Assembly (NCBI GenBank): GCA_032128875.1
Contig: JAVLKG010000018.1
Location: forward strand, 1 to 64,000
DNA from: Candidatus Melainabacteria bacterium 17Bon1m
GTDB lineage: Bacteria; Cyanobacteriota; Vampirovibrionia; Obscuribacterales; Obscuribacteraceae
Length of the DNA: 64,000 nucleotides
Direction: 5' to 3'
Each line of letters starts with the position of its first letter. Position 1 is the stretch's first letter. Shown here piece after piece: positions 1-64,000 of this stretch. Made by a program: the position numbers and the translations under genes. The notes beneath the pieces were generated by a model. The model was not told the DNA's origin, did not search any database, and saw only the letters and a program-made list of their open reading frames with translations.

Positions 1-285
1 CTCTGCTGTCTGCTGCCGCAGCGGAGCCGTAGCCGTTGCAAGGCTGCGGGCTAATTGACGTCCGACAGGAAATCTACTGTTCGAATGAATAACTATAAAA
101 CATAGTAAAACGCCGAAAAAGACAAATCGACGAGGATGAAAGCTGCCCGGGAACGGTGCGTGCTCACATCCAAGTCGATCCGCCCGAAACCGGCAGAGTC
201 AGTCAAACGCTCTTGCGAACGAATGCTGCTCTGCCGGCTCATTTCGAAGGTCCTTCGTTTCCCAAGCTGTTACGCCGGGGTTACG

Positions 286-1431
286 TTAGTCCTTCTTACC
301 TTTTCGCTTGCCCGAGGCAAACTGAGAAGCCTCCCGCTTGGTGTCGCGACCAAGCGTTTCGGAGACCTTCAGCTGAGCACCGTGGGGTGCCGTGGTTGCC
401 TTGTCCTCGAGATAGACCTTGCCGCGGATGAGCAGCTGCAGGCGGCCGTCCGACTTGCTGGGCAAGAACGGAGCGACGCGACCGTGCAACAGCCCGCCCT
501 CGCCGACGATCCACGAGCCGATGGAGCTCGCCCGGCGATGGTAGTCGCCGAGGTGACCGTTGCGATTGCGGTCCCACATGTAGCCGACCTGGAACTTCAT
601 GATCTCCTTGACCACGAGCTCCGGGAAGTTGCTATCGCTGCGGGTTTCCCACGCGCTGCCCGACTTGCCGTCGACAGCCATGATCACGCCGTAGCCGGTC
701 TGCTCCCACTGAACGTGAGGAGCGTCGCCGGGCTGACGACGACGGAAGCCGCCGATCGTCACGATCGTGTTGTTGTTGACGAGGATGCCGGCGCCGAAAG
801 GCAGGACCTGGATGTTGTCCGACCCGGTCAGCCCGAACGCTTCCTCGATCTTCTCAGGCAGGTTGATGCTGAGCGTCGAGGGCATGTCCGTGGCTTCGGG
901 GTTGTTGGCAGTCCAGTTGTCCAGGACGCGCTTGGTCGTGTGCGCTTCCTCGAACATGTCGTGCTCGTTCGGCAGGCCCAGGTTGATGTGCGACGGAATG
1001 TAGAACAGCTGCACACCCGGCATCGCGAAACGCCGGATGAACTTGCCGCACTGCTTCCAGAAGTACATCATCCGCTTGTCGTAGCCGCGCTGCTTGAGCG
1101 CGTCCTTCACGACCTGCGGATCGTCCTGGACGTGGATGAAGTTCATCTCCTTGTTCCAGAGAGACTTCGCCGACTCTTCGTCGACCACCGGACCGAGCAT
1201 GACGACGTGCACGGTGTTACCCGTGAACGCCGCCTGCTTGGACAGGTCCTTGATGTGGCGCAGAGTCATCTGCACCTTGCTCTCGTCGTGGACCGGAAAC
1301 AGCAGGTTTCCGACCACGACCAGCTGATCACCCTTCTTCATGTCGAGGCCGTAGATGCCGGCTTCGAACAGAGACTGTACGGGGTGTTCCCGGACGGTGA
1401 TCTGTTTGAACGAGTTGTTCTTCTTGGCCAT
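286..1431 (-). CDS. Catalytically degenerate paralog of the calcineurin-like metallophosphoesterase at 2260-3282
   Basis: Aligns by eye, colinearly, with the 340-aa protein: NSFKQITVR/NLFKQITYK, GIYGLDMKKGDQLVVVGNLLFPVHD/GIMPLNLPDGIRLVVLPDIHAPAHN, VMLGPVVD/IFIGDSTD, GAGILVNNNTIVTIGG/GGCIILNDQIRLIHG, GYGVIMAVDGK/GQSVMHGHSHR. The metal ligands are replaced. GGAGG SD present; starts 2 nt after the upstream stop. Confidence 0.75.
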   Translation of the reverse strand: MAKKNNSFKQITVREHPVQSLFEAGIYGLDMKKGDQLVVVGNLLFPVHDESKVQMTLRHIKDLSKQAAFTGNTVHVVMLGPVVDEESAKSLWNKEMNFIHVQDDPQVVKDALKQRGYDKRMMYFWKQCGKFIRRFAMPGVQLFYIPSHINLGLPNEHDMFEEAHTTKRVLDNWTANNPEATDMPSTLSINLPEKIEEAFGLTGSDNIQVLPFGAGILVNNNTIVTIGGFRRRQPGDAPHVQWEQTGYGVIMAVDGKSGSAWETRSDSNFPELVVKEIMKFQVGYMWDRNRNGHLGDYHRRASSIGSWIVGEGGLLHGRVAPFLPSKSDGRLQLLIRGKVYLEDKATTAPHGAQLKVSETLGRDTKREASQFASGKRKGKKD

Positions 1432-1433
1432 GG

Positions 1434-2195
1434 TTATTTACCTCCTGTCCCGACGATCTGGCCGTTGGCTTCCAGAGCGTCAAAGAACGCGATGATATTG
1501 TCCGCCACGACCTTCCACGTGTCCTCGGGCTTGGCCTGAGGGTCGACGCGGAGGATACCCGGGATGCCCGAGCTCTTGTTGTAGGCGGTGGGGTACAGAA
1601 TTGCACCGAGCCCCTTCTCGGCGACGTCGCACGCGGTGGCGAGGCGATCCTCGATGATCAGCGGGATTTTGACCCCCTGGTCGAGCATGTGCCACGACTT
1701 GCCGTGAGTGCTGACGAAAACGATGTCGTTCTCGTCGATGGGGAAGCCGAGCTGCTTCAGCAGATTCTTCGTCGCCAGTCGAGCGGCACCCGTGTTGTGC
1801 GGGAGCGCGTCGGTCGGCTGATGGTCGCTGGCGCCCGGAACGTAGGTCATCACCTCGATCTCGATGCCCGCAGCGCGGATGCGCTTGAGCTGCTCGATGG
1901 CGCCCGGAATCGCGGGAAGCGAACCGTAACCGCCCTTGGTCAGGTGGATGAACTTGTTGAGCGCACGCTCGAACTCGATGTAGCCGATCTTGGAATCGGG
2001 GTCGCCCGCAGCATGGTAGTTGTTGCGGTTCGGGTTCATCGAGGCGCCCGGATAGAGCTCGCCGAGGAACTTGCCGAAAGGACCGTCGAAGTCGAGAACG
2101 GTTCCGTGCAGATCGAGACCGATCCGCTTGCGGAAATTGCGGCCGCACTGGAGGATTTCCGCAGGCGGCCAGGATTTCTGAGTTTTCGTACTCAT
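1434..2195 (-). CDS. HAD-superfamily hydrolase, 5'(3')-deoxyribonucleotidase-like
   Basis: Motif I IGLDLHGTVLDF (DxD changed to DxH), motif II VMT, motif III K (HGKS), motif IV IEDR. Start placed at ATG 2195 behind an AAAGGAG SD. Confidence 0.7.
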   Translation of the reverse strand: MSTKTQKSWPPAEILQCGRNFRKRIGLDLHGTVLDFDGPFGKFLGELYPGASMNPNRNNYHAAGDPDSKIGYIEFERALNKFIHLTKGGYGSLPAIPGAIEQLKRIRAAGIEIEVMTYVPGASDHQPTDALPHNTGAARLATKNLLKQLGFPIDENDIVFVSTHGKSWHMLDQGVKIPLIIEDRLATACDVAEKGLGAILYPTAYNKSSGIPGILRVDPQAKPEDTWKVVADNIIAFFDALEANGQIVGTGGK

Positions 2196-2259
2196 AGTTT
2201 TCTCCTTTGGTGTGGCGAGGCGGACGAGCAGCGAATGCTGCCGCCCCGCCACCGCCTGG

Positions 2260-3282
2260 TTAGTCCTCGGTGACGAATTCGCGATCCTGGAACCAGAACG
2301 AATACCGCAAGCGGTTGTCGTGCAGGGCCTGGATGATCGGAATCAGCTCGAGGTTGACGGTGCCGCCGATGACCTCACCAGCCGCGAAGCCGGGGTGACC
2401 ATTGGACAGCAGGTTGTGATACGACATCTCCGCGCGGTTCGGGTTGGCCAAGAAGCCAATCTCCTGCGCGGAAAGCACTTCGGTCAGGGTCTCACGGTGG
2501 TTCTCACCGAAGCGGTGGGAGTGACCGTGCATGACGCTCTGGCCGAGCTGGTCGGTGAACACACGGGGGCTGCCGCCGGCGCGGGGGCGCAGAGGCAGAC
2601 CGTGGATCAGACGAATCTGATCGTTCAGGATGATGCAGCCGCCATAACCACCGAAACCACGCTCGTCAGTGACGAAAGTGATCTTTTCCGAGCCGTCGCC
2701 CTTGTAGCCGAGCAGCTTGGAGTAGTTCATGAGGGGCTCCTGGCTGTCCATGTCGACCAGCGTGGAGATCTGCGGAGCGACTGCGCTCAGGAAGGAGTTG
2801 GTGCGGTTCTCGTGGTTACCCTCGGTTTCGAAGGCCCAGAGACAGCCGCTCACCTTGATGAGGCGGTCGTGCAACTCGCGCGACTCCTCCAGTTCCTGCA
2901 TCGCGTTGTAACCCTGCCGGGGAGGCTTGGGCCAGCGCGAGAGGAAGAAGAAGTCGGTGCTGTCGCCGATGAAGATCAGGATGTGCGGACGATATTCCGC
3001 CAGGAACTGCTCGATGGCCCACAGCCACTGCTTGTTGTGCGCAGGGGCATGGATGTCGGGCAGAACCACGAGGCGGATGCCGTCGGGCAGATTCAGGGGC
3101 ATGATGCCCTGGTAACGCAGGAAGCTTCGTTCGGAAAGCAGCGAGCTGCCACCGGTGGACGTCTTGTAAGTGATCTGCTTGAACAGATTCTCACGCGACG
3201 CGCTCGACTCGTTGAACATGCGAGTTCCGCGAGCGAGTTTGACAGCTTCCTCGATAGTTTTGGCTGTCATAAGCTTTGACAT
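2260..3282 (-). CDS. Calcineurin-like metallophosphoesterase
   Basis: All five motifs are present: DIH, GDSTD, GNHE, IHG, GHSH. AAGGAG SD. Confidence 0.9.
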   Translation of the reverse strand: MSKLMTAKTIEEAVKLARGTRMFNESSASRENLFKQITYKTSTGGSSLLSERSFLRYQGIMPLNLPDGIRLVVLPDIHAPAHNKQWLWAIEQFLAEYRPHILIFIGDSTDFFFLSRWPKPPRQGYNAMQELEESRELHDRLIKVSGCLWAFETEGNHENRTNSFLSAVAPQISTLVDMDSQEPLMNYSKLLGYKGDGSEKITFVTDERGFGGYGGCIILNDQIRLIHGLPLRPRAGGSPRVFTDQLGQSVMHGHSHRFGENHRETLTEVLSAQEIGFLANPNRAEMSYHNLLSNGHPGFAAGEVIGGTVNLELIPIIQALHDNRLRYSFWFQDREFVTED

Positions 3283-4041
3283 TTTGTGTCTCCTTCTTGC
3301 CTCGTTCCCGAGAGGCGAGTTTGGACTAGTGTTGAACAGTTAGCGCCTCTCAGTTAGGAGGCAGGAGTTCTCTCAGCAGCGGGCAAAGCACGAATCGGCG
3401 ACCTCCCATGCACCGCGAAGCAGTGAAGACGATGGGAGCGAGAAGTGCTATTTGCGAGCTATTTGGTTGGAACTGATGACCGAAACTGAGGGAAACGAAA
3501 AGGTAATTTCAGGCTAGATAAATCACCTATGCTGTAGCAAGTCTTGAAAAGCTTATAGAAGCTTAGTTTCGAGATCTAAAACTAGAGCTTAGCGAGGCTG
3601 AACTAGGATCGTTATTATGGGTAGTCAACAGGAAATCTTCACGGGCTTTATGTTTTGAGGATTCTCACCTCATGGCAACCTGAAAACGCTGTAATGTTGG
3701 GCTTGTCCAGCTTTCGCCTTGATAGTTGGCCCAGCTTCGCGCACGTCTTCAAACATCACGCGGCTGATCACTAAGGGCAATTTTTATCTGCAGCTCATAA
3801 ATACCCATGACATCTGCCCGAAAACGATCTCTTATAGGGTTTTCTAGCGTTAGTAGTAAGAGTCACTTTTCTCGTTTTTTGCCTGCATATTTGGTGGCAA
3901 AAATGACGGTTTTCTGGAGAACAATTTCGTGAAAGCTTTCAACGAAAAACCAAAAGCTCCAGCCAACAAAATTTGCCCCTCACTTTCACTGCCGAAAGTA
4001 GGTACCAAAAACACGTCACTCGGTTTTTAAAATAAACAGTA

Positions 4042-5028
4042 TTAGCTGATCGGTCCAGTCGGAGGTGGAGACTGCTGTGTTTTCCACAAACCATCTCTTG
4101 GGCTCGGTTCTTGAGATTGCTCTTTCATTTTCGTAAGCATCGCCATTTCTTCCGGTGTCATCTTTTGTGGGAAGACAACATCGATAGTGACTAGTTGGTC
4201 GGCACCGGCCAGTCCAAGACCCTTGAGACGATAGACCCGTCCCGGGTGTGTGAGCGGCTGGATCTTCATAACCACTTTGCCTGTGGCAGTTGGTATCTCG
4301 ATTTCTGCACCTAGCAGCGCTTCGTAAAGGGTTACTGGAACAGTGACAGTAATGTCCCGACCTAGAACACCCAGCACTGGGTGGGGCATTATCTTCACTT
4401 TGAGGATGAGGTCGCCTTGACTCTTTGCGCGGATATCATAGCGACCACAGCCTGGACGGCGGATCTCCATACCATCGTATGTGCCAGCCGGAAGGTCCAC
4501 ATCGGTAACTCTTTCTACGTTGAAATAGCCAAGACCGCGGCAGTTTTGACACTGCATCCGATTGACCGTTTTCATCGCATTGCATTGTTCACAAGGTCTC
4601 GGATCGCTGAGCCGGATCTCTCTGGTGCAGCCTTTCATCGCCTCTTTGAGAGTGATTTCGCACTCCAACTCAACCGCTAGCGCGGCGGCCTTAATCCCAC
4701 CGGTTTGCATTCCCGAAGGTTCTTGGGGCTTTTCGGCGTTTTTCTGCCACAGGTTGCGCAGGTCGCCCATGCTCTGACGCAGTTGTGCGCTGTTTCTGTC
4801 ATAGTCAGCACGCATTCTAGGATCCATCAAAACTTCGTACGCATCGCAGATCTCGCGGAAGTTTTTGATCATGATGTCAGGGTCCATACCGCTGATATTT
4901 ACGTGTGGACCGAACTTTTCGTACAGCTGTTCGTAAGCGGACTGAATCTCGCGCGAAGTCGCATCCGGGCGGACACCGAGGATGTAGTAATAATCCTTCT
5001 GGGTTTGAGTTTTACTCTGTTCCACCAT
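4042..5028 (-). CDS. DnaJ/CbpA-like co-chaperone with an atypical J domain
   Basis: KDYYYILGV J-domain start and AYEVLMDP..RADYD. Two CxxC motifs (CEQC, CQNCRGLG). DnaJ C-terminal domain (GDLILKV, VPVTLYEALLG, YRLKGLG). HPD is replaced by GPH. Confidence 0.85.
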   Translation of the reverse strand: MVEQSKTQTQKDYYYILGVRPDATSREIQSAYEQLYEKFGPHVNISGMDPDIMIKNFREICDAYEVLMDPRMRADYDRNSAQLRQSMGDLRNLWQKNAEKPQEPSGMQTGGIKAAALAVELECEITLKEAMKGCTREIRLSDPRPCEQCNAMKTVNRMQCQNCRGLGYFNVERVTDVDLPAGTYDGMEIRRPGCGRYDIRAKSQGDLILKVKIMPHPVLGVLGRDITVTVPVTLYEALLGAEIEIPTATGKVVMKIQPLTHPGRVYRLKGLGLAGADQLVTIDVVFPQKMTPEEMAMLTKMKEQSQEPSPRDGLWKTQQSPPPTGPIS

Positions 5029-5202
5029 CGGCCTTCGGGCCCCTATCTCCTAGTACTGGAGATGCCACGCGTTGGCAGAAAATTCCTGCGTTCACGTACG
5101 CAACTGACAAAATTTGCTTCATAGGCAACATGATACACATGAATCACGAATTTACGACCCGCAAGCCCCTCGAAATTAGGTGCTTTTTGTACGATGGTCA
5201 TT

Positions 5203-5376
5203 GTTTCAAACATCGTAGGGGACGCGCATGCGCGTCCCTGACAGGGAGCCGCATGCGGCTCCCTTACGAGAGGAGATACCGCGTTTCAAACATTGTAGGG
5301 GACGCGCATGCGCGTCCCTGACAGGGAGCCGCATGCTGCTCCCCTACGAAAGGAGATACCGCTCCCCTACGAGAGG
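5203..5376. repeat. Two tandem 80-bp units (plus a partial third), each a REP-like double palindrome
   Basis: 5203-5282 and 5283-5362 are nearly identical. Each is GTAG-GGGACGCGCATGCGCGTCCC followed by GGGAGCCGCATGCGGCTCCC-(T/C)TAC. Confidence 0.85.
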
Positions 5377-5390
5377 AATTTTCCAAGTCT

Positions 5391-5424
5391 AAAAAGCACA
5401 AAGGAACCGCAAGCGGCTCCTTTG
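5391..5424 (-). terminator. Intrinsic terminator downstream of nrdJ and the GGAA-rich tract
   Basis: Minus strand reads CAAAGGAGCCGC-TT-GCGGTTCCTTTG followed by TGCTTTTT. Confidence 0.6.
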
Positions 5425-5600
5425 CAATGTTTCCAGCAGAACCTGAATTCCAGAGTTTCCGAGATTCCTGCAGTGTGTCTTGAGTTTCCTAGAGATACCT
5501 ACAGATTCCTAGAGTTTCCTAGATTCCTAGAGATTCCTAGATTCCGGGCTTCCAGTTTTCCGGTTTTCCCAGCCAACGCCTTTGTGGGCTGCCTGCCGGC
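5391..5600 (-). ncRNA. Candidate GGA-rich (CsrB/RsmZ-like) RNA or repetitive nrdJ 3' UTR
   Basis: 13 GGAA tetramers on the minus strand within 5431-5569, mostly as CTAGGAATCT or CTAGGAAACT. Bounded by a hairpin (5605-5640) and a terminator. Confidence 0.4.
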
Positions 5601-5604
5601 TTCG

Positions 5605-5640
5605 GCATGAGAGGGGAGGCGCTGCCTCCTCCCTCATGCC
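5605..5640. other. Strong hairpin just after the nrdJ stop codon
   Basis: GGCATGAG..GGAGGC-GCT-GCCTCC..CTCATGCC inverted repeat with no U-tract. Confidence 0.6.
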
Positions 5641-5653
5641 TGAAGAGTGTTGA

Positions 5654-8600
5654 CTATCCGCACTTACTGAAGCCGCAGCCCTGGCAAACCATGCAGCCGT
5701 CGATCTTCAGCCAATCACCAGCTCCGCATTTGCTGCAGGTAGCAAGCGACCGAGCGCTTCCAGTCAGTTCTGTATTGCTCGCCTCAATCGTCATTGCCGG
5801 TTGCTGATGACTTACAGCTTGGGCAAGATTTTCCATCACTTTAGCTTCGGCATGCTTAGAGTGAACGCGGCGATAGTGTTGAATTGCCTTTGCCAATCCA
5901 TCGCAAGGCGATTGAACCACAACGGGTTTTTCAGCATCACTGAATTTGAACCAAGCCGGATATCCGGACTGGATGTTCACCAACTGGTGAACAATGGTGT
6001 CTTCGACTTTGGCGCGTTCTTCTTCACCAAATTCTGCTGCGTAGCGCAGGAATGCTGAAGACAGACGTCCAACTGCTTCGAAAAGACCAGATTCAACCGC
6101 TCCCGGTTTGCCCATGCGAGCGTAAATTTCAACTAGCTCGCCAGGTCTTGTGGTTTCATGGTTGAGGCTGACGTGCAAGGTCGAGTTTCCGTCCGGCGCT
6201 CCTACTCTTACTTTGTAGGTTTGACCGCAAGTTTCTTCCGTCTCGATATTGCGACGCTCGAAGTGTCCGAGCAGAGTCAGCAAATCGAATTCGCGCTCGT
6301 AGTCTTCTTTGGCGATCTTCTCGACCGGCTGACTCAATCTGGAGCCGTCCGGATAGAAGGTGATGTCTTTGACGCCAAGGCTCCATGCCAACATAGTCGA
6401 GTCGTAGACTGCTTGTTCGCTTGAATCCAGAGGAATCGAGCAGGTGTTCGAAACCGAGTTGAACGTTTCCGGAAACTCTTCTGCACCTTTGTGTATTGCA
6501 GAGAGGTGGCGGATGTACGCTTCGGGCTCGATCTCAACACGGATCGGAAATGCCTTTTGCACTTCTTCCGGAACTTCCGCAATGCCCTGGCAGGACTTGT
6601 GGTTGTTGCGGATCTTCTTCATCAGCGCGGTTTGTTCGTCTTCGGTTTTCGGCCATGCGCCTGCTTTTTCCATAGCTTCCTTGAAGCCCGGAGCAACGAA
6701 GTCGACGAAGCGCGAGCGAACTTTTCTAGAGAAAACGATGCCGTTGTGCGGATCTACGCCCCAGCTTGTTTGCAGAGCTTGCGCAAGTGTTCCTGTCGGA
6801 GCATTGTTTGTCATGCAGGAGTTGCGTACGCGCAGATTTTTCTTTTGGAATCTGGAGCCTTCCCAAAGCGGGTAGACGCCGCGTTCTTTCGCCATTTCCA
6901 CTGACGCTTCGGTTGATGCTTTGGTGTATTCGCGGAAGAGTGATTCAGTCGCGTCCAGAGCCTCGGCGCTGCCGAAAGTATGACCGAGCCTGGAGAGATA
7001 TTCCGCAATACCGGCGAATCCGCCGCCATTACGTCTCTCCATGCGTGCAGTCATATTTTGCGCTGGGATAGGATACCAACTGACGTCAGTTACGTTGTCC
7101 ATGAAGCGCTGTTGAACGCGTGCTACCGCGCGCATCGCTTGCATGTTGTAAGTGCCGTCCGGGTTCCAGAATTCTTCATGGGCAGCATGCATAGAGGAGA
7201 GGTTGCAGTTGCCCATGTATGTACGACCGTCTTTACCCGGTCCGGCAGGCAAGAATTGCTCGCCGCAAGGGTTGCATGTGGTGAGGTCGTAGGCATGGTC
7301 ATTCGCGTTGGCGTTGTTGACTGCTTCGTAGAAAGCAATGCCCGGTTCACCTGAATCGCGCATGCCTTCAACGATGCGTTGGAAAACTTCTGGTGCATAG
7401 AAATGCGATTGGACGCGAACATAGCGATCCGTGATTTCTACGACGGCGTTTCTGACCTGGCGAGCGGCATCGAGAGACTCGGGATATTTGATGATGTCTA
7501 CCGCGTACTCTTCATATGTAGGCTCTTTGGTCAATTTGTTGACCTTGATGGCGCCGGTCTTCTCGTCCATGATCGGTTTTCTTGGATCGTAGACAGGACC
7601 AGTCCAGGCTTCTTTCATGAATGTGCATTGGAAGAAACGCTTGTCTCTTACAGCTTCCATAAAGCCCGGCATCGCCAAAACTGTGATGTTTGTATTCTTC
7701 AAATAGTTTTGACGCTCGATGTACGAGTGGTACATTTCGCCGTATTGCTGTTCGGCAATAGACAGAATGCGCTTCTTGTACGACATCGAATCTTCGCCCG
7801 GATTTTGTTTTTGGTGGGCGAGCATGTCTTTATAGATGCTCGACAGGCTCGGCGGCGGGATCAGTTTCTTTTTGTCGATGAAGAACAAAATGTCCGGGTG
7901 ATCGGAGTTGCGCAATTCGATAAGCGCACCGCCGCGGCGTCCGCCCTGGGCAACTGCTTCTACAGCCTTGGCGATAGTCTTTTCATAGAAGCGGTCGGGT
8001 CCGGATGCAGCTGCGCCGTTGGAGATGATCGATGACCATGGACGCAAGGTCGAGGTGTTCAAGCCCATTCCCATGGCTGCTTTCGCTGCCAACGCTTCGA
8101 TGCGTGCGGCTTCCTGAATGCCTTCGAGGCTGTCGACGACGTAGGCTACGCCGCAAGCCGCCAGGCAACCCGTGCCGCGCAGATTTGCTGCCAACTCGCC
8201 CATCTTCACTTCGTGGTCATTGAGCTTGGCCACGTTGTTATTGATGACTGCGTGTCTCAGTTCTTCAGAACGGCTCCAGATATCTTCTTCTTTGATCTGA
8301 GCAATTTTTCCGTGTGCCCAGTACTTAAGTACGTTGAGGGAAACGGCTGGATCAGCGTTGATGTTGGCTGGGGTGTTAGCCCAGAAACGCTGGGTGCCGA
8401 TGGATTCGGAGAACGTTTGCGCCCATTGAATTACTTTGGGGTGCTTGAGCGCCTGCTCGAGAGTGATTTCGGTCAATTCTTGGGGGGAGAGAACATACTT
8501 GAGTTCGGCAATCGCCACAGACGTTGACACTCTATGAATGATGTCGTTGACCGTTTCGATCGGCTGACCGGTCTTCGAATCACGCTTTGCATACAAGCCA

Positions 8601-8725
8601 ACGAGAGTCTCTTGCGTAGACTCCCAATAACGGTGAGTGTAGTCCTCCTTATCTGACTTTGTTTGACCAGGGGCAGCGGCCTGGGCAGGAGAGTTTGATT
8701 TCAATTCCTTTTGAACTGTCATCAT
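5654..8725 (-). CDS. nrdJ: Adenosylcobalamin-dependent (class II) ribonucleotide reductase
   Basis: LAAC, QGGRRG, GEPG, NPCGEQ (thiyl radical Cys), CNLSS, APTGT, ITFYPDGSR. C-terminal TSCPD-like domain ending in a CxxC/CxxCGFSKCG ribbon. Confidence 0.93.
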   Translation of the reverse strand: MMTVQKELKSNSPAQAAAPGQTKSDKEDYTHRYWESTQETLVGLYAKRDSKTGQPIETVNDIIHRVSTSVAIAELKYVLSPQELTEITLEQALKHPKVIQWAQTFSESIGTQRFWANTPANINADPAVSLNVLKYWAHGKIAQIKEEDIWSRSEELRHAVINNNVAKLNDHEVKMGELAANLRGTGCLAACGVAYVVDSLEGIQEAARIEALAAKAAMGMGLNTSTLRPWSSIISNGAAASGPDRFYEKTIAKAVEAVAQGGRRGGALIELRNSDHPDILFFIDKKKLIPPPSLSSIYKDMLAHQKQNPGEDSMSYKKRILSIAEQQYGEMYHSYIERQNYLKNTNITVLAMPGFMEAVRDKRFFQCTFMKEAWTGPVYDPRKPIMDEKTGAIKVNKLTKEPTYEEYAVDIIKYPESLDAARQVRNAVVEITDRYVRVQSHFYAPEVFQRIVEGMRDSGEPGIAFYEAVNNANANDHAYDLTTCNPCGEQFLPAGPGKDGRTYMGNCNLSSMHAAHEEFWNPDGTYNMQAMRAVARVQQRFMDNVTDVSWYPIPAQNMTARMERRNGGGFAGIAEYLSRLGHTFGSAEALDATESLFREYTKASTEASVEMAKERGVYPLWEGSRFQKKNLRVRNSCMTNNAPTGTLAQALQTSWGVDPHNGIVFSRKVRSRFVDFVAPGFKEAMEKAGAWPKTEDEQTALMKKIRNNHKSCQGIAEVPEEVQKAFPIRVEIEPEAYIRHLSAIHKGAEEFPETFNSVSNTCSIPLDSSEQAVYDSTMLAWSLGVKDITFYPDGSRLSQPVEKIAKEDYEREFDLLTLLGHFERRNIETEETCGQTYKVRVGAPDGNSTLHVSLNHETTRPGELVEIYARMGKPGAVESGLFEAVGRLSSAFLRYAAEFGEEERAKVEDTIVHQLVNIQSGYPAWFKFSDAEKPVVVQSPCDGLAKAIQHYRRVHSKHAEAKVMENLAQAVSHQQPAMTIEASNTELTGSARSLATCSKCGAGDWLKIDGCMVCQGCGFSKCG

Positions 8726-9495
8726 TGCGGCGGTTCCCTTCTATGGAATGTGTGTGTGATTGTGTTGGTTGAAAGCTGCAAATGCAGACACAGAGACGCT
8801 GCTGCGCCACGAAGAGCCCCCATTTAGAGGGCTATTCGTTGGCTTGGCTTGCAGCAAACCCAATATGTCTAAATACGCGCTGACTTCGCCCTTGTGACTA
8901 TGCAGTGCATGTCCGGGCTTTATCTGCCAGCTAGAGTGGGGGACCACTCGATTCGCAAAATTTCGTTGTGATTACGATACTACCGATAGCGTCATGAGGG
9001 CAAGCGGAAATTTTGAAGGAATTCGAAACACAGTCTGAAAACCATTGGGAGACAAGCGTTTCCGGTTGGATTAGAAATAGCGCTTGGAAACCATGGGTGG
9101 TGGCACTACACTAGATATGCTTTCGATCTCGCACCTCGAAACCCCTGCCAGTTCAGGGTTCCAGAGTCCGATATATGCGGTATGGATCTTTCTGGCGTCC
9201 AATAAACCTCTGGTGTGACTGTATATGTGGTGGCACAAGTTAATATGCTGGGCCTCTATAAGCGTCCAATAATCAAGGGTTTCCGGCGTTTGATACCACT
9301 TCAAAATGAGCTGCTGATAATACAACCGCGAGTGGTGGCACTTCGGAAATTGATCGCATATATATTCTGGTGTAGATCTGTTTGTATTTGATATTCAAAG
9401 GCGCACGGTGCCTGGGAATCTGTGAGCCACTTAATGCTGCGCGCTGGTTGAGTTTTTGAATTCCTGCATCTCAGCATCGCTCGTGGTGTTGTGTT

Positions 9496-9597
9496 GACCG
9501 CCGGCGGGCAGCTGGCAATTGGCACCCCCGGCTTCCTGCCGGCAATTGGGACCGCCGGCTGCCAGCCGGCAGCGGGCGGCATGAATGCCGCCCCTAC
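9496..9597. repeat. REP-like cluster: three tandem ~27-bp palindromic units plus a GTAG-type REP
   Basis: Units resemble GGGACCGCCGGCTGCCAGCCGGCAATT. They are followed by GGGCGGCATGAATGCCGCCC-CTAC, which is GTAG plus a palindrome on the minus strand. Confidence 0.7.
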
Positions 9598-9801
9598 AGC
9601 AAAGACTTTCGCTGTATTTCCCCTCGCCACCACAGCGAAGACCTTCACTGCATTTGACTAAAAATTGCCCAACTGATATCGATCGATGTGTGATCGCGCG
9701 TGGATCTATATCCAAAATATCTATCGCGTCAAAGTCTGTGAACCCTCTAATCTAGGGCGTTTCCGTACTTATCTATAGGTAGAAAATCGCTCCAAACTAG
9801 A

Positions 9802-11490
9802 TTAGGTACGTTTCAGTTCTGACACGTCAATATAGTCGATTACTCCGGCTGCGTCTGAATCCATGCCGCCTGGACCAGTCAGTGTTTTCTTGGTCCACTT
9901 GGGGCTTACTTCCATGCTTGCTTTGAGGTGCAGGTCCTTGTCGCCTGGGAAGACGTTTTCCTTCTGCAGAACCTTCTTGCCGTCAACGTACTGGACAACA
10001 TCTCCTTTGCCTGTTTTTTCGTTTGGCGTGATTACTACTGTGTAGGTGTGGAATTGCCCGTCATTGAAGTCGATGTCTTTCGGGTGCGCACCGCCACCGT
10101 AGTTGTCTTTGGATTTGCCGGTCGCCATGTCTTTGACAGGGTAGTGAATGGCAATGTCGGCGCCGCCGCCTTCTGCTGCGTCATATTCGATAGTGTCGCC
10201 CTTCACCTCGCCCTTTGACGGGTCGGCCGCCCAACGTTCGGTCATGATCCAAAGTGCGTTGAATTTTGCTCCGTCGCGTGTTGGGTGTTTCGCCCGGACT
10301 TCCACCACCACGCCCTCTGGATGGTCTTTGAGGTTGAAGTTCAGCCCGTCAGTCGTGTGCATAGAGCCTTTGGTGTAATTGACGTACTCTTTTGCGACCG
10401 GATCGTATGTTTTTTCGCGCTCTGGAAATAGTTGCAGATGCCCCTTCCCGTCCTGCACGGTGTTTTTGACGTCGATGATGCCATCTTCATCAATGCTGGG
10501 TCCGCGCTGGCGCGTTTTGCCGTCGGCACCTATGTGTGCAGTGTCGAAAACCTTCTGGTTCGGCATCTCGCCGCGCGCGCCGTTGAAATCGTCGCGGAAA
10601 ATTGTTCGTCCCCGAACTACGGGTGTATCCTCGTAGCGAGAGCCGCTTGGGCTGTCGCTGCTGTTATTTCCTTTGTCGTTGCTGTTATTTCCTTTGTCGG
10701 TGTTGGAATTACCGCTATCGTTGCCGGTGTTTCCTCTGTCCTCGCCTCCTTTCGAATCGGAACCAGAGCTGGAATTGTTTTTGGAATCGTTATTGGAACC
10801 GCTATTGGAATCGTTGTTAGAACTGCTATTGGAACCGTTATCTCTCGGTGTTGAAGGCTGCTGCGGTCTGGGGCGTGCAGGTCTCGGAGTTGCAGGAACA
10901 TCCCTACCATGGTTTGCGTAACCGGAATCTGGACCAGGCGTGGGCATGTCGTAGCCACCAGACCCGGTATCACTATATCCGCCGGAGTTGCCGCCGCCAT
11001 AGTTTGAATCACCGCCTCCAGCATAATTTTGCTGCAGGAGTCGGCTGTAAATCATGCAAAGTTGAACTATTGCTCTCACGAAATTTTGAAATGCCTGTTG
11101 CATTTGCATTGCTTGTTCTTGTCTTTCTTGCGCTTCATGCGATTCGTATCTTCGTCCGTCCCACTCTGTGGTTTGTTTATTGCTGGTGTCAATGTAGGAG
11201 ATCTTGCCAGCGCCGTCGTTAGTCAGAATGACTTTGTCTTGAGGACCATCGCCTCTGCGTATTTCAACAGCTCTGTTGTTTTGGGGAGCTGTCGATGTTT
11301 GTGGCAAGCTATCTGCGAAGTCGAGAAATGCGGGCTCAGCAGACCGGCTTGAGGTCAGTGTGTCTGATGTTTTGCCAAAACCTTGGTTAGCGGCGCGCAT
11401 CTCAGAATTCCAGTCGAAGAAGCTCTGATTGGAATTTTGCGAACCTGTGGTTGTGTTGTCACCGCGGTCAAACGAGTGAATTAGTGCCAT
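9802..11490 (-). CDS. Protein with low-complexity N-terminal half and C-terminal GH16 glycoside hydrolase domain
   Basis: IFRDDFNG, ALWIM, catalytic-type EYDAAE (ExDxxE), FHTYTV, YVDG, IDYIDV. Long Ser/Asn/Gly/Pro linker; no signal peptide. Confidence 0.75.
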   Translation of the reverse strand: MALIHSFDRGDNTTTGSQNSNQSFFDWNSEMRAANQGFGKTSDTLTSSRSAEPAFLDFADSLPQTSTAPQNNRAVEIRRGDGPQDKVILTNDGAGKISYIDTSNKQTTEWDGRRYESHEAQERQEQAMQMQQAFQNFVRAIVQLCMIYSRLLQQNYAGGGDSNYGGGNSGGYSDTGSGGYDMPTPGPDSGYANHGRDVPATPRPARPRPQQPSTPRDNGSNSSSNNDSNSGSNNDSKNNSSSGSDSKGGEDRGNTGNDSGNSNTDKGNNSNDKGNNSSDSPSGSRYEDTPVVRGRTIFRDDFNGARGEMPNQKVFDTAHIGADGKTRQRGPSIDEDGIIDVKNTVQDGKGHLQLFPEREKTYDPVAKEYVNYTKGSMHTTDGLNFNLKDHPEGVVVEVRAKHPTRDGAKFNALWIMTERWAADPSKGEVKGDTIEYDAAEGGGADIAIHYPVKDMATGKSKDNYGGGAHPKDIDFNDGQFHTYTVVITPNEKTGKGDVVQYVDGKKVLQKENVFPGDKDLHLKASMEVSPKWTKKTLTGPGGMDSDAAGVIDYIDVSELKRT

Positions 11491-11868
11491 GGGGTGCGTG
11501 CCTCACGAATTCAGGGTTTGGATTTGTTAGTAAATTGACCGGCGCAAAACTGCCACGCTTTGCGTAGTCTTTGTGCTGCCGTCGAAGGGCGAACGGTTAC
11601 CGGTTGTGCCGGTGGGCGGAATTACTTAGTTCGAAGGAGCGATTTTGGGATGATATCGGTGAAGTATGACCGGCTTGTGACAACGGCAGGGCATAGGTTT
11701 CCGGGTTTCGACTGTGGCAGAAAAATAACAGAAGCTGCCATTTTTGACACAAAGTTCTTTGTCCTGGCAAAAGCGCCAATAGTTTGTCACAAGTCTTCGA
11801 TATTGTTTTTCCACAAGCCTGAAAGCCACCAGGCACTCCCCGCTTCTACTTACTAAAGGTCCATCCCC

Positions 11869-12966
11869 ATGACCCTAGAACAAGAGACGCCCAGCGGCGT
11901 CGAGCGTAGCGCTGCCGATTTTCGGAATATAGATTTCTCCTCCGCATATAACGATGTTTCTTTAAGTACGCAAAGAACTGCGCTTGAAGAGATGCGTGGT
12001 AATGCCTCGCCTTCCGCCACTTATCTTCCTGAAATGCAAATAGTCGGCTTTGACAGCGCGCCGGCAACTGCCGTACCTACGGCTAAAGTAGAGGCTTCTG
12101 TCTCTCCATCTGCAGAACTTCGTGATACAGGGGCGCTCGCGACTGCTCGCGACTATTGGAATGACTATGAAGATGAAGGCGTTAACGAAGGGGGCTTGGG
12201 TGGATTTGCGAAATACGCCTGGGGGCGCGCCATGAATGCGGTTGTTGATGGCGTGCAAATGGCTAAAGATGCGCGTGAGTATTGGAGTGATGCGGAGCGC
12301 AACGCGAGTGGCGCTGGTGAAGCCGTTTTTGCCGGAGTAATGCACGATATTTTGCTGCCTGCTGCTGTGCTCGACCACCTTGGTGCCGCGACAAATGAAG
12401 TGTCCTCTGTCAACTTCAATCAGGTGGAAAATGGCTTGAGCAGTGGTGTTTTAAAGGAGTCATATGCAAGACCAGAAGATGTGATGAATACTGTGCTTTG
12501 GTTGGATCAGCAAATACCGCGCGACGGCACGGCAAAGACAGAAGATCGTCGCACTGCTCTGCTTGTTTCCCTGGCGCATACTGAAGCGCAGAAACAGACT
12601 TTAGATCCGTTGCAACAAGAGGAAATTGCATACGACCGCCTCTTCCAGCTGCGTGTCGGGCTTTCGATGCATGCGGATAACTTGCCGACGCCCATGCGGG
12701 GGCGGGAGTTGGATCCTGATATTGCCGCTGCCGAGCACTTCTTTGAGGTTTCAAAACGCGTCGCTGCCGATACCATGGAAATCGGTAGCACGGAAGTTTG
12801 GGCAAATCGTTATGTGACTGCACCCGCATGGGCAACTATCGGCGCCGGTTATGCCTGGGCAAAACGTGTTGGAATTCTCGGTGGTTCTGAAGCTGGAGAG
12901 CATCAGACATCATGGGAGTTGGCGGGCATCATGCGCGGCTGGGAAATCAACTCGCGTGGGAAGTAG
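11869..12966 (+). CDS. Hypothetical protein
   Basis: 365-aa ORF with a plausible SD (AAAGG); no recognised family. Confidence 0.7.
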   Translation: MTLEQETPSGVERSAADFRNIDFSSAYNDVSLSTQRTALEEMRGNASPSATYLPEMQIVGFDSAPATAVPTAKVEASVSPSAELRDTGALATARDYWNDYEDEGVNEGGLGGFAKYAWGRAMNAVVDGVQMAKDAREYWSDAERNASGAGEAVFAGVMHDILLPAAVLDHLGAATNEVSSVNFNQVENGLSSGVLKESYARPEDVMNTVLWLDQQIPRDGTAKTEDRRTALLVSLAHTEAQKQTLDPLQQEEIAYDRLFQLRVGLSMHADNLPTPMRGRELDPDIAAAEHFFEVSKRVAADTMEIGSTEVWANRYVTAPAWATIGAGYAWAKRVGILGGSEAGEHQTSWELAGIMRGWEINSRGK

Positions 12967-13060
12967 GCGGTTGGGAAGATTCCCATCCGAATTTCAAAAC
13001 ATTTTGAAAATTCGCCACTTACTATCCTCGTGTCGGTAGGGCGCAAGGAGCGCGATTCTA

Positions 13061-13714
13061 ATGAGTTTTGAACAAGGTTTTAAAAGTGACAGTGGCTGTG
13101 TATCTTCACCATCCATGATTCATGAAGCGATGGATCATGTGAAGACGACCTGGTCGAATGTGCTGCATGGAAAAGCGTCAACAACTGAATATCTTGAAGC
13201 TGCTGCAGAAGTGATTGTTGTTGCGGCAGGAGCGATCGCTCTAAAACAAGGAGGCAAGATGCTTGCCTCGCGCTTCGGGGCTTCGGAAGACATTGTTGCT
13301 CGACAAATTCGCCAAAATTACGAGACAATGCGTGAGACAGAGAGAGCTGTCGTCAAGGAAATTAGAGCGGCAGCAAAGGCCAATGCTGAGTATCTTAAAA
13401 CAGCAAAAAGAACCCCTGACGGCGCAATTATTGTTGACTGGATGCCTGGCCAATGGACTGTGAGTAGTGGACCTGGGAACACATTCGGGCTTGGGCAGCC
13501 GTCTGCGTATGACAAAGTCAAACTTGCGGCCACCCAACGATCGGACTTTGCAAATATTCCGAGTGATTCGGCGCTGTTCAAACTGCGAACTGTAGCCGCC
13601 GATGCAGTGAAGTATAAGGACAAGGACAATCTGGCAATGCACTCAGGAGTTGGACAGGGTTTGTTGTCTGCGTTGAGTAGCAATCCTCCATCAAAGTTGA
13701 AAATATCAGGCTAA
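13061..13714 (+). CDS. Hypothetical protein with one hydrophobic segment
   Basis: 217-aa ORF, AAGGAG SD, hydrophobic stretch AAAEVIVVAAGAIAL. Confidence 0.65.
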   Translation: MSFEQGFKSDSGCVSSPSMIHEAMDHVKTTWSNVLHGKASTTEYLEAAAEVIVVAAGAIALKQGGKMLASRFGASEDIVARQIRQNYETMRETERAVVKEIRAAAKANAEYLKTAKRTPDGAIIVDWMPGQWTVSSGPGNTFGLGQPSAYDKVKLAATQRSDFANIPSDSALFKLRTVAADAVKYKDKDNLAMHSGVGQGLLSALSSNPPSKLKISG

Positions 13715-13773
13715 TTCCAGGACAAACCAGACCAGGTTCTGTACACTAAAAGACACTTCCGGCTCGAAAGTGT

Positions 13774-14571
13774 TTGCGCGTGAAAACCATAGAAAAAGTT
13801 GTTGCACTGGCTCTTCTTTTGTGTGGTTTCAGCCCGCTTTACCTCAATCCGGCTCTTGCGCAACTACAATCCACAAAAGAGCGCTTGACCGAAACGGACT
13901 TGGCAAAGGAAAAAAAATCACGCACCGCACAGCCGCCTAGGGCGAGTTATTCACGCCTTCTTGATACTTCGGTTGCGCTCTCTCGTGAATATCTGGATAA
14001 AAACATCCACGTTTGTAGCTTGTCAATTCAGCGCAATCCTAATTACGTTGAAGGGTACATGGTCCGTGGTTTGAGTTATTGGCGACTTGAGGATTCAGCG
14101 CATGCAAGTTGCGATTTAGAAAAAGCCTTCAGCCTCTCTCCGAATTTAGCAACGCCAGAGATGCTGCGCATCTTGGCAGAGTGCTTTGCGGAAGAAAACA
14201 AAAATGAGAAAGCGATAAAAGCGCTGACCACCGCAATTAACATGGGGAATCCAACAGGTTTGTTATATTTGCGCCGCGCTCAAGCCTATTCCCAGGCGAA
14301 AAACTTTGAGTCTGCGTTTCAAGATGCGCAAAAGGTCGTTGCGATGAATCCCCATAAGAGGTGGGCGCTAGAGTTGAGAGGGCATTTGGGCATGAGTGCC
14401 GGCAAGTATGCGCTTGCTGCTCGTGACTTCACTGAATGCATAAAACTTTCACCAGAGGAAGGCAAGCTCTATGCGAATAGAGCAAATGCGTATGACGCGC
14501 TAGGTAAGAAAAGTGAAGCGCTTGCAGATAGGAAAAAACGTGATTCGCTGAATTCTGTTTTGGGCTATTGA
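13774..14571 (+). CDS. Exported TPR-repeat protein
   Basis: Signal-like N-terminus and repeated TPR signatures (GYMVRGLSY, LYLRRAQAY, LYANRANAY). Overlaps the start of the kinase gene. Confidence 0.8.
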   Translation: MRVKTIEKVVALALLLCGFSPLYLNPALAQLQSTKERLTETDLAKEKKSRTAQPPRASYSRLLDTSVALSREYLDKNIHVCSLSIQRNPNYVEGYMVRGLSYWRLEDSAHASCDLEKAFSLSPNLATPEMLRILAECFAEENKNEKAIKALTTAINMGNPTGLLYLRRAQAYSQAKNFESAFQDAQKVVAMNPHKRWALELRGHLGMSAGKYALAARDFTECIKLSPEEGKLYANRANAYDALGKKSEALADRKKRDSLNSVLGY

Positions 14572-17552
14572 AGATGAACCGCGCTGCTCGTCCGTTACCG
14601 AGATACAGACCCTCTGTTTTTCGGCATGGCTTGCTTTTGGTTTTGATACCGGGCATTTTGAGCAGTATTTTCCTTATTGCGCTCAATCAATTTTGGATGG
14701 CGACATCTACCGTTGCTCGAGAAGAGCAGGTACACAGCAACTCTGTGTTGGATATAGCCATAAGCTTCAATGCCCTTGTCACCTACTGCTACGACATCAT
14801 GACTCTCAGCTTTGATCGCGTTCTGAGTTTGGAACAGCGCACAGAGACGGACAAAAAGGCGTTTCTGATTTCGCTTGAGCGAATTGATAAAACGAAGAAA
14901 GACAGCAAAAAGGAAATTGCCTTTGACAATTTTCGAAACTACGCATTAATGCTGAAAGCGCATGCAGAGAAGCTTTCGGAGCAAATGTCCAATGAGAGTT
15001 TTGATAGTAATATCAACAGATTCATTCGATATAAAGGGCTGATGGCTAAAGGTGTTGCACTGGCAGAGTCGCTCAGCAATTTTTTTCGGGACGAAACTGA
15101 GGAGTTGAAAGAGTTACGACAACAGCTGCAAGTGCGAAGAAATGAACTCAACCTTGTATCAGCATTCGGGATACCAGCGATTTTTTTTGCATCGCTTCTA
15201 TCCCTATATATTTTTGCCAGAAGCATTTTTTTGCGAATAAGAGCGCTTGCTGCAAGCGCCTCAGCCTTTCCTAATCTGCCGGAGCGAAGGCGCTCAGAAG
15301 CAGTTTTAGACGAGTTTGGTTATGTTGATGAGGTAATTTCCGAAGCAGCCGAAGACCTTCGGAATGCCTCTGAGCGGCGTCAGGCATTCGTCCAGATGCT
15401 AGCTCACGATATGCGGTCTCCCCTTATGGCTACGCAGGTCTATGTAGATGTTCTGCAAGAGATGCATCATGTGAACCTGTCTGAGCAAGGAAGGCAAATG
15501 TGTAGGTCGGTCAAAGATAATCTCACAAATGTGCACGATTTCGTTACTGACTTGCTTACCGCCGAAAAGCTTGAATGTGAGCCCATCGAGCTGAGCTTGA
15601 TCGAGCTCTCTCTGAATAACCTCGTTGATGATGCGCTGGGCTCTGTAATGGAGCCGGCCGACGAGAAAGACGTCGCCATTGAGTATGACGGCGCTGAGGT
15701 ATTTGTCCGCGCGGACAGGGAGTATCTTTTGCAGGCGCTTGTTTGTTTTCTGAAAGCCGTACTGCAAGCGGCGCCGCACGGTAGCATCATTTCCTTGCTT
15801 ACCTCCATTCACGAAGGCAATGTTACCTTGACCTTCGCCGCTTCGTGCGACAGTGATGAGGAAATTGAAGATCTGTTCGATCCTCTGCTCGCGCTGGGAA
15901 ATGACAATTCTTTTCAAATATCCGGCTGTGGACTGAATTTAAGGATTGGGCGTTTGATCGCCGAGGCACATTCGGGCAGTGTGGGTGGAAGGAAAACCTC
16001 ACAAACTCATCGAGATTTGTGGCTGAAATTGCCCTTGCCTGAATCGCGAGCAGTGCTCAAAACTGGTTCAAGCAGTGCAGATTCGTCATCCACCATGCTT
16101 GGCTATGGCTGGCGCGATCTTCTGAGCTCCTACAGCTTTCGCAATTGTGCTCTGGTTTTTCTTGCCGCTCTTATCCTTCAGTCTGTGTGGATTTTATGGC
16201 TGGGCAGTCGAATCGAAGAAGCGCGAAAGTTGTCTGTTCAAGCGGCACGCCAAACGGATACGGTCTTTGGTTTGAACAAATTATGGTTAGATCTGTTTCT
16301 CGCCAATAATGCAATGGGCTTTTATCTTGCGACCAAAGACCAGGCTAATCGAGTTCTTGCCAAGGAAAATTTAAAGAGCGCTGAAGAACTGGTCGGTTCA
16401 CTGAATCAGCTCTTTTACGGCAGAGCCGAAGAGTCTGGAACTTGGTCTGATGTTCGATCTTTTGTTTTAGAAGAACTTTCCGCATTGAAGAGCATGGATG
16501 CACAGAGTGAAGAAGAACAAGTGGCCGCGGACCTCGGCATTCTTGGAAGGCGAATTGAACGCGCCAGCGAATTGAATGCACTCATGCACACTCTGAGCGA
16601 CTTTGAGTTGGGGCGTCTTAACTCGATGCGTCTCAAGCAAGGCAATTTGCGCGAAAGATTTCAGAGCATCATCTTGCTTGCTGTTTTCAGCAATTTACTT
16701 ACAACCTTGGGATTGCTTTGGCTCTTTAGCCGCACCATCTCGTTTAGATTGGACATGCTGGTAAAAGTCGCCAGGCAAATTCCTTCTCGTCTGCCAATTA
16801 ATCAGATGATCAGCGGAAAGGACGAGATTTATCAGATTTATTGGCTTCTATGCAGGGCTGCGCTGAATTTGAAGGATGCTTTTGACCAACGCAAAGTGAT
16901 GATGAATTTGCTGTCCGCCAATATCGGAAAGCCGCTGGCCAGCGTGCAGGCAGACCTTTCCAGGCTTAGCGAAATTCTGCCGGACGACATCTCGGAGAAG
17001 AGTCGCGTCAATCTAAAGTCGGCAAGCGAAAATATCAAACGGCTTCTTGCCCTTGTTGAAGACTTACTCTTGCTGGACGAGTTGGAGCTCGGCGATTTAA
17101 GAATCGAAAAGAGTTTGTGTTCCGCTCACGAGATTGTAGATGCATCCATAAATTCCGTGGGAGGAATAGCCCTCAGGAAAGACATCACCATAGTCAATGA
17201 ATGTGCTGAGTTTGAGATCGAAGCGGATAGAAAGCGGCTTATCCAGGTGTTGGTCAATTTGCTAGGCAACGCAGTCAAATTCTCACCGAGAAATTCGCGC
17301 ATCCGCGTCGAAGGAGGGCTGTACGACGGGAAGTTTCGTATCGCGGTGGCGGATGAAGGTCCGGGTATCAGCAAGGAAGACCTGGACAAAGTTTTTGCTC
17401 GCTTTTATCAAATGCAGGAGCACAAGAAGCAGGGCTTCGGTCTCGGGCTGTCCATTTGCGTTTTAATAGTGCGCTCTCACGGCGGTGAGATAACAGCTGA
17501 GAGTGAAGTCGGCAAGGGAAGCAAATTCATTCTTACTCTGCCTGTGAGCTGA
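14568..17552 (+). CDS. Membrane sensor histidine kinase with two tandem sensor-HisKA-HATPase modules
   Basis: Module 1 has H-box LAHDMRSPL and a degenerate ATPase. Module 2 has a His-less box (LSANIGKPL) and intact NLLGNAVKF, DEGPG, GFGLGL. Four TM segments. Confidence 0.88.
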   Translation: MKMNRAARPLPRYRPSVFRHGLLLVLIPGILSSIFLIALNQFWMATSTVAREEQVHSNSVLDIAISFNALVTYCYDIMTLSFDRVLSLEQRTETDKKAFLISLERIDKTKKDSKKEIAFDNFRNYALMLKAHAEKLSEQMSNESFDSNINRFIRYKGLMAKGVALAESLSNFFRDETEELKELRQQLQVRRNELNLVSAFGIPAIFFASLLSLYIFARSIFLRIRALAASASAFPNLPERRRSEAVLDEFGYVDEVISEAAEDLRNASERRQAFVQMLAHDMRSPLMATQVYVDVLQEMHHVNLSEQGRQMCRSVKDNLTNVHDFVTDLLTAEKLECEPIELSLIELSLNNLVDDALGSVMEPADEKDVAIEYDGAEVFVRADREYLLQALVCFLKAVLQAAPHGSIISLLTSIHEGNVTLTFAASCDSDEEIEDLFDPLLALGNDNSFQISGCGLNLRIGRLIAEAHSGSVGGRKTSQTHRDLWLKLPLPESRAVLKTGSSSADSSSTMLGYGWRDLLSSYSFRNCALVFLAALILQSVWILWLGSRIEEARKLSVQAARQTDTVFGLNKLWLDLFLANNAMGFYLATKDQANRVLAKENLKSAEELVGSLNQLFYGRAEESGTWSDVRSFVLEELSALKSMDAQSEEEQVAADLGILGRRIERASELNALMHTLSDFELGRLNSMRLKQGNLRERFQSIILLAVFSNLLTTLGLLWLFSRTISFRLDMLVKVARQIPSRLPINQMISGKDEIYQIYWLLCRAALNLKDAFDQRKVMMNLLSANIGKPLASVQADLSRLSEILPDDISEKSRVNLKSASENIKRLLALVEDLLLLDELELGDLRIEKSLCSAHEIVDASINSVGGIALRKDITIVNECAEFEIEADRKRLIQVLVNLLGNAVKFSPRNSRIRVEGGLYDGKFRIAVADEGPGISKEDLDKVFARFYQMQEHKKQGFGLGLSICVLIVRSHGGEITAESEVGKGSKFILTLPVS

Positions 17553-17574
17553 TTGTCACAGAGAGAGACTTTGC

Positions 17575-18252
17575 TCATTTAGTGGCTTCAATCGTATAGC
17601 CGGAGCCAAGAACAGTCTTTACGAAGTCTTCTTTTCCTATCTTGGCTAATTGCTGACGCAAAGTGCCCATCCAGGTTCGCACCGAATTGGTTGTGCCATT
17701 GCTTTCCGACGTCCACACAGCATCCAGCAAATTTTGAGCAGTAAAGGTTTTGTTCGGATGCCGCATCAAATACTCTAAGAGCGCGCATTCTTTGGCTCTC
17801 AATTTGACCTCTTTTCCGTCTGCCTTAGCCAATCGCTGTTCGGGCAACAATTCCAGTCCATCGATGTTGAGGTTTTCTACAAATTGAGTCGAGACTCTGC
17901 GCAAAAGCCCTTTCAGCCGAGCTGTCAATTCGCGAATATCGAAAGGTTTAACCATGTAGTCGTCAGCCCCAGAGTTGAAGCCGGTTTCTAAAAAGGAAAT
18001 ATCGTTTCTGCCGGTGAGAAACATAACCGGCGTGCTACCGCCGCGAGATCGATAAAGCCTGCAAAGCTCATCGCCCTCTATACCTGGCAGTCCCCAATCA
18101 AGCACAATAACGTCGTATTGAAAGTTTTTCAGCAGCTGTATTGCATCTTCGCCAGTGGCGGCTGTTTCAACCGTATGACCCTGCAACACCAGAAAGTTTT
18201 GCACTGCGTTGCAAAGCTCGAGATCATCATCAACAAGAAGAATTTTGGCCAC
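17575..18252 (-). CDS. OmpR/PhoB-family response regulator
   Basis: KILLVDDD, LDWGLP, FLTG, GADDYMVKPF, winged-helix C-terminus (TVLGSGY). Confidence 0.93.
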   Translation of the reverse strand: MAKILLVDDDLELCNAVQNFLVLQGHTVETAATGEDAIQLLKNFQYDVIVLDWGLPGIEGDELCRLYRSRGGSTPVMFLTGRNDISFLETGFNSGADDYMVKPFDIRELTARLKGLLRRVSTQFVENLNIDGLELLPEQRLAKADGKEVKLRAKECALLEYLMRHPNKTFTAQNLLDAVWTSESNGTTNSVRTWMGTLRQQLAKIGKEDFVKTVLGSGYTIEATK

Positions 18253-18513
18253 TGTGCTAAAGCCTCAATCGGCGACAGGTTTATGTTATCAAACTGTTTT
18301 GCCCAGGCAGGTTTTTTGTTGTGCATTAATGAAAAATCGGTTCTTTTTGTCCGGTTTCTAATCGGAACCCAAAGTCGAAGCGCTCTGCCAGCCGAAGCTC
18401 TCAGTCAGCCTGGGTTGTAAAGGTTGGCACCTTGAGGTAATCAGTCACAAGAACGACGTTTTGCAATGAGAGCGCTGCCATTATCTGCCAAACAGCTTGG
18501 CGGGTGGGGCATT

Positions 18514-19875
18514 ATGGCATCAAAGGGAATCAAATTACTGTCGTTATCAATGGCAGCATCGGTGGCATTTTCAACCTTGACACCGGTGTCGGGACAGGAA
18601 GTTGCTACAGATGTAGAGTTGCGCGGCAGCGCTTCGCATGGTAGCGATGTGTCGTCGCTCGAAGGGATAGACCGTAAAATACTTGCAAAGGAAATGGAGC
18701 TTTTGCGGTTGAACGCTGAGTTTCGAACGCACTATCTGGGTCCGCAGAAGTGGAAAAAGCGGCGGCAAAAATTTTATGATGCCACAGGTGGTGCCATTGC
18801 CAATGCCGGCGACGTTACTTTGATGAGCCAGTTTTACCGATATTGGAAAAACCCTGGGGACGGGCTAGCTCACAAGGGGCGTCTGGAAGCTGGTCCAATT
18901 ATTGTTATGGTCGCATACCTCACCTTGGGCGGCTTATATGCAGCTGAAGGAGCTTATGATCTCGTGTCCGATTACCGATCGACGCGCAAAGGAATGGACG
19001 CGCATTCCGTCTACAAGCGGGCTTTTGCCCTAAAGGGCGAAATGGACAGTCTACTCACTGAGAGAAATCAGACTGCCGGAGGCACATCTCAGTCTGTAGT
19101 CAGCCTTGCTGAAGAGAAGGTATTGAGAGATATCAGGGACCTGGCATTGCTGGAATTTTCGCGGGTTTATGTTGATTCGAGGAAGTTGAAGGCGACTCGA
19201 GATCTAACTACTCTCGGCACCATCGCAGTTTGTGGCACTGGAGCATTTCCCGGCGCGCTAGGTGTCGTCAGAGGGCTGAGAAATATCAATCTCAAGCAGG
19301 TGGGAGGCGGTGGGATAGGTTTTCTCATCTCCGGAAGCACTCTCACGGCAGCGCCTGTTTTAATTCACGGCGGAGCTTATATCACAGGCAAGATTTCCGC
19401 CGCCAAGTTGGAAAAAGCCTTAGCGGATGCAAACGTCAAATCCGCCGCAACCCTAGATAAAGACATTCGCCGCCTGGTGCAAGTGGGCGGCTCGGACAAT
19501 CAGAATTACACCGCATTTTCAAAATTGCTTGCCGATCGGCAAAAATTACTGGATAAAGAGAAAAATAGACACAAGTGGGAGGTTCTGGAAAGCTTGGCCT
19601 CATATGCCGCTAAAGGCGGGCCGCAAATTGCTTTTGGAACAATGCTAACGAGAGCCGGATATAAATACTACACAGATCCTGTTAACGCTTTTCGTGGAGT
19701 TGCACGTTCTGCCGTTGTAAATGAGGTGAGCTGGGGCAACTGGATGCTTGATGTCGTGCAAAAAGGAACTCGAGACGAGATCTATAATTTTAGGCAAGGC
19801 AAGATCGCACCGGCTGATGCTCCATTCAGCTTGAAAAACACGGATCTTGTGCAATTGGAGAACACATTAAAATAG
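18514..19875 (+). CDS. Hypothetical exported/membrane protein
   Basis: Long ORF with signal-peptide-like MASKGIKLLSLSMAASVAF and Gly-rich hydrophobic segments. The start is uncertain (18466 is possible). Confidence 0.75.
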   Translation: MASKGIKLLSLSMAASVAFSTLTPVSGQEVATDVELRGSASHGSDVSSLEGIDRKILAKEMELLRLNAEFRTHYLGPQKWKKRRQKFYDATGGAIANAGDVTLMSQFYRYWKNPGDGLAHKGRLEAGPIIVMVAYLTLGGLYAAEGAYDLVSDYRSTRKGMDAHSVYKRAFALKGEMDSLLTERNQTAGGTSQSVVSLAEEKVLRDIRDLALLEFSRVYVDSRKLKATRDLTTLGTIAVCGTGAFPGALGVVRGLRNINLKQVGGGGIGFLISGSTLTAAPVLIHGGAYITGKISAAKLEKALADANVKSAATLDKDIRRLVQVGGSDNQNYTAFSKLLADRQKLLDKEKNRHKWEVLESLASYAAKGGPQIAFGTMLTRAGYKYYTDPVNAFRGVARSAVVNEVSWGNWMLDVVQKGTRDEIYNFRQGKIAPADAPFSLKNTDLVQLENTLK

Positions 19876-19897
19876 CTTTGAAGCCAGATTTGAAGGC

Positions 19898-19930
19898 AAA
19901 AGTGCGCTGCAGTCATTGCAGCGCACTTTG
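19898..19930 (+). terminator. Hairpin terminator after the 18514 gene
   Basis: AAAGTGCGCTGCA-GTCAT-TGCAGCGCACTTT followed by T-rich sequence. Confidence 0.65.
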
Positions 19931-20078
19931 ATTTCCCCTTTTTTGAATTGTTTAATAGTCACATAGGGCATTCGCCAATCTGACTCTTGGATTTTCATCT
20001 CACCGGCCTGATTGAGTTGGTTCTGCTAGATAAGCGCCCTGACCTTTATCGCCTCAGGTTAGCGGACCGGAAAGAAAA

Positions 20079-20095
20079 TTTGATGCAGATTTGAC
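20079..20095 (+). promoter_or_regulatory. TTTGAY-N5-TTTGAY box (weak -10)
   Basis: TTTGAT gcaga TTTGAC; the position 11 nt downstream lacks a good -10. Confidence 0.45.
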
Positions 20096-20764
20096 TTTTA
20101 GCGGCACCACCGATAGTGGCGAAGCGCGGCTTCATCACAGGAAAGCAAATGAATGCTTGACTAGTGGGCGGATTTTTCTGCATTCTTGAAAAAAAGAAGT
20201 TTCATTTGACGATAGAGGTTTGGTAACTAACCCCGGCTATGTGAGCAGTACTTTTTCGCGGATTTTCAGGCATTTGAGTGTGCCGCAGAATTGTCGGCAC
20301 GAAAACAGGCTCAAAGGCAAAGGTCTTGCAGGCGGTCACCATCCTCATGATGGTGGCCAGCACCAGGCGAATTACTACATCGGTGTCACACTCAGGCAAT
20401 TCACCGAAGCGATCAATTCTCGGGCGGCGACGCCCTCTTGATCTGGGACGGGCGGATGAGCGCCTCTCTATCTGGGAGCCGTATTTTGAAAAACGCAAGC
20501 ACGCATGCGAAGGAGAAGGCAAATGACACTTAGCGATGCGCCGGACGACAAGGTGGTCGAGGCGTACTGACTAGGATTCAGAGCTGACCGCTTTCTGGGC
20601 TATTTCGAGAGAGGCACCGGCGCGAAACCACGCGTGCCGGTGTTTGCGCCGTAGTGAGCGTCGTCGGCGCGCATATTCCTTTTTTTCGCGGCTGACACAG
20701 GCGACTGTGGTCGGTCTCAACAAGCAAGTGTGCGTCGTTCGACGCAATCAGAAAGGATCATGGT

Positions 20765-21040
20765 ATGACAATCATCATGGCAAAATTTATCGTCTCCTCC
20801 GTTCTCGGCTTCGCCTTCGGTTTCGTGAGCTTCAAGGGTGGGGGTGAAAACCCGCTGGGCCCGGTTTGGTTCGGTGCCTTTGTTTTGTCCGTCGTGGCAT
20901 TCGTGGCTGCAGCCCTAATCTTTGTTTTCGGGCAAGAACTTCCGTGGGCGTCATTCGGCTTGATCGAGTGGCTCTTCATTGTCATGGACATCGGTTATCT
21001 GCTAGGCGGGATGACCGCCGGGATGATCGACCAACGTTGA
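20765..21040 (+). CDS. Small membrane protein
   Basis: About three hydrophobic segments, AAAGGA SD. Confidence 0.65.
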   Translation: MTIIMAKFIVSSVLGFAFGFVSFKGGGENPLGPVWFGAFVLSVVAFVAAALIFVFGQELPWASFGLIEWLFIVMDIGYLLGGMTAGMIDQR

Positions 21041-21264
21041 GGCGCAAGCAACTCAGTGCGCATTCGCACTCTGTCTGAAATGCGCGCAGTGCTTTAGTCT
21101 TACCGGGAGCGCTTGCTGCAGTCCGAACAGCCAATCCGGCAGTTTTGCATTGCAGTAAGCCGCTCTCGGCATTTGTCTTTTTACCTGTTTGTGCTGAAAT
21201 TCTGCCGAAACCGGCCTGTTTGAAGAGGTTGCGCTAGCAGATGAGTGAATTGGAGTTTGTTTCG

Positions 21265-21298
21265 TTTGATGATAATTTGACAGCTCGCGCGATATAAA
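21265..21298 (+). promoter_or_regulatory. TTTGAY-N5-TTTGAY-N11-(-10) promoter box
   Basis: TTTGAT gataa TTTGAC agctcgcgcga TATAAA. Confidence 0.65.
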
Positions 21299-21304
21299 CG
21301 ATTC

Positions 21305-21383
21305 ACGAGTTGCGCGCAGGCAAATGAACGCGCTGTCGTTTTGAAGAGAGTGATACTACCAGTGGTGTGTCGTCTCTTCCTTT
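21305..21383 (+). ncRNA. Candidate sRNA (~80 nt)
   Basis: Lies between the promoter box and an imperfect hairpin (21343-21379) followed by CTTT; no ORF. Confidence 0.3.
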
Positions 21384-21827
21384 GCTTCGCTGATTATATC
21401 TGCAAAGCCAAATTTGCGTTGGAAAAAACATAATTGATATGCTGCTCGGAAGAAAAATCCGGGCCTTTCGTGCTATTGTAATGGTATCGCATATGGTGGC
21501 GCTGCGCTATCCTTGAAGCGTGTTAAAAGGTTCGGCGTCCGGCTTTTGAAGCCTGCCTGCACTCCGGTCGGAAGCTGCCGTCGGTTGTGAGATTCGCGTA
21601 AGCATTGCCAGTTTTATATGGCGTTTTTTCTTGGTGGATTTCGTTACCTGATGCTTGACTGCGGCGCTGCGCGGCATTCAAAGTGTTGATATCAATGTTC
21701 TTTTCCTTTTCTGCAAACAGGTGAAATTTCTGGCTTAACGCCGCATTCGCCGCAACATCTAAGTATCTTTCGCCGCACACTTCGTGCGCTGATGAAAGTC
21801 GACATGCAGTTCAGGTAGCTTTGCTCA

Positions 21828-22202
21828 ATGCCAGTCTCTCTATTTCAGGCTGGTATCGAGCAGCGCTATGCGTTGCGAAGAACCGAGAGGTTGTTCATGC
21901 TCAACACTGATACAGTTATGCGACTCATGCACAGGGCTCTTTTTGGAAAGGAATCGTGCGTCCTTTTCGTCGGCATAAAATTATTCGGTGCATTTTTCCA
22001 ACTCGCCGGCGCTGCATCATTGGAAGCCGCTCTATGGTCTGCAATCCCCTGGTTGGGATCGCTTTTCGTGGACGTCATCTGGTATACGACACCGGTGTTG
22101 TTGAAGAAAATAGCGCCGCTGATTCGACTGCCGACGGTACCCTGGCGTGATAGTGCAATGTCAGTGATGGCGCGGCTTCGGCTGCGCTTCTCATTTGCTT
22201 AA
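21828..22202 (+). CDS. Hypothetical membrane protein
   Basis: Hydrophobic ORF followed by a hairpin; start uncertain. Confidence 0.45.
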   Translation: MPVSLFQAGIEQRYALRRTERLFMLNTDTVMRLMHRALFGKESCVLFVGIKLFGAFFQLAGAASLEAALWSAIPWLGSLFVDVIWYTTPVLLKKIAPLIRLPTVPWRDSAMSVMARLRLRFSFA

Positions 22203-22344
22203 GGCAGAAAGGGAGGACGAATTTTCGTCCTCCCTCTGCTCAAGCTTTGCTGAATGCGCAGGAGAAGAAGTCTCAATCTGCGCATTCAGGAAAGCTTGAC
22301 TTTCCTGTTGTTGAAGCTCATCACCTGAAGAAGGAGTTTTGCGA

Positions 22345-22566
22345 ATGAAGACAAACGTGCGCGCTTGGCTCGTCGGCGAATTTGATTTTCGCTGCGCTCA
22401 GCTGGTTTTATACGTGCTTCTTAGCGTGTATGCCGGGTGGGTTTGTACGCCGAGCTTCCCGTTCGGCTTTTGGCAAGGGTTGAGCTTGCTGCTAGTCGTG
22501 GCGGCATTGGCACTGCTGTGTGCGAGTGCTTGCCGCGGTTTGACTGCCTCGGCAACAAAAAAGTGA
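22345..22566 (+). CDS. Small two-TM protein
   Basis: AAGGAG SD before ATG 22345; two hydrophobic helices. Confidence 0.6.
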   Translation: MKTNVRAWLVGEFDFRCAQLVLYVLLSVYAGWVCTPSFPFGFWQGLSLLLVVAALALLCASACRGLTASATKK

Positions 22567-22712
22567 ATGCGTGTCCCAAACAAATTGAGGACCATGCTTA
22601 GCTCGGCTTCGGTCGAGTTGAAACCGCAGTCCGTGACGCCACCGTCAGTGGTGTTGAACGGTGCTGCAATCTGGCAAATAGGGCGCATGTGCCCTGAAAA
22701 CGGAGAATTGTC

Positions 22713-25025
22713 ATGGAACTGATCAAAAAGTATCCGAATACCGCTGCGGCTCTCGGCGGCATCTCGCTGGTCGCCTTCTTCGCTGCAATGTCTGCTTTGC
22801 CGCCGACTGGAGTTTTGAAGAACCCGCCCGCGAACATTGATCAGCCGACCCCTGCTGAGAGGATTTCTCAGCTCGATAAGCCGAATGTCATCGTCACCAA
22901 CAACGAGATTATTCTGCCTGACGGGCAGAAGGTTACGTGGCGGACGACGACAGGAGAGCATGTTGGCGACTCGCATGCCAACCAGCTGATTGATACCTCG
23001 TCGCTGCCCAATTTCTTGGGCTCCGCCGTGTCGGGATTCGGCTGGCTTGTCTACAACCTGCTGGTTCCTGCCGGCATCGCCACCCTCTTTCTCCGCTGGG
23101 TTTTCGGCCAGGGCTTGCCCGGCGCGAATCTTCTGAGAGGAAATCTGGGCGGCGGCGGCGGATTTCCCGGTGGCGGCATGCCTGGCACTGCCGGTAATAC
23201 CGCCGGCAAGGAGATGGGTCGCTGGGTGAAACCCGAGGAGATCAGCATTCCGGGCTTCGACGCCGTGGCCGGCGTCCCGGAAGCGGTCACTCAGATGAAA
23301 AAGATGAAGAAGAAGATTCTCCAGCAGGCGCGAACTGTCGGGCGCGTCAAGGAGATCGAAGACGAGAAGGCGGTCGCCAATCAGGCTAAGAAGGTGGCGC
23401 TGACTGTCGAAGAGCTCATGCTCAAGGCCAAGGAGCATATGGCGGCCTCGACCTTCGGCGGCATCATCCCGAACTGCGCGCTGCTGATCGGACCGCCCGG
23501 CACGGGTAAGACGCTGCTCGTCAGCGCCCTCGCCAAAGAATGCGGCGTGCCCTTCTTCAGCATCTCCGGTTCCGACTTTGTCGAGATGTTCGTCGGCTTG
23601 GGCGCCGATCGCGTTCGTCGCATGTTCGCGGATGCGCGCTCGAACCGTCCCTGCATTCTCTTCATCGACGAAATTGACGCTGTTGGTGCGGCCCGCGCCA
23701 ATGGAGTGAATTCCAATCCGGAGAAGGATCAGACCCTCAACCAGATGCTCGTCGAGCTTCAGGGCGTCGGTACTGAAACTTCCAACTTCGGCCTCTGGAT
23801 CATCGCTGCCACCAACCGCGATGACATTCTCGACCCGGCGCTCATGCGTCCGGGCCGCTTTACGTGGAAAGTCCGGGTCGATCCGCCGAACACCGAAGGC
23901 GCCGTCAAGGTGCTCAAGGTGCACGTGAAGAAGCGTGGCATGAAGCTCGACGAAAGCGTCGATCTCTTTGCTTTCGCTTCGGTTCTGCCGGGTCTTTCCG
24001 GCGCTGATCTAGAGAATGTCGTCAATGAGACGGCACTTTTCGCGGATGAAACGCGCGAAGCGGAGATCGAGTCCCTGCTCGCGGGCGGGCATTCGCAGGA
24101 AGAAGCCGAACGGCTGGCGACCAAGAAGACTGTGACTCAGGAGGACCTTTTCGAAGGACTTCTGCGCCACCTTATGGGTCTGAAGAAGGAGGCGGTTCAG
24201 TCCTTCCTCTCCATTCTCAACACCACGGTGCATGAAGGGGGCCACGCTCTGGCGACTGCTTACGAAAGGCATGTCGGCCGCTCCAAGGATCGTGTCCGCT
24301 TTATCGTCGTCGAGCCGCGCGGCAATGCCGGCGGTGTTTGCTTCAAGACTCCGGACGAGGCGAGCGGCACCAAGAGCATCAGCTCTGTGGATGCCGATGC
24401 CGTGTGCGCCTTCGGCGGCTCGGCGGCTCAGATGGTGGTCTTGAAAGAGAAGGACTCGGGACCGGACAACGACTTTGAAGTCGCGTCCGACATGATTTAC
24501 CGTGCCATCGCCCGTTGGCACGCCGATGAGAAAATCGGTCCGATCTCACTGGGCAAGCGCGGCCAGATGATGGCAACGCAGATGGGAGATCAGGCGCGCA
24601 ATATGATCGACGAAGCTTGCCGCCTGCGCAGCAAGCAGCTCTACGCGCGCTCGTGGTGGATCATGAAGCTCTTCGTCAAGTCCGAGCATCTCTGGACGAT
24701 GTATCGCGAAATTCTCGAGAAGAAGGTGATGCGTCAGGACCGTTTTGAGGCGCTCTTCGAGCTCATGCTCAAGGACGTCGAAGCGCATCCGGACTGGCAG
24801 ACCCAGAGCCTCGAAGAATTCATGCGCGCCGGCGGCGACTTCGCCGAGTGGACTCCTCCGCGCCTGGATGACACTACGGTGGAATTCGTGAACCGCCAGG
24901 TCGAGAGCCTGCGCAAGTTCTACGAGTCCCTGCCCAAGGCTTCCGAGCCTGAGGCTGGCACCGCGGCGCTGCTGGCTGGTGCGAACCAGCAGCCTGCAGC
25001 TCGTGTCGAGGCACAGACGGCCTGA
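22713..25025 (+). CDS. ftsH: FtsH-family ATP-dependent zinc metalloprotease (divergent paralog)
   Basis: Two N-terminal TMs, Walker A GPPGTGKT, pore loop FVG, Walker B FIDEID, SRH LDPALMRPGRF, HEGGH, and GPDND third ligand. Confidence 0.9.
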   Translation: MELIKKYPNTAAALGGISLVAFFAAMSALPPTGVLKNPPANIDQPTPAERISQLDKPNVIVTNNEIILPDGQKVTWRTTTGEHVGDSHANQLIDTSSLPNFLGSAVSGFGWLVYNLLVPAGIATLFLRWVFGQGLPGANLLRGNLGGGGGFPGGGMPGTAGNTAGKEMGRWVKPEEISIPGFDAVAGVPEAVTQMKKMKKKILQQARTVGRVKEIEDEKAVANQAKKVALTVEELMLKAKEHMAASTFGGIIPNCALLIGPPGTGKTLLVSALAKECGVPFFSISGSDFVEMFVGLGADRVRRMFADARSNRPCILFIDEIDAVGAARANGVNSNPEKDQTLNQMLVELQGVGTETSNFGLWIIAATNRDDILDPALMRPGRFTWKVRVDPPNTEGAVKVLKVHVKKRGMKLDESVDLFAFASVLPGLSGADLENVVNETALFADETREAEIESLLAGGHSQEEAERLATKKTVTQEDLFEGLLRHLMGLKKEAVQSFLSILNTTVHEGGHALATAYERHVGRSKDRVRFIVVEPRGNAGGVCFKTPDEASGTKSISSVDADAVCAFGGSAAQMVVLKEKDSGPDNDFEVASDMIYRAIARWHADEKIGPISLGKRGQMMATQMGDQARNMIDEACRLRSKQLYARSWWIMKLFVKSEHLWTMYREILEKKVMRQDRFEALFELMLKDVEAHPDWQTQSLEEFMRAGGDFAEWTPPRLDDTTVEFVNRQVESLRKFYESLPKASEPEAGTAALLAGANQQPAARVEAQTA

Positions 25026-25113
25026 CCGGCACTGACAAAGAGGCGGGCGGCTCAGTTCGCCCCCCTCGCTTGAAAAAAAGAATCACGTAGTTTGCGTTTG
25101 ACATGCTCAATCG

Positions 25114-25392
25114 ATGGAGAATAGCATGATTAGCAAGAAATCAATCGATGCCGTCGGGAAGCTCAAGACTGGAGCGGTGGTTCGCTTTCAGATCCTCGAT
25201 TTCAAAACCGAGGTGCCGAACCTTATGGCTGCTGATTGCCAGGCGCTTCGGGCGGCCGGGCAGAGGGTCGATTCGCACGGCACGAATATGTCAGCCGAGG
25301 TCTGGGTGATCAATACAAATTGGTCGCCGGCCGTAGAGCGCATTTTGCAGTCCAGCACGCTGAGCTACAAGTTACTCACCCGACCCGTCTAG
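25114..25392 (+). CDS. Hypothetical protein
   Basis: Co-directional ORF; a GGAG SD favours the internal ATG (MISKK). Confidence 0.55.
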   Translation: MENSMISKKSIDAVGKLKTGAVVRFQILDFKTEVPNLMAADCQALRAAGQRVDSHGTNMSAEVWVINTNWSPAVERILQSSTLSYKLLTRPV

Positions 25393-25402
25393 GAGTTTGC
25401 CG

Positions 25403-25660
25403 ATGAGCGCGGATAAGACTGTTGAAATTCTCTGGCAGTATGGACGCAACCGAATCGTGAATCGAGGCGACTTTCGGATGCTGGGCACTCGCAAAGTCGG
25501 AGAATTGCGCCTGGAGGCTCGACACGAAGACTCGACCGTCTGGTGTCTGGTCGCAGCATCCGAATTTCTCGGCTTTCCTCGTTGTGGCTATAAAAGCCGC
25601 AGCCAGGCGCTCACTCACTTGCGTGACGAAGCGACCGCCAGATTGGTTTTGGCTGCGTAG
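25403..25660 (+). CDS. Hypothetical protein
   Basis: AGGAG SD overlapping the upstream stop; ATG 25403. Confidence 0.55.
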   Translation: MSADKTVEILWQYGRNRIVNRGDFRMLGTRKVGELRLEARHEDSTVWCLVAASEFLGFPRCGYKSRSQALTHLRDEATARLVLAA

Positions 25661-25752
25661 TCAAAGATCGAGAGTTTGTGCAGCAGAAATGTCCCGGCAG
25701 AGCTAGCAGCGATGCCGGGATACCCATCAACTCAAAATAAAAGGACCAATTG

Positions 25753-26766
25753 ATGTCCTACATTGAAAACTTCCCTCTCCCTGGCGAAGAAGCTTTAATC
25801 GCCCAGGTTTTGGACGCCGTGCTCGAGAAGCAGCGCCGCGAACATCGTCCGGGCGAAGTGGCGCGCCGCAACCAGCACGCCAAGTCTCATGGCGTCGTCA
25901 GGGCTCGCTTCCGGGTTCTGAGGCAGATGCCCGGATTGCAAGTCGGTCTCTTTGCCGAACCTCGCGTGTATGACGCGCTGGTGAGGTTCTCCAATGGTGG
26001 CGGCGGTCCCAATCAGCCAGACGCGCTGCCCAACGTCCGTGGCGTCGCCATAAAAGTGTTGGGTGTGCAGGGCAAGAAGCTGCTGCCGGGCGAGGAAGAT
26101 TCTCTCGAGCACGATTTCCTTCTCGCCAATCATCCGACCTTCTTCTGTTCTTCCATCGAAGAACTACTTTTCCTGATGAAGGGCGACAAGCGCAAGCTTT
26201 TGCTCGAGAATCCGCGGCTGGCGCTGCGGCTCGGGCAGTCTTTGCTCAAGCCTGTCGCCAATCCGCTCCATCTGGAATACTTTTCGCAAGTGCCGTATCG
26301 GCTGGGCGGTTTTGCCTGCAAATACTTCTTGCGCCCCGCCGAGCATGGTTGTTCCTTTCCGGACCTGGTCGACGGCGACTTTCTTCGTCATGCGCTGGCG
26401 GACACGCTTGCGCATAGGCCCTGGCGTTTCATCTTCGGTGTGGAAATGGCATCGATCGGCTTCATGGGGGCAGCGATCCGTGGCACCACCCAGGGTGCCG
26501 ATACCCACTTGATCGAAAATCCCTCGATCAAGTGGAATGGCCCGCAGTTTGCCGTCGCCGAGGTGACCATCTTGCACCGTTCTGAGCCGATCAAGGAGTC
26601 GGACGGCGAGGCGCTCTCCTGGAATCCTTGGCGCGTACTCCCCGAGCATGAGCCTCTCGGCTGGGTCGGGCGCACTCGCAAGGCTGTGTACGGCGCCGAT
26701 TTCAAATGGCGGACGGAAGAAAACGCCAAGCTTGCCGGATTCGGCAAGCCGGGCGGTTCCTTCTAA
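25753..26766 (+). CDS. Catalase-related heme protein (small catalase/allene-oxide-synthase-like fold)
   Basis: RNQHAKSHG distal His, VRFSNG, DFLLANHPTFF, YFSQVPY, WNPW..HEPLG, RKAVY proximal Tyr. Confidence 0.85.
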   Translation: MSYIENFPLPGEEALIAQVLDAVLEKQRREHRPGEVARRNQHAKSHGVVRARFRVLRQMPGLQVGLFAEPRVYDALVRFSNGGGGPNQPDALPNVRGVAIKVLGVQGKKLLPGEEDSLEHDFLLANHPTFFCSSIEELLFLMKGDKRKLLLENPRLALRLGQSLLKPVANPLHLEYFSQVPYRLGGFACKYFLRPAEHGCSFPDLVDGDFLRHALADTLAHRPWRFIFGVEMASIGFMGAAIRGTTQGADTHLIENPSIKWNGPQFAVAEVTILHRSEPIKESDGEALSWNPWRVLPEHEPLGWVGRTRKAVYGADFKWRTEENAKLAGFGKPGGSF

Positions 26767-26852
26767 ATCGGCGCCTAGTCCTGCTTTAGTTCGCTTCTAC
26801 AAATCAAAGTGGCAAGGCAATCTCGCTGCGCCATTTTTACAGGGAAATCGAA

Positions 26853-28817
26853 ATGACAAAACCAGGTATCAACATTGGCTGGATGGATCAATCTGTCGAT
26901 CCAGGCAAAGACTTCTATCGCTATGCTTGCGGCAGCTACTTGAGGAACGCCACCATCCCTGCCGGCTATTCGCGTTGGGGTTCGTTCTATGAGTTGCGAG
27001 ACCGCAGTCTCAATCGCGTGCACGACATATTGAAGGAGTTGTCCGGGCGCGATGATTTTTCGACGATGTCGGCCGAGGAGCAGAAGCTTGCCTTGATTTT
27101 CAAAACCGGCATGAACGAGGCCGCCATCGAAGAGCAGGAGGAATATCCGCTGTATACGGTCTTCGAGCTGATCGAAACTGTTCGGTCTCCTGACTCCTTG
27201 GCTGCGGCGCTTTCCTTGCTTCACCAGATTGGCGTCGACGCTCTTTTCGGTTTCGGTTCAATGCCTGCTCTGGACGGCAGCGGAGTGCATATCGCCGCCA
27301 TCGCTCAGGGGGGACTCGGTCTTCCCGACCGCGACTTCTATCTGAAAGATGATGCGGCGACACTGCAACGTCTCGAGAACTACGAGCAGCATATCGAGCG
27401 CATGTTTGCGCTGGTGCGCGGCTATTCTTCGCTCGCTCCCAAATATGCCCGGGCTGTTGTTGCATTCGAGAAGAAGCTCGCTCAAATCTCTATGTCCAGA
27501 GAAAAGCGGCGCGATCTGAATGCGATCAATAATCCGACGGCGCGTTCGGCTCTGCTTGCCGCTGGAGGTTTCAACTTCGCTGTCTATCTCGAGACAATGG
27601 AGGCGCCGGTCTTCGAGACTTTAAATGTCTTGCAGCCGGACTATCTGAGCGAACTTGGCAATATTCTTTCTGAGATCTCTTACGAAGACTTGCGTGCTTA
27701 TCTTATCTGGCACGTGCTTGTCTCGACGGCTCCGTATCTGTCGAAGGCTTTCGTAGAGGAGAACTTCGCCTTCTATCAGAAGACGCTGAACGGCATAGCC
27801 GAGCCGAGCCCTCGCTGGCGCGAAGTTGTTGCTTTCGCTGAAGGCGCGATGGGCGAGGCGATCGGCAAGCTTTATGTGGCGCGTTATTTCCCACCCGAGG
27901 CCAAGGCGCGGGTTCTGGAAATGATCGAGAACGGCCGCCAGGTTATGCGGCAAGCTTTGCAGGGGGCCGAGTGGCTTTCGCCCGAGAGCCGCGAAAAGTC
28001 CTTGCTCAAACTTGATCGTTCGACCTTTAAAATCGGCTACCCGGACAAGTGGATTGACTTTGAGGATCTGTACCTCATCGGCAGCTACGTGGGCAATCGC
28101 TTTCTTGCGTCATACTTCCATTATTGGCGCGATCTCAAGAAGATCGGGCAACCCTTCGACAAGAGCGAGTGGAATATGACACCGCAGACGGTGAATGCTT
28201 ACGCCAATCCGCTCCTGCTCGAAGTGGTTTTCCCTGCTGGTATTCTGCAGCCGCCGCTCTTTGATGCGGATGCCGATGACGCCGCCAATTACGGCGCCAT
28301 CATGGCGGTTATTTTGCATGAGTTCGGCCACTTCTTCGATGACCAGGGCGCCAAGTTCGACGCCGACGGTAAGCTCAACATGCAGTGGACTGCCGATGAC
28401 TATGCGCGCTTCATGGAGCAAATTCAGTTGCTTCGCAAGCAAGCGTCGCGCTACACCGTCGGTCCGAACCAGGTGCCTCTCAAGGGGGAGCTGGTTTCGG
28501 GCGAAGCTGCCGCCGATCTCAACGGCGCTCGACTTGCCTTGCGCGCTCTCAATATCGCGCTGGAGAAGAACGGGCGTCAGTTCGATGGGAGCGGCTTTAC
28601 CGACGAGCAGCGATTCTTCATTGCCTTCGCTCAGGTGTGGTCTGTGATCATTACCCCGGAGGCTCTGGAAAATCAAGCCATGACCGATCCTCACCCGCCC
28701 GGTGAGTATCGGTGCAATGGCACCCTGGCGCATATGGAAGAATTCGCCGAGGCCTTCGGGCTACCGGATAATGCTCCCATCATGCTGCCCAAAGAAGAGC
28801 GCACCCGCATCTGGTAA
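26853..28817 (+). CDS. pepO: M13 (neprilysin/PepO) metalloendopeptidase
   Basis: DFYRYACG, VNAY, FPAGILQPP, HEFGH, GEAAAD, DPHPP..RCNG. Confidence 0.93.
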   Translation: MTKPGINIGWMDQSVDPGKDFYRYACGSYLRNATIPAGYSRWGSFYELRDRSLNRVHDILKELSGRDDFSTMSAEEQKLALIFKTGMNEAAIEEQEEYPLYTVFELIETVRSPDSLAAALSLLHQIGVDALFGFGSMPALDGSGVHIAAIAQGGLGLPDRDFYLKDDAATLQRLENYEQHIERMFALVRGYSSLAPKYARAVVAFEKKLAQISMSREKRRDLNAINNPTARSALLAAGGFNFAVYLETMEAPVFETLNVLQPDYLSELGNILSEISYEDLRAYLIWHVLVSTAPYLSKAFVEENFAFYQKTLNGIAEPSPRWREVVAFAEGAMGEAIGKLYVARYFPPEAKARVLEMIENGRQVMRQALQGAEWLSPESREKSLLKLDRSTFKIGYPDKWIDFEDLYLIGSYVGNRFLASYFHYWRDLKKIGQPFDKSEWNMTPQTVNAYANPLLLEVVFPAGILQPPLFDADADDAANYGAIMAVILHEFGHFFDDQGAKFDADGKLNMQWTADDYARFMEQIQLLRKQASRYTVGPNQVPLKGELVSGEAAADLNGARLALRALNIALEKNGRQFDGSGFTDEQRFFIAFAQVWSVIITPEALENQAMTDPHPPGEYRCNGTLAHMEEFAEAFGLPDNAPIMLPKEERTRIW

Positions 28818-28933
28818 GGTTCGGGTGCGACTGACGCAAAGGCGGTCATGGTACCGCCTGTGATGACAAATGCCCGGGCGGAAATTCGTCCGCCCGGGCT
28901 CGAGCATGTTTAAAGCAAACGAAAGAGAACAAC

Positions 28934-30919
28934 ATGAGTCCGCAACTCAACGACCTCGAGGAAGTGCTCGAGCGTGGTTCCAAATCGCTTTCGCGCAGCT
29001 GGAGACTGATGGAGGCTTATTCAATCGCTCTGGTGTCGGGCTGCTTGGCGGCCTACTTCGAGCAATACCTCCATCCTTATTTCGTGCCGCCTCTGATCGG
29101 CGTCGGCATTCTTGCGGCTTTTGCCGCCTGGAAGCTGCTCGACCTCGACCTGGAAGAAAATCCGGAAATCTATCCCGGACCGGCGGCGGCTTTCTTCGCC
29201 GTACAGATGCTCTGGCTGCCGGTTGCGCAGCCGGTGTTCGGTTTCGCCGGACCGGTTCTCGTCAGCCTGGGTCTGTCCGTTTTCTTGATCCGGCTTGCAC
29301 GATCGCGGTTGTTCAAGCAGGCAAGCTTCTGGCTGTATTTGCTGGCTCTGCCGATGTCCGCGTTGCTCACCTATCCGCTCGGCATTGCCTTTTCCTGGGT
29401 GTTCACCGATGTGGTCCCCTTCGTGCAGCCATACCGGGTGGCGTTGTATATGATATCGCCCCTGATTCTGGTTGCTGTTTTCGCGGTCGTCACCTGCTAT
29501 TGCGCGTGGCGTATTCGTGAAGACGACGAGCGGCTCATCTACCGCTTCCTGCCTGCCATGACGGCGGTGCTCTTTGCGGTCGTCTTCCCCATGTACGAAG
29601 CGGACGGCACTGGTTGGTGGGCGTATCTCACCTGGGGCAACGCCGCTGAGTGGCTTTTCGTTGCCTTCGTCTTCTGGCTGGGAATCTCGGAGAACAGTGG
29701 GCGACTGGTTCGCTCCACGGTTCCGCTTGCCGTCGCCTACTGCGGGTCGTTCATCCTCTTCAATGCGGTTGAACCGTTGCAGCAAATGATGATCGCGCAG
29801 TCGCTCAATGTTCGCGAACCGGCCAAGTTGCCGCTGTCGACGGACAAACCTCGCATTATGCCCTTCGGCATCGGTGAGAGCCGTTGTCTCGAGGGCAATG
29901 CGGAGTCGGCGACTCATTCCGGTGCCGTCTCCTTTACCATGGAAGCGAAAGGAATCAACTATCAATGCGCCCTTCACTTCGACGGCTTCGTCGCCGGCGA
30001 CGGGCTGAAGCGCGGTCTGATTTCGATGATTCCGGGCGCCACGTACAAAATAATGCGCGTGGAGTCGACCAACACTTCGGGGGCGATTACTCCTGTCGAG
30101 TCGATCTTTCCGCTCGGCGAGAACACCCGCGTTTTGAGGTCTGCTGTTCTGGCTCGTCACCCGGGCGGCGCCCTGGGCGAGTTCACTTACAGCAAGCATG
30201 AAGGAAAGACAGGCCTCGTCTACTCGTACACTACGGCTCGGCTTTTCTGGTTCACGATGGTGCCGACTCTGGGCGGTGCTGTCGTGGAAAACGACAAGGG
30301 TCTGCTTGAAGACTACACGGTGACGCAGGCGGCAGAACACTTCCCCGGCGCCTTCCAGATGCCGGCCCGGCTGGTTCGCGATCGTGCTCATGCTTGGGCG
30401 CATTACCGGCTGCAAGCCTGGTGGCCTTTCCGCCAGGAAAAGGAGTTGTCTGAGCCGGCCGAAACCCTTGCCGGCTTGTCCGCCGAGAAGCGCAAGCTCT
30501 TCGGCAACAACACGGTGCCTTACGCCATTCCGACCGTGGCCGGTCCGAAGTACTGGATCCTCCTCGAGCCTTACGGCAAGGAGGGAACGGCTGGTTCGGA
30601 CGTGCTGCTCTTCGATGCGCGCTATCCTGGTCTTATCGAAAGGAAAGACACGACCAGCGGGCGCGTGGTGAAGGGGCTTCGGGACGTCGTCAATCAGGCA
30701 CCGGCTGTGGTGCCTGGCAATTTCGAGCTGCGCGGCAGTGAAGTATATCTTCACATCACCGATAAGGACATGTATTTCATCGTTCCGCTCCTGGACGGCA
30801 ACGCCAAGTTTATTGGCGCCGCTATTCTGCGTTCGGACGAATACATCGTCTTTGCCGGCGCTGTTCCGACCTCGGCTCAAGTCGTAGAGCACATCCGTGA
30901 GTTCGAAAAAACTCACTAA
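28934..30919 (+). CDS. Polytopic membrane protein with large soluble C-terminal domain
   Basis: About nine hydrophobic segments in the N-terminal 290 aa; no recognised family. Confidence 0.8.
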   Translation: MSPQLNDLEEVLERGSKSLSRSWRLMEAYSIALVSGCLAAYFEQYLHPYFVPPLIGVGILAAFAAWKLLDLDLEENPEIYPGPAAAFFAVQMLWLPVAQPVFGFAGPVLVSLGLSVFLIRLARSRLFKQASFWLYLLALPMSALLTYPLGIAFSWVFTDVVPFVQPYRVALYMISPLILVAVFAVVTCYCAWRIREDDERLIYRFLPAMTAVLFAVVFPMYEADGTGWWAYLTWGNAAEWLFVAFVFWLGISENSGRLVRSTVPLAVAYCGSFILFNAVEPLQQMMIAQSLNVREPAKLPLSTDKPRIMPFGIGESRCLEGNAESATHSGAVSFTMEAKGINYQCALHFDGFVAGDGLKRGLISMIPGATYKIMRVESTNTSGAITPVESIFPLGENTRVLRSAVLARHPGGALGEFTYSKHEGKTGLVYSYTTARLFWFTMVPTLGGAVVENDKGLLEDYTVTQAAEHFPGAFQMPARLVRDRAHAWAHYRLQAWWPFRQEKELSEPAETLAGLSAEKRKLFGNNTVPYAIPTVAGPKYWILLEPYGKEGTAGSDVLLFDARYPGLIERKDTTSGRVVKGLRDVVNQAPAVVPGNFELRGSEVYLHITDKDMYFIVPLLDGNAKFIGAAILRSDEYIVFAGAVPTSAQVVEHIREFEKTH

Positions 30920-31017
30920 TCTCTTCGTCCGCCGGACAGGGGACTCTCTTCGTTCCCTGTCCACGATATTCCGCAAGGAGTATGGCAATGATCTCCACTG
31001 AAGCAAAAGGAGAGTTG

Positions 31018-31227
31018 ATGAAAATCGCAATCGCTATTCTCGTGGTCTTTGCTGTGTTCGCCGCCGTTTTCTGTGCTTATACGCGCGTCCTCGCGCTCAT
31101 GGAATGCACGGGCGGTGACATCAGCGAGGAGATGGAAGAACAATTCCTTGTCGAAGACCAAATGGGTGCAAGCGCGCCTGAAGCAGCCGGCGGCAGTATC
31201 GCTATCCAGTTAGAAGTCAAAGCCTGA
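31018..31227 (+). CDS. Small protein with N-terminal signal/TM segment
   Basis: AAAGGAG SD, MKIAIAILVVFAVFAAVF. Confidence 0.55.
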   Translation: MKIAIAILVVFAVFAAVFCAYTRVLALMECTGGDISEEMEEQFLVEDQMGASAPEAAGGSIAIQLEVKA

Positions 31228-31268
31228 CCAGTCGAGGGCGGCGGCCAATAGAGTAAAGGAGCAGAAAA

Positions 31269-31466
31269 ATGATCGTCTGTTCTTGCAATGTTTTGTCGGA
31301 CCAGGACATACTCGACGCCGTCGCCCGTGGTATCACATGGAAGCAGTTGGTCCGCAAGACCAAATTGTCTTCTACCTGCGGTCGATGCGCCGTGCATGCC
31401 CGGTCTATTTACGAGCGTGCGAAAGCCGGGACTTACCTGCCTCTCGTGCCTAAAAAGGAGAAGTAG
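31269..31466 (+). CDS. bfd: Bfd-like [2Fe-2S] ferredoxin
   Basis: MIVCSCN...CGRC, 65 aa, AAAGGAG SD. Confidence 0.85.
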   Translation: MIVCSCNVLSDQDILDAVARGITWKQLVRKTKLSSTCGRCAVHARSIYERAKAGTYLPLVPKKEK

Positions 31467-31748
31467 ATGATTACGAAAGAGCTTGTTTTCGCCAAAGGCG
31501 GGGCAACCACGCCGGCGCAGAGCTTGACTCTCGAGGCGGCTCGAGCCTTGCTTTCCGTCTGCTTGAGATTCGATTCTTACGTATTCATCAAGCCCGGCGA
31601 GATAACAGTCGAGAATCACACACTCGGCTGTTACACCGACTTTCGCGGCGAGCCCGCCGAAATTGCTCAGCTTGCTCTGGGCATGGAAGAACGGCTGCCT
31701 CCGGAAAATGCTCATTCGAATTGGCTCGATCGTCTGCGCAAGGAATAG
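31467..31748 (+). CDS. Hypothetical protein
   Basis: Abuts the bfd stop; AAGGAG SD. Confidence 0.65.
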   Translation: MITKELVFAKGGATTPAQSLTLEAARALLSVCLRFDSYVFIKPGEITVENHTLGCYTDFRGEPAEIAQLALGMEERLPPENAHSNWLDRLRKE

Positions 31749-31777
31749 TGAAGCGCATTCTTTGAAGGAGAAAAACT

Positions 31778-32290
31778 ATGAAGAGTGCCAATTTAGACTT
31801 GCTCATGAACGGCTTCACGATCAGGTCGATGGTGCCGGACGACATCATCGAGGTGAAAGCTCTGGTCGCCACCACGCCCGGGCTCGCCCTCTGGGACTGG
31901 GAGACGGATGAAAATCTGGCTCGCAGCCTCCGGCGCAATCCCGGGCTCGCGCAGGTTGCCCTGGATTGGAAGACTCGCAAGGGGCGGCCGGAAATCGTTG
32001 GCGCGGTTCTGATCGCAGAGGGGCCTATGTCCATGGTCCACCACTTGGCGGTCAAGCCGGAAGTTCGAGGACACGGGCTCGGAACTCACATTGTCCGAGC
32101 TGGGCTGAAACGCCTCTTCCAAGTGGAAGATGCCGCGCGCAGGGTTTACATAACAACTCTCAGGGACAATCTTGGCGCTCAGCTCTTCTGGTCGAAATTC
32201 GGAGCTGAGAAGCAGGCGCACGGTGATCTCTGTCTTTTCACCCTCAACCTGAATGACGCGGAGCACCGCATCTGGTTGCAGGACCACTGA
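31778..32290 (+). CDS. GNAT-family acetyltransferase
   Basis: HLAVKPEVRGHGLG acetyl-CoA motif, N..AQLFWSKFG. Confidence 0.88.
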   Translation: MKSANLDLLMNGFTIRSMVPDDIIEVKALVATTPGLALWDWETDENLARSLRRNPGLAQVALDWKTRKGRPEIVGAVLIAEGPMSMVHHLAVKPEVRGHGLGTHIVRAGLKRLFQVEDAARRVYITTLRDNLGAQLFWSKFGAEKQAHGDLCLFTLNLNDAEHRIWLQDH

Positions 32291-32356
32291 GGCGACCTCA
32301 TGAAAAAACGGTGGCGAGAAATTTCTTGCCACCCCAAACATTTGAAAGGACTCGAC

Positions 32357-33985
32357 ATGAACAAATACAGAGGCGCTGCTCTTGCGGTGCTCGCCATTGC
32401 GGCCCTATCCGCCGCCGGATTCAGCTACCGAAACTCGACTCTGCGCGTGAAGGAGGAGAATGCTGCGCGCATCCGGTCGACGCTGCCGAAAGATATTTTG
32501 GCGCGGCTGGAGAAGCTCGACCTCGAGACGCGCGAGAAGTTGCTTGGCGACGAGTACTTCCGATTCGCCATCGGGCAGGTGCCGGAGGCTATGCGCCCAC
32601 GCTACCTGGAATACTGGCTGAAGGGGCTGGAGGACAATTTCTGCCGCGAGATTCTCTACGAAGCGGCTAGCCGCGCTTACGACGTCGAGGGCGTCGGCAA
32701 GCTCGATCTGCCGAATGCGCAGGCCGGCTGCCCGAAGGGGGTTTCCGTCGAAAAGACGAGAGAATACGTGAACGGTCGTTTAAAAGCTGTTTTCGATGAT
32801 CCGTTCACCTTCGTGATGGAGCCAGCTGCCGGTCGGCAGCTGATCACCAGGCTGTCCGGCAAAGAGAAGCTCGACGGTGGCGTCGGTCTTGTTTTCACCA
32901 ACGTTTTGGACTCCGAACAGACGCTCATTCCGGGTGCTGGAGCCAAAACTACGGCGAAGTTCACTGGGCTGGTCTATCATGCGGTCAAATCCGGGCCTTC
33001 CCGTGCCGCCGGCATTCAGGACGGTGACAAGGTGCTCAAGGTGGATGGCAAGGACGTAATCGGGCTCGATTCCGACTACGTTATCGAGGGTTTGTTGCGT
33101 GGTCCGAAGGGTTCTTCCGTCACTCTCACTGTCGATCGTGGCGGCACTGTCTTCGAGACCAAAATCGTGCGTGCCGAAATTCATCCCGATTCGGTGTGGT
33201 TGCGGGATCTCGGTGGCGGCATGTTCGCCATCATCGCAACCCAGTGGGACAACGGCTCGGCCGGCAACATTTATGCCGCGGTCTTGCAGGCAAAGGCTGC
33301 CGGTGCCACGGGTATTGTCGTGGACGTGCGCAACAATGTCGGTGGCAACTTCCTCCAGGCTGTCGCTGCAGCTGCGATATTTGTCAAGGACGGACTGCTG
33401 GTCTCGACGCGTGAGCGTGAGCTTGTCGACGGTCATCCGGAATCCAAGCACTTTCACCTGAATCGCTACGAGATGCGCAATGGCCGTCTCTGGATGGTCT
33501 CCAAGGATGAGGACACAGGCAAGGTCGTGGAGCAGGAGGTGTCCATCCAGATGGTTGAGAAGGACCCGTCAACCGGCAAGGCTCGGGTCGTCGACAACAA
33601 CGAGCTCTATATTCAGGGTCTGCCACCGGTGGTGGTGATGGGCAACGGCTGGAGCGCGTCGGCCTCCGAGGTCTTCATCGGCTCGGTCAGCAAGAACCGC
33701 GTGGGCAAGGGGGGCGAGCGTCAAGGCGCCGGCTTCGTCGGCACGGAAACGGCCGGTAAGGGCATCGAGCAAGAAAACACTCCGTTGGCGCTCGGAATGC
33801 GCTTTTCCGTGACCTTCGGACGCTATTTCTTGAATGACGGTTCATGGCCGGGCGACGCGCATCGCATCCGCAATCCGATCGTGCCCGACCTGGCAGTTGC
33901 GCTGCCGGAGAGGGCCATCATTTACACCCCTGACGACAGCCAGCTCAATGCGGCTGTTCATTCGCTGAGAAGCACCGGCAAGTGA
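32357..33985 (+). CDS. S41 (CtpA/Prc-like) C-terminal processing peptidase with PDZ domain
   Basis: Signal/TM N-terminus, PDZ (AGIQDGDKVLKVDG, LRGPKGSSVTL), DVRNNVGG, SASASE, GKG. Confidence 0.9.
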   Translation: MNKYRGAALAVLAIAALSAAGFSYRNSTLRVKEENAARIRSTLPKDILARLEKLDLETREKLLGDEYFRFAIGQVPEAMRPRYLEYWLKGLEDNFCREILYEAASRAYDVEGVGKLDLPNAQAGCPKGVSVEKTREYVNGRLKAVFDDPFTFVMEPAAGRQLITRLSGKEKLDGGVGLVFTNVLDSEQTLIPGAGAKTTAKFTGLVYHAVKSGPSRAAGIQDGDKVLKVDGKDVIGLDSDYVIEGLLRGPKGSSVTLTVDRGGTVFETKIVRAEIHPDSVWLRDLGGGMFAIIATQWDNGSAGNIYAAVLQAKAAGATGIVVDVRNNVGGNFLQAVAAAAIFVKDGLLVSTRERELVDGHPESKHFHLNRYEMRNGRLWMVSKDEDTGKVVEQEVSIQMVEKDPSTGKARVVDNNELYIQGLPPVVVMGNGWSASASEVFIGSVSKNRVGKGGERQGAGFVGTETAGKGIEQENTPLALGMRFSVTFGRYFLNDGSWPGDAHRIRNPIVPDLAVALPERAIIYTPDDSQLNAAVHSLRSTGK

Positions 33986-34049
33986 CAGTAACTGCCCGCG
34001 GTGGCGCAAAAGAGCGCTGCGGGCAGCCATTTGTCTGAAAGGAAAGCTG

Positions 34050-34226
34050 ATGAAAAACGTCGATGTAACCTTGCTTGCTCGCTACGGCATTGTTGAGAAG
34101 CCACGCAGCGCGGAGGAATCGATAACTGTTCAGGAGCCCGGCAAGCTCGCCGCCGGCGAAGGTCTGGAAGTTCTCGAATTCGCCGAGTTCGTCGTCGCTG
34201 AGCGCTTTGGCGCTGACAGCAATTGA
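34050..34226 (+). CDS. Small protein (58 aa), not in the ORF track
   Basis: AAAGGAAAG SD; translates as MKNVDVTLLARYGIVEKPR...FGADSN and fills the gap between co-directional genes. Confidence 0.55.
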   Translation: MKNVDVTLLARYGIVEKPRSAEESITVQEPGKLAAGEGLEVLEFAEFVVAERFGADSN

Positions 34227-34241
34227 TCAAAGGAGAAGAAG

Positions 34242-34502
34242 ATGGGTGTCATCATTCCCGATCCGGAGGACGTCAATGCCTCTAACAGCGCGCTTAGCGC
34301 TGAAATCGTTGCCGCTATGTTCGACCGTCCCGGCTATTCACCGGCGATTCGCCAGGCGACCAGAGAGTGGATCGCCGAGCAGCGCAAGAACGGCTACAAG
34401 GATGCGCCGCCCCAGTCCTCAGGACAGGAGTGGCCGCTCATCGCCTTCATCGCTCTCGTGCTTGGTCTGGCAATCTGCAGTCTGGCGGCCTTCGGCGCCT
34501 GA
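34242..34502 (+). CDS. Small protein with C-terminal TM
   Basis: AAAGGAG SD; C-terminal WPLIAFIALVLGLAICSLAAFGA. Confidence 0.65.
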   Translation: MGVIIPDPEDVNASNSALSAEIVAAMFDRPGYSPAIRQATREWIAEQRKNGYKDAPPQSSGQEWPLIAFIALVLGLAICSLAAFGA

Positions 34503-34523
34503 GCAAAGGAAAGGGCAAAACGA

Positions 34524-34763
34524 ATGCTGGTAACGGCAATTTCTGCGTGGCTCATCGCTATGTTTTTCTGGGGAGCTGCTTGCTGCAAGATGACCAAACT
34601 TGACGCGTACTAGCGCGCGCCCAATCCTGAAGCACGTCGACAGGCTGCCAGCCAGCCCGGCTTCTGGCTGCCCGAGTATATCCTGCTCCTGCTGGCTTTG
34701 CCTTGTGGCATCAGCCTATCCACTGCGCTTGTATCGACTCTTCGTCTGAGCGGACATCTCTAG
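34524..34763 (+). pseudogene. Two-TM ORF interrupted by an in-frame TAG
   Basis: SD plus ATG 34524, first TM, TAG at 34611, then the same frame continues through a second TM (YILLLLALPCGISL) to TAG 34761. Confidence 0.4.
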
Positions 34764-34887
34764 ATGGAGGCCCGTCCGCGCTCTTTGCTCGACTAGTCGA
34801 ACGTTTGGAATGCATCAACGGGCGGGCCTTATCACCCGCCTGCGAACACACTTGGGCTGATTGCCCATTGAGAGAAAGGAAACCAAC

Positions 34888-35562
34888 ATGCGAAACGACC
34901 AATTTGGACTTTCGATCGTCACGCACGGTCGCGAACTTCCCATCATCGAGCACGGCGGCAAGCTTTATGTCGCTGCTCCCTGGAGTGAAAACTACCAGCT
35001 GCGTATCAGAGTGCCCAGTTATGGGCGTTATCTTGGAGTGTTGTCCGTTGACGGACTGGACGTCATGACCGGAAGAACCGCCTCTGTCGATGCTGACGGT
35101 TATGTCTTCCGTGGTCCAGTCTGCTCGCCCGCCAACGACATTCCGGGCTTTCGTCTGAACGACCGGCAAGTTGCCGCCTTCCGGTTCGGCGATCGCAGAG
35201 ACAGCTATGCCGCTTATCTGGACAAGCCCACCAATGTCGGTGTAATTGCGGCGGTCTTTTACGAGGAGCGGCCTGTACCCATTCCACTGCAGGTCCATGT
35301 TCGTCGCGGCGACGGGGGCGGCGCGGTGACCAAGGGGCGTGGACACGACATGGGCACCGCTTTCGGGCATCGTATGGATCATCATGTCTCTACCACGGAG
35401 TTTATTCGAGGGCGGGAAGTCGCGCGCATCGTCATCGAGTACGCCTCGAAGGAGAGCTTGCAGAAAGCAGGAATTCCTGTCGAGGCGCCCTTGGGGCAGG
35501 TCGAACCTTTTCCGGCCGACCGTAGCTACGGTTGCGTTCCGCCGCGTAACTGGCGCGGCTAG
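34888..35562 (+). CDS. Conserved-looking hypothetical protein
   Basis: AAAGGAAA SD; VLSVDGLDVMTG, IPGFR, FRFG..SYA, NVGVIAAVFYEE blocks. Confidence 0.8.
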   Translation: MRNDQFGLSIVTHGRELPIIEHGGKLYVAAPWSENYQLRIRVPSYGRYLGVLSVDGLDVMTGRTASVDADGYVFRGPVCSPANDIPGFRLNDRQVAAFRFGDRRDSYAAYLDKPTNVGVIAAVFYEERPVPIPLQVHVRRGDGGGAVTKGRGHDMGTAFGHRMDHHVSTTEFIRGREVARIVIEYASKESLQKAGIPVEAPLGQVEPFPADRSYGCVPPRNWRG

Positions 35563-35657
35563 CCGCGTCTTCGCTCAAACGTGACAGGCGGAAAAGCGTT
35601 GCTCCGAATGCGTTTTGTACGCGCCGGCAATGCTTTTCCGATAAGGAGATTACTGTT

Positions 35658-36737
35658 ATGTCTAACAACGAAGCACCCCGTTCCGGCAATGATGGAGCGG
35701 GATTTCACATCGTAGCAGGCTCCGGAGGATGCCGGGCGATGTTGGCAACAATTGGAATGCTGCTTGCCCTCTTCTGGTTCGGCATTCGCAAAATCAAATC
35801 CGCCGGTGGTATTAGCGGCGGTGCTATTCCCATGGTTTTTCTGTCTGCAGGTTTTGATGTCAGACAGATACTCAAGCTGGCTGTCGAGCTCGATTTCCAG
35901 AGTCTGCTCGATTTCGGCGAAAAGATCGCCTGGGTCTTGATCGAACACTATTCGGGCACGCGCCGAAAAGGTGATCCGCCCGCCAAAGGCACGTTCAAGA
36001 TGAACAGGTTCGAATCCTGGCTGCACGAAAAGCTGGGAGAGGGGTGGCCTAAGCATCTGGAATACTGGACTATGGCGACCGACGTCAGGGGCGCGCAAAT
36101 TTTGCTCACGGGCGGAGGTGTTTTTCGCCGGGAGGAAGGCGGGCAATTCGTTCGCATTGCGTCCGTCCAACCGCCTCTGGGCAAGTCCATCTGTGCTACT
36201 TGCACGGTGCCGGGCGTCTTCATGCCGGTCGATCTTCCACTCGATGACGGCTCCTCCCTCAAAGTCTGGGACGGCGCCTTGAGCTGGGAGTCCATGCGTC
36301 CGGCTTCGCTTGTCGAGGAGTTTTACAACGCGAGTCCTGGCGAGATTATTCTCTGCGACGTCGGCGTCGAACTCAATCGCTTCGATCGCTATGCCAACCA
36401 CATCTGGAAGCTCATCTGCGGAGGGCGTTGCGTGCCGCCTCGCGGCAAAAGAAGTGTTAACGAGGACAAGATGCTGGTCATCCAGCCGGCTGTCATGTCC
36501 GTGCGCACCTTCGAATTCGCCGCCCACTCGGATAAGAAGTGGCTGGCGATCATGGAAGGATTCGCAGCTACGGTCGATGCTCTCAACAAGGGATACAGGC
36601 TCACCGATGCTCAGTATCTCGAGGGGCGGGCTCTGCTGGACGAATTCAATCAGCTGGTTCGCGACTATAAGGATGCCGCGCCCGGTACGGTTTCGAAGAA
36701 AACCGAATACCTGCTCACTGCATACGGCGTCATCTGA
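35658..36737 (+). CDS. Patatin-like phospholipase
   Basis: Gly-rich GSGGCR, nucleophile GISGG, DGA acid motif. Confidence 0.85.
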   Translation: MSNNEAPRSGNDGAGFHIVAGSGGCRAMLATIGMLLALFWFGIRKIKSAGGISGGAIPMVFLSAGFDVRQILKLAVELDFQSLLDFGEKIAWVLIEHYSGTRRKGDPPAKGTFKMNRFESWLHEKLGEGWPKHLEYWTMATDVRGAQILLTGGGVFRREEGGQFVRIASVQPPLGKSICATCTVPGVFMPVDLPLDDGSSLKVWDGALSWESMRPASLVEEFYNASPGEIILCDVGVELNRFDRYANHIWKLICGGRCVPPRGKRSVNEDKMLVIQPAVMSVRTFEFAAHSDKKWLAIMEGFAATVDALNKGYRLTDAQYLEGRALLDEFNQLVRDYKDAAPGTVSKKTEYLLTAYGVI

Positions 36738-36812
36738 CGTCAAGTGCGCAATCGCAAAAGAAGTCCAACTGGCAGGGGGATACTCCTCCTGCCATTTCGA
36801 TTAGGAGGACGA

Positions 36813-38849
36813 ATGACTACTCAAGAAACAAACAAAGGCGGCAAAGGCAATGACGACACGCTGCTGACAGACACGCTGGTGAAGACCGGCGCCGGAGCCG
36901 ACGAAATTGCCGAGACCCTCAAGGTCGATAAGGCGATGCAGTCCAGCCATAAGGGAAAGCTTCCGGGCGCCATAGCTTCTGCGCTGCTTTCGCGCGATCT
37001 TCCTTTCTACCTCTTCCGCCGCATCGACCGGAGCATGCCTGAATCCGTCGACGCCGTGCGTAAGGAATGTGTCCGAATCGGGCAGGATTACCTCGCCGCC
37101 GGCGAGTTGCTGTCCGAGAATGGCAAATTCAATCCGAAGCTGGAAGAAGAGCTGACACGCGCTCTTTTTTACGCGCTGACCATTCCCCAGGAGCAGACCG
37201 GCGTCGGCGCCAAGATGTCGGACGTGGCCAAGATCATGCTTGAGATTGGTCGCAAGGTAAGCCCGATCATTCCTGGCACTCTCTCGATCAAGACTCTCAT
37301 CGGTCCTGTGGGCGCGCTCAAGAATTTCGGCAATGCCGAGCAGAAGGAACGCTTCCTTCGCTACATGGCTCAAGTCGCGTTCCAGGGTTGCTTCGCCGCG
37401 ACCGAGCCGGGGCGTGGCTGTGCTGTTGCTGACCCCACCACATATGGTGTCATCGGCGACGACGGCATGCTGAGGATATACGGGGAGAAGCTCTTCATCT
37501 CGCGGGGAGTTTATGGCGCCAAGCTCGGTCTTTTCCTAAAGGTCGGCAATGAGCGCAAAGTGGTGATTGTCGAGCTGCCCGAGGCAGCCACCGAATCTTT
37601 CCACATTGAAGAGTACGACATGCTCGTGCTCAAACCAGCGCTCGACAACAACAAGTTGGTGTTCAACGGACTGCCTGTGCCGGTCGAGAATATCATCCCC
37701 GGCGATGGGCTCGAGGCGATTTTCCACGATCTCGACGACGGGCGCTGGGCGGTCGGCGTCAGTGCCACCGTGCTGATGATGGCTGTTCTGGCCAGCCTGC
37801 CGGAATGGGTCTCGGTGCGCGAGACGTTCAAGAAGCCGCTGCATCAGCGTCAGATGATTCAGTATTTGATGTCCCTGATTGCTGCTTACAGCGCCGGTGC
37901 CGAAGCGTTGACGCTCTGGGCGGCCGATCAAGTCGATCAGGGTCGCTCAGCGGCGATCGAGGCAATGATCAGCAAGACCTGGTCCACCGAGCGGCTTCGC
38001 GAAGTGATGACCGAGCTGGCTCCGGACGTGCAGGGCGGTCGGACATTCGAAGCCAATAACGTGATTGGCAAGAATGCTATGAACGCTGCTGTTGCGCGTG
38101 TCTATGAAGGTCCCAACAAAATGTTGGGCATGGCCACGATGGGACTTCTTTCCAAGGTTTTCGAAGAAGCCGGCATGAAGAATTTCTATCTGGCTCTGAA
38201 AGACGCCGGCATCGACATGTTCGAGCTGACGCGCCTTTCCAACATCGCCAAGGCCCGCGTATTTTGGAAGCATCGTCGTGCTCTCTGGGCTGATCGTGCT
38301 CGGATAATTCCGGCTGTCCGGTTCGCTTATGGATGCAAACGCAGTCTCAAAAGCGGCAAGATCAGGGATTTTGCCGGTGAAGGCGAGCTGTTTGATTTCA
38401 ACTGGAAGCGGCTGCCCGACAAGCGTTTCCACGGACATCTCAAGTTTGCTGCCGAGCAATGGTTCAACTGGCGCTGGCGTCTCTTCAACTTGATGATGCA
38501 ATATGGAGCCAAGCTCATTGACGAGCAGATGATCATCGAGTATGAGGTCTATCGCCCGCTCACCCATATTGTGGTGATGCTCACCAGCATCGACGCTGCG
38601 ATCAATGCGCAGCAGCGCTCGGACTTCGCGCAGGTCGAGTGCTTCAATATACTCATCGAGGCGACGCGCGCCGAGTTGCTTGGCAATCGCCCGACCAGTC
38701 GCGAATTGCGCCAGGCAGTCGAGACTCTCTTCCCGCATATCATTGGCGGAAGGCTGCGTTGGCTGGAGGGGATTCCCGTCGCTTCCATCTTCCAGCCCTG
38801 GTGGAAGGAAGAGCGGCAAGAGGGTGGCTTCAAGGAAAACCTTCTCTAG
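36813..38849 (+). CDS. Acyl-CoA dehydrogenase family protein with C-terminal extension
   Basis: FGNAEQKERFL, FAATEPGRG, GEKLFIS, RETFKKPL, QGGR, VYEGPN. AGGAGG SD before ATG 36813. Confidence 0.88.
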   Translation: MTTQETNKGGKGNDDTLLTDTLVKTGAGADEIAETLKVDKAMQSSHKGKLPGAIASALLSRDLPFYLFRRIDRSMPESVDAVRKECVRIGQDYLAAGELLSENGKFNPKLEEELTRALFYALTIPQEQTGVGAKMSDVAKIMLEIGRKVSPIIPGTLSIKTLIGPVGALKNFGNAEQKERFLRYMAQVAFQGCFAATEPGRGCAVADPTTYGVIGDDGMLRIYGEKLFISRGVYGAKLGLFLKVGNERKVVIVELPEAATESFHIEEYDMLVLKPALDNNKLVFNGLPVPVENIIPGDGLEAIFHDLDDGRWAVGVSATVLMMAVLASLPEWVSVRETFKKPLHQRQMIQYLMSLIAAYSAGAEALTLWAADQVDQGRSAAIEAMISKTWSTERLREVMTELAPDVQGGRTFEANNVIGKNAMNAAVARVYEGPNKMLGMATMGLLSKVFEEAGMKNFYLALKDAGIDMFELTRLSNIAKARVFWKHRRALWADRARIIPAVRFAYGCKRSLKSGKIRDFAGEGELFDFNWKRLPDKRFHGHLKFAAEQWFNWRWRLFNLMMQYGAKLIDEQMIIEYEVYRPLTHIVVMLTSIDAAINAQQRSDFAQVECFNILIEATRAELLGNRPTSRELRQAVETLFPHIIGGRLRWLEGIPVASIFQPWWKEERQEGGFKENLL

Positions 38850-38945
38850 CCGTGCGTTTGCCTGCGCCCTCAAATGTTTTTTTGCGGCGCGCTTTCATCG
38901 GCTTGCTCCTTAGCAAGCGTCGATTCACCAACAAGGGAGTTCGAT

Positions 38946-39197
38946 ATGGATAAAGCAGGGCTTCTTCTGGCACTCTTCATCTGGGCGGTCAGCTGGGGGC
39001 TTTTCTTGTGGCTCTTGCTGCACTGAAGCAAATAGCCCTTGCGACTTAACACAATACCGCTTGCGTGGGCTTGGAATTCAATTTTGTCGGTCAGGCTGAT
39101 GGATTTCCTTCTCATCGGGCTGAAAGCCTTCCAGAGGGGCTTGCAGGACCCCTGGGAAGGCTCGGATTCTTCCTGTCTAGAGAGAAAGAGAAGTCAC
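38946..39197 (+). pseudogene. Eroded small membrane-protein gene
   Basis: AGGGAG SD, then MDKAGLLLALFIWAVSWGLFLWLLLH*SK*PLRLNTIPLAWAWNSILSVRLMDFLLIG in one frame with two stops. Confidence 0.3.
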
Positions 39198-39404
39198 ATG
39201 GACTCGATACTGCTATTCTTCCTTGTCGTCTTTGCGGCGGCAAGGAATTACATTTGGCACGCGTTGGCTCTGACAGTCTTGATCAGCGCTACTGTGGGAG
39301 TGTTCGGCGGTTCATGGATCGATGCGGCGAAAGTCTGCGTTCTCATTGCCGTGGTCCTCGCCTGCGCCGCTGGCCTTTTTGCCGTCAAGCTGATTCGAGG
39401 TTGA
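39198..39404 (+). CDS. Small multi-TM protein
   Basis: MDSILLFFLVVFAA...; highly hydrophobic, 68 aa. Confidence 0.6.
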   Translation: MDSILLFFLVVFAAARNYIWHALALTVLISATVGVFGGSWIDAAKVCVLIAVVLACAAGLFAVKLIRG

Positions 39405-39484
39405 AGCAGTTGAAGGTCTGGCGTGGACGCAGCTTTGCTGCGTCCACGTTTAAGAAGTCAACGCTGTGACGACGGAGTTAAGAC

Positions 39485-40249
39485 ATGAAAAGGTCAAAAA
39501 ATCCCCGCGCCCGGATCCAGACTGTGATCGAGAAAGCTAAGGCGCAGTCCTCGGAAAATAAACCGGAAGCGTTCAATACCTGGACTAGCGCGACTCTTCT
39601 CAGTTTGGAACTGGTCAGTCCCGACTTTTGTCTGACGCAATACTGTCTCAACAATGTCGGCAAATCCTTGGTCGATCAGGGTGACTATGAGCGCGCTATC
39701 GGCGTGCTGGAGCCCGCTCTCGAAAAGGCCCGTGAGGCTCTTGGCCTTGCTCATCCGCTGGTTGAGCATCCCTGCCAGTCTTTAGGACGTGCATATGACG
39801 CCGTCGGCGACTATGCAAAGTCTCTTCAGTATTGGGACGCGGCTGCGCATTCCGCGGAAAATACGCGCGGCATATACCACGCGTCGACAATATTCTGTCT
39901 CAGTAAGAAAGCGCGAGCGTTGCGCTCTCAAGGAATGTACGAAGAAGCTTTGACGGTCTATTGCAAAGTTTTGGGTCGAACGCAGTTCGTGTTTGGAAAC
40001 GAACTGCAAACAGCCTTTGCCGCCCGTGAACTGGCGGCATGCTATTGCCAGCTTGGACGCTTTCAAGAAGCGATACCGATCTGGCAACACGCAAGGCATT
40101 GTTTCGATGCGCACCCTCGCTATCACAGGTATGCGAAAACCGTGAAGCGATGCCTTTGCTGGTCTCGTGACCAGGTGGCGCAGAGCGGTCATGCCGGCTC
40201 GAACGCTGGCAGGACGGATGAAGTTGTTTCGGATGCTGAGGTGGTTTGA
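39485..40249 (+). CDS. TPR-repeat protein (kinesin-light-chain-like repeats)
   Basis: LNNVGKSLVDQGDYERA, LGLAHP, LGRAYDAVGDY, LAACYCQLGRFQEA. Confidence 0.8.
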   Translation: MKRSKNPRARIQTVIEKAKAQSSENKPEAFNTWTSATLLSLELVSPDFCLTQYCLNNVGKSLVDQGDYERAIGVLEPALEKAREALGLAHPLVEHPCQSLGRAYDAVGDYAKSLQYWDAAAHSAENTRGIYHASTIFCLSKKARALRSQGMYEEALTVYCKVLGRTQFVFGNELQTAFAARELAACYCQLGRFQEAIPIWQHARHCFDAHPRYHRYAKTVKRCLCWSRDQVAQSGHAGSNAGRTDEVVSDAEVV

Positions 40250-40296
40250 AAATCACTTGAGCTGCTGCGGCACTTCACCGCAAGAAAGGAAAAGGC

Positions 40297-41538
40297 TTGA
40301 GCACAATTCATCAAATTTTCCCCGTCATCTTCACGGCTGTCGGGTTCACTTACGCCTTGGCTCTCGTTTTCGAGGTGATCAACGGCTTTCATGACACTGC
40401 TCACGCGTCGGCGACCAGCGTGGCTTCCGGCGTGTTTGCTTTCAAGCCCCTGGAGTTGAGCGTCTTCGGCAAGAAAATCACGATCGAGTGGCGTTATTGG
40501 ATACCGGTTGGAATGTCGTGCGTATTCAACTTTGTCGGCGCCTACTTCGGCGGCACGGCAGTGGCGCTCTTCATTCCCAAGATCATTCACTTCAGCCCTG
40601 TGCCCCTGCGCCTCATAATGGCTGCGCTTATGGCTGCCGCCGGATGGAACCTTTTCACCTGGTGGAAGCGCATTCCTGTTTCCAGTACTCACTGCCTGAT
40701 CGGCGCTCTTACGGGAGCCGGCATGGCAGCTGCCAGTGCGCGTGGTGTCAACTTCCAAGAACTGGGTTGGGCTCTAGTCGGTCTTGCTATTGCTCCGTTT
40801 CTCTCGTACCTGCTCGCTCTCAGCCTGGCCAAGATCTTGAAGATTCTCTTCGGGCGTCCCGGCAGTGGCTCGCGCTGGGAGCAGCTCTTGCGCTGGCTTC
40901 AGGTGTTTTCTTCCTGGGCGGTCAGCCTGGGTCACGGTCGCAATGACAGCCAGAAGACGATGGGCATTATCGTCATGATAATGTCCATCTCCGCGGGCAC
41001 CGCAATCCCGAAGGAAGTTCCGCACTGGGTCATTTTGACTTGCGCGGCGTGTATGGCGCTTGGTACTGCATTTGGTGCTGGGCGCATTATCAACACCGTC
41101 GGCGAGAAGCTTTCCACCAAACCGCTCAGCTTCCATGACGGTTTGGCGGCTGAGACGGTGACGGCGATGCTGATCCATGTCGCTTCTCACTTCGGTCTGC
41201 CGCTCAGCACGACGCAGACCAGCACCTGCGGCGTGCTTGGCGCTGCTGCGGGCATTCACAACGACAGGGCGCTCTCATGGCAGACGCTCAAGAAGATGTT
41301 TTCGGGGACGCCAGCAGACAGGAAGCGCCGCTTCTTCGCTTTCTTTGGCATTCCTCTGCCGGTAAATGCAACCAGCTCTGTGTCTGTTCTGGAGGAAACA
41401 GCCGGCTGGGATGAAGAGTCGGTCGTCAACTGGGCGACTGTGAAAAACATGGTGGGCGCTTGGCTGTGGACATTCGTGGCTACTGTTTGCGCAGCGGAGG
41501 TTCTCTATGTGCTCTTGACCGAACTCAAGATCGGCTGA
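40297..41538 (+). CDS. PiT-family inorganic phosphate transporter
   Basis: NGFHDTA, PVSSTHCLIG, HGRNDSQKTMG, GLPLSTTQ. Confidence 0.92.
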   Translation: MSTIHQIFPVIFTAVGFTYALALVFEVINGFHDTAHASATSVASGVFAFKPLELSVFGKKITIEWRYWIPVGMSCVFNFVGAYFGGTAVALFIPKIIHFSPVPLRLIMAALMAAAGWNLFTWWKRIPVSSTHCLIGALTGAGMAAASARGVNFQELGWALVGLAIAPFLSYLLALSLAKILKILFGRPGSGSRWEQLLRWLQVFSSWAVSLGHGRNDSQKTMGIIVMIMSISAGTAIPKEVPHWVILTCAACMALGTAFGAGRIINTVGEKLSTKPLSFHDGLAAETVTAMLIHVASHFGLPLSTTQTSTCGVLGAAAGIHNDRALSWQTLKKMFSGTPADRKRRFFAFFGIPLPVNATSSVSVLEETAGWDEESVVNWATVKNMVGAWLWTFVATVCAAEVLYVLLTELKIG

Positions 41539-41773
41539 GTTCTCTCTACGCATGTTTGCAAGGTGGCTTGTGACTGTATAAGCCGCATCGCTGTCGTTCC
41601 GCAAATCTCCCGGACGCGTGAGCGCCCGGGGGCGACAAAATTCTCGATTTCCTTTTTCTCTTTTGCTGTACTAGGCTATGCCGTAAAGCGCTTTTAAAGG
41701 TTTTGCTATACGTTTTTCCTCTATATGCGCGCCGTTTGCTGCGGTAATGCTCGATTATTCGATGGGTGCGACG

Positions 41774-41807
41774 TTTGACGTTAATTTGATGTGGACGGGT
41801 GCATCAT
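41774..41807 (+). promoter_or_regulatory. TTTGAY-N5-TTTGAY-N11-(-10) promoter box
   Basis: TTTGAC gttaa TTTGAT gtggacgggtg CATCAT, upstream of the 41914 gene. Confidence 0.7.
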
Positions 41808-41913
41808 GACATCACCCAGCACGCACACAAATTTCAACCGCAGGCAAGACACCGTGCGCAGTGTGGTCTGTCTGCATCGATTCTAAAAACCTGCATTACC
41901 GGAGGGTTCAGCC

Positions 41914-42975
41914 ATGGGAGTAGCACACTTCGAACAACCACAGCATCCAGAAGCTGTTACAAGCCACGGCGGCAATGGCGGCGGCAGCGGAATGCCGGAC
42001 ATGTCCAGAGATAGAGTTGATAGAAGACCAAATTCCAATAGTTCTGACAATGTATTGCCTTCTCTCTCGATAGACGGGCTGGACGGTGTGAAAGGACAGA
42101 ACGTACTGTCAGAGACTAAGTATTCCAATGGACAAAAAGACTATGAGCTAGGCAACGGCAACCATGTCACTGAGTTTGCTCCCGGTGACCAGGAAGACAG
42201 AGTGGCCGAGGTGACTTCCCAGGACGGTCATGTCCACCAAACAAAGTATCGGGATGGACATGTAGAAAAAAACGATGATCGCCCGATCGATCAATCTTCT
42301 GATGAACATGGCGGCGACAATGGTCGGCAAAACACTGATCATCGCGGAGATGGTTCGCGCCAAGGCGACCAACAGGCAGACGCTGGAGCGCATAGTCAGT
42401 CCGGAGAAGGAGGAGCGGACAACCAGGAGGAAGAAATCCGTAATCCGGACGGCAGCAAAATACGCAGCGGTCCCGACGGCGTGCGCAAAGAGTTTCCTGA
42501 TGGCAAAGCCGAAATAACTGCGCCTGACGGCACCGTTACTATCAGATATCCGGAAGAAACGCACAACAAGGACGGCTCTGTTTCTAAGACTTACCCATAT
42601 GACGGTCGTAAAGAAACCAGCGGCTATGGAGACGATGATCCCAGGGACAGCCAGACAGAGTATCCCAACGGCAGAAAAGAAATTCACTACAAGAACGGCA
42701 ACTCTGAAATTCAATTCGAGCCCAATAACAAAGAAGGAAAAGTTTCTGAGGTGACTGTCGACGGCGGCAAGACCGCAATTACTAAGTTCAAGGACGGACA
42801 TGTCGAGAAGGAAGACGCGAACGGCGATATCACGAAGAGCTATCCGCCGAAAGATGGCAAGCCTGGCTATAACGTGGTCATCTCAAAAGATGCTCAAGGA
42901 AATACGACTGTAACCCGAGAGCCCTATGAAGAGATTGCAACCGATCCAAAGAAATACGAAGAGAAAGCATCTTAG
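41914..42975 (+). CDS. Acidic orphan protein with beta-hairpin-like (Y/F)PDG/xDG repeats
   Basis: GGAGG SD; repeated NPDGSKI, FPDGKAEI, PDGTVTI, YPNGRKEI, FKDGHVEK. Confidence 0.8.
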   Translation: MGVAHFEQPQHPEAVTSHGGNGGGSGMPDMSRDRVDRRPNSNSSDNVLPSLSIDGLDGVKGQNVLSETKYSNGQKDYELGNGNHVTEFAPGDQEDRVAEVTSQDGHVHQTKYRDGHVEKNDDRPIDQSSDEHGGDNGRQNTDHRGDGSRQGDQQADAGAHSQSGEGGADNQEEEIRNPDGSKIRSGPDGVRKEFPDGKAEITAPDGTVTIRYPEETHNKDGSVSKTYPYDGRKETSGYGDDDPRDSQTEYPNGRKEIHYKNGNSEIQFEPNNKEGKVSEVTVDGGKTAITKFKDGHVEKEDANGDITKSYPPKDGKPGYNVVISKDAQGNTTVTREPYEEIATDPKKYEEKAS

Positions 42976-43009
42976 TTTGACTTGAATTTGACGCAGAGCG
43001 ACATATAGT
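42976..43009 (+). promoter_or_regulatory. TTTGAY-N5-TTTGAY-N11-(-10) promoter box
   Basis: TTTGAC ttgaa TTTGAC gcagagcgaca TATAGT, starting immediately after the 42975 stop. Confidence 0.7.
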
Positions 43010-43015
43010 TGCTCT

Positions 43016-43109
43016 ATTGATTGTGAGTCTTTCTTGAACTTTGTCACCGAATATGGTGTCTAAATTAATGCGGCACGACTGAGTTTTCTCGGTCGTGCTG
43101 TTTGTTGTT
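43016..43109 (+). ncRNA. Candidate sRNA (~94 nt)
   Basis: Promoter box, no ORF, then terminator GCGGCACGACTGAG-TTTT-CTCGGTCGTGCTGT-TTGTTGTT (43070-43109). Confidence 0.4.
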
Positions 43110-43649
43110 ATGCCACTGAATACGGTGTTGTGATTAGCGCTGCTAGCGATTCCGTGCGATGCTCCGAAAGCCCCTAATAAAAGCCATCGAGGTCGCCCAT
43201 TTGTAGGTGCAATGACCTTGTCGTGTAGTGATTTATAGCTGGCGTGGCAATGCCATTGTGTATGGTGTCACTACGTATGTGCTAGCTGAGCAAAATACTC
43301 ATTGACATAAATTCGAAAAATATTTTCGATGATTTCGGCGAGATCTTTTCTCGCTATTGTTTGTATGTACCCCTAAAAGCTCGCCAGTTGAGTCTTCCTA
43401 CGTTTGCGCCTGCCTGATTTGGCGGTTTGTATGCGCATATTTGTGAGCTTGCATTCATGGGATGCAGATCAATAAGTTGGAATTATCCTTCAACATTTTC
43501 TTTACCTGGAGCTTTAAAGCGCAAGCAAACATAGACCAATTCCTGACCACGCAATATTGCACGCAGTAGTTTGCTGCATAGGTTCCGACCGCACTTGTAG
43601 CGGTTGTATCTTCAACTCTGTTCGGCTTGTTAGAAACAGGAGAACTCAA

Positions 43650-45224
43650 ATGAACGCAGCTACGCAAATTGTCCGCACCTTGCAAAAGGGTGATGTTCAG
43701 ACCTTCAAGTTCAAGGAGTATGTACGCTGGGATAATCGAACCGGTCAGAAGATTCTCGGAATCAGGGGGGTGCATCCGGCCGCACGCAAGGTGGTTTTCG
43801 TCGCCCAGACTGCGACCGTGCAGCCGCGCCATGGCGACATCCTGCTCTGCAAAGTGATTAAGGATACGGCGCCTGCCGACCCGAAGAGGGGCGCTTTGAT
43901 TGTTGCTCCTGTCGTCGGTGAAAACAAGGCGAATTGCCAGCTTAAAGAGCAGAGAGTTCAAGTTCGGCTTCACTTCGACATCTCTGAGGCCAAGGTCGCC
44001 AAAGGCGAGCCGATTGTTCTGGTTGCAGTGAAGACCAGATGCGGTGCGAAAGTAACGGCAAGAAGTGATTTCGAGATAAGAGCGAAGTCTGACTTGCCCG
44101 CCGACTGGCCTCTCTGGGTCAATCAGAAGATTGAAGACCATTTGAATCTGATTGCCGTCTCTCGCGCCAATTGGCTCAAGAAGAAGTCCGAGGTCTGCGA
44201 TTGGTTCGAAGTGAAGAACCTGAGCAACCTTGACACCGGTGAGTTGCTCATTAGAGTCGTCCACAAGAAAAGGGTCGGCTTTGATGAATCAACGAATCTC
44301 GAGGTCATTTCCATTCGCTCTCGGGGCGACATTCCCCTGGAATGGACGGACCAGACCAAGAAGAACGTGCTGGATGCGATCGAGAAGACTGAGGCGGCTT
44401 ACGCTCAGGCGAAGAAGGTCGAATGGTCGGTGGTTTGGTCCGGCACTGCGCCGGATCGGTTTCCCCGAGTAATCGGGCGCGAGAAGCGGAGTGGGAAGGT
44501 GACCGCTTCTTTCGTCATAACTTCGCCCGACCAGCTAAACGACGGGCTGTTGGCGTCGGTCAAAAGCATCGCTCAGGCGATGCTTACCAGAGCCGAGGCG
44601 ATCAATGCCGAAGCTCGCGCCAAGCTCGAACGCAGGAGGTTGATCGACGAGCTGAAGCATGACGCCGATGGCAAGACGCGCTTCCAGTGGGCTGGGGACT
44701 ATATGACCGATGGAAGGCTTTGGTTCCCCAGGCGCAGACCGGAAGGTCTCGAGTGGCGGAAATTCCCTATTGCTGCGGTTCCGGCTGGGTATTGGGAAAC
44801 CTTCCTCCAGGGGCTGGAAGGAAAGATCATGGAAGAGCTCCTTGATTATTGCACGCAAGAGAGCTGGCGCCGCCCGCTCGCCGAGCGTGTGAAACTGACA
44901 GAACGTCAGGAGGAGATCAAACGCACGATCAAGTCGGAGATCGAGCGGATGGTCAAAGAAAAGCAGATGTGGCAGGGGGATGGAGTTGACGCTATTGCCG
45001 TCGGCAAATGCGTTGTCTTTATTGTCGAGCGCAATGGGCAATGTCTCTATGTGGTCGACAATCCCGGTCCCGGTGCCATTTACGTCTTCCGTTCAAAGGA
45101 AGGCGCTCACAGGCTGGCGCGCGAGGAAGTAACGCGTCAGGCTCTGATCAAGAGCGGAGCGATTCGCATTCTTCACATGCCTGGCTGGCAATTGAAGCTT
45201 GCAGAAACGATTGCCAGCACTTGA
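43650..45224 (+). CDS. Hypothetical protein (~524 aa)
   Basis: AGGAG SD before ATG 43650; long ORF with no recognised family. Confidence 0.8.
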   Translation: MNAATQIVRTLQKGDVQTFKFKEYVRWDNRTGQKILGIRGVHPAARKVVFVAQTATVQPRHGDILLCKVIKDTAPADPKRGALIVAPVVGENKANCQLKEQRVQVRLHFDISEAKVAKGEPIVLVAVKTRCGAKVTARSDFEIRAKSDLPADWPLWVNQKIEDHLNLIAVSRANWLKKKSEVCDWFEVKNLSNLDTGELLIRVVHKKRVGFDESTNLEVISIRSRGDIPLEWTDQTKKNVLDAIEKTEAAYAQAKKVEWSVVWSGTAPDRFPRVIGREKRSGKVTASFVITSPDQLNDGLLASVKSIAQAMLTRAEAINAEARAKLERRRLIDELKHDADGKTRFQWAGDYMTDGRLWFPRRRPEGLEWRKFPIAAVPAGYWETFLQGLEGKIMEELLDYCTQESWRRPLAERVKLTERQEEIKRTIKSEIERMVKEKQMWQGDGVDAIAVGKCVVFIVERNGQCLYVVDNPGPGAIYVFRSKEGAHRLAREEVTRQALIKSGAIRILHMPGWQLKLAETIAST

Positions 45225-45367
45225 TCCTCGCAGGCGGCGGGAAGCATTTCCTGCCGCCTCGCCTGTAGTCCCTTGAGAATGCATTTGCTGCAAGGTAATT
45301 CGGCCTTGCGGATTTCCAGTAATGTCGGCCGAACACGAGCCACGCTCGCTAAAAAAGGAATAGAAAA

Positions 45368-46336
45368 ATGGACACTAATGCAATCATGATGGCGATCGCC
45401 ATCCTCCTCTTCGTGCTCTTTCCCATGCTCAGGAAGGCGCTGGGAGCCGTGAAGGCGAAATTCGAACAGGGCGAGCTCAGCAAGATTCATGAGACTACCG
45501 GTTATTCACGCCGAGCACGCAAGATGAAGGGCTCCGATGGCCGCACCAAGCGCCGGAACCTTTTCAAAAAGGCTACCGAGAAGCCTGCAGCAGTCATCAC
45601 TTTTGACGGCAACTTACATGCCGAAGGGCACGATTTGTTCGGACAGCTTGCCGATGAAGTGGTGGAGAACGTCGACGCTCTTTCGGAAGTCGTCGTTTGC
45701 GTCACGTCGCCCGGCGGCAGCGTGCCCCCGTACGGTCTGATGTATGCTCACATGGAGCGCATGCGTAATGCTGGCGTTTCTGTCACGGCCTGCATCGACC
45801 AGTTCGGTGCTTCAGGCGGCTATCTTACTGTTGCGCCGGCGACGAAGATTGTCGCTGCGCCGCTGGCGATGATAGGCAGCATAGGAGTCGCTGCCCACCT
45901 GCTCAACTATAGTCGTTTGCTGGAATGGATAGGCATTGATTCGGTGACTCTGGCTGCGGGCAAGCATAAGCGCATGCTCACGGCCACCGACCCCGTCACC
46001 GAGGAAGGGCGTGACTTCACCACTAAGAAATTGGAGGTGATTCACCGCATCTTCATCAATGCGGTGAGAAAATATCGCCCTAACGTCTGCGAGGAGATTT
46101 GCGACGGCGATAGCTGGTCGGCGCAAGAAAGCGTGGAAAAAGGCTTGGGTTTGGTCGACGAGCTGGCTTCCAGCCTCGAGTATCTGTCGGCTCTGAATTA
46201 CGAGAGGGATCTCGTTTTCCTCTCGGCCAAGAAGTCCAAATTCGCGACTCCCTTCTTTAATTACACTACCGGCATTGCGATGAACATTGTCGATCGTGTG
46301 ATTGCCAGGATTTCTGGTCCTAATTTTGGTCTATGA
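45368..46336 (+). CDS. sohB: S49 peptidase, SohB-like
   Basis: N-terminal TM, SPGG.V..YG, ASGGY, IGSIGV, AGKHKR. Confidence 0.85.
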   Translation: MDTNAIMMAIAILLFVLFPMLRKALGAVKAKFEQGELSKIHETTGYSRRARKMKGSDGRTKRRNLFKKATEKPAAVITFDGNLHAEGHDLFGQLADEVVENVDALSEVVVCVTSPGGSVPPYGLMYAHMERMRNAGVSVTACIDQFGASGGYLTVAPATKIVAAPLAMIGSIGVAAHLLNYSRLLEWIGIDSVTLAAGKHKRMLTATDPVTEEGRDFTTKKLEVIHRIFINAVRKYRPNVCEEICDGDSWSAQESVEKGLGLVDELASSLEYLSALNYERDLVFLSAKKSKFATPFFNYTTGIAMNIVDRVIARISGPNFGL

Positions 46337-46492
46337 CCAAGCCACTGATGGTAGTGGCACGTACTGCTCGCGCCGACGGACAATCTGCCGGCGCGAGCAC
46401 AGGTAATCAGTTGTGGAGGTCGTCTGAAATGAGCTCCACGACTGCCGATATTTGTGAGCCAGTCCCCTGGCTCCTAGAAAGAGGATAAGATT

Positions 46493-47071
46493 ATGGTTAT
46501 CACCTTCCAAAGCGTCTTCCGCCTGCTGTCTGAGTGGACGTGGACCGCCATGTCTGTGCTGTTTAGCATTTTCGTTTACGGATGGCTATTCGGCTTCGGT
46601 GTCGCTATTCTCATTGTGTATCTCATGGTCGTACAAGCGATGGGGCACTATCTGACGGCCAGACGAATGAAGTTGGAGGTAAGACCTCCAGAAATCATGC
46701 CCTTCTCTACGCAGATCCGTGTAAAATGCACACCTGAGTCGGTAGAAAAAGTTGCATGGACGCTGATTGCTGGTCCCATGCTGGGTGGTCTGGCAGCCTT
46801 TGCCTTATTGCCGATCTACTTCTGGGTGGGAGATAAGATGTGGCTTTGGCTGGCTGCAGTCGGATTCGTCATCAATCTGATGGACTTGCTTCCATTCATC
46901 TCGCTCAAAGGCGATCGCCTTGTAAGTATTGTGTGGAGTAGGTCCGAGGGACCAGCAGAGCACAATTTGAGCGGGCAATGGAAAGTGCTGATCGGTAAAG
47001 TACACATCGTTCTCTGTGTGCTTCTAGCCTCGTCAATGTTTTGGGCGGCCTGGTTGCTGCCTATTCATTGA
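46493..47071 (+). CDS. M50 (site-2 protease)-like membrane protein with degenerate active site
   Basis: QAMGH in place of HExGH, AGP, and NLMDLLPFISLKGDR in place of NLLPxxPLDGG. Confidence 0.7.
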   Translation: MVITFQSVFRLLSEWTWTAMSVLFSIFVYGWLFGFGVAILIVYLMVVQAMGHYLTARRMKLEVRPPEIMPFSTQIRVKCTPESVEKVAWTLIAGPMLGGLAAFALLPIYFWVGDKMWLWLAAVGFVINLMDLLPFISLKGDRLVSIVWSRSEGPAEHNLSGQWKVLIGKVHIVLCVLLASSMFWAAWLLPIH

Positions 47072-47166
47072 ATAAGAGCCTTGCGAATGAGCAGTAAGAA
47101 GGCGGAAGCGCTGCCTTCTTATGTCAATCCAAATCAAAATCAAAATCCGAATCGAGGAGTATCAAA

Positions 47167-47414
47167 TGACCAAGACTACTATCATGTCCCCTTCTGCTGC
47201 CGCGCAGCTGGCATGCGTCGACGAGCTGGATGCGGCTCGTATTCGCCTCAACGGCGCTATCTCAAGGAGTGGAGGTCGCGCATTCACATACGCTGCTACT
47301 ATCTTTCAGTCGAGAGTCGGCGACATTTTGATCAGCGAACTGCGCAGTGCCGGCTGGAAAGTTCGGTTTGTTCCGGACAGCCGCGACGGGAGTTATTACG
47401 AGATCAGCCCCTGA
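47167..47414 (+). CDS. Small hypothetical protein
   Basis: GAGGAG SD before MTKTT. Confidence 0.55.
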
Positions 47415-48061
47415 TGTCGGGCGATTCGCTGCGAAGCACATTTGAACAAGTGTGTCAGTAGTTCATCTGCATTGGGGAGAGTTCGAACTTTCATGCTCTC
47501 CCCAAGAACAAGGACAGTCAGTTTAGGCGCCTGCTTGTAAGCCTTCTCTAAGAGGACGAGTTCGCTCGCCAGGATAAGCGTCGGCGGTCAAAAGCTCCAG
47601 CCCTGGCCGGAGCTTTCACCATTTTTGTTTCGCCAGTGTTTTATGCCTTCGAGCGTCCCTTATTTTCTCGAGCTTGGTGATACTGTGTGAGATAGTAAGA
47701 CGTTCTGTAGGGAAAACATTCGACATTGTACTTGACGGTGCAATGGTTTCTCTTGTGCTGAGCAAACTGGCAAAGCTGAACATTTTACGCTCTTACAGTC
47801 CTCTGATTGAGGAAGGTGCGCCAAAGGCTGCTTCTCTTGTTGACGCGTAATTCAGTGGTAGATCGCTGGTTTTCTAGTACTATCAGCGGTGGCGAGTTGT
47901 TGAATGGAAAGCTTATTGAGACTGGACCTAATTGGCTGCGCCGCTCGCGCCTTGCCCAGCCGCGACCCGGTGAAATAGTCCTTGGCTGCCAGAGTTAAGG
48001 AGGCTGAGGCGTATCCACCGCCTCAGCCTCGCCGGGCCGTTTTCGTTTTGGTTTCTTTTGC

Positions 48062-48913
48062 CTATTCAAGTCTGATTCGGCTTATCAGGGAATCTCTGGG
48101 TACAACATAACCTTCACCTATTTGCGCGCGATACAGTGTTGAGCCCAAACCTATTTCGGAATAAGGTCCGATGAATGATTTGTTTGCCGTAACGTTTGCT
48201 TCGATTTTGGCGTGATGAGCGACTTTCGTTCGACCAGTAAGTGTGACGAACGAATTCAAGGTCGAATCCGTTCCGACAATCACATGGTGGCCGATCCGCG
48301 AACTTGGACCTACTGTTGAACCTCTTGCGATGTGTGCTCTCGAGCCAATTTCGACATCGTTGAAAACCTTCGCTTTCGTGCCAATTCTTACTTCGTCGGA
48401 AATTAGTGTGCGGTCTGCAATAAAAACTCTGGAGCCGACTGAGACACCTTTGCCTATTTGAACTTTGTCGCCAATTAGATTGTTTGCCTGCAGGGTAGTT
48501 TGCTCACCAATTGCGACATCATGACCAATCGTGGTTCCTTCGCCGATTCGTACCCCAGCCTCAGCCCTGAAATTGGAAACCCCCGAACCTATTTTTACGG
48601 GTGCCAGCTCGGTACCGGCAATCTTCGAAGGTCCGTTGATTTCAAAGCCAGAACCAATCATGGCATTGTTTATTTCAATGCCACCACCTTTCAGTTTTCC
48701 CGATTCGAGAATAGAATTTGTGACTTTGGGAATTTCATCAAACTCTATATATGCGCCCGTCTGGTTCATTGCGATTGCCTTTATTTGCCCAGCCAGGCTG
48801 TCGAGTTTCGCAATCAATGTTGGAGATATTTCCTCTATGAGGCGAGTGGCTGCGGCCGCTTCGCCGGCGGTGGCTTTGATGACTGTGTGAGGTAACTCTA
48901 AAGGAATGGGCAT
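48062..48913 (-). CDS. Left-handed beta-helix (hexapeptide repeat) protein
   Basis: Long run of [IV]G-xx-[VAT]-x hexapeptides; GAGGA SD. Confidence 0.8.
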   Translation of the reverse strand: MPIPLELPHTVIKATAGEAAAATRLIEEISPTLIAKLDSLAGQIKAIAMNQTGAYIEFDEIPKVTNSILESGKLKGGGIEINNAMIGSGFEINGPSKIAGTELAPVKIGSGVSNFRAEAGVRIGEGTTIGHDVAIGEQTTLQANNLIGDKVQIGKGVSVGSRVFIADRTLISDEVRIGTKAKVFNDVEIGSRAHIARGSTVGPSSRIGHHVIVGTDSTLNSFVTLTGRTKVAHHAKIEANVTANKSFIGPYSEIGLGSTLYRAQIGEGYVVPRDSLISRIRLE

Positions 48914-49089
48914 TTCAATGTGTCCTCTTTTTAACAGCTGCCGGCCTGCGCTTTAGCCGGTGAAATTAGTGGCGATTTGAAAAATCACCGTACGCTATAT
49001 ATAAGTCGTTTGATCATCAAATGAGTGTAAAATTTCCTTGCCTCTTCCTGCGTACTTTCCGCATGTACAGCGTGTTTTCCGCTAATTGG

Positions 49090-49123
49090 TTTGACGCAAA
49101 TATGATGGCGGTCATTCCATGAT
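49090..49123 (+). promoter_or_regulatory. TTTGAY-N5-TTTGAY-N11-(-10) promoter box (variant)
   Basis: TTTGAC gcaaa TATGAT ggcggtcattc CATGAT. Confidence 0.55.
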
Positions 49124-49279
49124 TGCGCAAACGAAGTTACATGCGAAGATAGAACGATGTTCCAATTGTTCAGTCTGGTTATCGCGACTGTAGTGGCATC
49201 TCTAATAGTCTTTGGTCGAAGAGTACTTTTATAGAAAATTGTGATTCGAAGCCGGTAGAAGTTTCTTGGCACTAATCCA

Positions 49280-49313
49280 TTTGACTCTAATTTGACGTTG
49301 TCGATGTTTCAAT
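49280..49313 (+). promoter_or_regulatory. TTTGAY-N5-TTTGAY-N11-(-10) promoter box
   Basis: TTTGAC tctaa TTTGAC gttgtcgatgt TTCAAT, upstream of the 49407 gene. Confidence 0.65.
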
Positions 49314-49406
49314 GCTGGCAGTCCGAACCCCCGCCAACATCAAAGGTTTGCCGTATCCAATCTGATTTGCGGTATGGACATATCCTTCGATTCTTGAGGT
49401 TATCTT

Positions 49407-49676
49407 ATGTCACTTCATCTCGATACCCCGGAAAGACTTTCTCAATCCTCTTCGTTCGCAGAAGCGGCTCATGCTGCAAGAAGTGCTCTTTCGGAAGAGT
49501 TCTTTCATCACGCCATCGGCGCCGGTGCAGAAAGAACTCGCGTTGCTCAAGCGGAGGAGCCGGGTGTCATACATCTGCCGGCGCCCGAACCGGCGCCTGA
49601 GGTATACCATGGGGTCAAGGATGGGAAACCCTTTACCGTAACGATCGAGCCCTGGGACCCTCAGGCGGAGAAGTGA
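49407..49676 (+). CDS. Small orphan protein
   Basis: GAGG SD, 89 aa, preceded by a promoter box. Confidence 0.6.
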   Translation: MSLHLDTPERLSQSSSFAEAAHAARSALSEEFFHHAIGAGAERTRVAQAEEPGVIHLPAPEPAPEVYHGVKDGKPFTVTIEPWDPQAEK

Positions 49677-49696
49677 TAGTTTATGCCCGCCGAAAA

Positions 49697-49730
49697 TTTG
49701 ATGAGTTTTTGATACTGGCACACTTATGTT
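49697..49730 (+). promoter_or_regulatory. TTTGAY-N5-TTTGAY-N11-(-10) promoter box
   Basis: TTTGAT gagtt TTTGAT actggcacact TATGTT. Confidence 0.65.
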
Positions 49731-49736
49731 GAAAGA

Positions 49737-49828
49737 GCACCAAACGTTTGTGCTTGCCAGGCATAGACAATCGCATTGACAATTTGCCAGGGAGAAGATC
49801 GAGACTCTGATCTCGATCTTCTCCTTTT
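49737..49828 (+). ncRNA. Candidate sRNA (~92 nt)
   Basis: Promoter box, then terminator GGAGAAGATCGAGA-CTCTGA-TCTCGATCTTCTCC-TTTT (49791-49828). Confidence 0.4.
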
Positions 49829-50418
49829 GGTTGGTATTGTATATGGTGCTGTGATTGGCGTGGTTCGCGCGAGCTGGCTTCGTTAGCAAAGCCTTTTAAA
49901 CAGTAGCTTTTCTCTTCGTTTGGTGACGGAGTGGATGTTATTCTCTAGGGCTTGGAATGCTGGCACCGCTGTGCCATTGTTGGTGGTGTCAAACGACATT
50001 CGCTAGCGTGGCCACCCTGATTGTAGCTGTCCTGGTTTGTTTTAATTTCCGCTCGCATCAGAGCAATGCCCTTCAGCCTCGCCCAAAAGGCTGCCTCTTA
50101 AGTACTTTTGAGATTGCTCTGGGTTTCTTCTTCAGCGCTATTTCTTAGATTTGACGATTTGCATTTCTGATGGCAGCTCATTTAGGTTCAGGTTATTGAT
50201 CATTTCCTTTTCCGCTTCGCCATTTAAATAACTCAAGAGATTGTCGATTCCACGAAGACCGGCTTAAGCACAGCAAAATTGCTGTGCCTGGTTAATTCCA
50301 ATTTGATTTTCCACCTGTTGCAGTTTTGCTATCGGTAACTGCACACAGGATCAAGGCTGGTCTAGCTAAAACCAAAAGCGAGAGCAATGTGCTCTTGCGC
50401 AAACGAAAGGGAAACAAC

Positions 50419-51063
50419 ATGCAAAGACCAATTTTCCCCTGGGCGGTGGCACTGGCAGGACTTGTTTCTGCATTGCTGTTGCCTTTTGCGGATGTCTATC
50501 CGCTCGTGCCTGCTTATGTAAGTCAGGCATTTGCCACAGAGCATCGGTATATCCCCGAGGCTGTAGGCATGTTTTTCGCATACATGTTTCAGCATGAGAA
50601 CACGAACTTGCACTGGGTAATGAACTTCATCTTCCTTTTCTGGTTCGGCACAGTCCTCGAGAATGCGATTGGTCATCTTCGCATGCTTGCATTTATTCTC
50701 GGGACGGGCGTATTTGCTGGTCTGGCTCACTATTTTGCCGACCCTGGACTGACCATTCCTGTTGTCGGCCTGTCGGGGGTGATCATTGCGGTAATCGCCG
50801 TGCTCACTGTTGCTACTCCGCGCTTTGCTCTGGTGAGTGTTCCTTCTACAGAACTTACTATCGTGCGCATGTGGCATTTCGGCTTGCTTGTGCTCGGCAC
50901 GCAGTTCTATCACTTCTTGCAAATGGCTCCGGGGGACAAAACTGCTTATTGGATTCATTTCGGCGGCGTTGTCGCCGGACTTGCGCTGTGGTTCTTCTGG
51001 CTTCGTCAGCGCATAGACGACTTCAAGCACAGTCCTGTCGGCGAGCACTTGCTGCAGGGCTGA
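50419..51063 (+). CDS. Rhomboid intramembrane serine protease (S54)
   Basis: MFQH...HWVMN, GLSG catalytic Ser, HFGG catalytic His. Confidence 0.9.
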   Translation: MQRPIFPWAVALAGLVSALLLPFADVYPLVPAYVSQAFATEHRYIPEAVGMFFAYMFQHENTNLHWVMNFIFLFWFGTVLENAIGHLRMLAFILGTGVFAGLAHYFADPGLTIPVVGLSGVIIAVIAVLTVATPRFALVSVPSTELTIVRMWHFGLLVLGTQFYHFLQMAPGDKTAYWIHFGGVVAGLALWFFWLRQRIDDFKHSPVGEHLLQG

Positions 51064-51108
51064 ATATGCACTTTCCCTAAACCTTCCTGAATAGAAGGAG
51101 TAAGAAAT

Positions 51109-52290
51109 ATGAATGCGATATCGAATCTTCGGCTGCGCTCGGCTGGCTCGCTTGCTCTGGCATGTGGTGCCGGTGTGAAAGATGCTTTCGAGCATCCTTT
51201 CGGCCAGTTGCTCTTCTACAGCTGGCTTGTGATGGTGCTGCCGCATGCATATTGGCCGGTGATGGCGGCGATTGTTTTTGCCGTCATGATCCACGAGGTG
51301 GGCCACTGGGTGGTGGCAAGAACCTGCGGTTATCCGATCGATACTTTCTCGATCGGCATTCCGGCTGGACGTGTTCTTGAATTGGGTCGCTTAGGCGGCA
51401 CGATGATTCAGATTACGCCCTACTGGTTTATGGGTGGTTACGTTACTTTCGAGCCGACCGCCGCGAGCGTGATGAATACTCCGGTCTGGAAGCGTGCTTG
51501 CGTTCTGCTCGCCGGCATCGCCTTCAATCTTCTCGGGGCTGTTGGTCTCTATTCGGCAAGCGCCTATATCGTCGGTCATGAAGTCTTTCGCGATGTGCCG
51601 GTCGTGAGTCGCATCAATCAGACTGGTTATGCCGACAAGGCCGGCATGCTTTCCGGTGATACAGTGCTTGCGGTCAACGGGATCGCCACAGGCGGCGCCA
51701 GGCAAGTGATCGTTGCGATTGGGCAGCGCACTTCAGAAGCTGTTCGCTTCGACGTGCTGCGTGCGGGGCGTTCGCTGGAGATAACTGCTCATGCGCCGCT
51801 CAGTCAGAGGCTTGGCATTGAGGTTGGTTTTGTCGAGAGGCATCCGATCGATTTGGCGAGCGCCGTGTCGAGAGGGGCGTCATCCGTCTGGAAAATGCTT
51901 TCTATGACAGGACAGCTTATCTGGACGTCCATCGTCGGAGCCGATGAAGCAGGGACTGCTTCCGGCAAATCGGCGAAGCAAGTTGGTTTTGAGGTCCACG
52001 GAGTGGTCGGGTTCATGCAATTCGCTGCCGGGTCTTTCTCGAAAGGTTGGGCTTCATTCCTGGCGATTGTGGCTGCGTTCAACATCAACTTGGCTATTTT
52101 GAACCTGCTGCCGATACCGCTCCTTGACGGCGGTCATGTCTTCTTTCTTGTGATTGAGAAGTTGCGGGGCCGACCCGTGGCTGTCGAAACGCAGATGAAG
52201 ATCATGAAAGTCTGCATGTGGGGACTGCTTGCCCTGGCACTCTTCGGACTGTACAACGACCTTGCTCATCCATTGTCCGGAATTCACTGA
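51109..52290 (+). CDS. rseP: RseP-like M50 metalloprotease with PDZ domain
   Basis: HEVGH, FSIG, GGYV, AGIAFN, PDZ (AGMLSGDTVLAVNG), NLLPIPLLDGG. Confidence 0.88.
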   Translation: MNAISNLRLRSAGSLALACGAGVKDAFEHPFGQLLFYSWLVMVLPHAYWPVMAAIVFAVMIHEVGHWVVARTCGYPIDTFSIGIPAGRVLELGRLGGTMIQITPYWFMGGYVTFEPTAASVMNTPVWKRACVLLAGIAFNLLGAVGLYSASAYIVGHEVFRDVPVVSRINQTGYADKAGMLSGDTVLAVNGIATGGARQVIVAIGQRTSEAVRFDVLRAGRSLEITAHAPLSQRLGIEVGFVERHPIDLASAVSRGASSVWKMLSMTGQLIWTSIVGADEAGTASGKSAKQVGFEVHGVVGFMQFAAGSFSKGWASFLAIVAAFNINLAILNLLPIPLLDGGHVFFLVIEKLRGRPVAVETQMKIMKVCMWGLLALALFGLYNDLAHPLSGIH

Positions 52291-52401
52291 AGGGCATGAG
52301 AGTGCCTGGGGGTGTCCGCCCTTTCATTATGAGCCGGGCGGGCGCTCATTTTTGCAATAAGAGAAGATCACGCGTCTTCTCTACAGAAAAGGAGACTGAC
52401 T

Positions 52402-53244
52402 TTGTCAAAAGAAGAGAAAAAGCCACTGAGCGGAAAAACGCTCTTCATCACTGGTGCCAGTCGCGGCATCGGACTCGAAATTGGAAAACGTGCCGCTGCC
52501 GATGGTGCCAACGTCGTGGTTGCCGCTAAATCCGAGAGCGAGAATCCGAAGCTTCCCGGCACCATCTACACGGCCGCCAAGGAGATTGAAGATGCCGGCG
52601 GCACCGCACTGGCAGTAAAATGCGACGTGCGTAACGAGGACGAGATCATTGCCGCAATTGAGGAGGCGATTAAGACCTTCGGCGGGATCGACATTCTCGT
52701 CAATAACGCTTCGGCGCTCTCCATGACCTCTACGGAAAAGACTGAGCTGAAGCGCTTTCGTCTGATGCATGAGGTCAACGGCGCCGGTTCTTTCTTCATG
52801 GCCAAGCACGCCATTCCCCACCTGCGCAAGGCTGCGAACCCGCACATCCTTACCATGTCGCCGCCGCTTTCGCAGATGTCCGGTAAGTGGCTGGGACCAC
52901 AACTGGCTTATGCTATGTCGAAGTACTCGATGAGCATGGTCACAATGGGGCTTGCTGCTGAGCTGTCTCCTGATGGGATCGCAGCCAATTCGCTCTGGCC
53001 CAAAACCCTCATCGATACGGCTGCTGTTCGTCATTTGCCGGGCGGTGAAGAACTTGTGAAACACGCGCGCTCCGCTCGTATCGTCGCGGACGCTGCATAC
53101 CATATTCTTACGCGCTCTGCCAAGGAGTGCACCGGCCAGTTCTTCGTCGACGAGGATGTTCTGAGAGAGTCCGGCATCGAGGATCTCGAGCAGTACGCCG
53201 TGGTGACGGGCAACAAGTTGCACGCCGACATCTTCCTGGATTAA
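52402..53244 (+). CDS. Short-chain dehydrogenase/reductase (HSDL2-like)
   Basis: TGASRGIG, NNAS, YAMSK, NSLWP; TTG start after AAGGAG. Confidence 0.92.
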   Translation: MSKEEKKPLSGKTLFITGASRGIGLEIGKRAAADGANVVVAAKSESENPKLPGTIYTAAKEIEDAGGTALAVKCDVRNEDEIIAAIEEAIKTFGGIDILVNNASALSMTSTEKTELKRFRLMHEVNGAGSFFMAKHAIPHLRKAANPHILTMSPPLSQMSGKWLGPQLAYAMSKYSMSMVTMGLAAELSPDGIAANSLWPKTLIDTAAVRHLPGGEELVKHARSARIVADAAYHILTRSAKECTGQFFVDEDVLRESGIEDLEQYAVVTGNKLHADIFLD

Positions 53245-53566
53245 GGCTGCGGTGTGATAGCTCGAACTGTGTATGCGCGAGAAATCGCGCATACACTTTC
53301 TACTTCTTCTAGCTTTCCTTCGTCACCGGTATACTAGACAAGGTGGTAGGTCGTTAGTCTTCCGCCCGGGTATCAAGTGAAGTTTGGCGAATACGATGGA
53401 AAGCCTGTGCAAATCAAGGTCTATCCGCCTGGTCTTGCACGTGGTGTTGATTCGCCAGGCACAGTCGGTTATAGCACCGGGGTGGGTCTCGGGCGTGGAA
53501 GCAAGATGGTTATTGCTCCTCATATGGAATGACCACAAAGGCTTCTTGAGCATAGAACAGGTAAAC

Positions 53567-53594
53567 GGCCGGTAACGCTTCGCCGGCCTTCTTT
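53567..53594 (+). terminator. Intrinsic terminator
   Basis: GGCCGG-loop-CCGGCC followed by TTCTTT. Confidence 0.5.
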
Positions 53595-53611
53595 GCTAAT
53601 TCCGTAATACG

Positions 53612-53645
53612 TTTGACGAAAATTTGACGGGCAAATGACTAGCAT
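53612..53645 (+). promoter_or_regulatory. TTTGAY-N5-TTTGAY-N11-(-10) promoter box
   Basis: TTTGAC gaaaa TTTGAC gggcaaatgac TAGCAT, upstream of the SLT gene. Confidence 0.7.
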
Positions 53646-53686
53646 TACAGTTGAGCTTCCAGCCGCCTTACCAGAGAGTTTCCAAT

Positions 53687-54787
53687 ATGACTGAATTGCA
53701 TTCGCGTTCCTCTTTGGAGCGCCGCCATCCCCATGAAGATCGTGATTCTGCAAATTCTCATGCCCGAGGCTGGGCTGATGTTTACAGCAGCAGAATAGAA
53801 AGACCCAATCCTTCCGTTTACCAGCCTGGACAGTCCGCGCACGAGTTTGTCCAGAAGCATTTGCATGGAACGGAACTGTATGATTCCGCCGAGACCAAAG
53901 GCGGGACGAACCGTTCGCACGGTGCCGCTGGCGGAGACAAAGGTCGCTCAGACAGAGCAGGCGGAAGCGAGCGCTCGGCTTTGGGGGCGCCCGATGATAC
54001 CCAAAGGAAAAGGGAAGTACATGAAACTGGCGCCAAGATAGCCGACCATCTCAAGAAAGATCCTCATGACTTCAAATACGTATTTGGCGAGCTTGATGCA
54101 TTGCACAAAAAGGACCCCGCACACCTGGGCGAAAATCTGCGCGAAGTAAATGATGCCTTGCATGAGAAGGGGCTGCTCAAAGGAATGTCGATTGTTCGCG
54201 ACAATAGAGATGGGCATGAAGGTTGGGCTGTCGTAGCTGAAGATAAGAGCAACGTAAATCCCAAACATAACAGAACGATGGTCAGCACCAGTCATGAAGC
54301 CCATGAGTCCTCGACATTGAAGCATCATTATTCAAGCATGCATTACAGACGCGGGCACTATAACGGTTGGCATCAATCCGTCGAAGGCGGTGGTGGCGGT
54401 GATGGTGGCTTCGATAAACACGCCGTTGGCGGGCATGTTCCACCGGGTGCACGTCGCGAATTGATTGAAAAGGCTCTCCAACTGGCGGGTGTGCCGGTGA
54501 CAGAACAAAATATCTCCGCTGTAAATAAAATCGTCACGCGAGAGAGCGGATGGAATCCGAACATTACAAACAACTGGGACATCAACGCCAAAAGAGGTCA
54601 TCCCTCAACGGGTTTGATGCAGACGATACCCTCTACGTTCTCTCGATATGCGCTGCCCGGAATGAACAACAATATCCATGATCCGCTCTCTAATCTGGTT
54701 GCAGGAATACGCTACGCAGAGGCGCGATATGGACGGCACGGTCTGTCGGGTGTCGCCAAAGTAGCGAGCCGTCCGGGCGGATACTAA
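53687..54787 (+). CDS. Protein with C-terminal lytic transglycosylase (SLT) domain
   Basis: RESGWNP catalytic Glu, NNWDINA, GLMQTIPSTF, DPLSN..AGIRY..RYG. His-rich disordered N-terminus; no signal peptide. Confidence 0.88.
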   Translation: MTELHSRSSLERRHPHEDRDSANSHARGWADVYSSRIERPNPSVYQPGQSAHEFVQKHLHGTELYDSAETKGGTNRSHGAAGGDKGRSDRAGGSERSALGAPDDTQRKREVHETGAKIADHLKKDPHDFKYVFGELDALHKKDPAHLGENLREVNDALHEKGLLKGMSIVRDNRDGHEGWAVVAEDKSNVNPKHNRTMVSTSHEAHESSTLKHHYSSMHYRRGHYNGWHQSVEGGGGGDGGFDKHAVGGHVPPGARRELIEKALQLAGVPVTEQNISAVNKIVTRESGWNPNITNNWDINAKRGHPSTGLMQTIPSTFSRYALPGMNNNIHDPLSNLVAGIRYAEARYGRHGLSGVAKVASRPGGY

Positions 54788-54835
54788 ATGGAAAAAGCAG
54801 AAATTGCTCACTCCTTGAAAGATTCGCTGCATCCA

Positions 54836-54869
54836 TTTGACGAGAAATTGATATCGCCATTCGTATAAC
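54836..54869 (+). promoter_or_regulatory. TTTGAY-N5-TTTGAY-N11-(-10) promoter box (variant)
   Basis: TTTGAC gagaa ATTGAT atcgccattcg TATAAC. Confidence 0.65.
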
Positions 54870-54875
54870 TTGTAC

Positions 54876-54961
54876 AGAGCTTATGTTTAACGCGACAGTG
54901 GCTCTCAGAGGACGAATAAAAAGGTGTCGAAGCTGGAGCCGGCTAGTCCGCTCCAGTTTTT
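54876..54961 (+). ncRNA. Candidate sRNA (~86 nt)
   Basis: Promoter box, then terminator CTGGAGC-loop-GCTCCAG-TTTTT (54933-54961). The next gene is convergent, so there is no downstream ORF to drive. Confidence 0.45.
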
Positions 54962-54966
54962 GACGT

Positions 54967-55659
54967 TTAGTCCTTCTTCTTCTTCTTCTTTCCAGAAGGC
55001 ATGCGATAACCCACTCTCGGAATATTTTCGATAACTGCGCATGCGCTGTCGTCGATCTTGTATCTAATTCGCTTCAAGGAAGAACGCAGTGCCTCTCCCG
55101 TGGCATCGCTTTCGGAGTGCCAAACGCGCTCCAGCAGGGCGTTATTACTGAATATTTGATCAGGATGCCGCATGAAAAATTCAAGAAGAGCAAAGTCTAT
55201 TGGAAGCAGGTGGATCTCTGTGCCTGCTTTGGAAACCTTCCTGGTGGATGGATCGAGGACCAAATCTTTTACTTGCAAGATGTTTGCCGTTACCACCTGA
55301 GGGCGACGAAGAAGTGCGCGCAAGCGCGCTGACAACTCACGCAAATCAAAGGGTTTGGTCAAATAATCATCTGCTCCTGCGTCCAGCCCCGATTCTTTAT
55401 CGGTGATGGTACTGCGCGCGGTGACAAAGAGGATCGGTGTCTTGCCGCCTCTTTCTCTAAACTCTTTGAGGATATTCATTCCCGACAGACCCGGCAATGA
55501 CCAATCTAGAATTATCAAGTCGTAAGTGCAGCAGAGGAGTCGGTCCAGCCCTTCTCTGCCATCAACGAAGTGCTCGACAAGATGCTGTTCGGATTTGAGA
55601 AACTCGCAGACCGTGAAGCTCAAGTCTGCATCATCTTCTACTAACAATATTTTTGCCAT
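54967..55659 (-). CDS. OmpR/PhoB-family response regulator
   Basis: KILLVEDD, LDWSLP, GADDYLTKPF, winged helix (NIPRVGY). Confidence 0.93.
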   Translation of the reverse strand: MAKILLVEDDADLSFTVCEFLKSEQHLVEHFVDGREGLDRLLCCTYDLIILDWSLPGLSGMNILKEFRERGGKTPILFVTARSTITDKESGLDAGADDYLTKPFDLRELSARLRALLRRPQVVTANILQVKDLVLDPSTRKVSKAGTEIHLLPIDFALLEFFMRHPDQIFSNNALLERVWHSESDATGEALRSSLKRIRYKIDDSACAVIENIPRVGYRMPSGKKKKKKD

Positions 55660-55855
55660 GTGGTCTTTCTGGCGCGCGGGACGATACAAAATCATAAACC
55701 ATCTTGGGCTAACTTCCATGACGCAAATAGCCTCCCAGGGGGAGGCTATTTGTGGGCTCTGTCGTTAGGCGGGGGAAAAACTTTTGATTTCGAGTAGTGG
55801 GCGCACGTTTTTGCTGGGAAGACAGCCGTGCGCCCGCTCTCGGTTTTTGCTCAAG

Positions 55856-56953
55856 CTAATCGATATCGCGATTTCCTGTCGGATAGAAGGTGGCTTCGTC
55901 ACTGTGTCCTGGTCTCAGGTTTAGATTAGGTCTTAAAGTTCGATTTCCGTAGGTGTCTATACTCGGTCCGAAATCGAGAGTTTGATCGTCGAGTTTCAAT
56001 CCTACGCCTGCAGCTGCGGAGGAATTTTCACCGACATTGAAGTGTGCTCCTGACCTGACGCCGAAAGCGTCCGCAACGCCGGTGTTCGCTCCAGTGTAAG
56101 CATTAAAACCTTGTGGTCCTATGCCGGCGCCAGCATCAGCTTGCACATCTACGGGCCAGGCGCGTCCTCTGACATCGCCGCTGACACCGGTATTCTTGCC
56201 CAGGCTGGCACCAAAGTCCGCGTCTCCGTTAACCAGGTCGAAGAAATTGGCTCCTGCTCCCACTTCACTATGGATGCCATCTTTTTCAAATCCGAGATTT
56301 GCATTCGCTCTTGCGTGAAGCGGTCCGCCATAAGGCATGAATTCCGCGTTTACGCCAGTGTTCTTTCCGAGTGAAACTTCCGTACTGGCAATGCCGACAT
56401 TTACTCCTGTTTCCAAAGAGCCGTCTCGCACTCCGAGTTTGACGATACCTAAATCCAGTCCCTGAAATTCGCCTCTGTCTCTGTTGTAGGCTGCATCATA
56501 TGCTGGAGAATTCGGTGCTTCTGGCGCAAAATTACTGTGAGGTGCATAACCAGGATGAGGGATTTCGACGGGTTTTAGATCATACTGAGTTCTTGTATCT
56601 AAATATTCAGCTCTCAATTTGCTTTCTGCTTCTCGCTGCCGAGCCTCGGCATCTATTTCGGCGTCTAATTCGGCTTTTAGTGCAGCTTCTTTCTGCCTTT
56701 GCATTTCCTTCTCGCGTTCTTCTTTCGCGTGTTTTTGCGCGGCTTCTTCGGCGTCGACCTCTTTCATTGCCTTCGACCAAGCCTTAGGATCTTTTTTCGA
56801 GATCTTTTCCCTTTGGTCTAATGCCCAGTCCCAAGCTGCTGGATCATCGCTTTTCCAGGCGTCCCAGGCGGCATGCGCAGACTGGATGTGTTGTTCGGTG
56901 TGCTTGTTTCCTGCGTGACTTGTTCTTCTTTCTGTGGTGGAATGTGCGTCCAT
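55856..56953 (-). CDS. Orphan protein: coiled coil plus Gly-rich beta-strand region
   Basis: AAGGA SD; charged helical N-half and GVNAE/GAGAN/AGVG-type strands in the C-half. Confidence 0.75.
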   Translation of the reverse strand: MDAHSTTERRTSHAGNKHTEQHIQSAHAAWDAWKSDDPAAWDWALDQREKISKKDPKAWSKAMKEVDAEEAAQKHAKEEREKEMQRQKEAALKAELDAEIDAEARQREAESKLRAEYLDTRTQYDLKPVEIPHPGYAPHSNFAPEAPNSPAYDAAYNRDRGEFQGLDLGIVKLGVRDGSLETGVNVGIASTEVSLGKNTGVNAEFMPYGGPLHARANANLGFEKDGIHSEVGAGANFFDLVNGDADFGASLGKNTGVSGDVRGRAWPVDVQADAGAGIGPQGFNAYTGANTGVADAFGVRSGAHFNVGENSSAAAGVGLKLDDQTLDFGPSIDTYGNRTLRPNLNLRPGHSDEATFYPTGNRDID

Positions 56954-57135
56954 AAAGCTGGTTCCTTGCGGCTCGAGAGGGAGATGACATAAGCCTTACG
57001 AGTAAGCGACTCTTCGTGCGGCGCTTTGCTTACAACCATTTTTCCGGCAACTTATGGCGGATTTGTGGCGATGCAAAACATAGTCCACGCAAGCCTTTGG
57101 GGGATTTGCCCCTGGCTTTCGCCGCCTGTAAAAAC

Positions 57136-58974
57136 CTAATGCGAGTCTGATGCTTCGGAGATGTTTGCGAGTGCCTTTTCATGCAGTGGAATAGTGAAGA
57201 TAAATATGCTTCCCACTGCATCCTGAGGGGATTCAACGACGATTGTGCCACCGTGCAATTCAACTATTGCTTTGCAGATTGCCAGGCCCAAACCCGTTCC
57301 GTTCATCTGCGTCGAGTCAATATCTTGCACCTGTTGAAATCGATTGAAGATCGCCTCTTGCATCTCTTTTGGCACGCCGCGTCCTTCGTCCTGAATGCGG
57401 ACTTCAACTGCTTTGTCTTTTATAGATGCAGCAAATTTTATGGTGCCGCCAGGAGGTGAATATTTGACTGCGTTCGAGGCTATATTGACGAGCACTTGCG
57501 CAATGCGGTCTGGATCTGCAAAAACATCAATCACAGTGTCTGCAACTTCGATTTTTAATGACTTCTCTTCTGCTAGAGGAGCAATTATCTGAAGGCAAGA
57601 ATCAAATAAGTTTGCAACTGGAATTTCTGTTTTGTTGAGTTGCATCTTTCTGGCTCTGATCTTTTCTATTTCCAGAAGATCGTTGATGAGAGTCAACATT
57701 CGTCTGCTTGCCGAATCCGCGCGAAGCACGAGGGTCTGAGCTGAATCCGGCAGCTCTCCTGCTTTCCCCAGAACGAGCATCTCGTGCAAATGGCGAACCG
57801 CAGTCAGCGGCGTGCGAAGGTCGTGGCTGACCATCGCAATTACCTCTTGTTTTATCCTTTCAGCTTCTTTTCTTTCCGTCACGTCATGCAGTACGCAAAA
57901 GTATGTTTCTTCTTCCCCTGACCAATAGACTGAGAAGAGGATGTCTACTGGCTTCCCGTCTTTTCTGATCATTCTTGTTTCAATAATTTCTTGACCATGT
58001 GATTTCAAAAGGTTTTCCATGCAGCCTTTGACATGGTCTTTGTCTTCCGGTAAAACCAGCTCGACGTAGGGTTTTGCAAGCAGCTCTTTTGGCTCGTAGC
58101 CTAATATTTTCACCGCGGCCGGATTAATAGCGGCGAATTTTCCCTGCTTATCGATAGAGCAAATTACATCATTGGCATTGTCGATTAATGCTCGCTCTAC
58201 ATGAATGGCTCGTGCAAGGGCTTCAGCCATTTTGTGAAACACCTGATCGAGTTGGGCGATTTCATCATGCCCTGATAGCGAGGGGAGCAACTGCTCGTTG
58301 CGAGCCAGCCGTTGGCTGTTCTCGGATAGGACAGCGAGTCTTCTGGTGATGCCTTTGCTGACGATAACGGCCAAAACTATTGTCAGAATGACGCTGAAGC
58401 CAATCGCTACGGATAATTGTTGGCTGATAAGCTGTCGATAGTAAGCTTGTCTTTCGGGACTCTTATCGCCTATTTCATGCTGGCTCCTAGCCAAAGAGAG
58501 CAGCTCTGGCGAGACTATCTGCTTCAGTCTCACGTTGAGCGATTTTTGCAGACGAATGAATTCTTCCATATCGCCTCGATTGAATGCCGCATTCATTGCA
58601 TCAAGGCTATTATCAGCATCGCGGGCGCGCTCTTGGACCTGATTCATCAAAGCTGAAGCGCTTGCATCATCTTTAACGAGTTCGCTGACAAAGCGCATGT
58701 CCTGAAGCGCTTTCGCCACCATCGCGTCCTTGCGAGCTTTTACACGCGCATCTTGCGCAAGGGCTGCCGACTTCAATGTGGTCAGCATGTCATAGAAGTC
58801 ACGCACGATGAGATTTATCGTGTCACTAATCTGCCTTGCTTTCTCAGCTTTGCGCGCTTCTTCCTGCGCTCGATTGTATAAATCGGCAAGTACTGAGTAC
58901 GAGATCAATTCGAATATGAGCGGAACTGCAACAAGAATCAAACCTTTGTGAAAGAGAGAAATTCGAAGATGCAT
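57136..58974 (-). CDS. Sensor histidine kinase (TM-HAMP-PAS-HisKA-HATPase)
   Basis: VSHDLRTPL, NIASNAVKYS, DEGRG, GTGLGL; PAS (INPAAVKILGY...HDVTERK). Confidence 0.93.
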   Translation of the reverse strand: MHLRISLFHKGLILVAVPLIFELISYSVLADLYNRAQEEARKAEKARQISDTINLIVRDFYDMLTTLKSAALAQDARVKARKDAMVAKALQDMRFVSELVKDDASASALMNQVQERARDADNSLDAMNAAFNRGDMEEFIRLQKSLNVRLKQIVSPELLSLARSQHEIGDKSPERQAYYRQLISQQLSVAIGFSVILTIVLAVIVSKGITRRLAVLSENSQRLARNEQLLPSLSGHDEIAQLDQVFHKMAEALARAIHVERALIDNANDVICSIDKQGKFAAINPAAVKILGYEPKELLAKPYVELVLPEDKDHVKGCMENLLKSHGQEIIETRMIRKDGKPVDILFSVYWSGEEETYFCVLHDVTERKEAERIKQEVIAMVSHDLRTPLTAVRHLHEMLVLGKAGELPDSAQTLVLRADSASRRMLTLINDLLEIEKIRARKMQLNKTEIPVANLFDSCLQIIAPLAEEKSLKIEVADTVIDVFADPDRIAQVLVNIASNAVKYSPPGGTIKFAASIKDKAVEVRIQDEGRGVPKEMQEAIFNRFQQVQDIDSTQMNGTGLGLAICKAIVELHGGTIVVESPQDAVGSIFIFTIPLHEKALANISEASDSH

Positions 58975-59113
58975 TCTGGAATTCGATGGTTGCGGACAGA
59001 CGTGAATATTGTATCCCGAAGAATTGTAGACATTAGGAGACGGTCAAACGTGGACAAGGCGGTCGATAATGTAAAGCCTCACGGTGACTGGATAATCGGC
59101 TGGCTCTGATGGA

Positions 59114-59147
59114 TTTGATGAGAATTTGACTGGGGCGCGTGCACCAT
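59114..59147 (+). promoter_or_regulatory. TTTGAY-N5-TTTGAY-N11-(-10) promoter box
   Basis: TTTGAT gagaa TTTGAC tggggcgcgtg CACCAT, upstream of the 59220 gene. Confidence 0.7.
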
Positions 59148-59219
59148 GTCAGCACCAATCATCTGCGCACAGCGATGCGAACCACGCCACCGATTTCAAC
59201 AGCTGCAGGAGTTTTACGA

Positions 59220-60845
59220 ATGGCAGAGCAAGATTTAAAGGGCAATTATGATTCACAGCGAGGCGTCGATAAAGAAGCGGCGTCTGATGCTAGGCAGGTA
59301 AGGTCGGTCTACGAGCACGAAGGTGCGCAAAAAGCAGTGCAACGTCTGCAGGCTGAAGTCGACTCTGTACCGGCGTCTCAACGTCAGGCTTACAGCGCCG
59401 CTCTTATGAAAGATCTGCAGTCGGACGGTAGTCGTGCCAATCTCTTGCCGGAGATGGCTCTTGCATTCGGCGACGCCCATAGGGACAGCGTTTCTGAGGG
59501 TGGGTACGTGACACGGTCGCGAATTGCTGCAGCAGTTCAGAATGAGAAAAATCCAGTCTATGCCGAGATGTACCGGCAGTTTGGCGACAAATTCAAAGAT
59601 ATTCGTCATGAGAAGCAGAATCAATCCTGGATATATGGAGATCACTCCTTTGCGCCCGGCATTCTCAATGACGCCAATCACTGGGTCGGCAACAAATTGA
59701 ATGAAAAAGTTGGCGCGGCTTGGGGCGGTGGAGTCAGTGTTGATGATCTTGCAAAAAGAGTTGGTGAGGATGGACAGAAGATCGACAAGCGCAATAAAGA
59801 TCGCCAAGCCCTTGGATTGCTCGCCAGCAAGCCTGAATTGTTCGATTACGTAGCGCAAAATGACGGGCAGATTTCTCGTTCAGATGCAGAAGCGTTTCGC
59901 GAGCAAGTGCTACTCGGCACGGGCGAGGAAGGAAAACGATTGAGAGAGCGTTTTGGCAAGACTCCTCTGGAGCAAGAAAGACTTACAAATGCCGCCGGCG
60001 CCCTGGTTGATTCTTTCGACCATCCGGCAAACTTGGACGGGGCAGCCGGTTCTGTCCACGAGGATGGTTGGGACCTATATGGAAACAACCCATTTGGCGG
60101 CGATTACATGACCAGGGAGAGCCTTGCTCGCGGTTTGGGTTATAGAAGCCCTCAGGATGCTCAAAAGAATGTTCACAGCGACGCTAGAGGTCTCCTCTCG
60201 GCAAATCCGGATGTTTCATCCGCCAATGATTTTTCTCAAACGGCTCAGCGCCGTGGAGACGGTCCCTGGCAGGTCTCGGAACATATGCTTGCAGGACAGA
60301 ATAAACATTTCGAAAATCCGTTCGAAGCACAGAAGATGCTGACTGATGTTCTGAAGCAAAGTAATTTTTGGACAAAAGACAAGCAAGGCGAGCAGAAGGT
60401 GACGCCGGAAAACAGGAACGAAATGCTTGGCGCAATAAAAGATGCTGAAGCGAAACGCTCAGAGCAGAGCGGTGCTGCTGAAAACAATGATCTATCCCGC
60501 TGGTTTGCCGCCCGGTATCCTGAGGAGATGGAGGGCAAGTCTCCTGCCAGAGCTGATGTTGAGCCACTATCGGACTTCGGCAATACGCGATTGCGCGGAC
60601 CCAAGGACGGTCCAAGAGCGATAGCTTCGCGCATGATTCATGGACAGGAGCAATTTTTCACCGATCCGCACAAAGCGGTGGCAGACCTTTCCAGCGCGAT
60701 TGGAGTGAAGGCAGGCATTCATAATCACAGGAGAGGCGCAGAACAAGTGACCGCGCGAAACGTCGACAGCGTGATCGCCAACATCGAGAAGACAGGCAAT
60801 AAAGAGCTGCTTGAATGGTTCAAGCGTCGATATCCCAAAAACTGA
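59220..60845 (+). CDS. Orphan protein with duplicated C-terminal (LysM-like) domain
   Basis: AGGAG SD before MAEQD. Two repeats, DF..T..R..DGP..(V/I)..M..GQ..F..P ... WF..RYP. Confidence 0.8.
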   Translation: MAEQDLKGNYDSQRGVDKEAASDARQVRSVYEHEGAQKAVQRLQAEVDSVPASQRQAYSAALMKDLQSDGSRANLLPEMALAFGDAHRDSVSEGGYVTRSRIAAAVQNEKNPVYAEMYRQFGDKFKDIRHEKQNQSWIYGDHSFAPGILNDANHWVGNKLNEKVGAAWGGGVSVDDLAKRVGEDGQKIDKRNKDRQALGLLASKPELFDYVAQNDGQISRSDAEAFREQVLLGTGEEGKRLRERFGKTPLEQERLTNAAGALVDSFDHPANLDGAAGSVHEDGWDLYGNNPFGGDYMTRESLARGLGYRSPQDAQKNVHSDARGLLSANPDVSSANDFSQTAQRRGDGPWQVSEHMLAGQNKHFENPFEAQKMLTDVLKQSNFWTKDKQGEQKVTPENRNEMLGAIKDAEAKRSEQSGAAENNDLSRWFAARYPEEMEGKSPARADVEPLSDFGNTRLRGPKDGPRAIASRMIHGQEQFFTDPHKAVADLSSAIGVKAGIHNHRRGAEQVTARNVDSVIANIEKTGNKELLEWFKRRYPKN

Positions 60846-60869
60846 GTTAGCTCGAGAACCCAACCCTCC

Positions 60870-60899
60870 GGCGCCACCATCTCAGGATGGTGGCGCCTT
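60870..60899 (+). terminator. Hairpin after the 59220 gene
   Basis: GGCGCCACCATC-TCAG-GATGGTGGCGCC; weak U-tail. Confidence 0.55.
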
Positions 60900-60927
60900 G
60901 CCTTCAGGTGCGTTTTTCCAGTCGTTC

Positions 60928-60961
60928 TTTGACGAAAATTTGATGGCTCAATTTCTATTAT
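60928..60961 (+). promoter_or_regulatory. TTTGAY-N5-TTTGAY-N11-(-10) promoter box
   Basis: TTTGAC gaaaa TTTGAT ggctcaatttc TATTAT, upstream of the 60993 gene. Confidence 0.7.
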
Positions 60962-60992
60962 TTCTATGCGCCAGTTTCTAACCTGAGAACAT

Positions 60993-63341
60993 ATGAGCCG
61001 GGTTTCTGAATTTTTATCAGGTGCTAGTAATGCCGTTCAAGACCATGTTGACGGCTTGCGGCAAATTGCGGGAGCCGAAGTAGACACATCCGGCAGAGAG
61101 TCTAGAACGACTGCTGAAAGTATAGGAGCTGCTGTCGGCGAGTCCGCGCTATTCCTGGCTTCCACCCTGCTCGCTAAAAAAATTCCCGGTGCCGGCAAAC
61201 TATGCGAAGGTAAGCTTGCCGGTATCGTCGCCGGTGGCATGCTCGGCTTTACTCAGTCGGTGGATCAGTCGGCGCCTGGTGCACAAAGAACATTCAATAC
61301 CTTGCTTGGTGCCGGCACGATGGGCATCCTGGAATTCGGTCCGGTGGCGGCAGGGCATCTGCCCGGTGTTTTCTCCAGCCAGAAGACTCTGGCTGGAAAT
61401 GTCGCGCGGGCCGCTCTGGCTAATGGAGCGGCCGGACTGTTCAATATTCAAGGCCAATCCTATGTAAAAACCGGTCATCCCGCCTCTTTTGATGAATCGC
61501 TTGCTGCCACAGGCACCTGGATGCTTACCGGCAGTGCCTTGAGCGCAGCCGGATTCAAGCTCGATGGGTACAGGCAAAAACTGGATGCGGCGCGGCGCTG
61601 GCAAGAAGAACGTCCATGGAAGTACAAGCAGGTGATTGAGCTGAATGCTTCCGACTTGCAGGTCGGCGAGCGGCTCTCACCAGGCAGTTACAGAATAGGG
61701 TATGAGAGCCAGGGTGCCGGACGAACATTCGACATCTATATCTCAGATGGAGCCGCCGCTGCTAAAAAAGCGCCTCTGACCGCATTTTTGCATGGTCTGT
61801 CCAGAAACGGTGAATCGACAAGCATCGTCAGAGAGCTAGAGTTTAACAGGTTGGCCGACGAGAGTGCGGCGATTGTCGCTTATCCCCATGCTAGAGCCGT
61901 TCAGCGTGGTCTCTTTCGCGGAATATTTCAAGCCTGGAACGACAAAAACTTCGGCTTCCTGCGTCACGATAACTCCTACAGTGATGTTGTCGCGTTCAAA
62001 GATATGTTGGGCGTGATATCTCGGCATGTGCCTTACGCCGATACAAGCAATATTGCTGTGGGAGGCTTTTCACTGGGCGGAAAGATGGCTCACCGCATCG
62101 CCGCCCATCTGGATAATGTTTCGACACTCTCGACGATTCACAGCACTATCGATTTGTTTGACAAGAAAGCCATCAAAATGGCTGCCGAACGCCATCCGCT
62201 CGATGTGCAAATAATTCATGGCAGAAAAGACACCGTTTTGCCGTTTGCCGGCGGAAAGAGTTTATTCACGGCATTTCTTGCCAATTCCAATTTGTCTCGC
62301 CCGAGCCAGCAAGCTGAGTTTTGGGCGGCTTCCAACCGCCAGTTGTCTGCTTCTTCGACGTATTCCGATGGCGGACAACGCAGTTTTTCGACTGCTACTC
62401 ATGACAGAGGGACATTTCGCCAGCGAAGCTTCAAATCTTCCAATGGCTATCAGGTCGAAGAATTGGTCACTGCAGATGGTGCACACCGTGTTCATGGTGC
62501 AGAGTCCGTTTATGATCTGACTCAAGTTTTAACCGGTCGTCCGCTGCCGGCATGGAGATTTGATGCCCGTCTTGAAATGTGGCGCTTTCTCATGGATTCG
62601 CTAAAGCGGAATGAATCGCGCGTTCAACCTTTTGCCGCACCGTCCGTGGTCGCATCGAGAGGCGGCGCTTGGCGCAATGCCGACCGCTTAGACGGCGAAA
62701 TCCTTGACTTTGGGCGGCGCTCGGGCGGATTGTTGGATGAGCGCTTTGCCGATATCTACCGAGCTGCCCACCGCTCGATTGGCCGCGTAACCAGCGAAGC
62801 TTCGACTAGTACCGGTTTTGTAGTCTCTAAGGACGGCGCATTTCTTGTCACGGATCACGCTGTGGCGGATGGTCAAAGCACGGTCAGTTTGCCATCCGGA
62901 ATTTATAAAGCCATTTTGTTGGCGAGGCAAAGACGATCAGATTTAGCACTCTTGAAACTGGAGCCAAATCATCCTGATGAACTGTTCAGTCCACTCAAGA
63001 TCGCTGAAATTCCTGCCCGACTGGCCGAAAAGAGTTTGGCTGCAGGCTTTCCCGTCGTAAGCGAATTGGTGCCGCCTTACAGGGCGATGACGGGCCGCTT
63101 GTTCACTCACAACTCCGAATTCGGTGACTCGATTGTTCATGAAGGCACTCGATGGGATGGATATTTTATGCGGACTGCCGGCGGTGCTTCCGGCAGTCCG
63201 GTAATGAACAGAAATGGCGCTGTCACTGGAATCGTCTCTTTCAATCGCCGTTTCGGAGATGGTCCTATGCAAGTACACACTACCGGAGCAATCGGCGCGC
63301 CAACTCTGCTGCGTTTTTTATCCGAAAATGTCAGCGTTTAG
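60993..63341 (+). CDS. Multidomain protein: Gly/Ala-rich hydrophobic N-terminus, PHB-depolymerase/LpqC-like esterase, trypsin-like serine protease
   Basis: Esterase FLHG, GFSLGG, HGRKD, GAH; protease TDHAV, SDLALL, GASGSP. Confidence 0.85.
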   Translation: MSRVSEFLSGASNAVQDHVDGLRQIAGAEVDTSGRESRTTAESIGAAVGESALFLASTLLAKKIPGAGKLCEGKLAGIVAGGMLGFTQSVDQSAPGAQRTFNTLLGAGTMGILEFGPVAAGHLPGVFSSQKTLAGNVARAALANGAAGLFNIQGQSYVKTGHPASFDESLAATGTWMLTGSALSAAGFKLDGYRQKLDAARRWQEERPWKYKQVIELNASDLQVGERLSPGSYRIGYESQGAGRTFDIYISDGAAAAKKAPLTAFLHGLSRNGESTSIVRELEFNRLADESAAIVAYPHARAVQRGLFRGIFQAWNDKNFGFLRHDNSYSDVVAFKDMLGVISRHVPYADTSNIAVGGFSLGGKMAHRIAAHLDNVSTLSTIHSTIDLFDKKAIKMAAERHPLDVQIIHGRKDTVLPFAGGKSLFTAFLANSNLSRPSQQAEFWAASNRQLSASSTYSDGGQRSFSTATHDRGTFRQRSFKSSNGYQVEELVTADGAHRVHGAESVYDLTQVLTGRPLPAWRFDARLEMWRFLMDSLKRNESRVQPFAAPSVVASRGGAWRNADRLDGEILDFGRRSGGLLDERFADIYRAAHRSIGRVTSEASTSTGFVVSKDGAFLVTDHAVADGQSTVSLPSGIYKAILLARQRRSDLALLKLEPNHPDELFSPLKIAEIPARLAEKSLAAGFPVVSELVPPYRAMTGRLFTHNSEFGDSIVHEGTRWDGYFMRTAGGASGSPVMNRNGAVTGIVSFNRRFGDGPMQVHTTGAIGAPTLLRFLSENVSV

Positions 63342-64000
63342 AAGTTGCCCTTTGATTTGACGGGGATTTTATACCGCTACACTTACCTTTGATGCATAAG
63401 GTTTTTTCCCACGTGAGCCGGCGAAATTGACAAGCATCAAGAGTTTTTATGAGCAAATCGAATTCGGGCGTTATTCGATTGGTCCGGCAATTGAAGCGGC
63501 TCGAAGGTGCCAAGAATTGACCATTGAGACAGACAATAAAGAAAACATCATCGCTATTTCCCATGCGTCCGGTGCGCAAGCACGTCTAAATGAGTCGTAC
63601 ACCATTGCCAAATCAAAAGAGGGATCATTGTGGTTAGGCGACCGCGCCGGTCTTTGGCATCCGCTCGATTAGCTGATTTGGCAGTCGTGCAGGCGGCAAA
63701 CAGGTAGATTTCTGGGGATGGACGTGCTCCACTGGCTAAGCTGGTGGGGCATATCCTTTTGCTGCAATTTAGATGTGGTGCCCGTTGATGCGCAAGCGGC
63801 TGACACCGCCGTTGTTGATGTTCAATCGAACATGAGTGATAGGACCTTTGTGCAACACTTTGTCGTGACCAAAATGATGTTGCTGATGCGGTTGGGTTGC
63901 GGTTTTTGCAATTAGTGGTTTCCACTCATAGTCCGGCCAGGTGAGATAGTCGACTCGGCTGGCTGGTGCATGTAGGCAGTCTATCCATGCTTCTTTCGGC

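Follow-up and report, generated by a model that had tools for sequence, protein, structure and literature searches.

Tandem TTTGAY boxes on an accessory chromosomal region of an Obscuribacteraceae genome suggest a local OmpR/PhoB-family regulon

The window analyzed here, 64,000 nucleotides of DNA from Candidatus Melainabacteria bacterium 17Bon1m, carries repeated TTTGAY-N5-TTTGAY boxes upstream of -10-like hexamers, which raises the question of whether these boxes mark the promoters of one regulon and, if so, which protein reads them. A first-pass annotation had listed eleven copies, all on the + strand and ten of them followed by a -10-like hexamer, under the heading TAnnnT. We found the repeat at all eleven positions (nine exact, and two, at 49090 and 54836, with one mismatch), and the ten hexamers listed were correct, but strict TAnnnT fits only 4 of the 11 sites and YAnnnT 7 of 11. 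For the element class, the strand claim did not hold: a minus-strand variant, TTTTAC-N5-TTTGAT-N11-TTATAT at 49032, heads a minus-strand gene, and a + strand site at 63356 had been overlooked. With at most one mismatch allowed, there were 14 matches, compared to a shuffle mean of 1.71 and a largest shuffle of 5; a one-mismatch match at 58953 (-), which the matrix scan at 13 bits did not list, was left out of the counts. The full consensus reads R-TTT(G/T)AY-(G)nnn-A-TTT(G/T)AY-N11-YAnnAT-N6-R. Identity across 26 orthologous site pairs was 98% at core positions versus 69% in spacers, the pairs having been located with the same matrix that was trained on orthologs of these sites. Genome-wide, there were 17 exact copies versus 14.7 expected, but the copies are concentrated on C18, the 77-kb contig that includes the window, which carries 9 of the 17 (Poisson P ~4e-16 at the rate of the remaining genome); of the eight copies elsewhere, four come from one tandem 11-mer run on contig C7. 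The motif is real, locally confined and conserved as a footprint.

The PhoB/OmpR-type activator geometry proposed for these sites was borne out: an 11-bp-period direct repeat lies over the -35 position at a fixed spacing from a sigma70 -10. Among 34 congener sites chosen by the box alone, with the -10 ignored, YAnnnT stood exactly 11 nt downstream in 27, compared to 0-5 of 34 at any other spacer length between 7 and 16; position 0 was R in 33 of the 34 and position 11 was A in 33, and a purine occupied the predicted +1 in 27. OmpR/PhoB-type class II promoters have this geometry. RNA runs examined for start sites yielded flat, DNA-like contigs only. Orientation follows the downstream gene and not the replichore: 120 of 136 island-locus sites are sense (65 on one strand, 55 on the other), and none of the 136 lies inside a called gene. 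The same geometry with other half-sites is dispersed genome-wide (TTCAY, 21 sites, control 0; TGTCM, 17 sites, control 1), and therefore the genome uses this class with several paralogs.

Class A promoters would drive single lineage-specific proteins with short UTRs. The five genes named by the annotation do lie behind boxes, 25-100 nt from the predicted start (computed from its ATG for 53687), and all are on the + strand. The box at 41774-41807 (CATCAT) precedes a 353-aa orphan with a hydrophilic N-terminus and short beta-type repeats (41914-42975), and that at 49280-49313 (-10-like TTCAAT) an 89-aa orphan conserved in the genomes G003 and G008 (49407-49676). The box at 53612-53645 (TAGCAT) precedes a protein with a C-terminal SLT lytic transglycosylase domain (Pfam; 53687-54787), homologs of which also occur in island loci of G107, G108, G110 and G002. 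A 541-aa orphan (59220-60845), with three paralogs elsewhere in the genome that lack a box, follows the box at 59114-59147 (CACCAT), and a 782-aa protein with a PHB-depolymerase-like esterase region and a trypsin-like domain (60993-63341) follows that at 60928-60961 (TATTAT). The minus-strand variant (48999-49032, conserved in G003 and G008) stands 79 nt from a hexapeptide-repeat protein gene (48062-48913, -; Pfam), and the variant at 63356-63389 (+; TACCTT) precedes a small ORF, 63427-63672, that is also called in G006. The term "effector-like" remains a guess: two of the five genes carry enzyme domains, and a search of the 93% complete genome for T3SS, VirB4 and T6SS markers (PF00771, PF03135, PF05591) found none of them. 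Pilus/Tad-type ATPases are present in the genome, and the G107 island has a coupling-protein-like gene. In composition only, the N-termini of 43 class A proteins exceed the proteome in hydrophilicity (mean KD -0.55 versus -0.12).

The claim of several small RNAs stood in part. The box at 54836-54869 (+; TATAAC) appears to head an RNA of ~85 nt (54876-54961, +) that ends in a hairpin and T tract and is convergent on gene 54967; this candidate is 96% identical in G003 and 91% in G008, and has no Rfam match. However, the box at 49090-49123 (+; CATGAT) precedes a conserved 25-aa hydrophobic ORF (49157-49234, +), the first 20 aa of which are identical in G003.

Transcripts from class B promoters would begin with a leader of 450-1400 nt that carries a terminator-like hairpin near its start, and would then enter long arrays, each on one strand, that encode proteases, lipases, nucleases, transporters and orphans. 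The annotation had seen no box directly ahead of protease genes, but a place for these genes outside the regulon is not supported, since three + strand boxes, at 21265-21298 (TATAAA; conserved in G003 and G008), 42976-43009 (TATAGT) and 49697-49730 (TATGTT), head protease-rich arrays through long leaders of ~600 nt. The first array (21897-41538, +; Pfam) runs in one direction for ~20 genes of high GC3, including FtsH, M13, GNAT, S41, patatin, acyl-CoA dehydrogenase, TPR, PHO4 and many small orphans. The second (43650-47414, +) holds a 524-aa lineage orphan, S49 and M50 peptidases and a small ORF, and the third (50419-53532, +) a rhomboid, M50/PDZ (RseP-like), SDR and a small ORF. One-strand runs of small orphans reach 75 genes. 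The corresponding leader modules, all on the + strand, are a divergent copy with hairpin and palindrome (21425-21533; palindrome at 21482), a module with a terminator-like hairpin (43070-43101), T tract, palindrome at 43111 and a TAGCGC element (43062-43175), and a third with hairpin (~49790-49824), T tract and palindrome at 49832 (49782-49894). The palindrome after the hairpin is a genome-wide DNA palindrome. The leader hairpin covaries: 98.9% of cells are paired, 10 of 13 pairs show compensatory changes, and G-U pairs are present.

We infer read-through from the class B boxes into the arrays. For class B only, there is a substantial chance, somewhat short of even, that the boxes instead make small RNAs of ~100-190 nt ending at the hairpin, with the arrays transcribed from promoters of their own farther downstream that may be linked to a palindrome-binding protein. 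The perfect 13-bp stem and T tract shortly past the predicted start would suit such RNAs, as would the occurrence of the module without a TTTGAY box (at C13:80457 and L121:7124, and behind TTCAY boxes in contig C15) and the presence of a single NusG, with no NusG paralog found in the genome. However, the module turns up repeatedly where long arrays begin, in several genera, an anchored logo of 28 leaders showed no conserved promoter downstream of the palindrome, and the stretch from start to hairpin is poorly conserved, unlike that of a typical trans-acting small RNA. The leaders have no Rfam match, and their three RNAs could act either as attenuators or as small RNAs.

Of the two regulators put forward by the annotation, the OmpR/PhoB-family response regulator (RR) encoded at 17575-18252 (-; Pfam) fits and the product of 54967 does not. 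The former is the predicted cognate activator; its recognition helix is TNSVRTWMGTLRQ (SVRTWM), its receiver residues (DD, D52, T, K) are intact, and it is the sole VRTWM protein among the called proteins of this genome (G000). It is convergent with a tandem-duplicated sensor kinase with four TM segments (14568-17552, +; Pfam) that has its His in the first half and an intact ATPase in the second; full-length homologs of this kinase adjoin an RR of the 17575 clade or share its island. A TPR protein with an N-terminal hydrophobic segment (13780-14571, +) lies upstream of the kinase, in the same position in G002, G003, G008 and G009, and is a possible accessory component. For the RR encoded in the box-bearing islands of G107 and G108, 17575 is the best of >110 matches in G000. 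Of 19 top-clade RRs, 15 have an exact box at most 1.5 kb away, compared to 0 of 7 sister RRs outside the clade; all 8 top-clade RRs kept out of HMM building, two of them identical, have one. A conserved box lacking a -10 at +11 (20079-20095, +), the congener counterparts of which lie ~200 nt upstream of the RR start, is a possible autoregulatory site. In G000, a gene (18466-19875) is inserted between this box and the RR, which leaves every exact box here more than 1.5 kb away from the RR. On these sequence comparisons, the likely regulator is 17575, acting with kinase 14568.

The recurrence of the box in relatives was confirmed in a survey of 104 Obscuribacteraceae genomes, in which kin are not independent (G052 and G110 share 20 kb at 100% identity). 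The RR clade (support 98/86) occurs in 23 genomes; all 23 have at least one box, 19 at least two and 11 at least five, whereas among the 81 genomes without it, five have at least two and none has at least five. Within genus g47, box counts were 34, 23 and 15 with the RR versus 0, 0 and 0 without it, while in genus g32 strict boxes number only 1-3 in the members that carry the RR. RR and box are linked and co-occur, which could reflect co-inheritance on one island and not binding.

It is unlikely, in our judgement, that the promoters are real but answer to some other activator, with 17575 as an island passenger; that activator could be 54967, 74278, a different member of the >100 OmpR paralogs or a protein of the island that has escaped recognition. 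Gene 54967 lies in the midst of the boxes and, alone among 66 OmpR-type genes in G000, has an exact box within 1.5 kb; in addition, the clade RR and tandem kinase were not found with the queries used in G005 (82% complete, 4 boxes), nor an RR in G011 (93% complete, one strict box beside an integrase). However, orthologs of 54967 (at least 78%) occur only in G003, G004, G006 and G008, of which G004 is box-free; the box-bearing G002, G005, G010 and G011 lack a close ortholog (best ~57%), and in G005 the gene is missing from the syntenic spot. Furthermore, RRs of the 17575 type keep adjacent boxes in islands of differing cargo in genera g1, g32, g47 and g46.

We consider it still less probable that the region is a phage- or plasmid-like element, since domesticated, in which a resident MotA- or AcaCD-like activator reads the boxes and the two-component genes are passengers. 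Array GC3 (0.58-0.75) does exceed the genome median (0.52), presence is patchy, the small orphans form long one-strand runs, one array protein matches jumbo-phage proteins at 24-31%, and RNR, phosphoesterase and nucleotidase-like genes lie at 1-9 kb. Opposing this, the part of the genes scanned (34 C18 orphans against PHROGs, 90 island proteins against Pfam) gave no capsid, portal or terminase among the C18 orphans, the contig being open at both ends; PHROGs matches were only to SLT/lysozyme domains of tail/lysis families and to accessory families. No tyrosine integrase was found in or beside the island in G000, G067, G098 or G108, and viral contigs did not yield the RR. In the single-contig G067 the island is part of the chromosome, in G107 it ends beside rnj/dapA/asd, the RR tree mostly follows genus, and class A targets have host-like GC3. 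Finally, we give next to no probability to the box being a sigma-factor promoter type used throughout the lineage, an element oriented by the replichore or a product of chance: TTGAC resembles a sigma70 -35 and most window sites lie on the + strand, where GC skew is positive, but the box is at background frequency off C18 and absent from 60 of 104 family genomes, its distance to the -10 is 10 or 21 nt and not 17, and relatives show both orientations and divergent pairs.

We therefore favor, with fair though incomplete confidence, the reading that the boxes are sites for a dimer of one OmpR/PhoB-family RR, likely 17575, in a local regulon of class A and class B promoters. The kinase would phosphorylate the RR, and the two winged-helix domains of the RR dimer would sit head-to-tail on the 11-bp-period repeat; the repeat would replace the -35 element and bring sigma70-RNA polymerase to the -10 located 11 nt downstream, with transcription starting ~7 nt past the -10. 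Kinase-RR pairing and direct binding are predicted, and we infer activation rather than repression, with start sites as predicted. RR, kinase and putative targets all lie in one accessory chromosomal region, patchy across the Obscuribacteraceae. Most likely, this sensor-regulator pair turns on the lineage-specific proteins, and it probably also turns on the long protease-rich gene runs.

The distance from a PHO box to its -10 is ~10 bp. PHO boxes are described as two 11-nt direct-repeat units bound head-to-tail (in the account of PMC4415409) at a fixed spacing to the core promoter (per PMC10294691), and PhoB as a class II, sigma-contacting activator (as presented in PMC12802830). E. coli PhoB thus resembles the present system, by these accounts, in its direct repeats, core-promoter spacing and winged-helix RR, and PhoB DNA-binding domains were among the top PDB matches of 17575; in contrast, the half-site here is TTT(G/T)AY instead of CTGTCAT, the helix SVRTWM instead of TVDVHI, and the regulon local. 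The Pho regulon itself (PhoB/SphR) was rejected: the RR scores 168 against the PhoB cut-off of 296 (TIGR02154), and the PhoR cut-off was not reached either. No pst or phoU gene is among the annotated targets. The RR scores under every listed named equivalog cut-off.

The HilA box is TTTCAT-N5-TTTCAT, and LoaP, RfaH, put and EAR act in leader attenuation or processive antitermination of long operons. The latter share with class B a long leader and a terminator-like hairpin, here before 4-60-kb one-strand arrays, but here no NusG paralog or Rfam match was found, a genome-wide palindrome follows the hairpin, and read-through is predicted. Salmonella HilA, Vibrio ToxR/TcpP, PhoP and KdpE use 6-N5-6 or similar tandem winged-helix sites. 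ToxR and TcpP, in the description of PMC12802830, are class I activators that contact alpha-CTD from sites lying further upstream; here, the box covers the -35 position and the candidate regulator has a receiver domain. Legionella LciRS-LciE and Salmonella SPI-2 SsrAB are likewise described as two-component systems on patchy islands that activate neighbouring genes (PMC6989116; PMC2837388). As reported there, the LciR site is rare or absent elsewhere in the genome and is an inverted repeat with one target (PMC6989116), whereas the repeat here is direct; SsrB is described as using a palindrome and controlling a T3SS (PMC2837388), whereas no secretion system is evident here. Both differ from the present system, which has 12-13 sites in 43 kb (34 in the whole G107 genome) and long leadered arrays. 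The promoter mechanism is textbook; unusual are the regulon's confinement and size, the duplicated kinase and the leadered arrays. RR 17575 and its gene island appear to be undescribed.

Our best guess at the purpose, a tentative one, is an inducible programme degrading and importing macromolecules of other cells or debris. A bolder version is doubtful: a dedicated two-component system with a single-chain pseudo-dimeric kinase would turn on a 50-200-kb "feeding or attack" programme of exported hydrolase-like proteins, each under a promoter of its own, and 20-60-kb protease/lipase/nuclease/peptide-importer arrays, the conserved terminator being passed by an undescribed antitermination with a genome-wide palindrome-binding protein. 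This programme would then stand beside other paralogous OmpR regulons, all with distinct boxes, which together organise the order's orphan proteome. The host is an uncultured non-photosynthetic relative of cyanobacteria, and the Obscuribacterales, likewise uncultured, combine large genomes rich in orphan proteins with >100 OmpR-type regulators; the literature searched held no regulator-to-site assignment for the order. Our analysis provides a specific candidate regulator, kinase, site and target list that are testable in vitro or in E. coli, and it groups dozens of orphans in one putative co-induced programme, a handle on the order's lifestyle.

The first-pass annotation had described a promoter element consisting of a TTTGAY-type direct repeat with an 11-bp period (the box), in 11 copies, all on the + strand, and, in 10 of them, a -10 hexamer 11 nt past the second half-site. 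The repeat was found at all 11 coordinates (20079, 21265, 41774, 42976, 49090, 49280, 49697, 53612, 54836, 59114 and 60928), exactly at 9 and with one mismatch at 2. The -10 assignment stood in part, since 7 of the 11 fit YAnnnT at spacer 11 and the site at 20079 has no -10. Two sites had been overlooked, 63356(+) and 49032(-), and the latter contradicts the single-strand claim. With up to one mismatch allowed, the window contained 14 matches, compared with 1.71 in shuffled sequence.

A genome-wide motif scan, as the first-pass annotation had proposed, gave a total near expectation and a marked local concentration: the exact repeat occurs 17 times in the 7.55-Mb assembly (14.7 expected from hexamer frequency), and 9 of the 17 copies lie on C18, the 77-kb contig that holds the window (P about 4e-16). 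On these counts, a genome-wide promoter type was rejected. A matrix trained on congener sites detected 13 sites of at least 20 bits, of which C18 holds 11; the reversed control gave none. Its matches at C17:73216, antisense within a called gene, and C6:75689 were treated as noise or stray. Thus, the excess of exact copies on C18 and the matrix scan against its control show that the motif is real and local. A tandem run of the 11-mer on another contig (C7:232699-232732) contained four exact box matches without a -10.

Conservation in relatives was also observed: the first pattern used picked up clusters of box and -10 in 7 of 12 congeners, and such clusters also occur in further genera within the family. 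Among 34 congener sites picked by the box alone, which are partly orthologous and hence not independent, four features stand at unselected positions: R precedes the first half-site and A precedes the second, in 33 sites each; YAnnnT is at spacer 11 in 27, compared with 0-5 at the nine alternative spacers; and a purine lies 7 nt past the -10, also in 27. Identity in 26 orthologous site pairs was 98% at core positions and 69% in spacers. Furthermore, none of 136 sites of at least 18 bits in 24 island stretches fell within called genes, with the proviso that the calls came partly from a simple codon-score script, so that starts and small ORFs are approximate. Of these sites, 120 face the next gene, 65 of them on one strand and 55 on the opposite one; a further 13 are convergent, and the remaining 3 run up to the end of a contig. 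This strand split and gene-facing arrangement rules out that orientation simply tracks the replichore, an explanation raised in the first-pass annotation. The 41914 homolog of G005 and G006 lies between the 59220 and 60993 homologs (L005:12938-15489, L011:4470-7003), and the 60993 homolog is without its N-terminal ~230 aa; targets there shuffle inside the island yet keep their boxes.

Two OmpR-family genes had been put forward as the regulator, the response regulator at 17575..18252(-) and the gene at 54967. A search for relatives of 54967 returned 180 candidates in this genome, so the presence of two OmpR genes in one window means little. Orthologs of 54967 were present among 40 relatives only in G003, G004, G006 and G008, and none above about 57% was found in the box-bearing G002, G005, G010 and G011; G004 is box-free, and 54967 is not favoured. 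The evidence favours 17575 instead, through its match to other islands and its co-occurrence with the box. It is the best match in this genome, of more than 110, to the regulators of the G107 and G108 box islands, and the only called protein here that carries the helix VRTWM. An HMM of its DNA-binding domain scored at least 157 bits in 19 genomes (next, 138), and a tree added four g46 genomes to the clade with support of 98/86, giving 23 genomes. Strict boxes numbered at least one in all 23, at least two in 19 and at least five in 11; in 81 other genomes there were none in 60, one in 16 and two to four in 5. Of the 19 top regulators, 15 have an exact box within 1.5 kb, including all 8 that were not part of the training set (two of these, in G052 and G110, are identical); the corresponding counts were 0 of 7 sister regulators outside the clade and 1 of 66 OmpR-type genes in this genome. 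There were two exceptions. In G005, which is 82% complete, 4 boxes were counted but neither regulator nor kinase was found; G011 has one box, and no clade member was detected. On C6 of G011 (L019:647-12029), divergent boxes and an orphan gene lie about 8 kb away from a gene judged by eye to be integrase-like. On this evidence, 17575 is quite probably the cognate regulator. It belongs to none of the listed named families with which it was compared, including PhoB.

The 20079 site is kept in G003, G006 and G008, where it lies about 200 nt upstream of the regulator; in this genome, a gene at 18466-19875 is inserted between the two. An extended -10-like element (18283-18291(-)), about 30 nt upstream of the regulator start, appears similar by eye in the same three relatives. 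The kinase gene convergent with the regulator (14568-17552) encodes a single-chain histidine kinase that is duplicated in tandem and has four membrane segments; its first half carries a His, its second half an intact ATPase. Full-length homologs adjoin the regulator or share its island in the loci examined from genera g1, g11, g32, g44 and g47, and no full-length paralog was found among the top 12 matches in this genome.

Class A boxes lie 25-170 nt upstream of single genes with host-like GC3 (0.44-0.52), namely 41914, 48062, 49407, 53687 (SLT, with close relatives in Candidatus Obscuribacterales), 59220 and 60993 (esterase and trypsin). Paralogs elsewhere in the genome had a box in 0 of 15 matches. 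The N-termini of 43 class A targets are more hydrophilic than those of the proteome. The label "effector" for these proteins is unproven, because searches of this genome (93% complete) found no marker for T3SS/flagellar export, VirB4 or T6SS. A single-sequence fold of 59220 was unusable (pLDDT 43), and its Atlas matches scored only 0.81-0.82. Behind box 54836 is a candidate 85-nt RNA, and behind box 49090 a conserved 25-aa peptide; no tRNA or Rfam RNA was found in the window.

Class B boxes (21265, 42976 and 49697) lie at least ~600 nt ahead of one-strand arrays with GC3 of 0.58-0.75, which encode proteases (FtsH, M13, S41, S49, M50, rhomboid), a patatin, an acyl-CoA dehydrogenase and a phosphate transporter. 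Comparable arrays reach 75 genes in G107 and 39 in G108, where Clp, M48, nucleases, a helicase and an SbmA/BacA-type importer are encoded as well. No integron-like repeats were found between the C18 array genes. An imperfect hairpin (GACTTT-GC-TGAATG ... CATTCA-AG-AAAGTC) recurs in spacers before many G107 and G108 array genes (L100, L108 and L123, from the G107 C137 and G108 C11 arrays) and was not seen in the C18 arrays. The leaders of the arrays share a module that combines a 13-bp hairpin and T tract with a palindrome (GNYAC-N8-GTRNC) and a TAGCGC element. In 21 leader copies, 98.9% of hairpin cells were paired (26-50% in slid controls), with compensatory changes in 10 of 13 pairs. In sequence, the hairpin looks like an intrinsic terminator, and class B promoters would therefore yield short RNAs or attenuated leaders; read-through past it into the arrays is slightly favoured. 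Three RNA-labelled runs from one sample gave long flat contigs across genes and spacers alike, with breaks that carry adapter letters, and were set aside as evidence for start sites or expression.

The palindrome lies a fixed ~10 nt past the hairpin in leaders and occurs in the window at 21482, 43042, 43111, 43251 and 49832. The form GNYAC-YRNATNYR-GTRNC gave 310 sites of at least 16 bits genome-wide, compared with 6 in the reversed control, and most of 255 listed sites fall inside genes. These numbers make an NrdR site, judged against the NrdR consensus, unlikely; the palindrome is probably bound by an abundant nucleoid or global protein.

The region is read as an accessory chromosomal island. 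It is chromosomal in the single-contig G067 and adjoins housekeeping genes in G107; virion core genes and a nearby integrase were not found among the genes scanned (34 C18 orphans and 90 island proteins), nor was the regulator found in viral contigs. The regulator tree, which is unrooted, mostly tracks genus; G114 is nested among g32, which is not taken as a sign of transfer. The arrays are probably of foreign origin. Jumbo-phage proteins match one array protein, and a second array protein is confined to 7 clusters. G110 and G052, two genomes filed in different genera, share a 20-kb island stretch at 100% identity (L146 vs L114-L115), through mis-binning or very recent transfer. About 1.1 Mb of this assembly (the first 200 kb of C5, and C7, C8, C13, C18, C19 and C23) stands out by higher GC and a distinct tetranucleotide composition; tRNAs are almost absent there, and one-strand gene runs are numerous. 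At 286-8725(-) lie genes for a class II ribonucleotide reductase, DnaJ, a metallophosphoesterase and a phage-type HAD-like protein.

As described in earlier studies, a PHO box is a pair of 11-nt direct-repeat units that is bound head-to-tail (PMC4415409), the distance of PHO-type sites from the core promoter is strict (PMC10294691), and class II activation proceeds through sigma (PMC12802830). The box matches this description in its geometry, an 11-nt direct repeat at a fixed spacing to the core promoter. The same geometry occurs here with other half-sites, in TTCAY-N6-TTCAY-N11-YAnnnT (21 sites, control 0) and a TGTCM set (17 sites, control 1), both dispersed over the genome (C1, C3, C4, C15, C18:74083 and others), mostly ahead of orphan proteins, with some heading leader modules on C15. 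This suggests paralogous regulons that share a geometry, of which only the TTTGAY one is clustered. Sister regulators with the helix SEDTVRTCM were unsupported as readers of TTCAY boxes (0, 1, 0 and 0 sites in four 20-kb loci).

Local island-encoded regulatory systems are of a kind already known, given the precedents of LciRS (PMC6989116) and SsrAB (PMC2837388); the present box, regulator clade, duplicated kinase and leadered arrays were not found in the literature searched. The function of the programme can only be guessed. Altogether, the regulon is very probably real, and our results confirm the earlier observation and extend it to a local regulon with a likely regulator.
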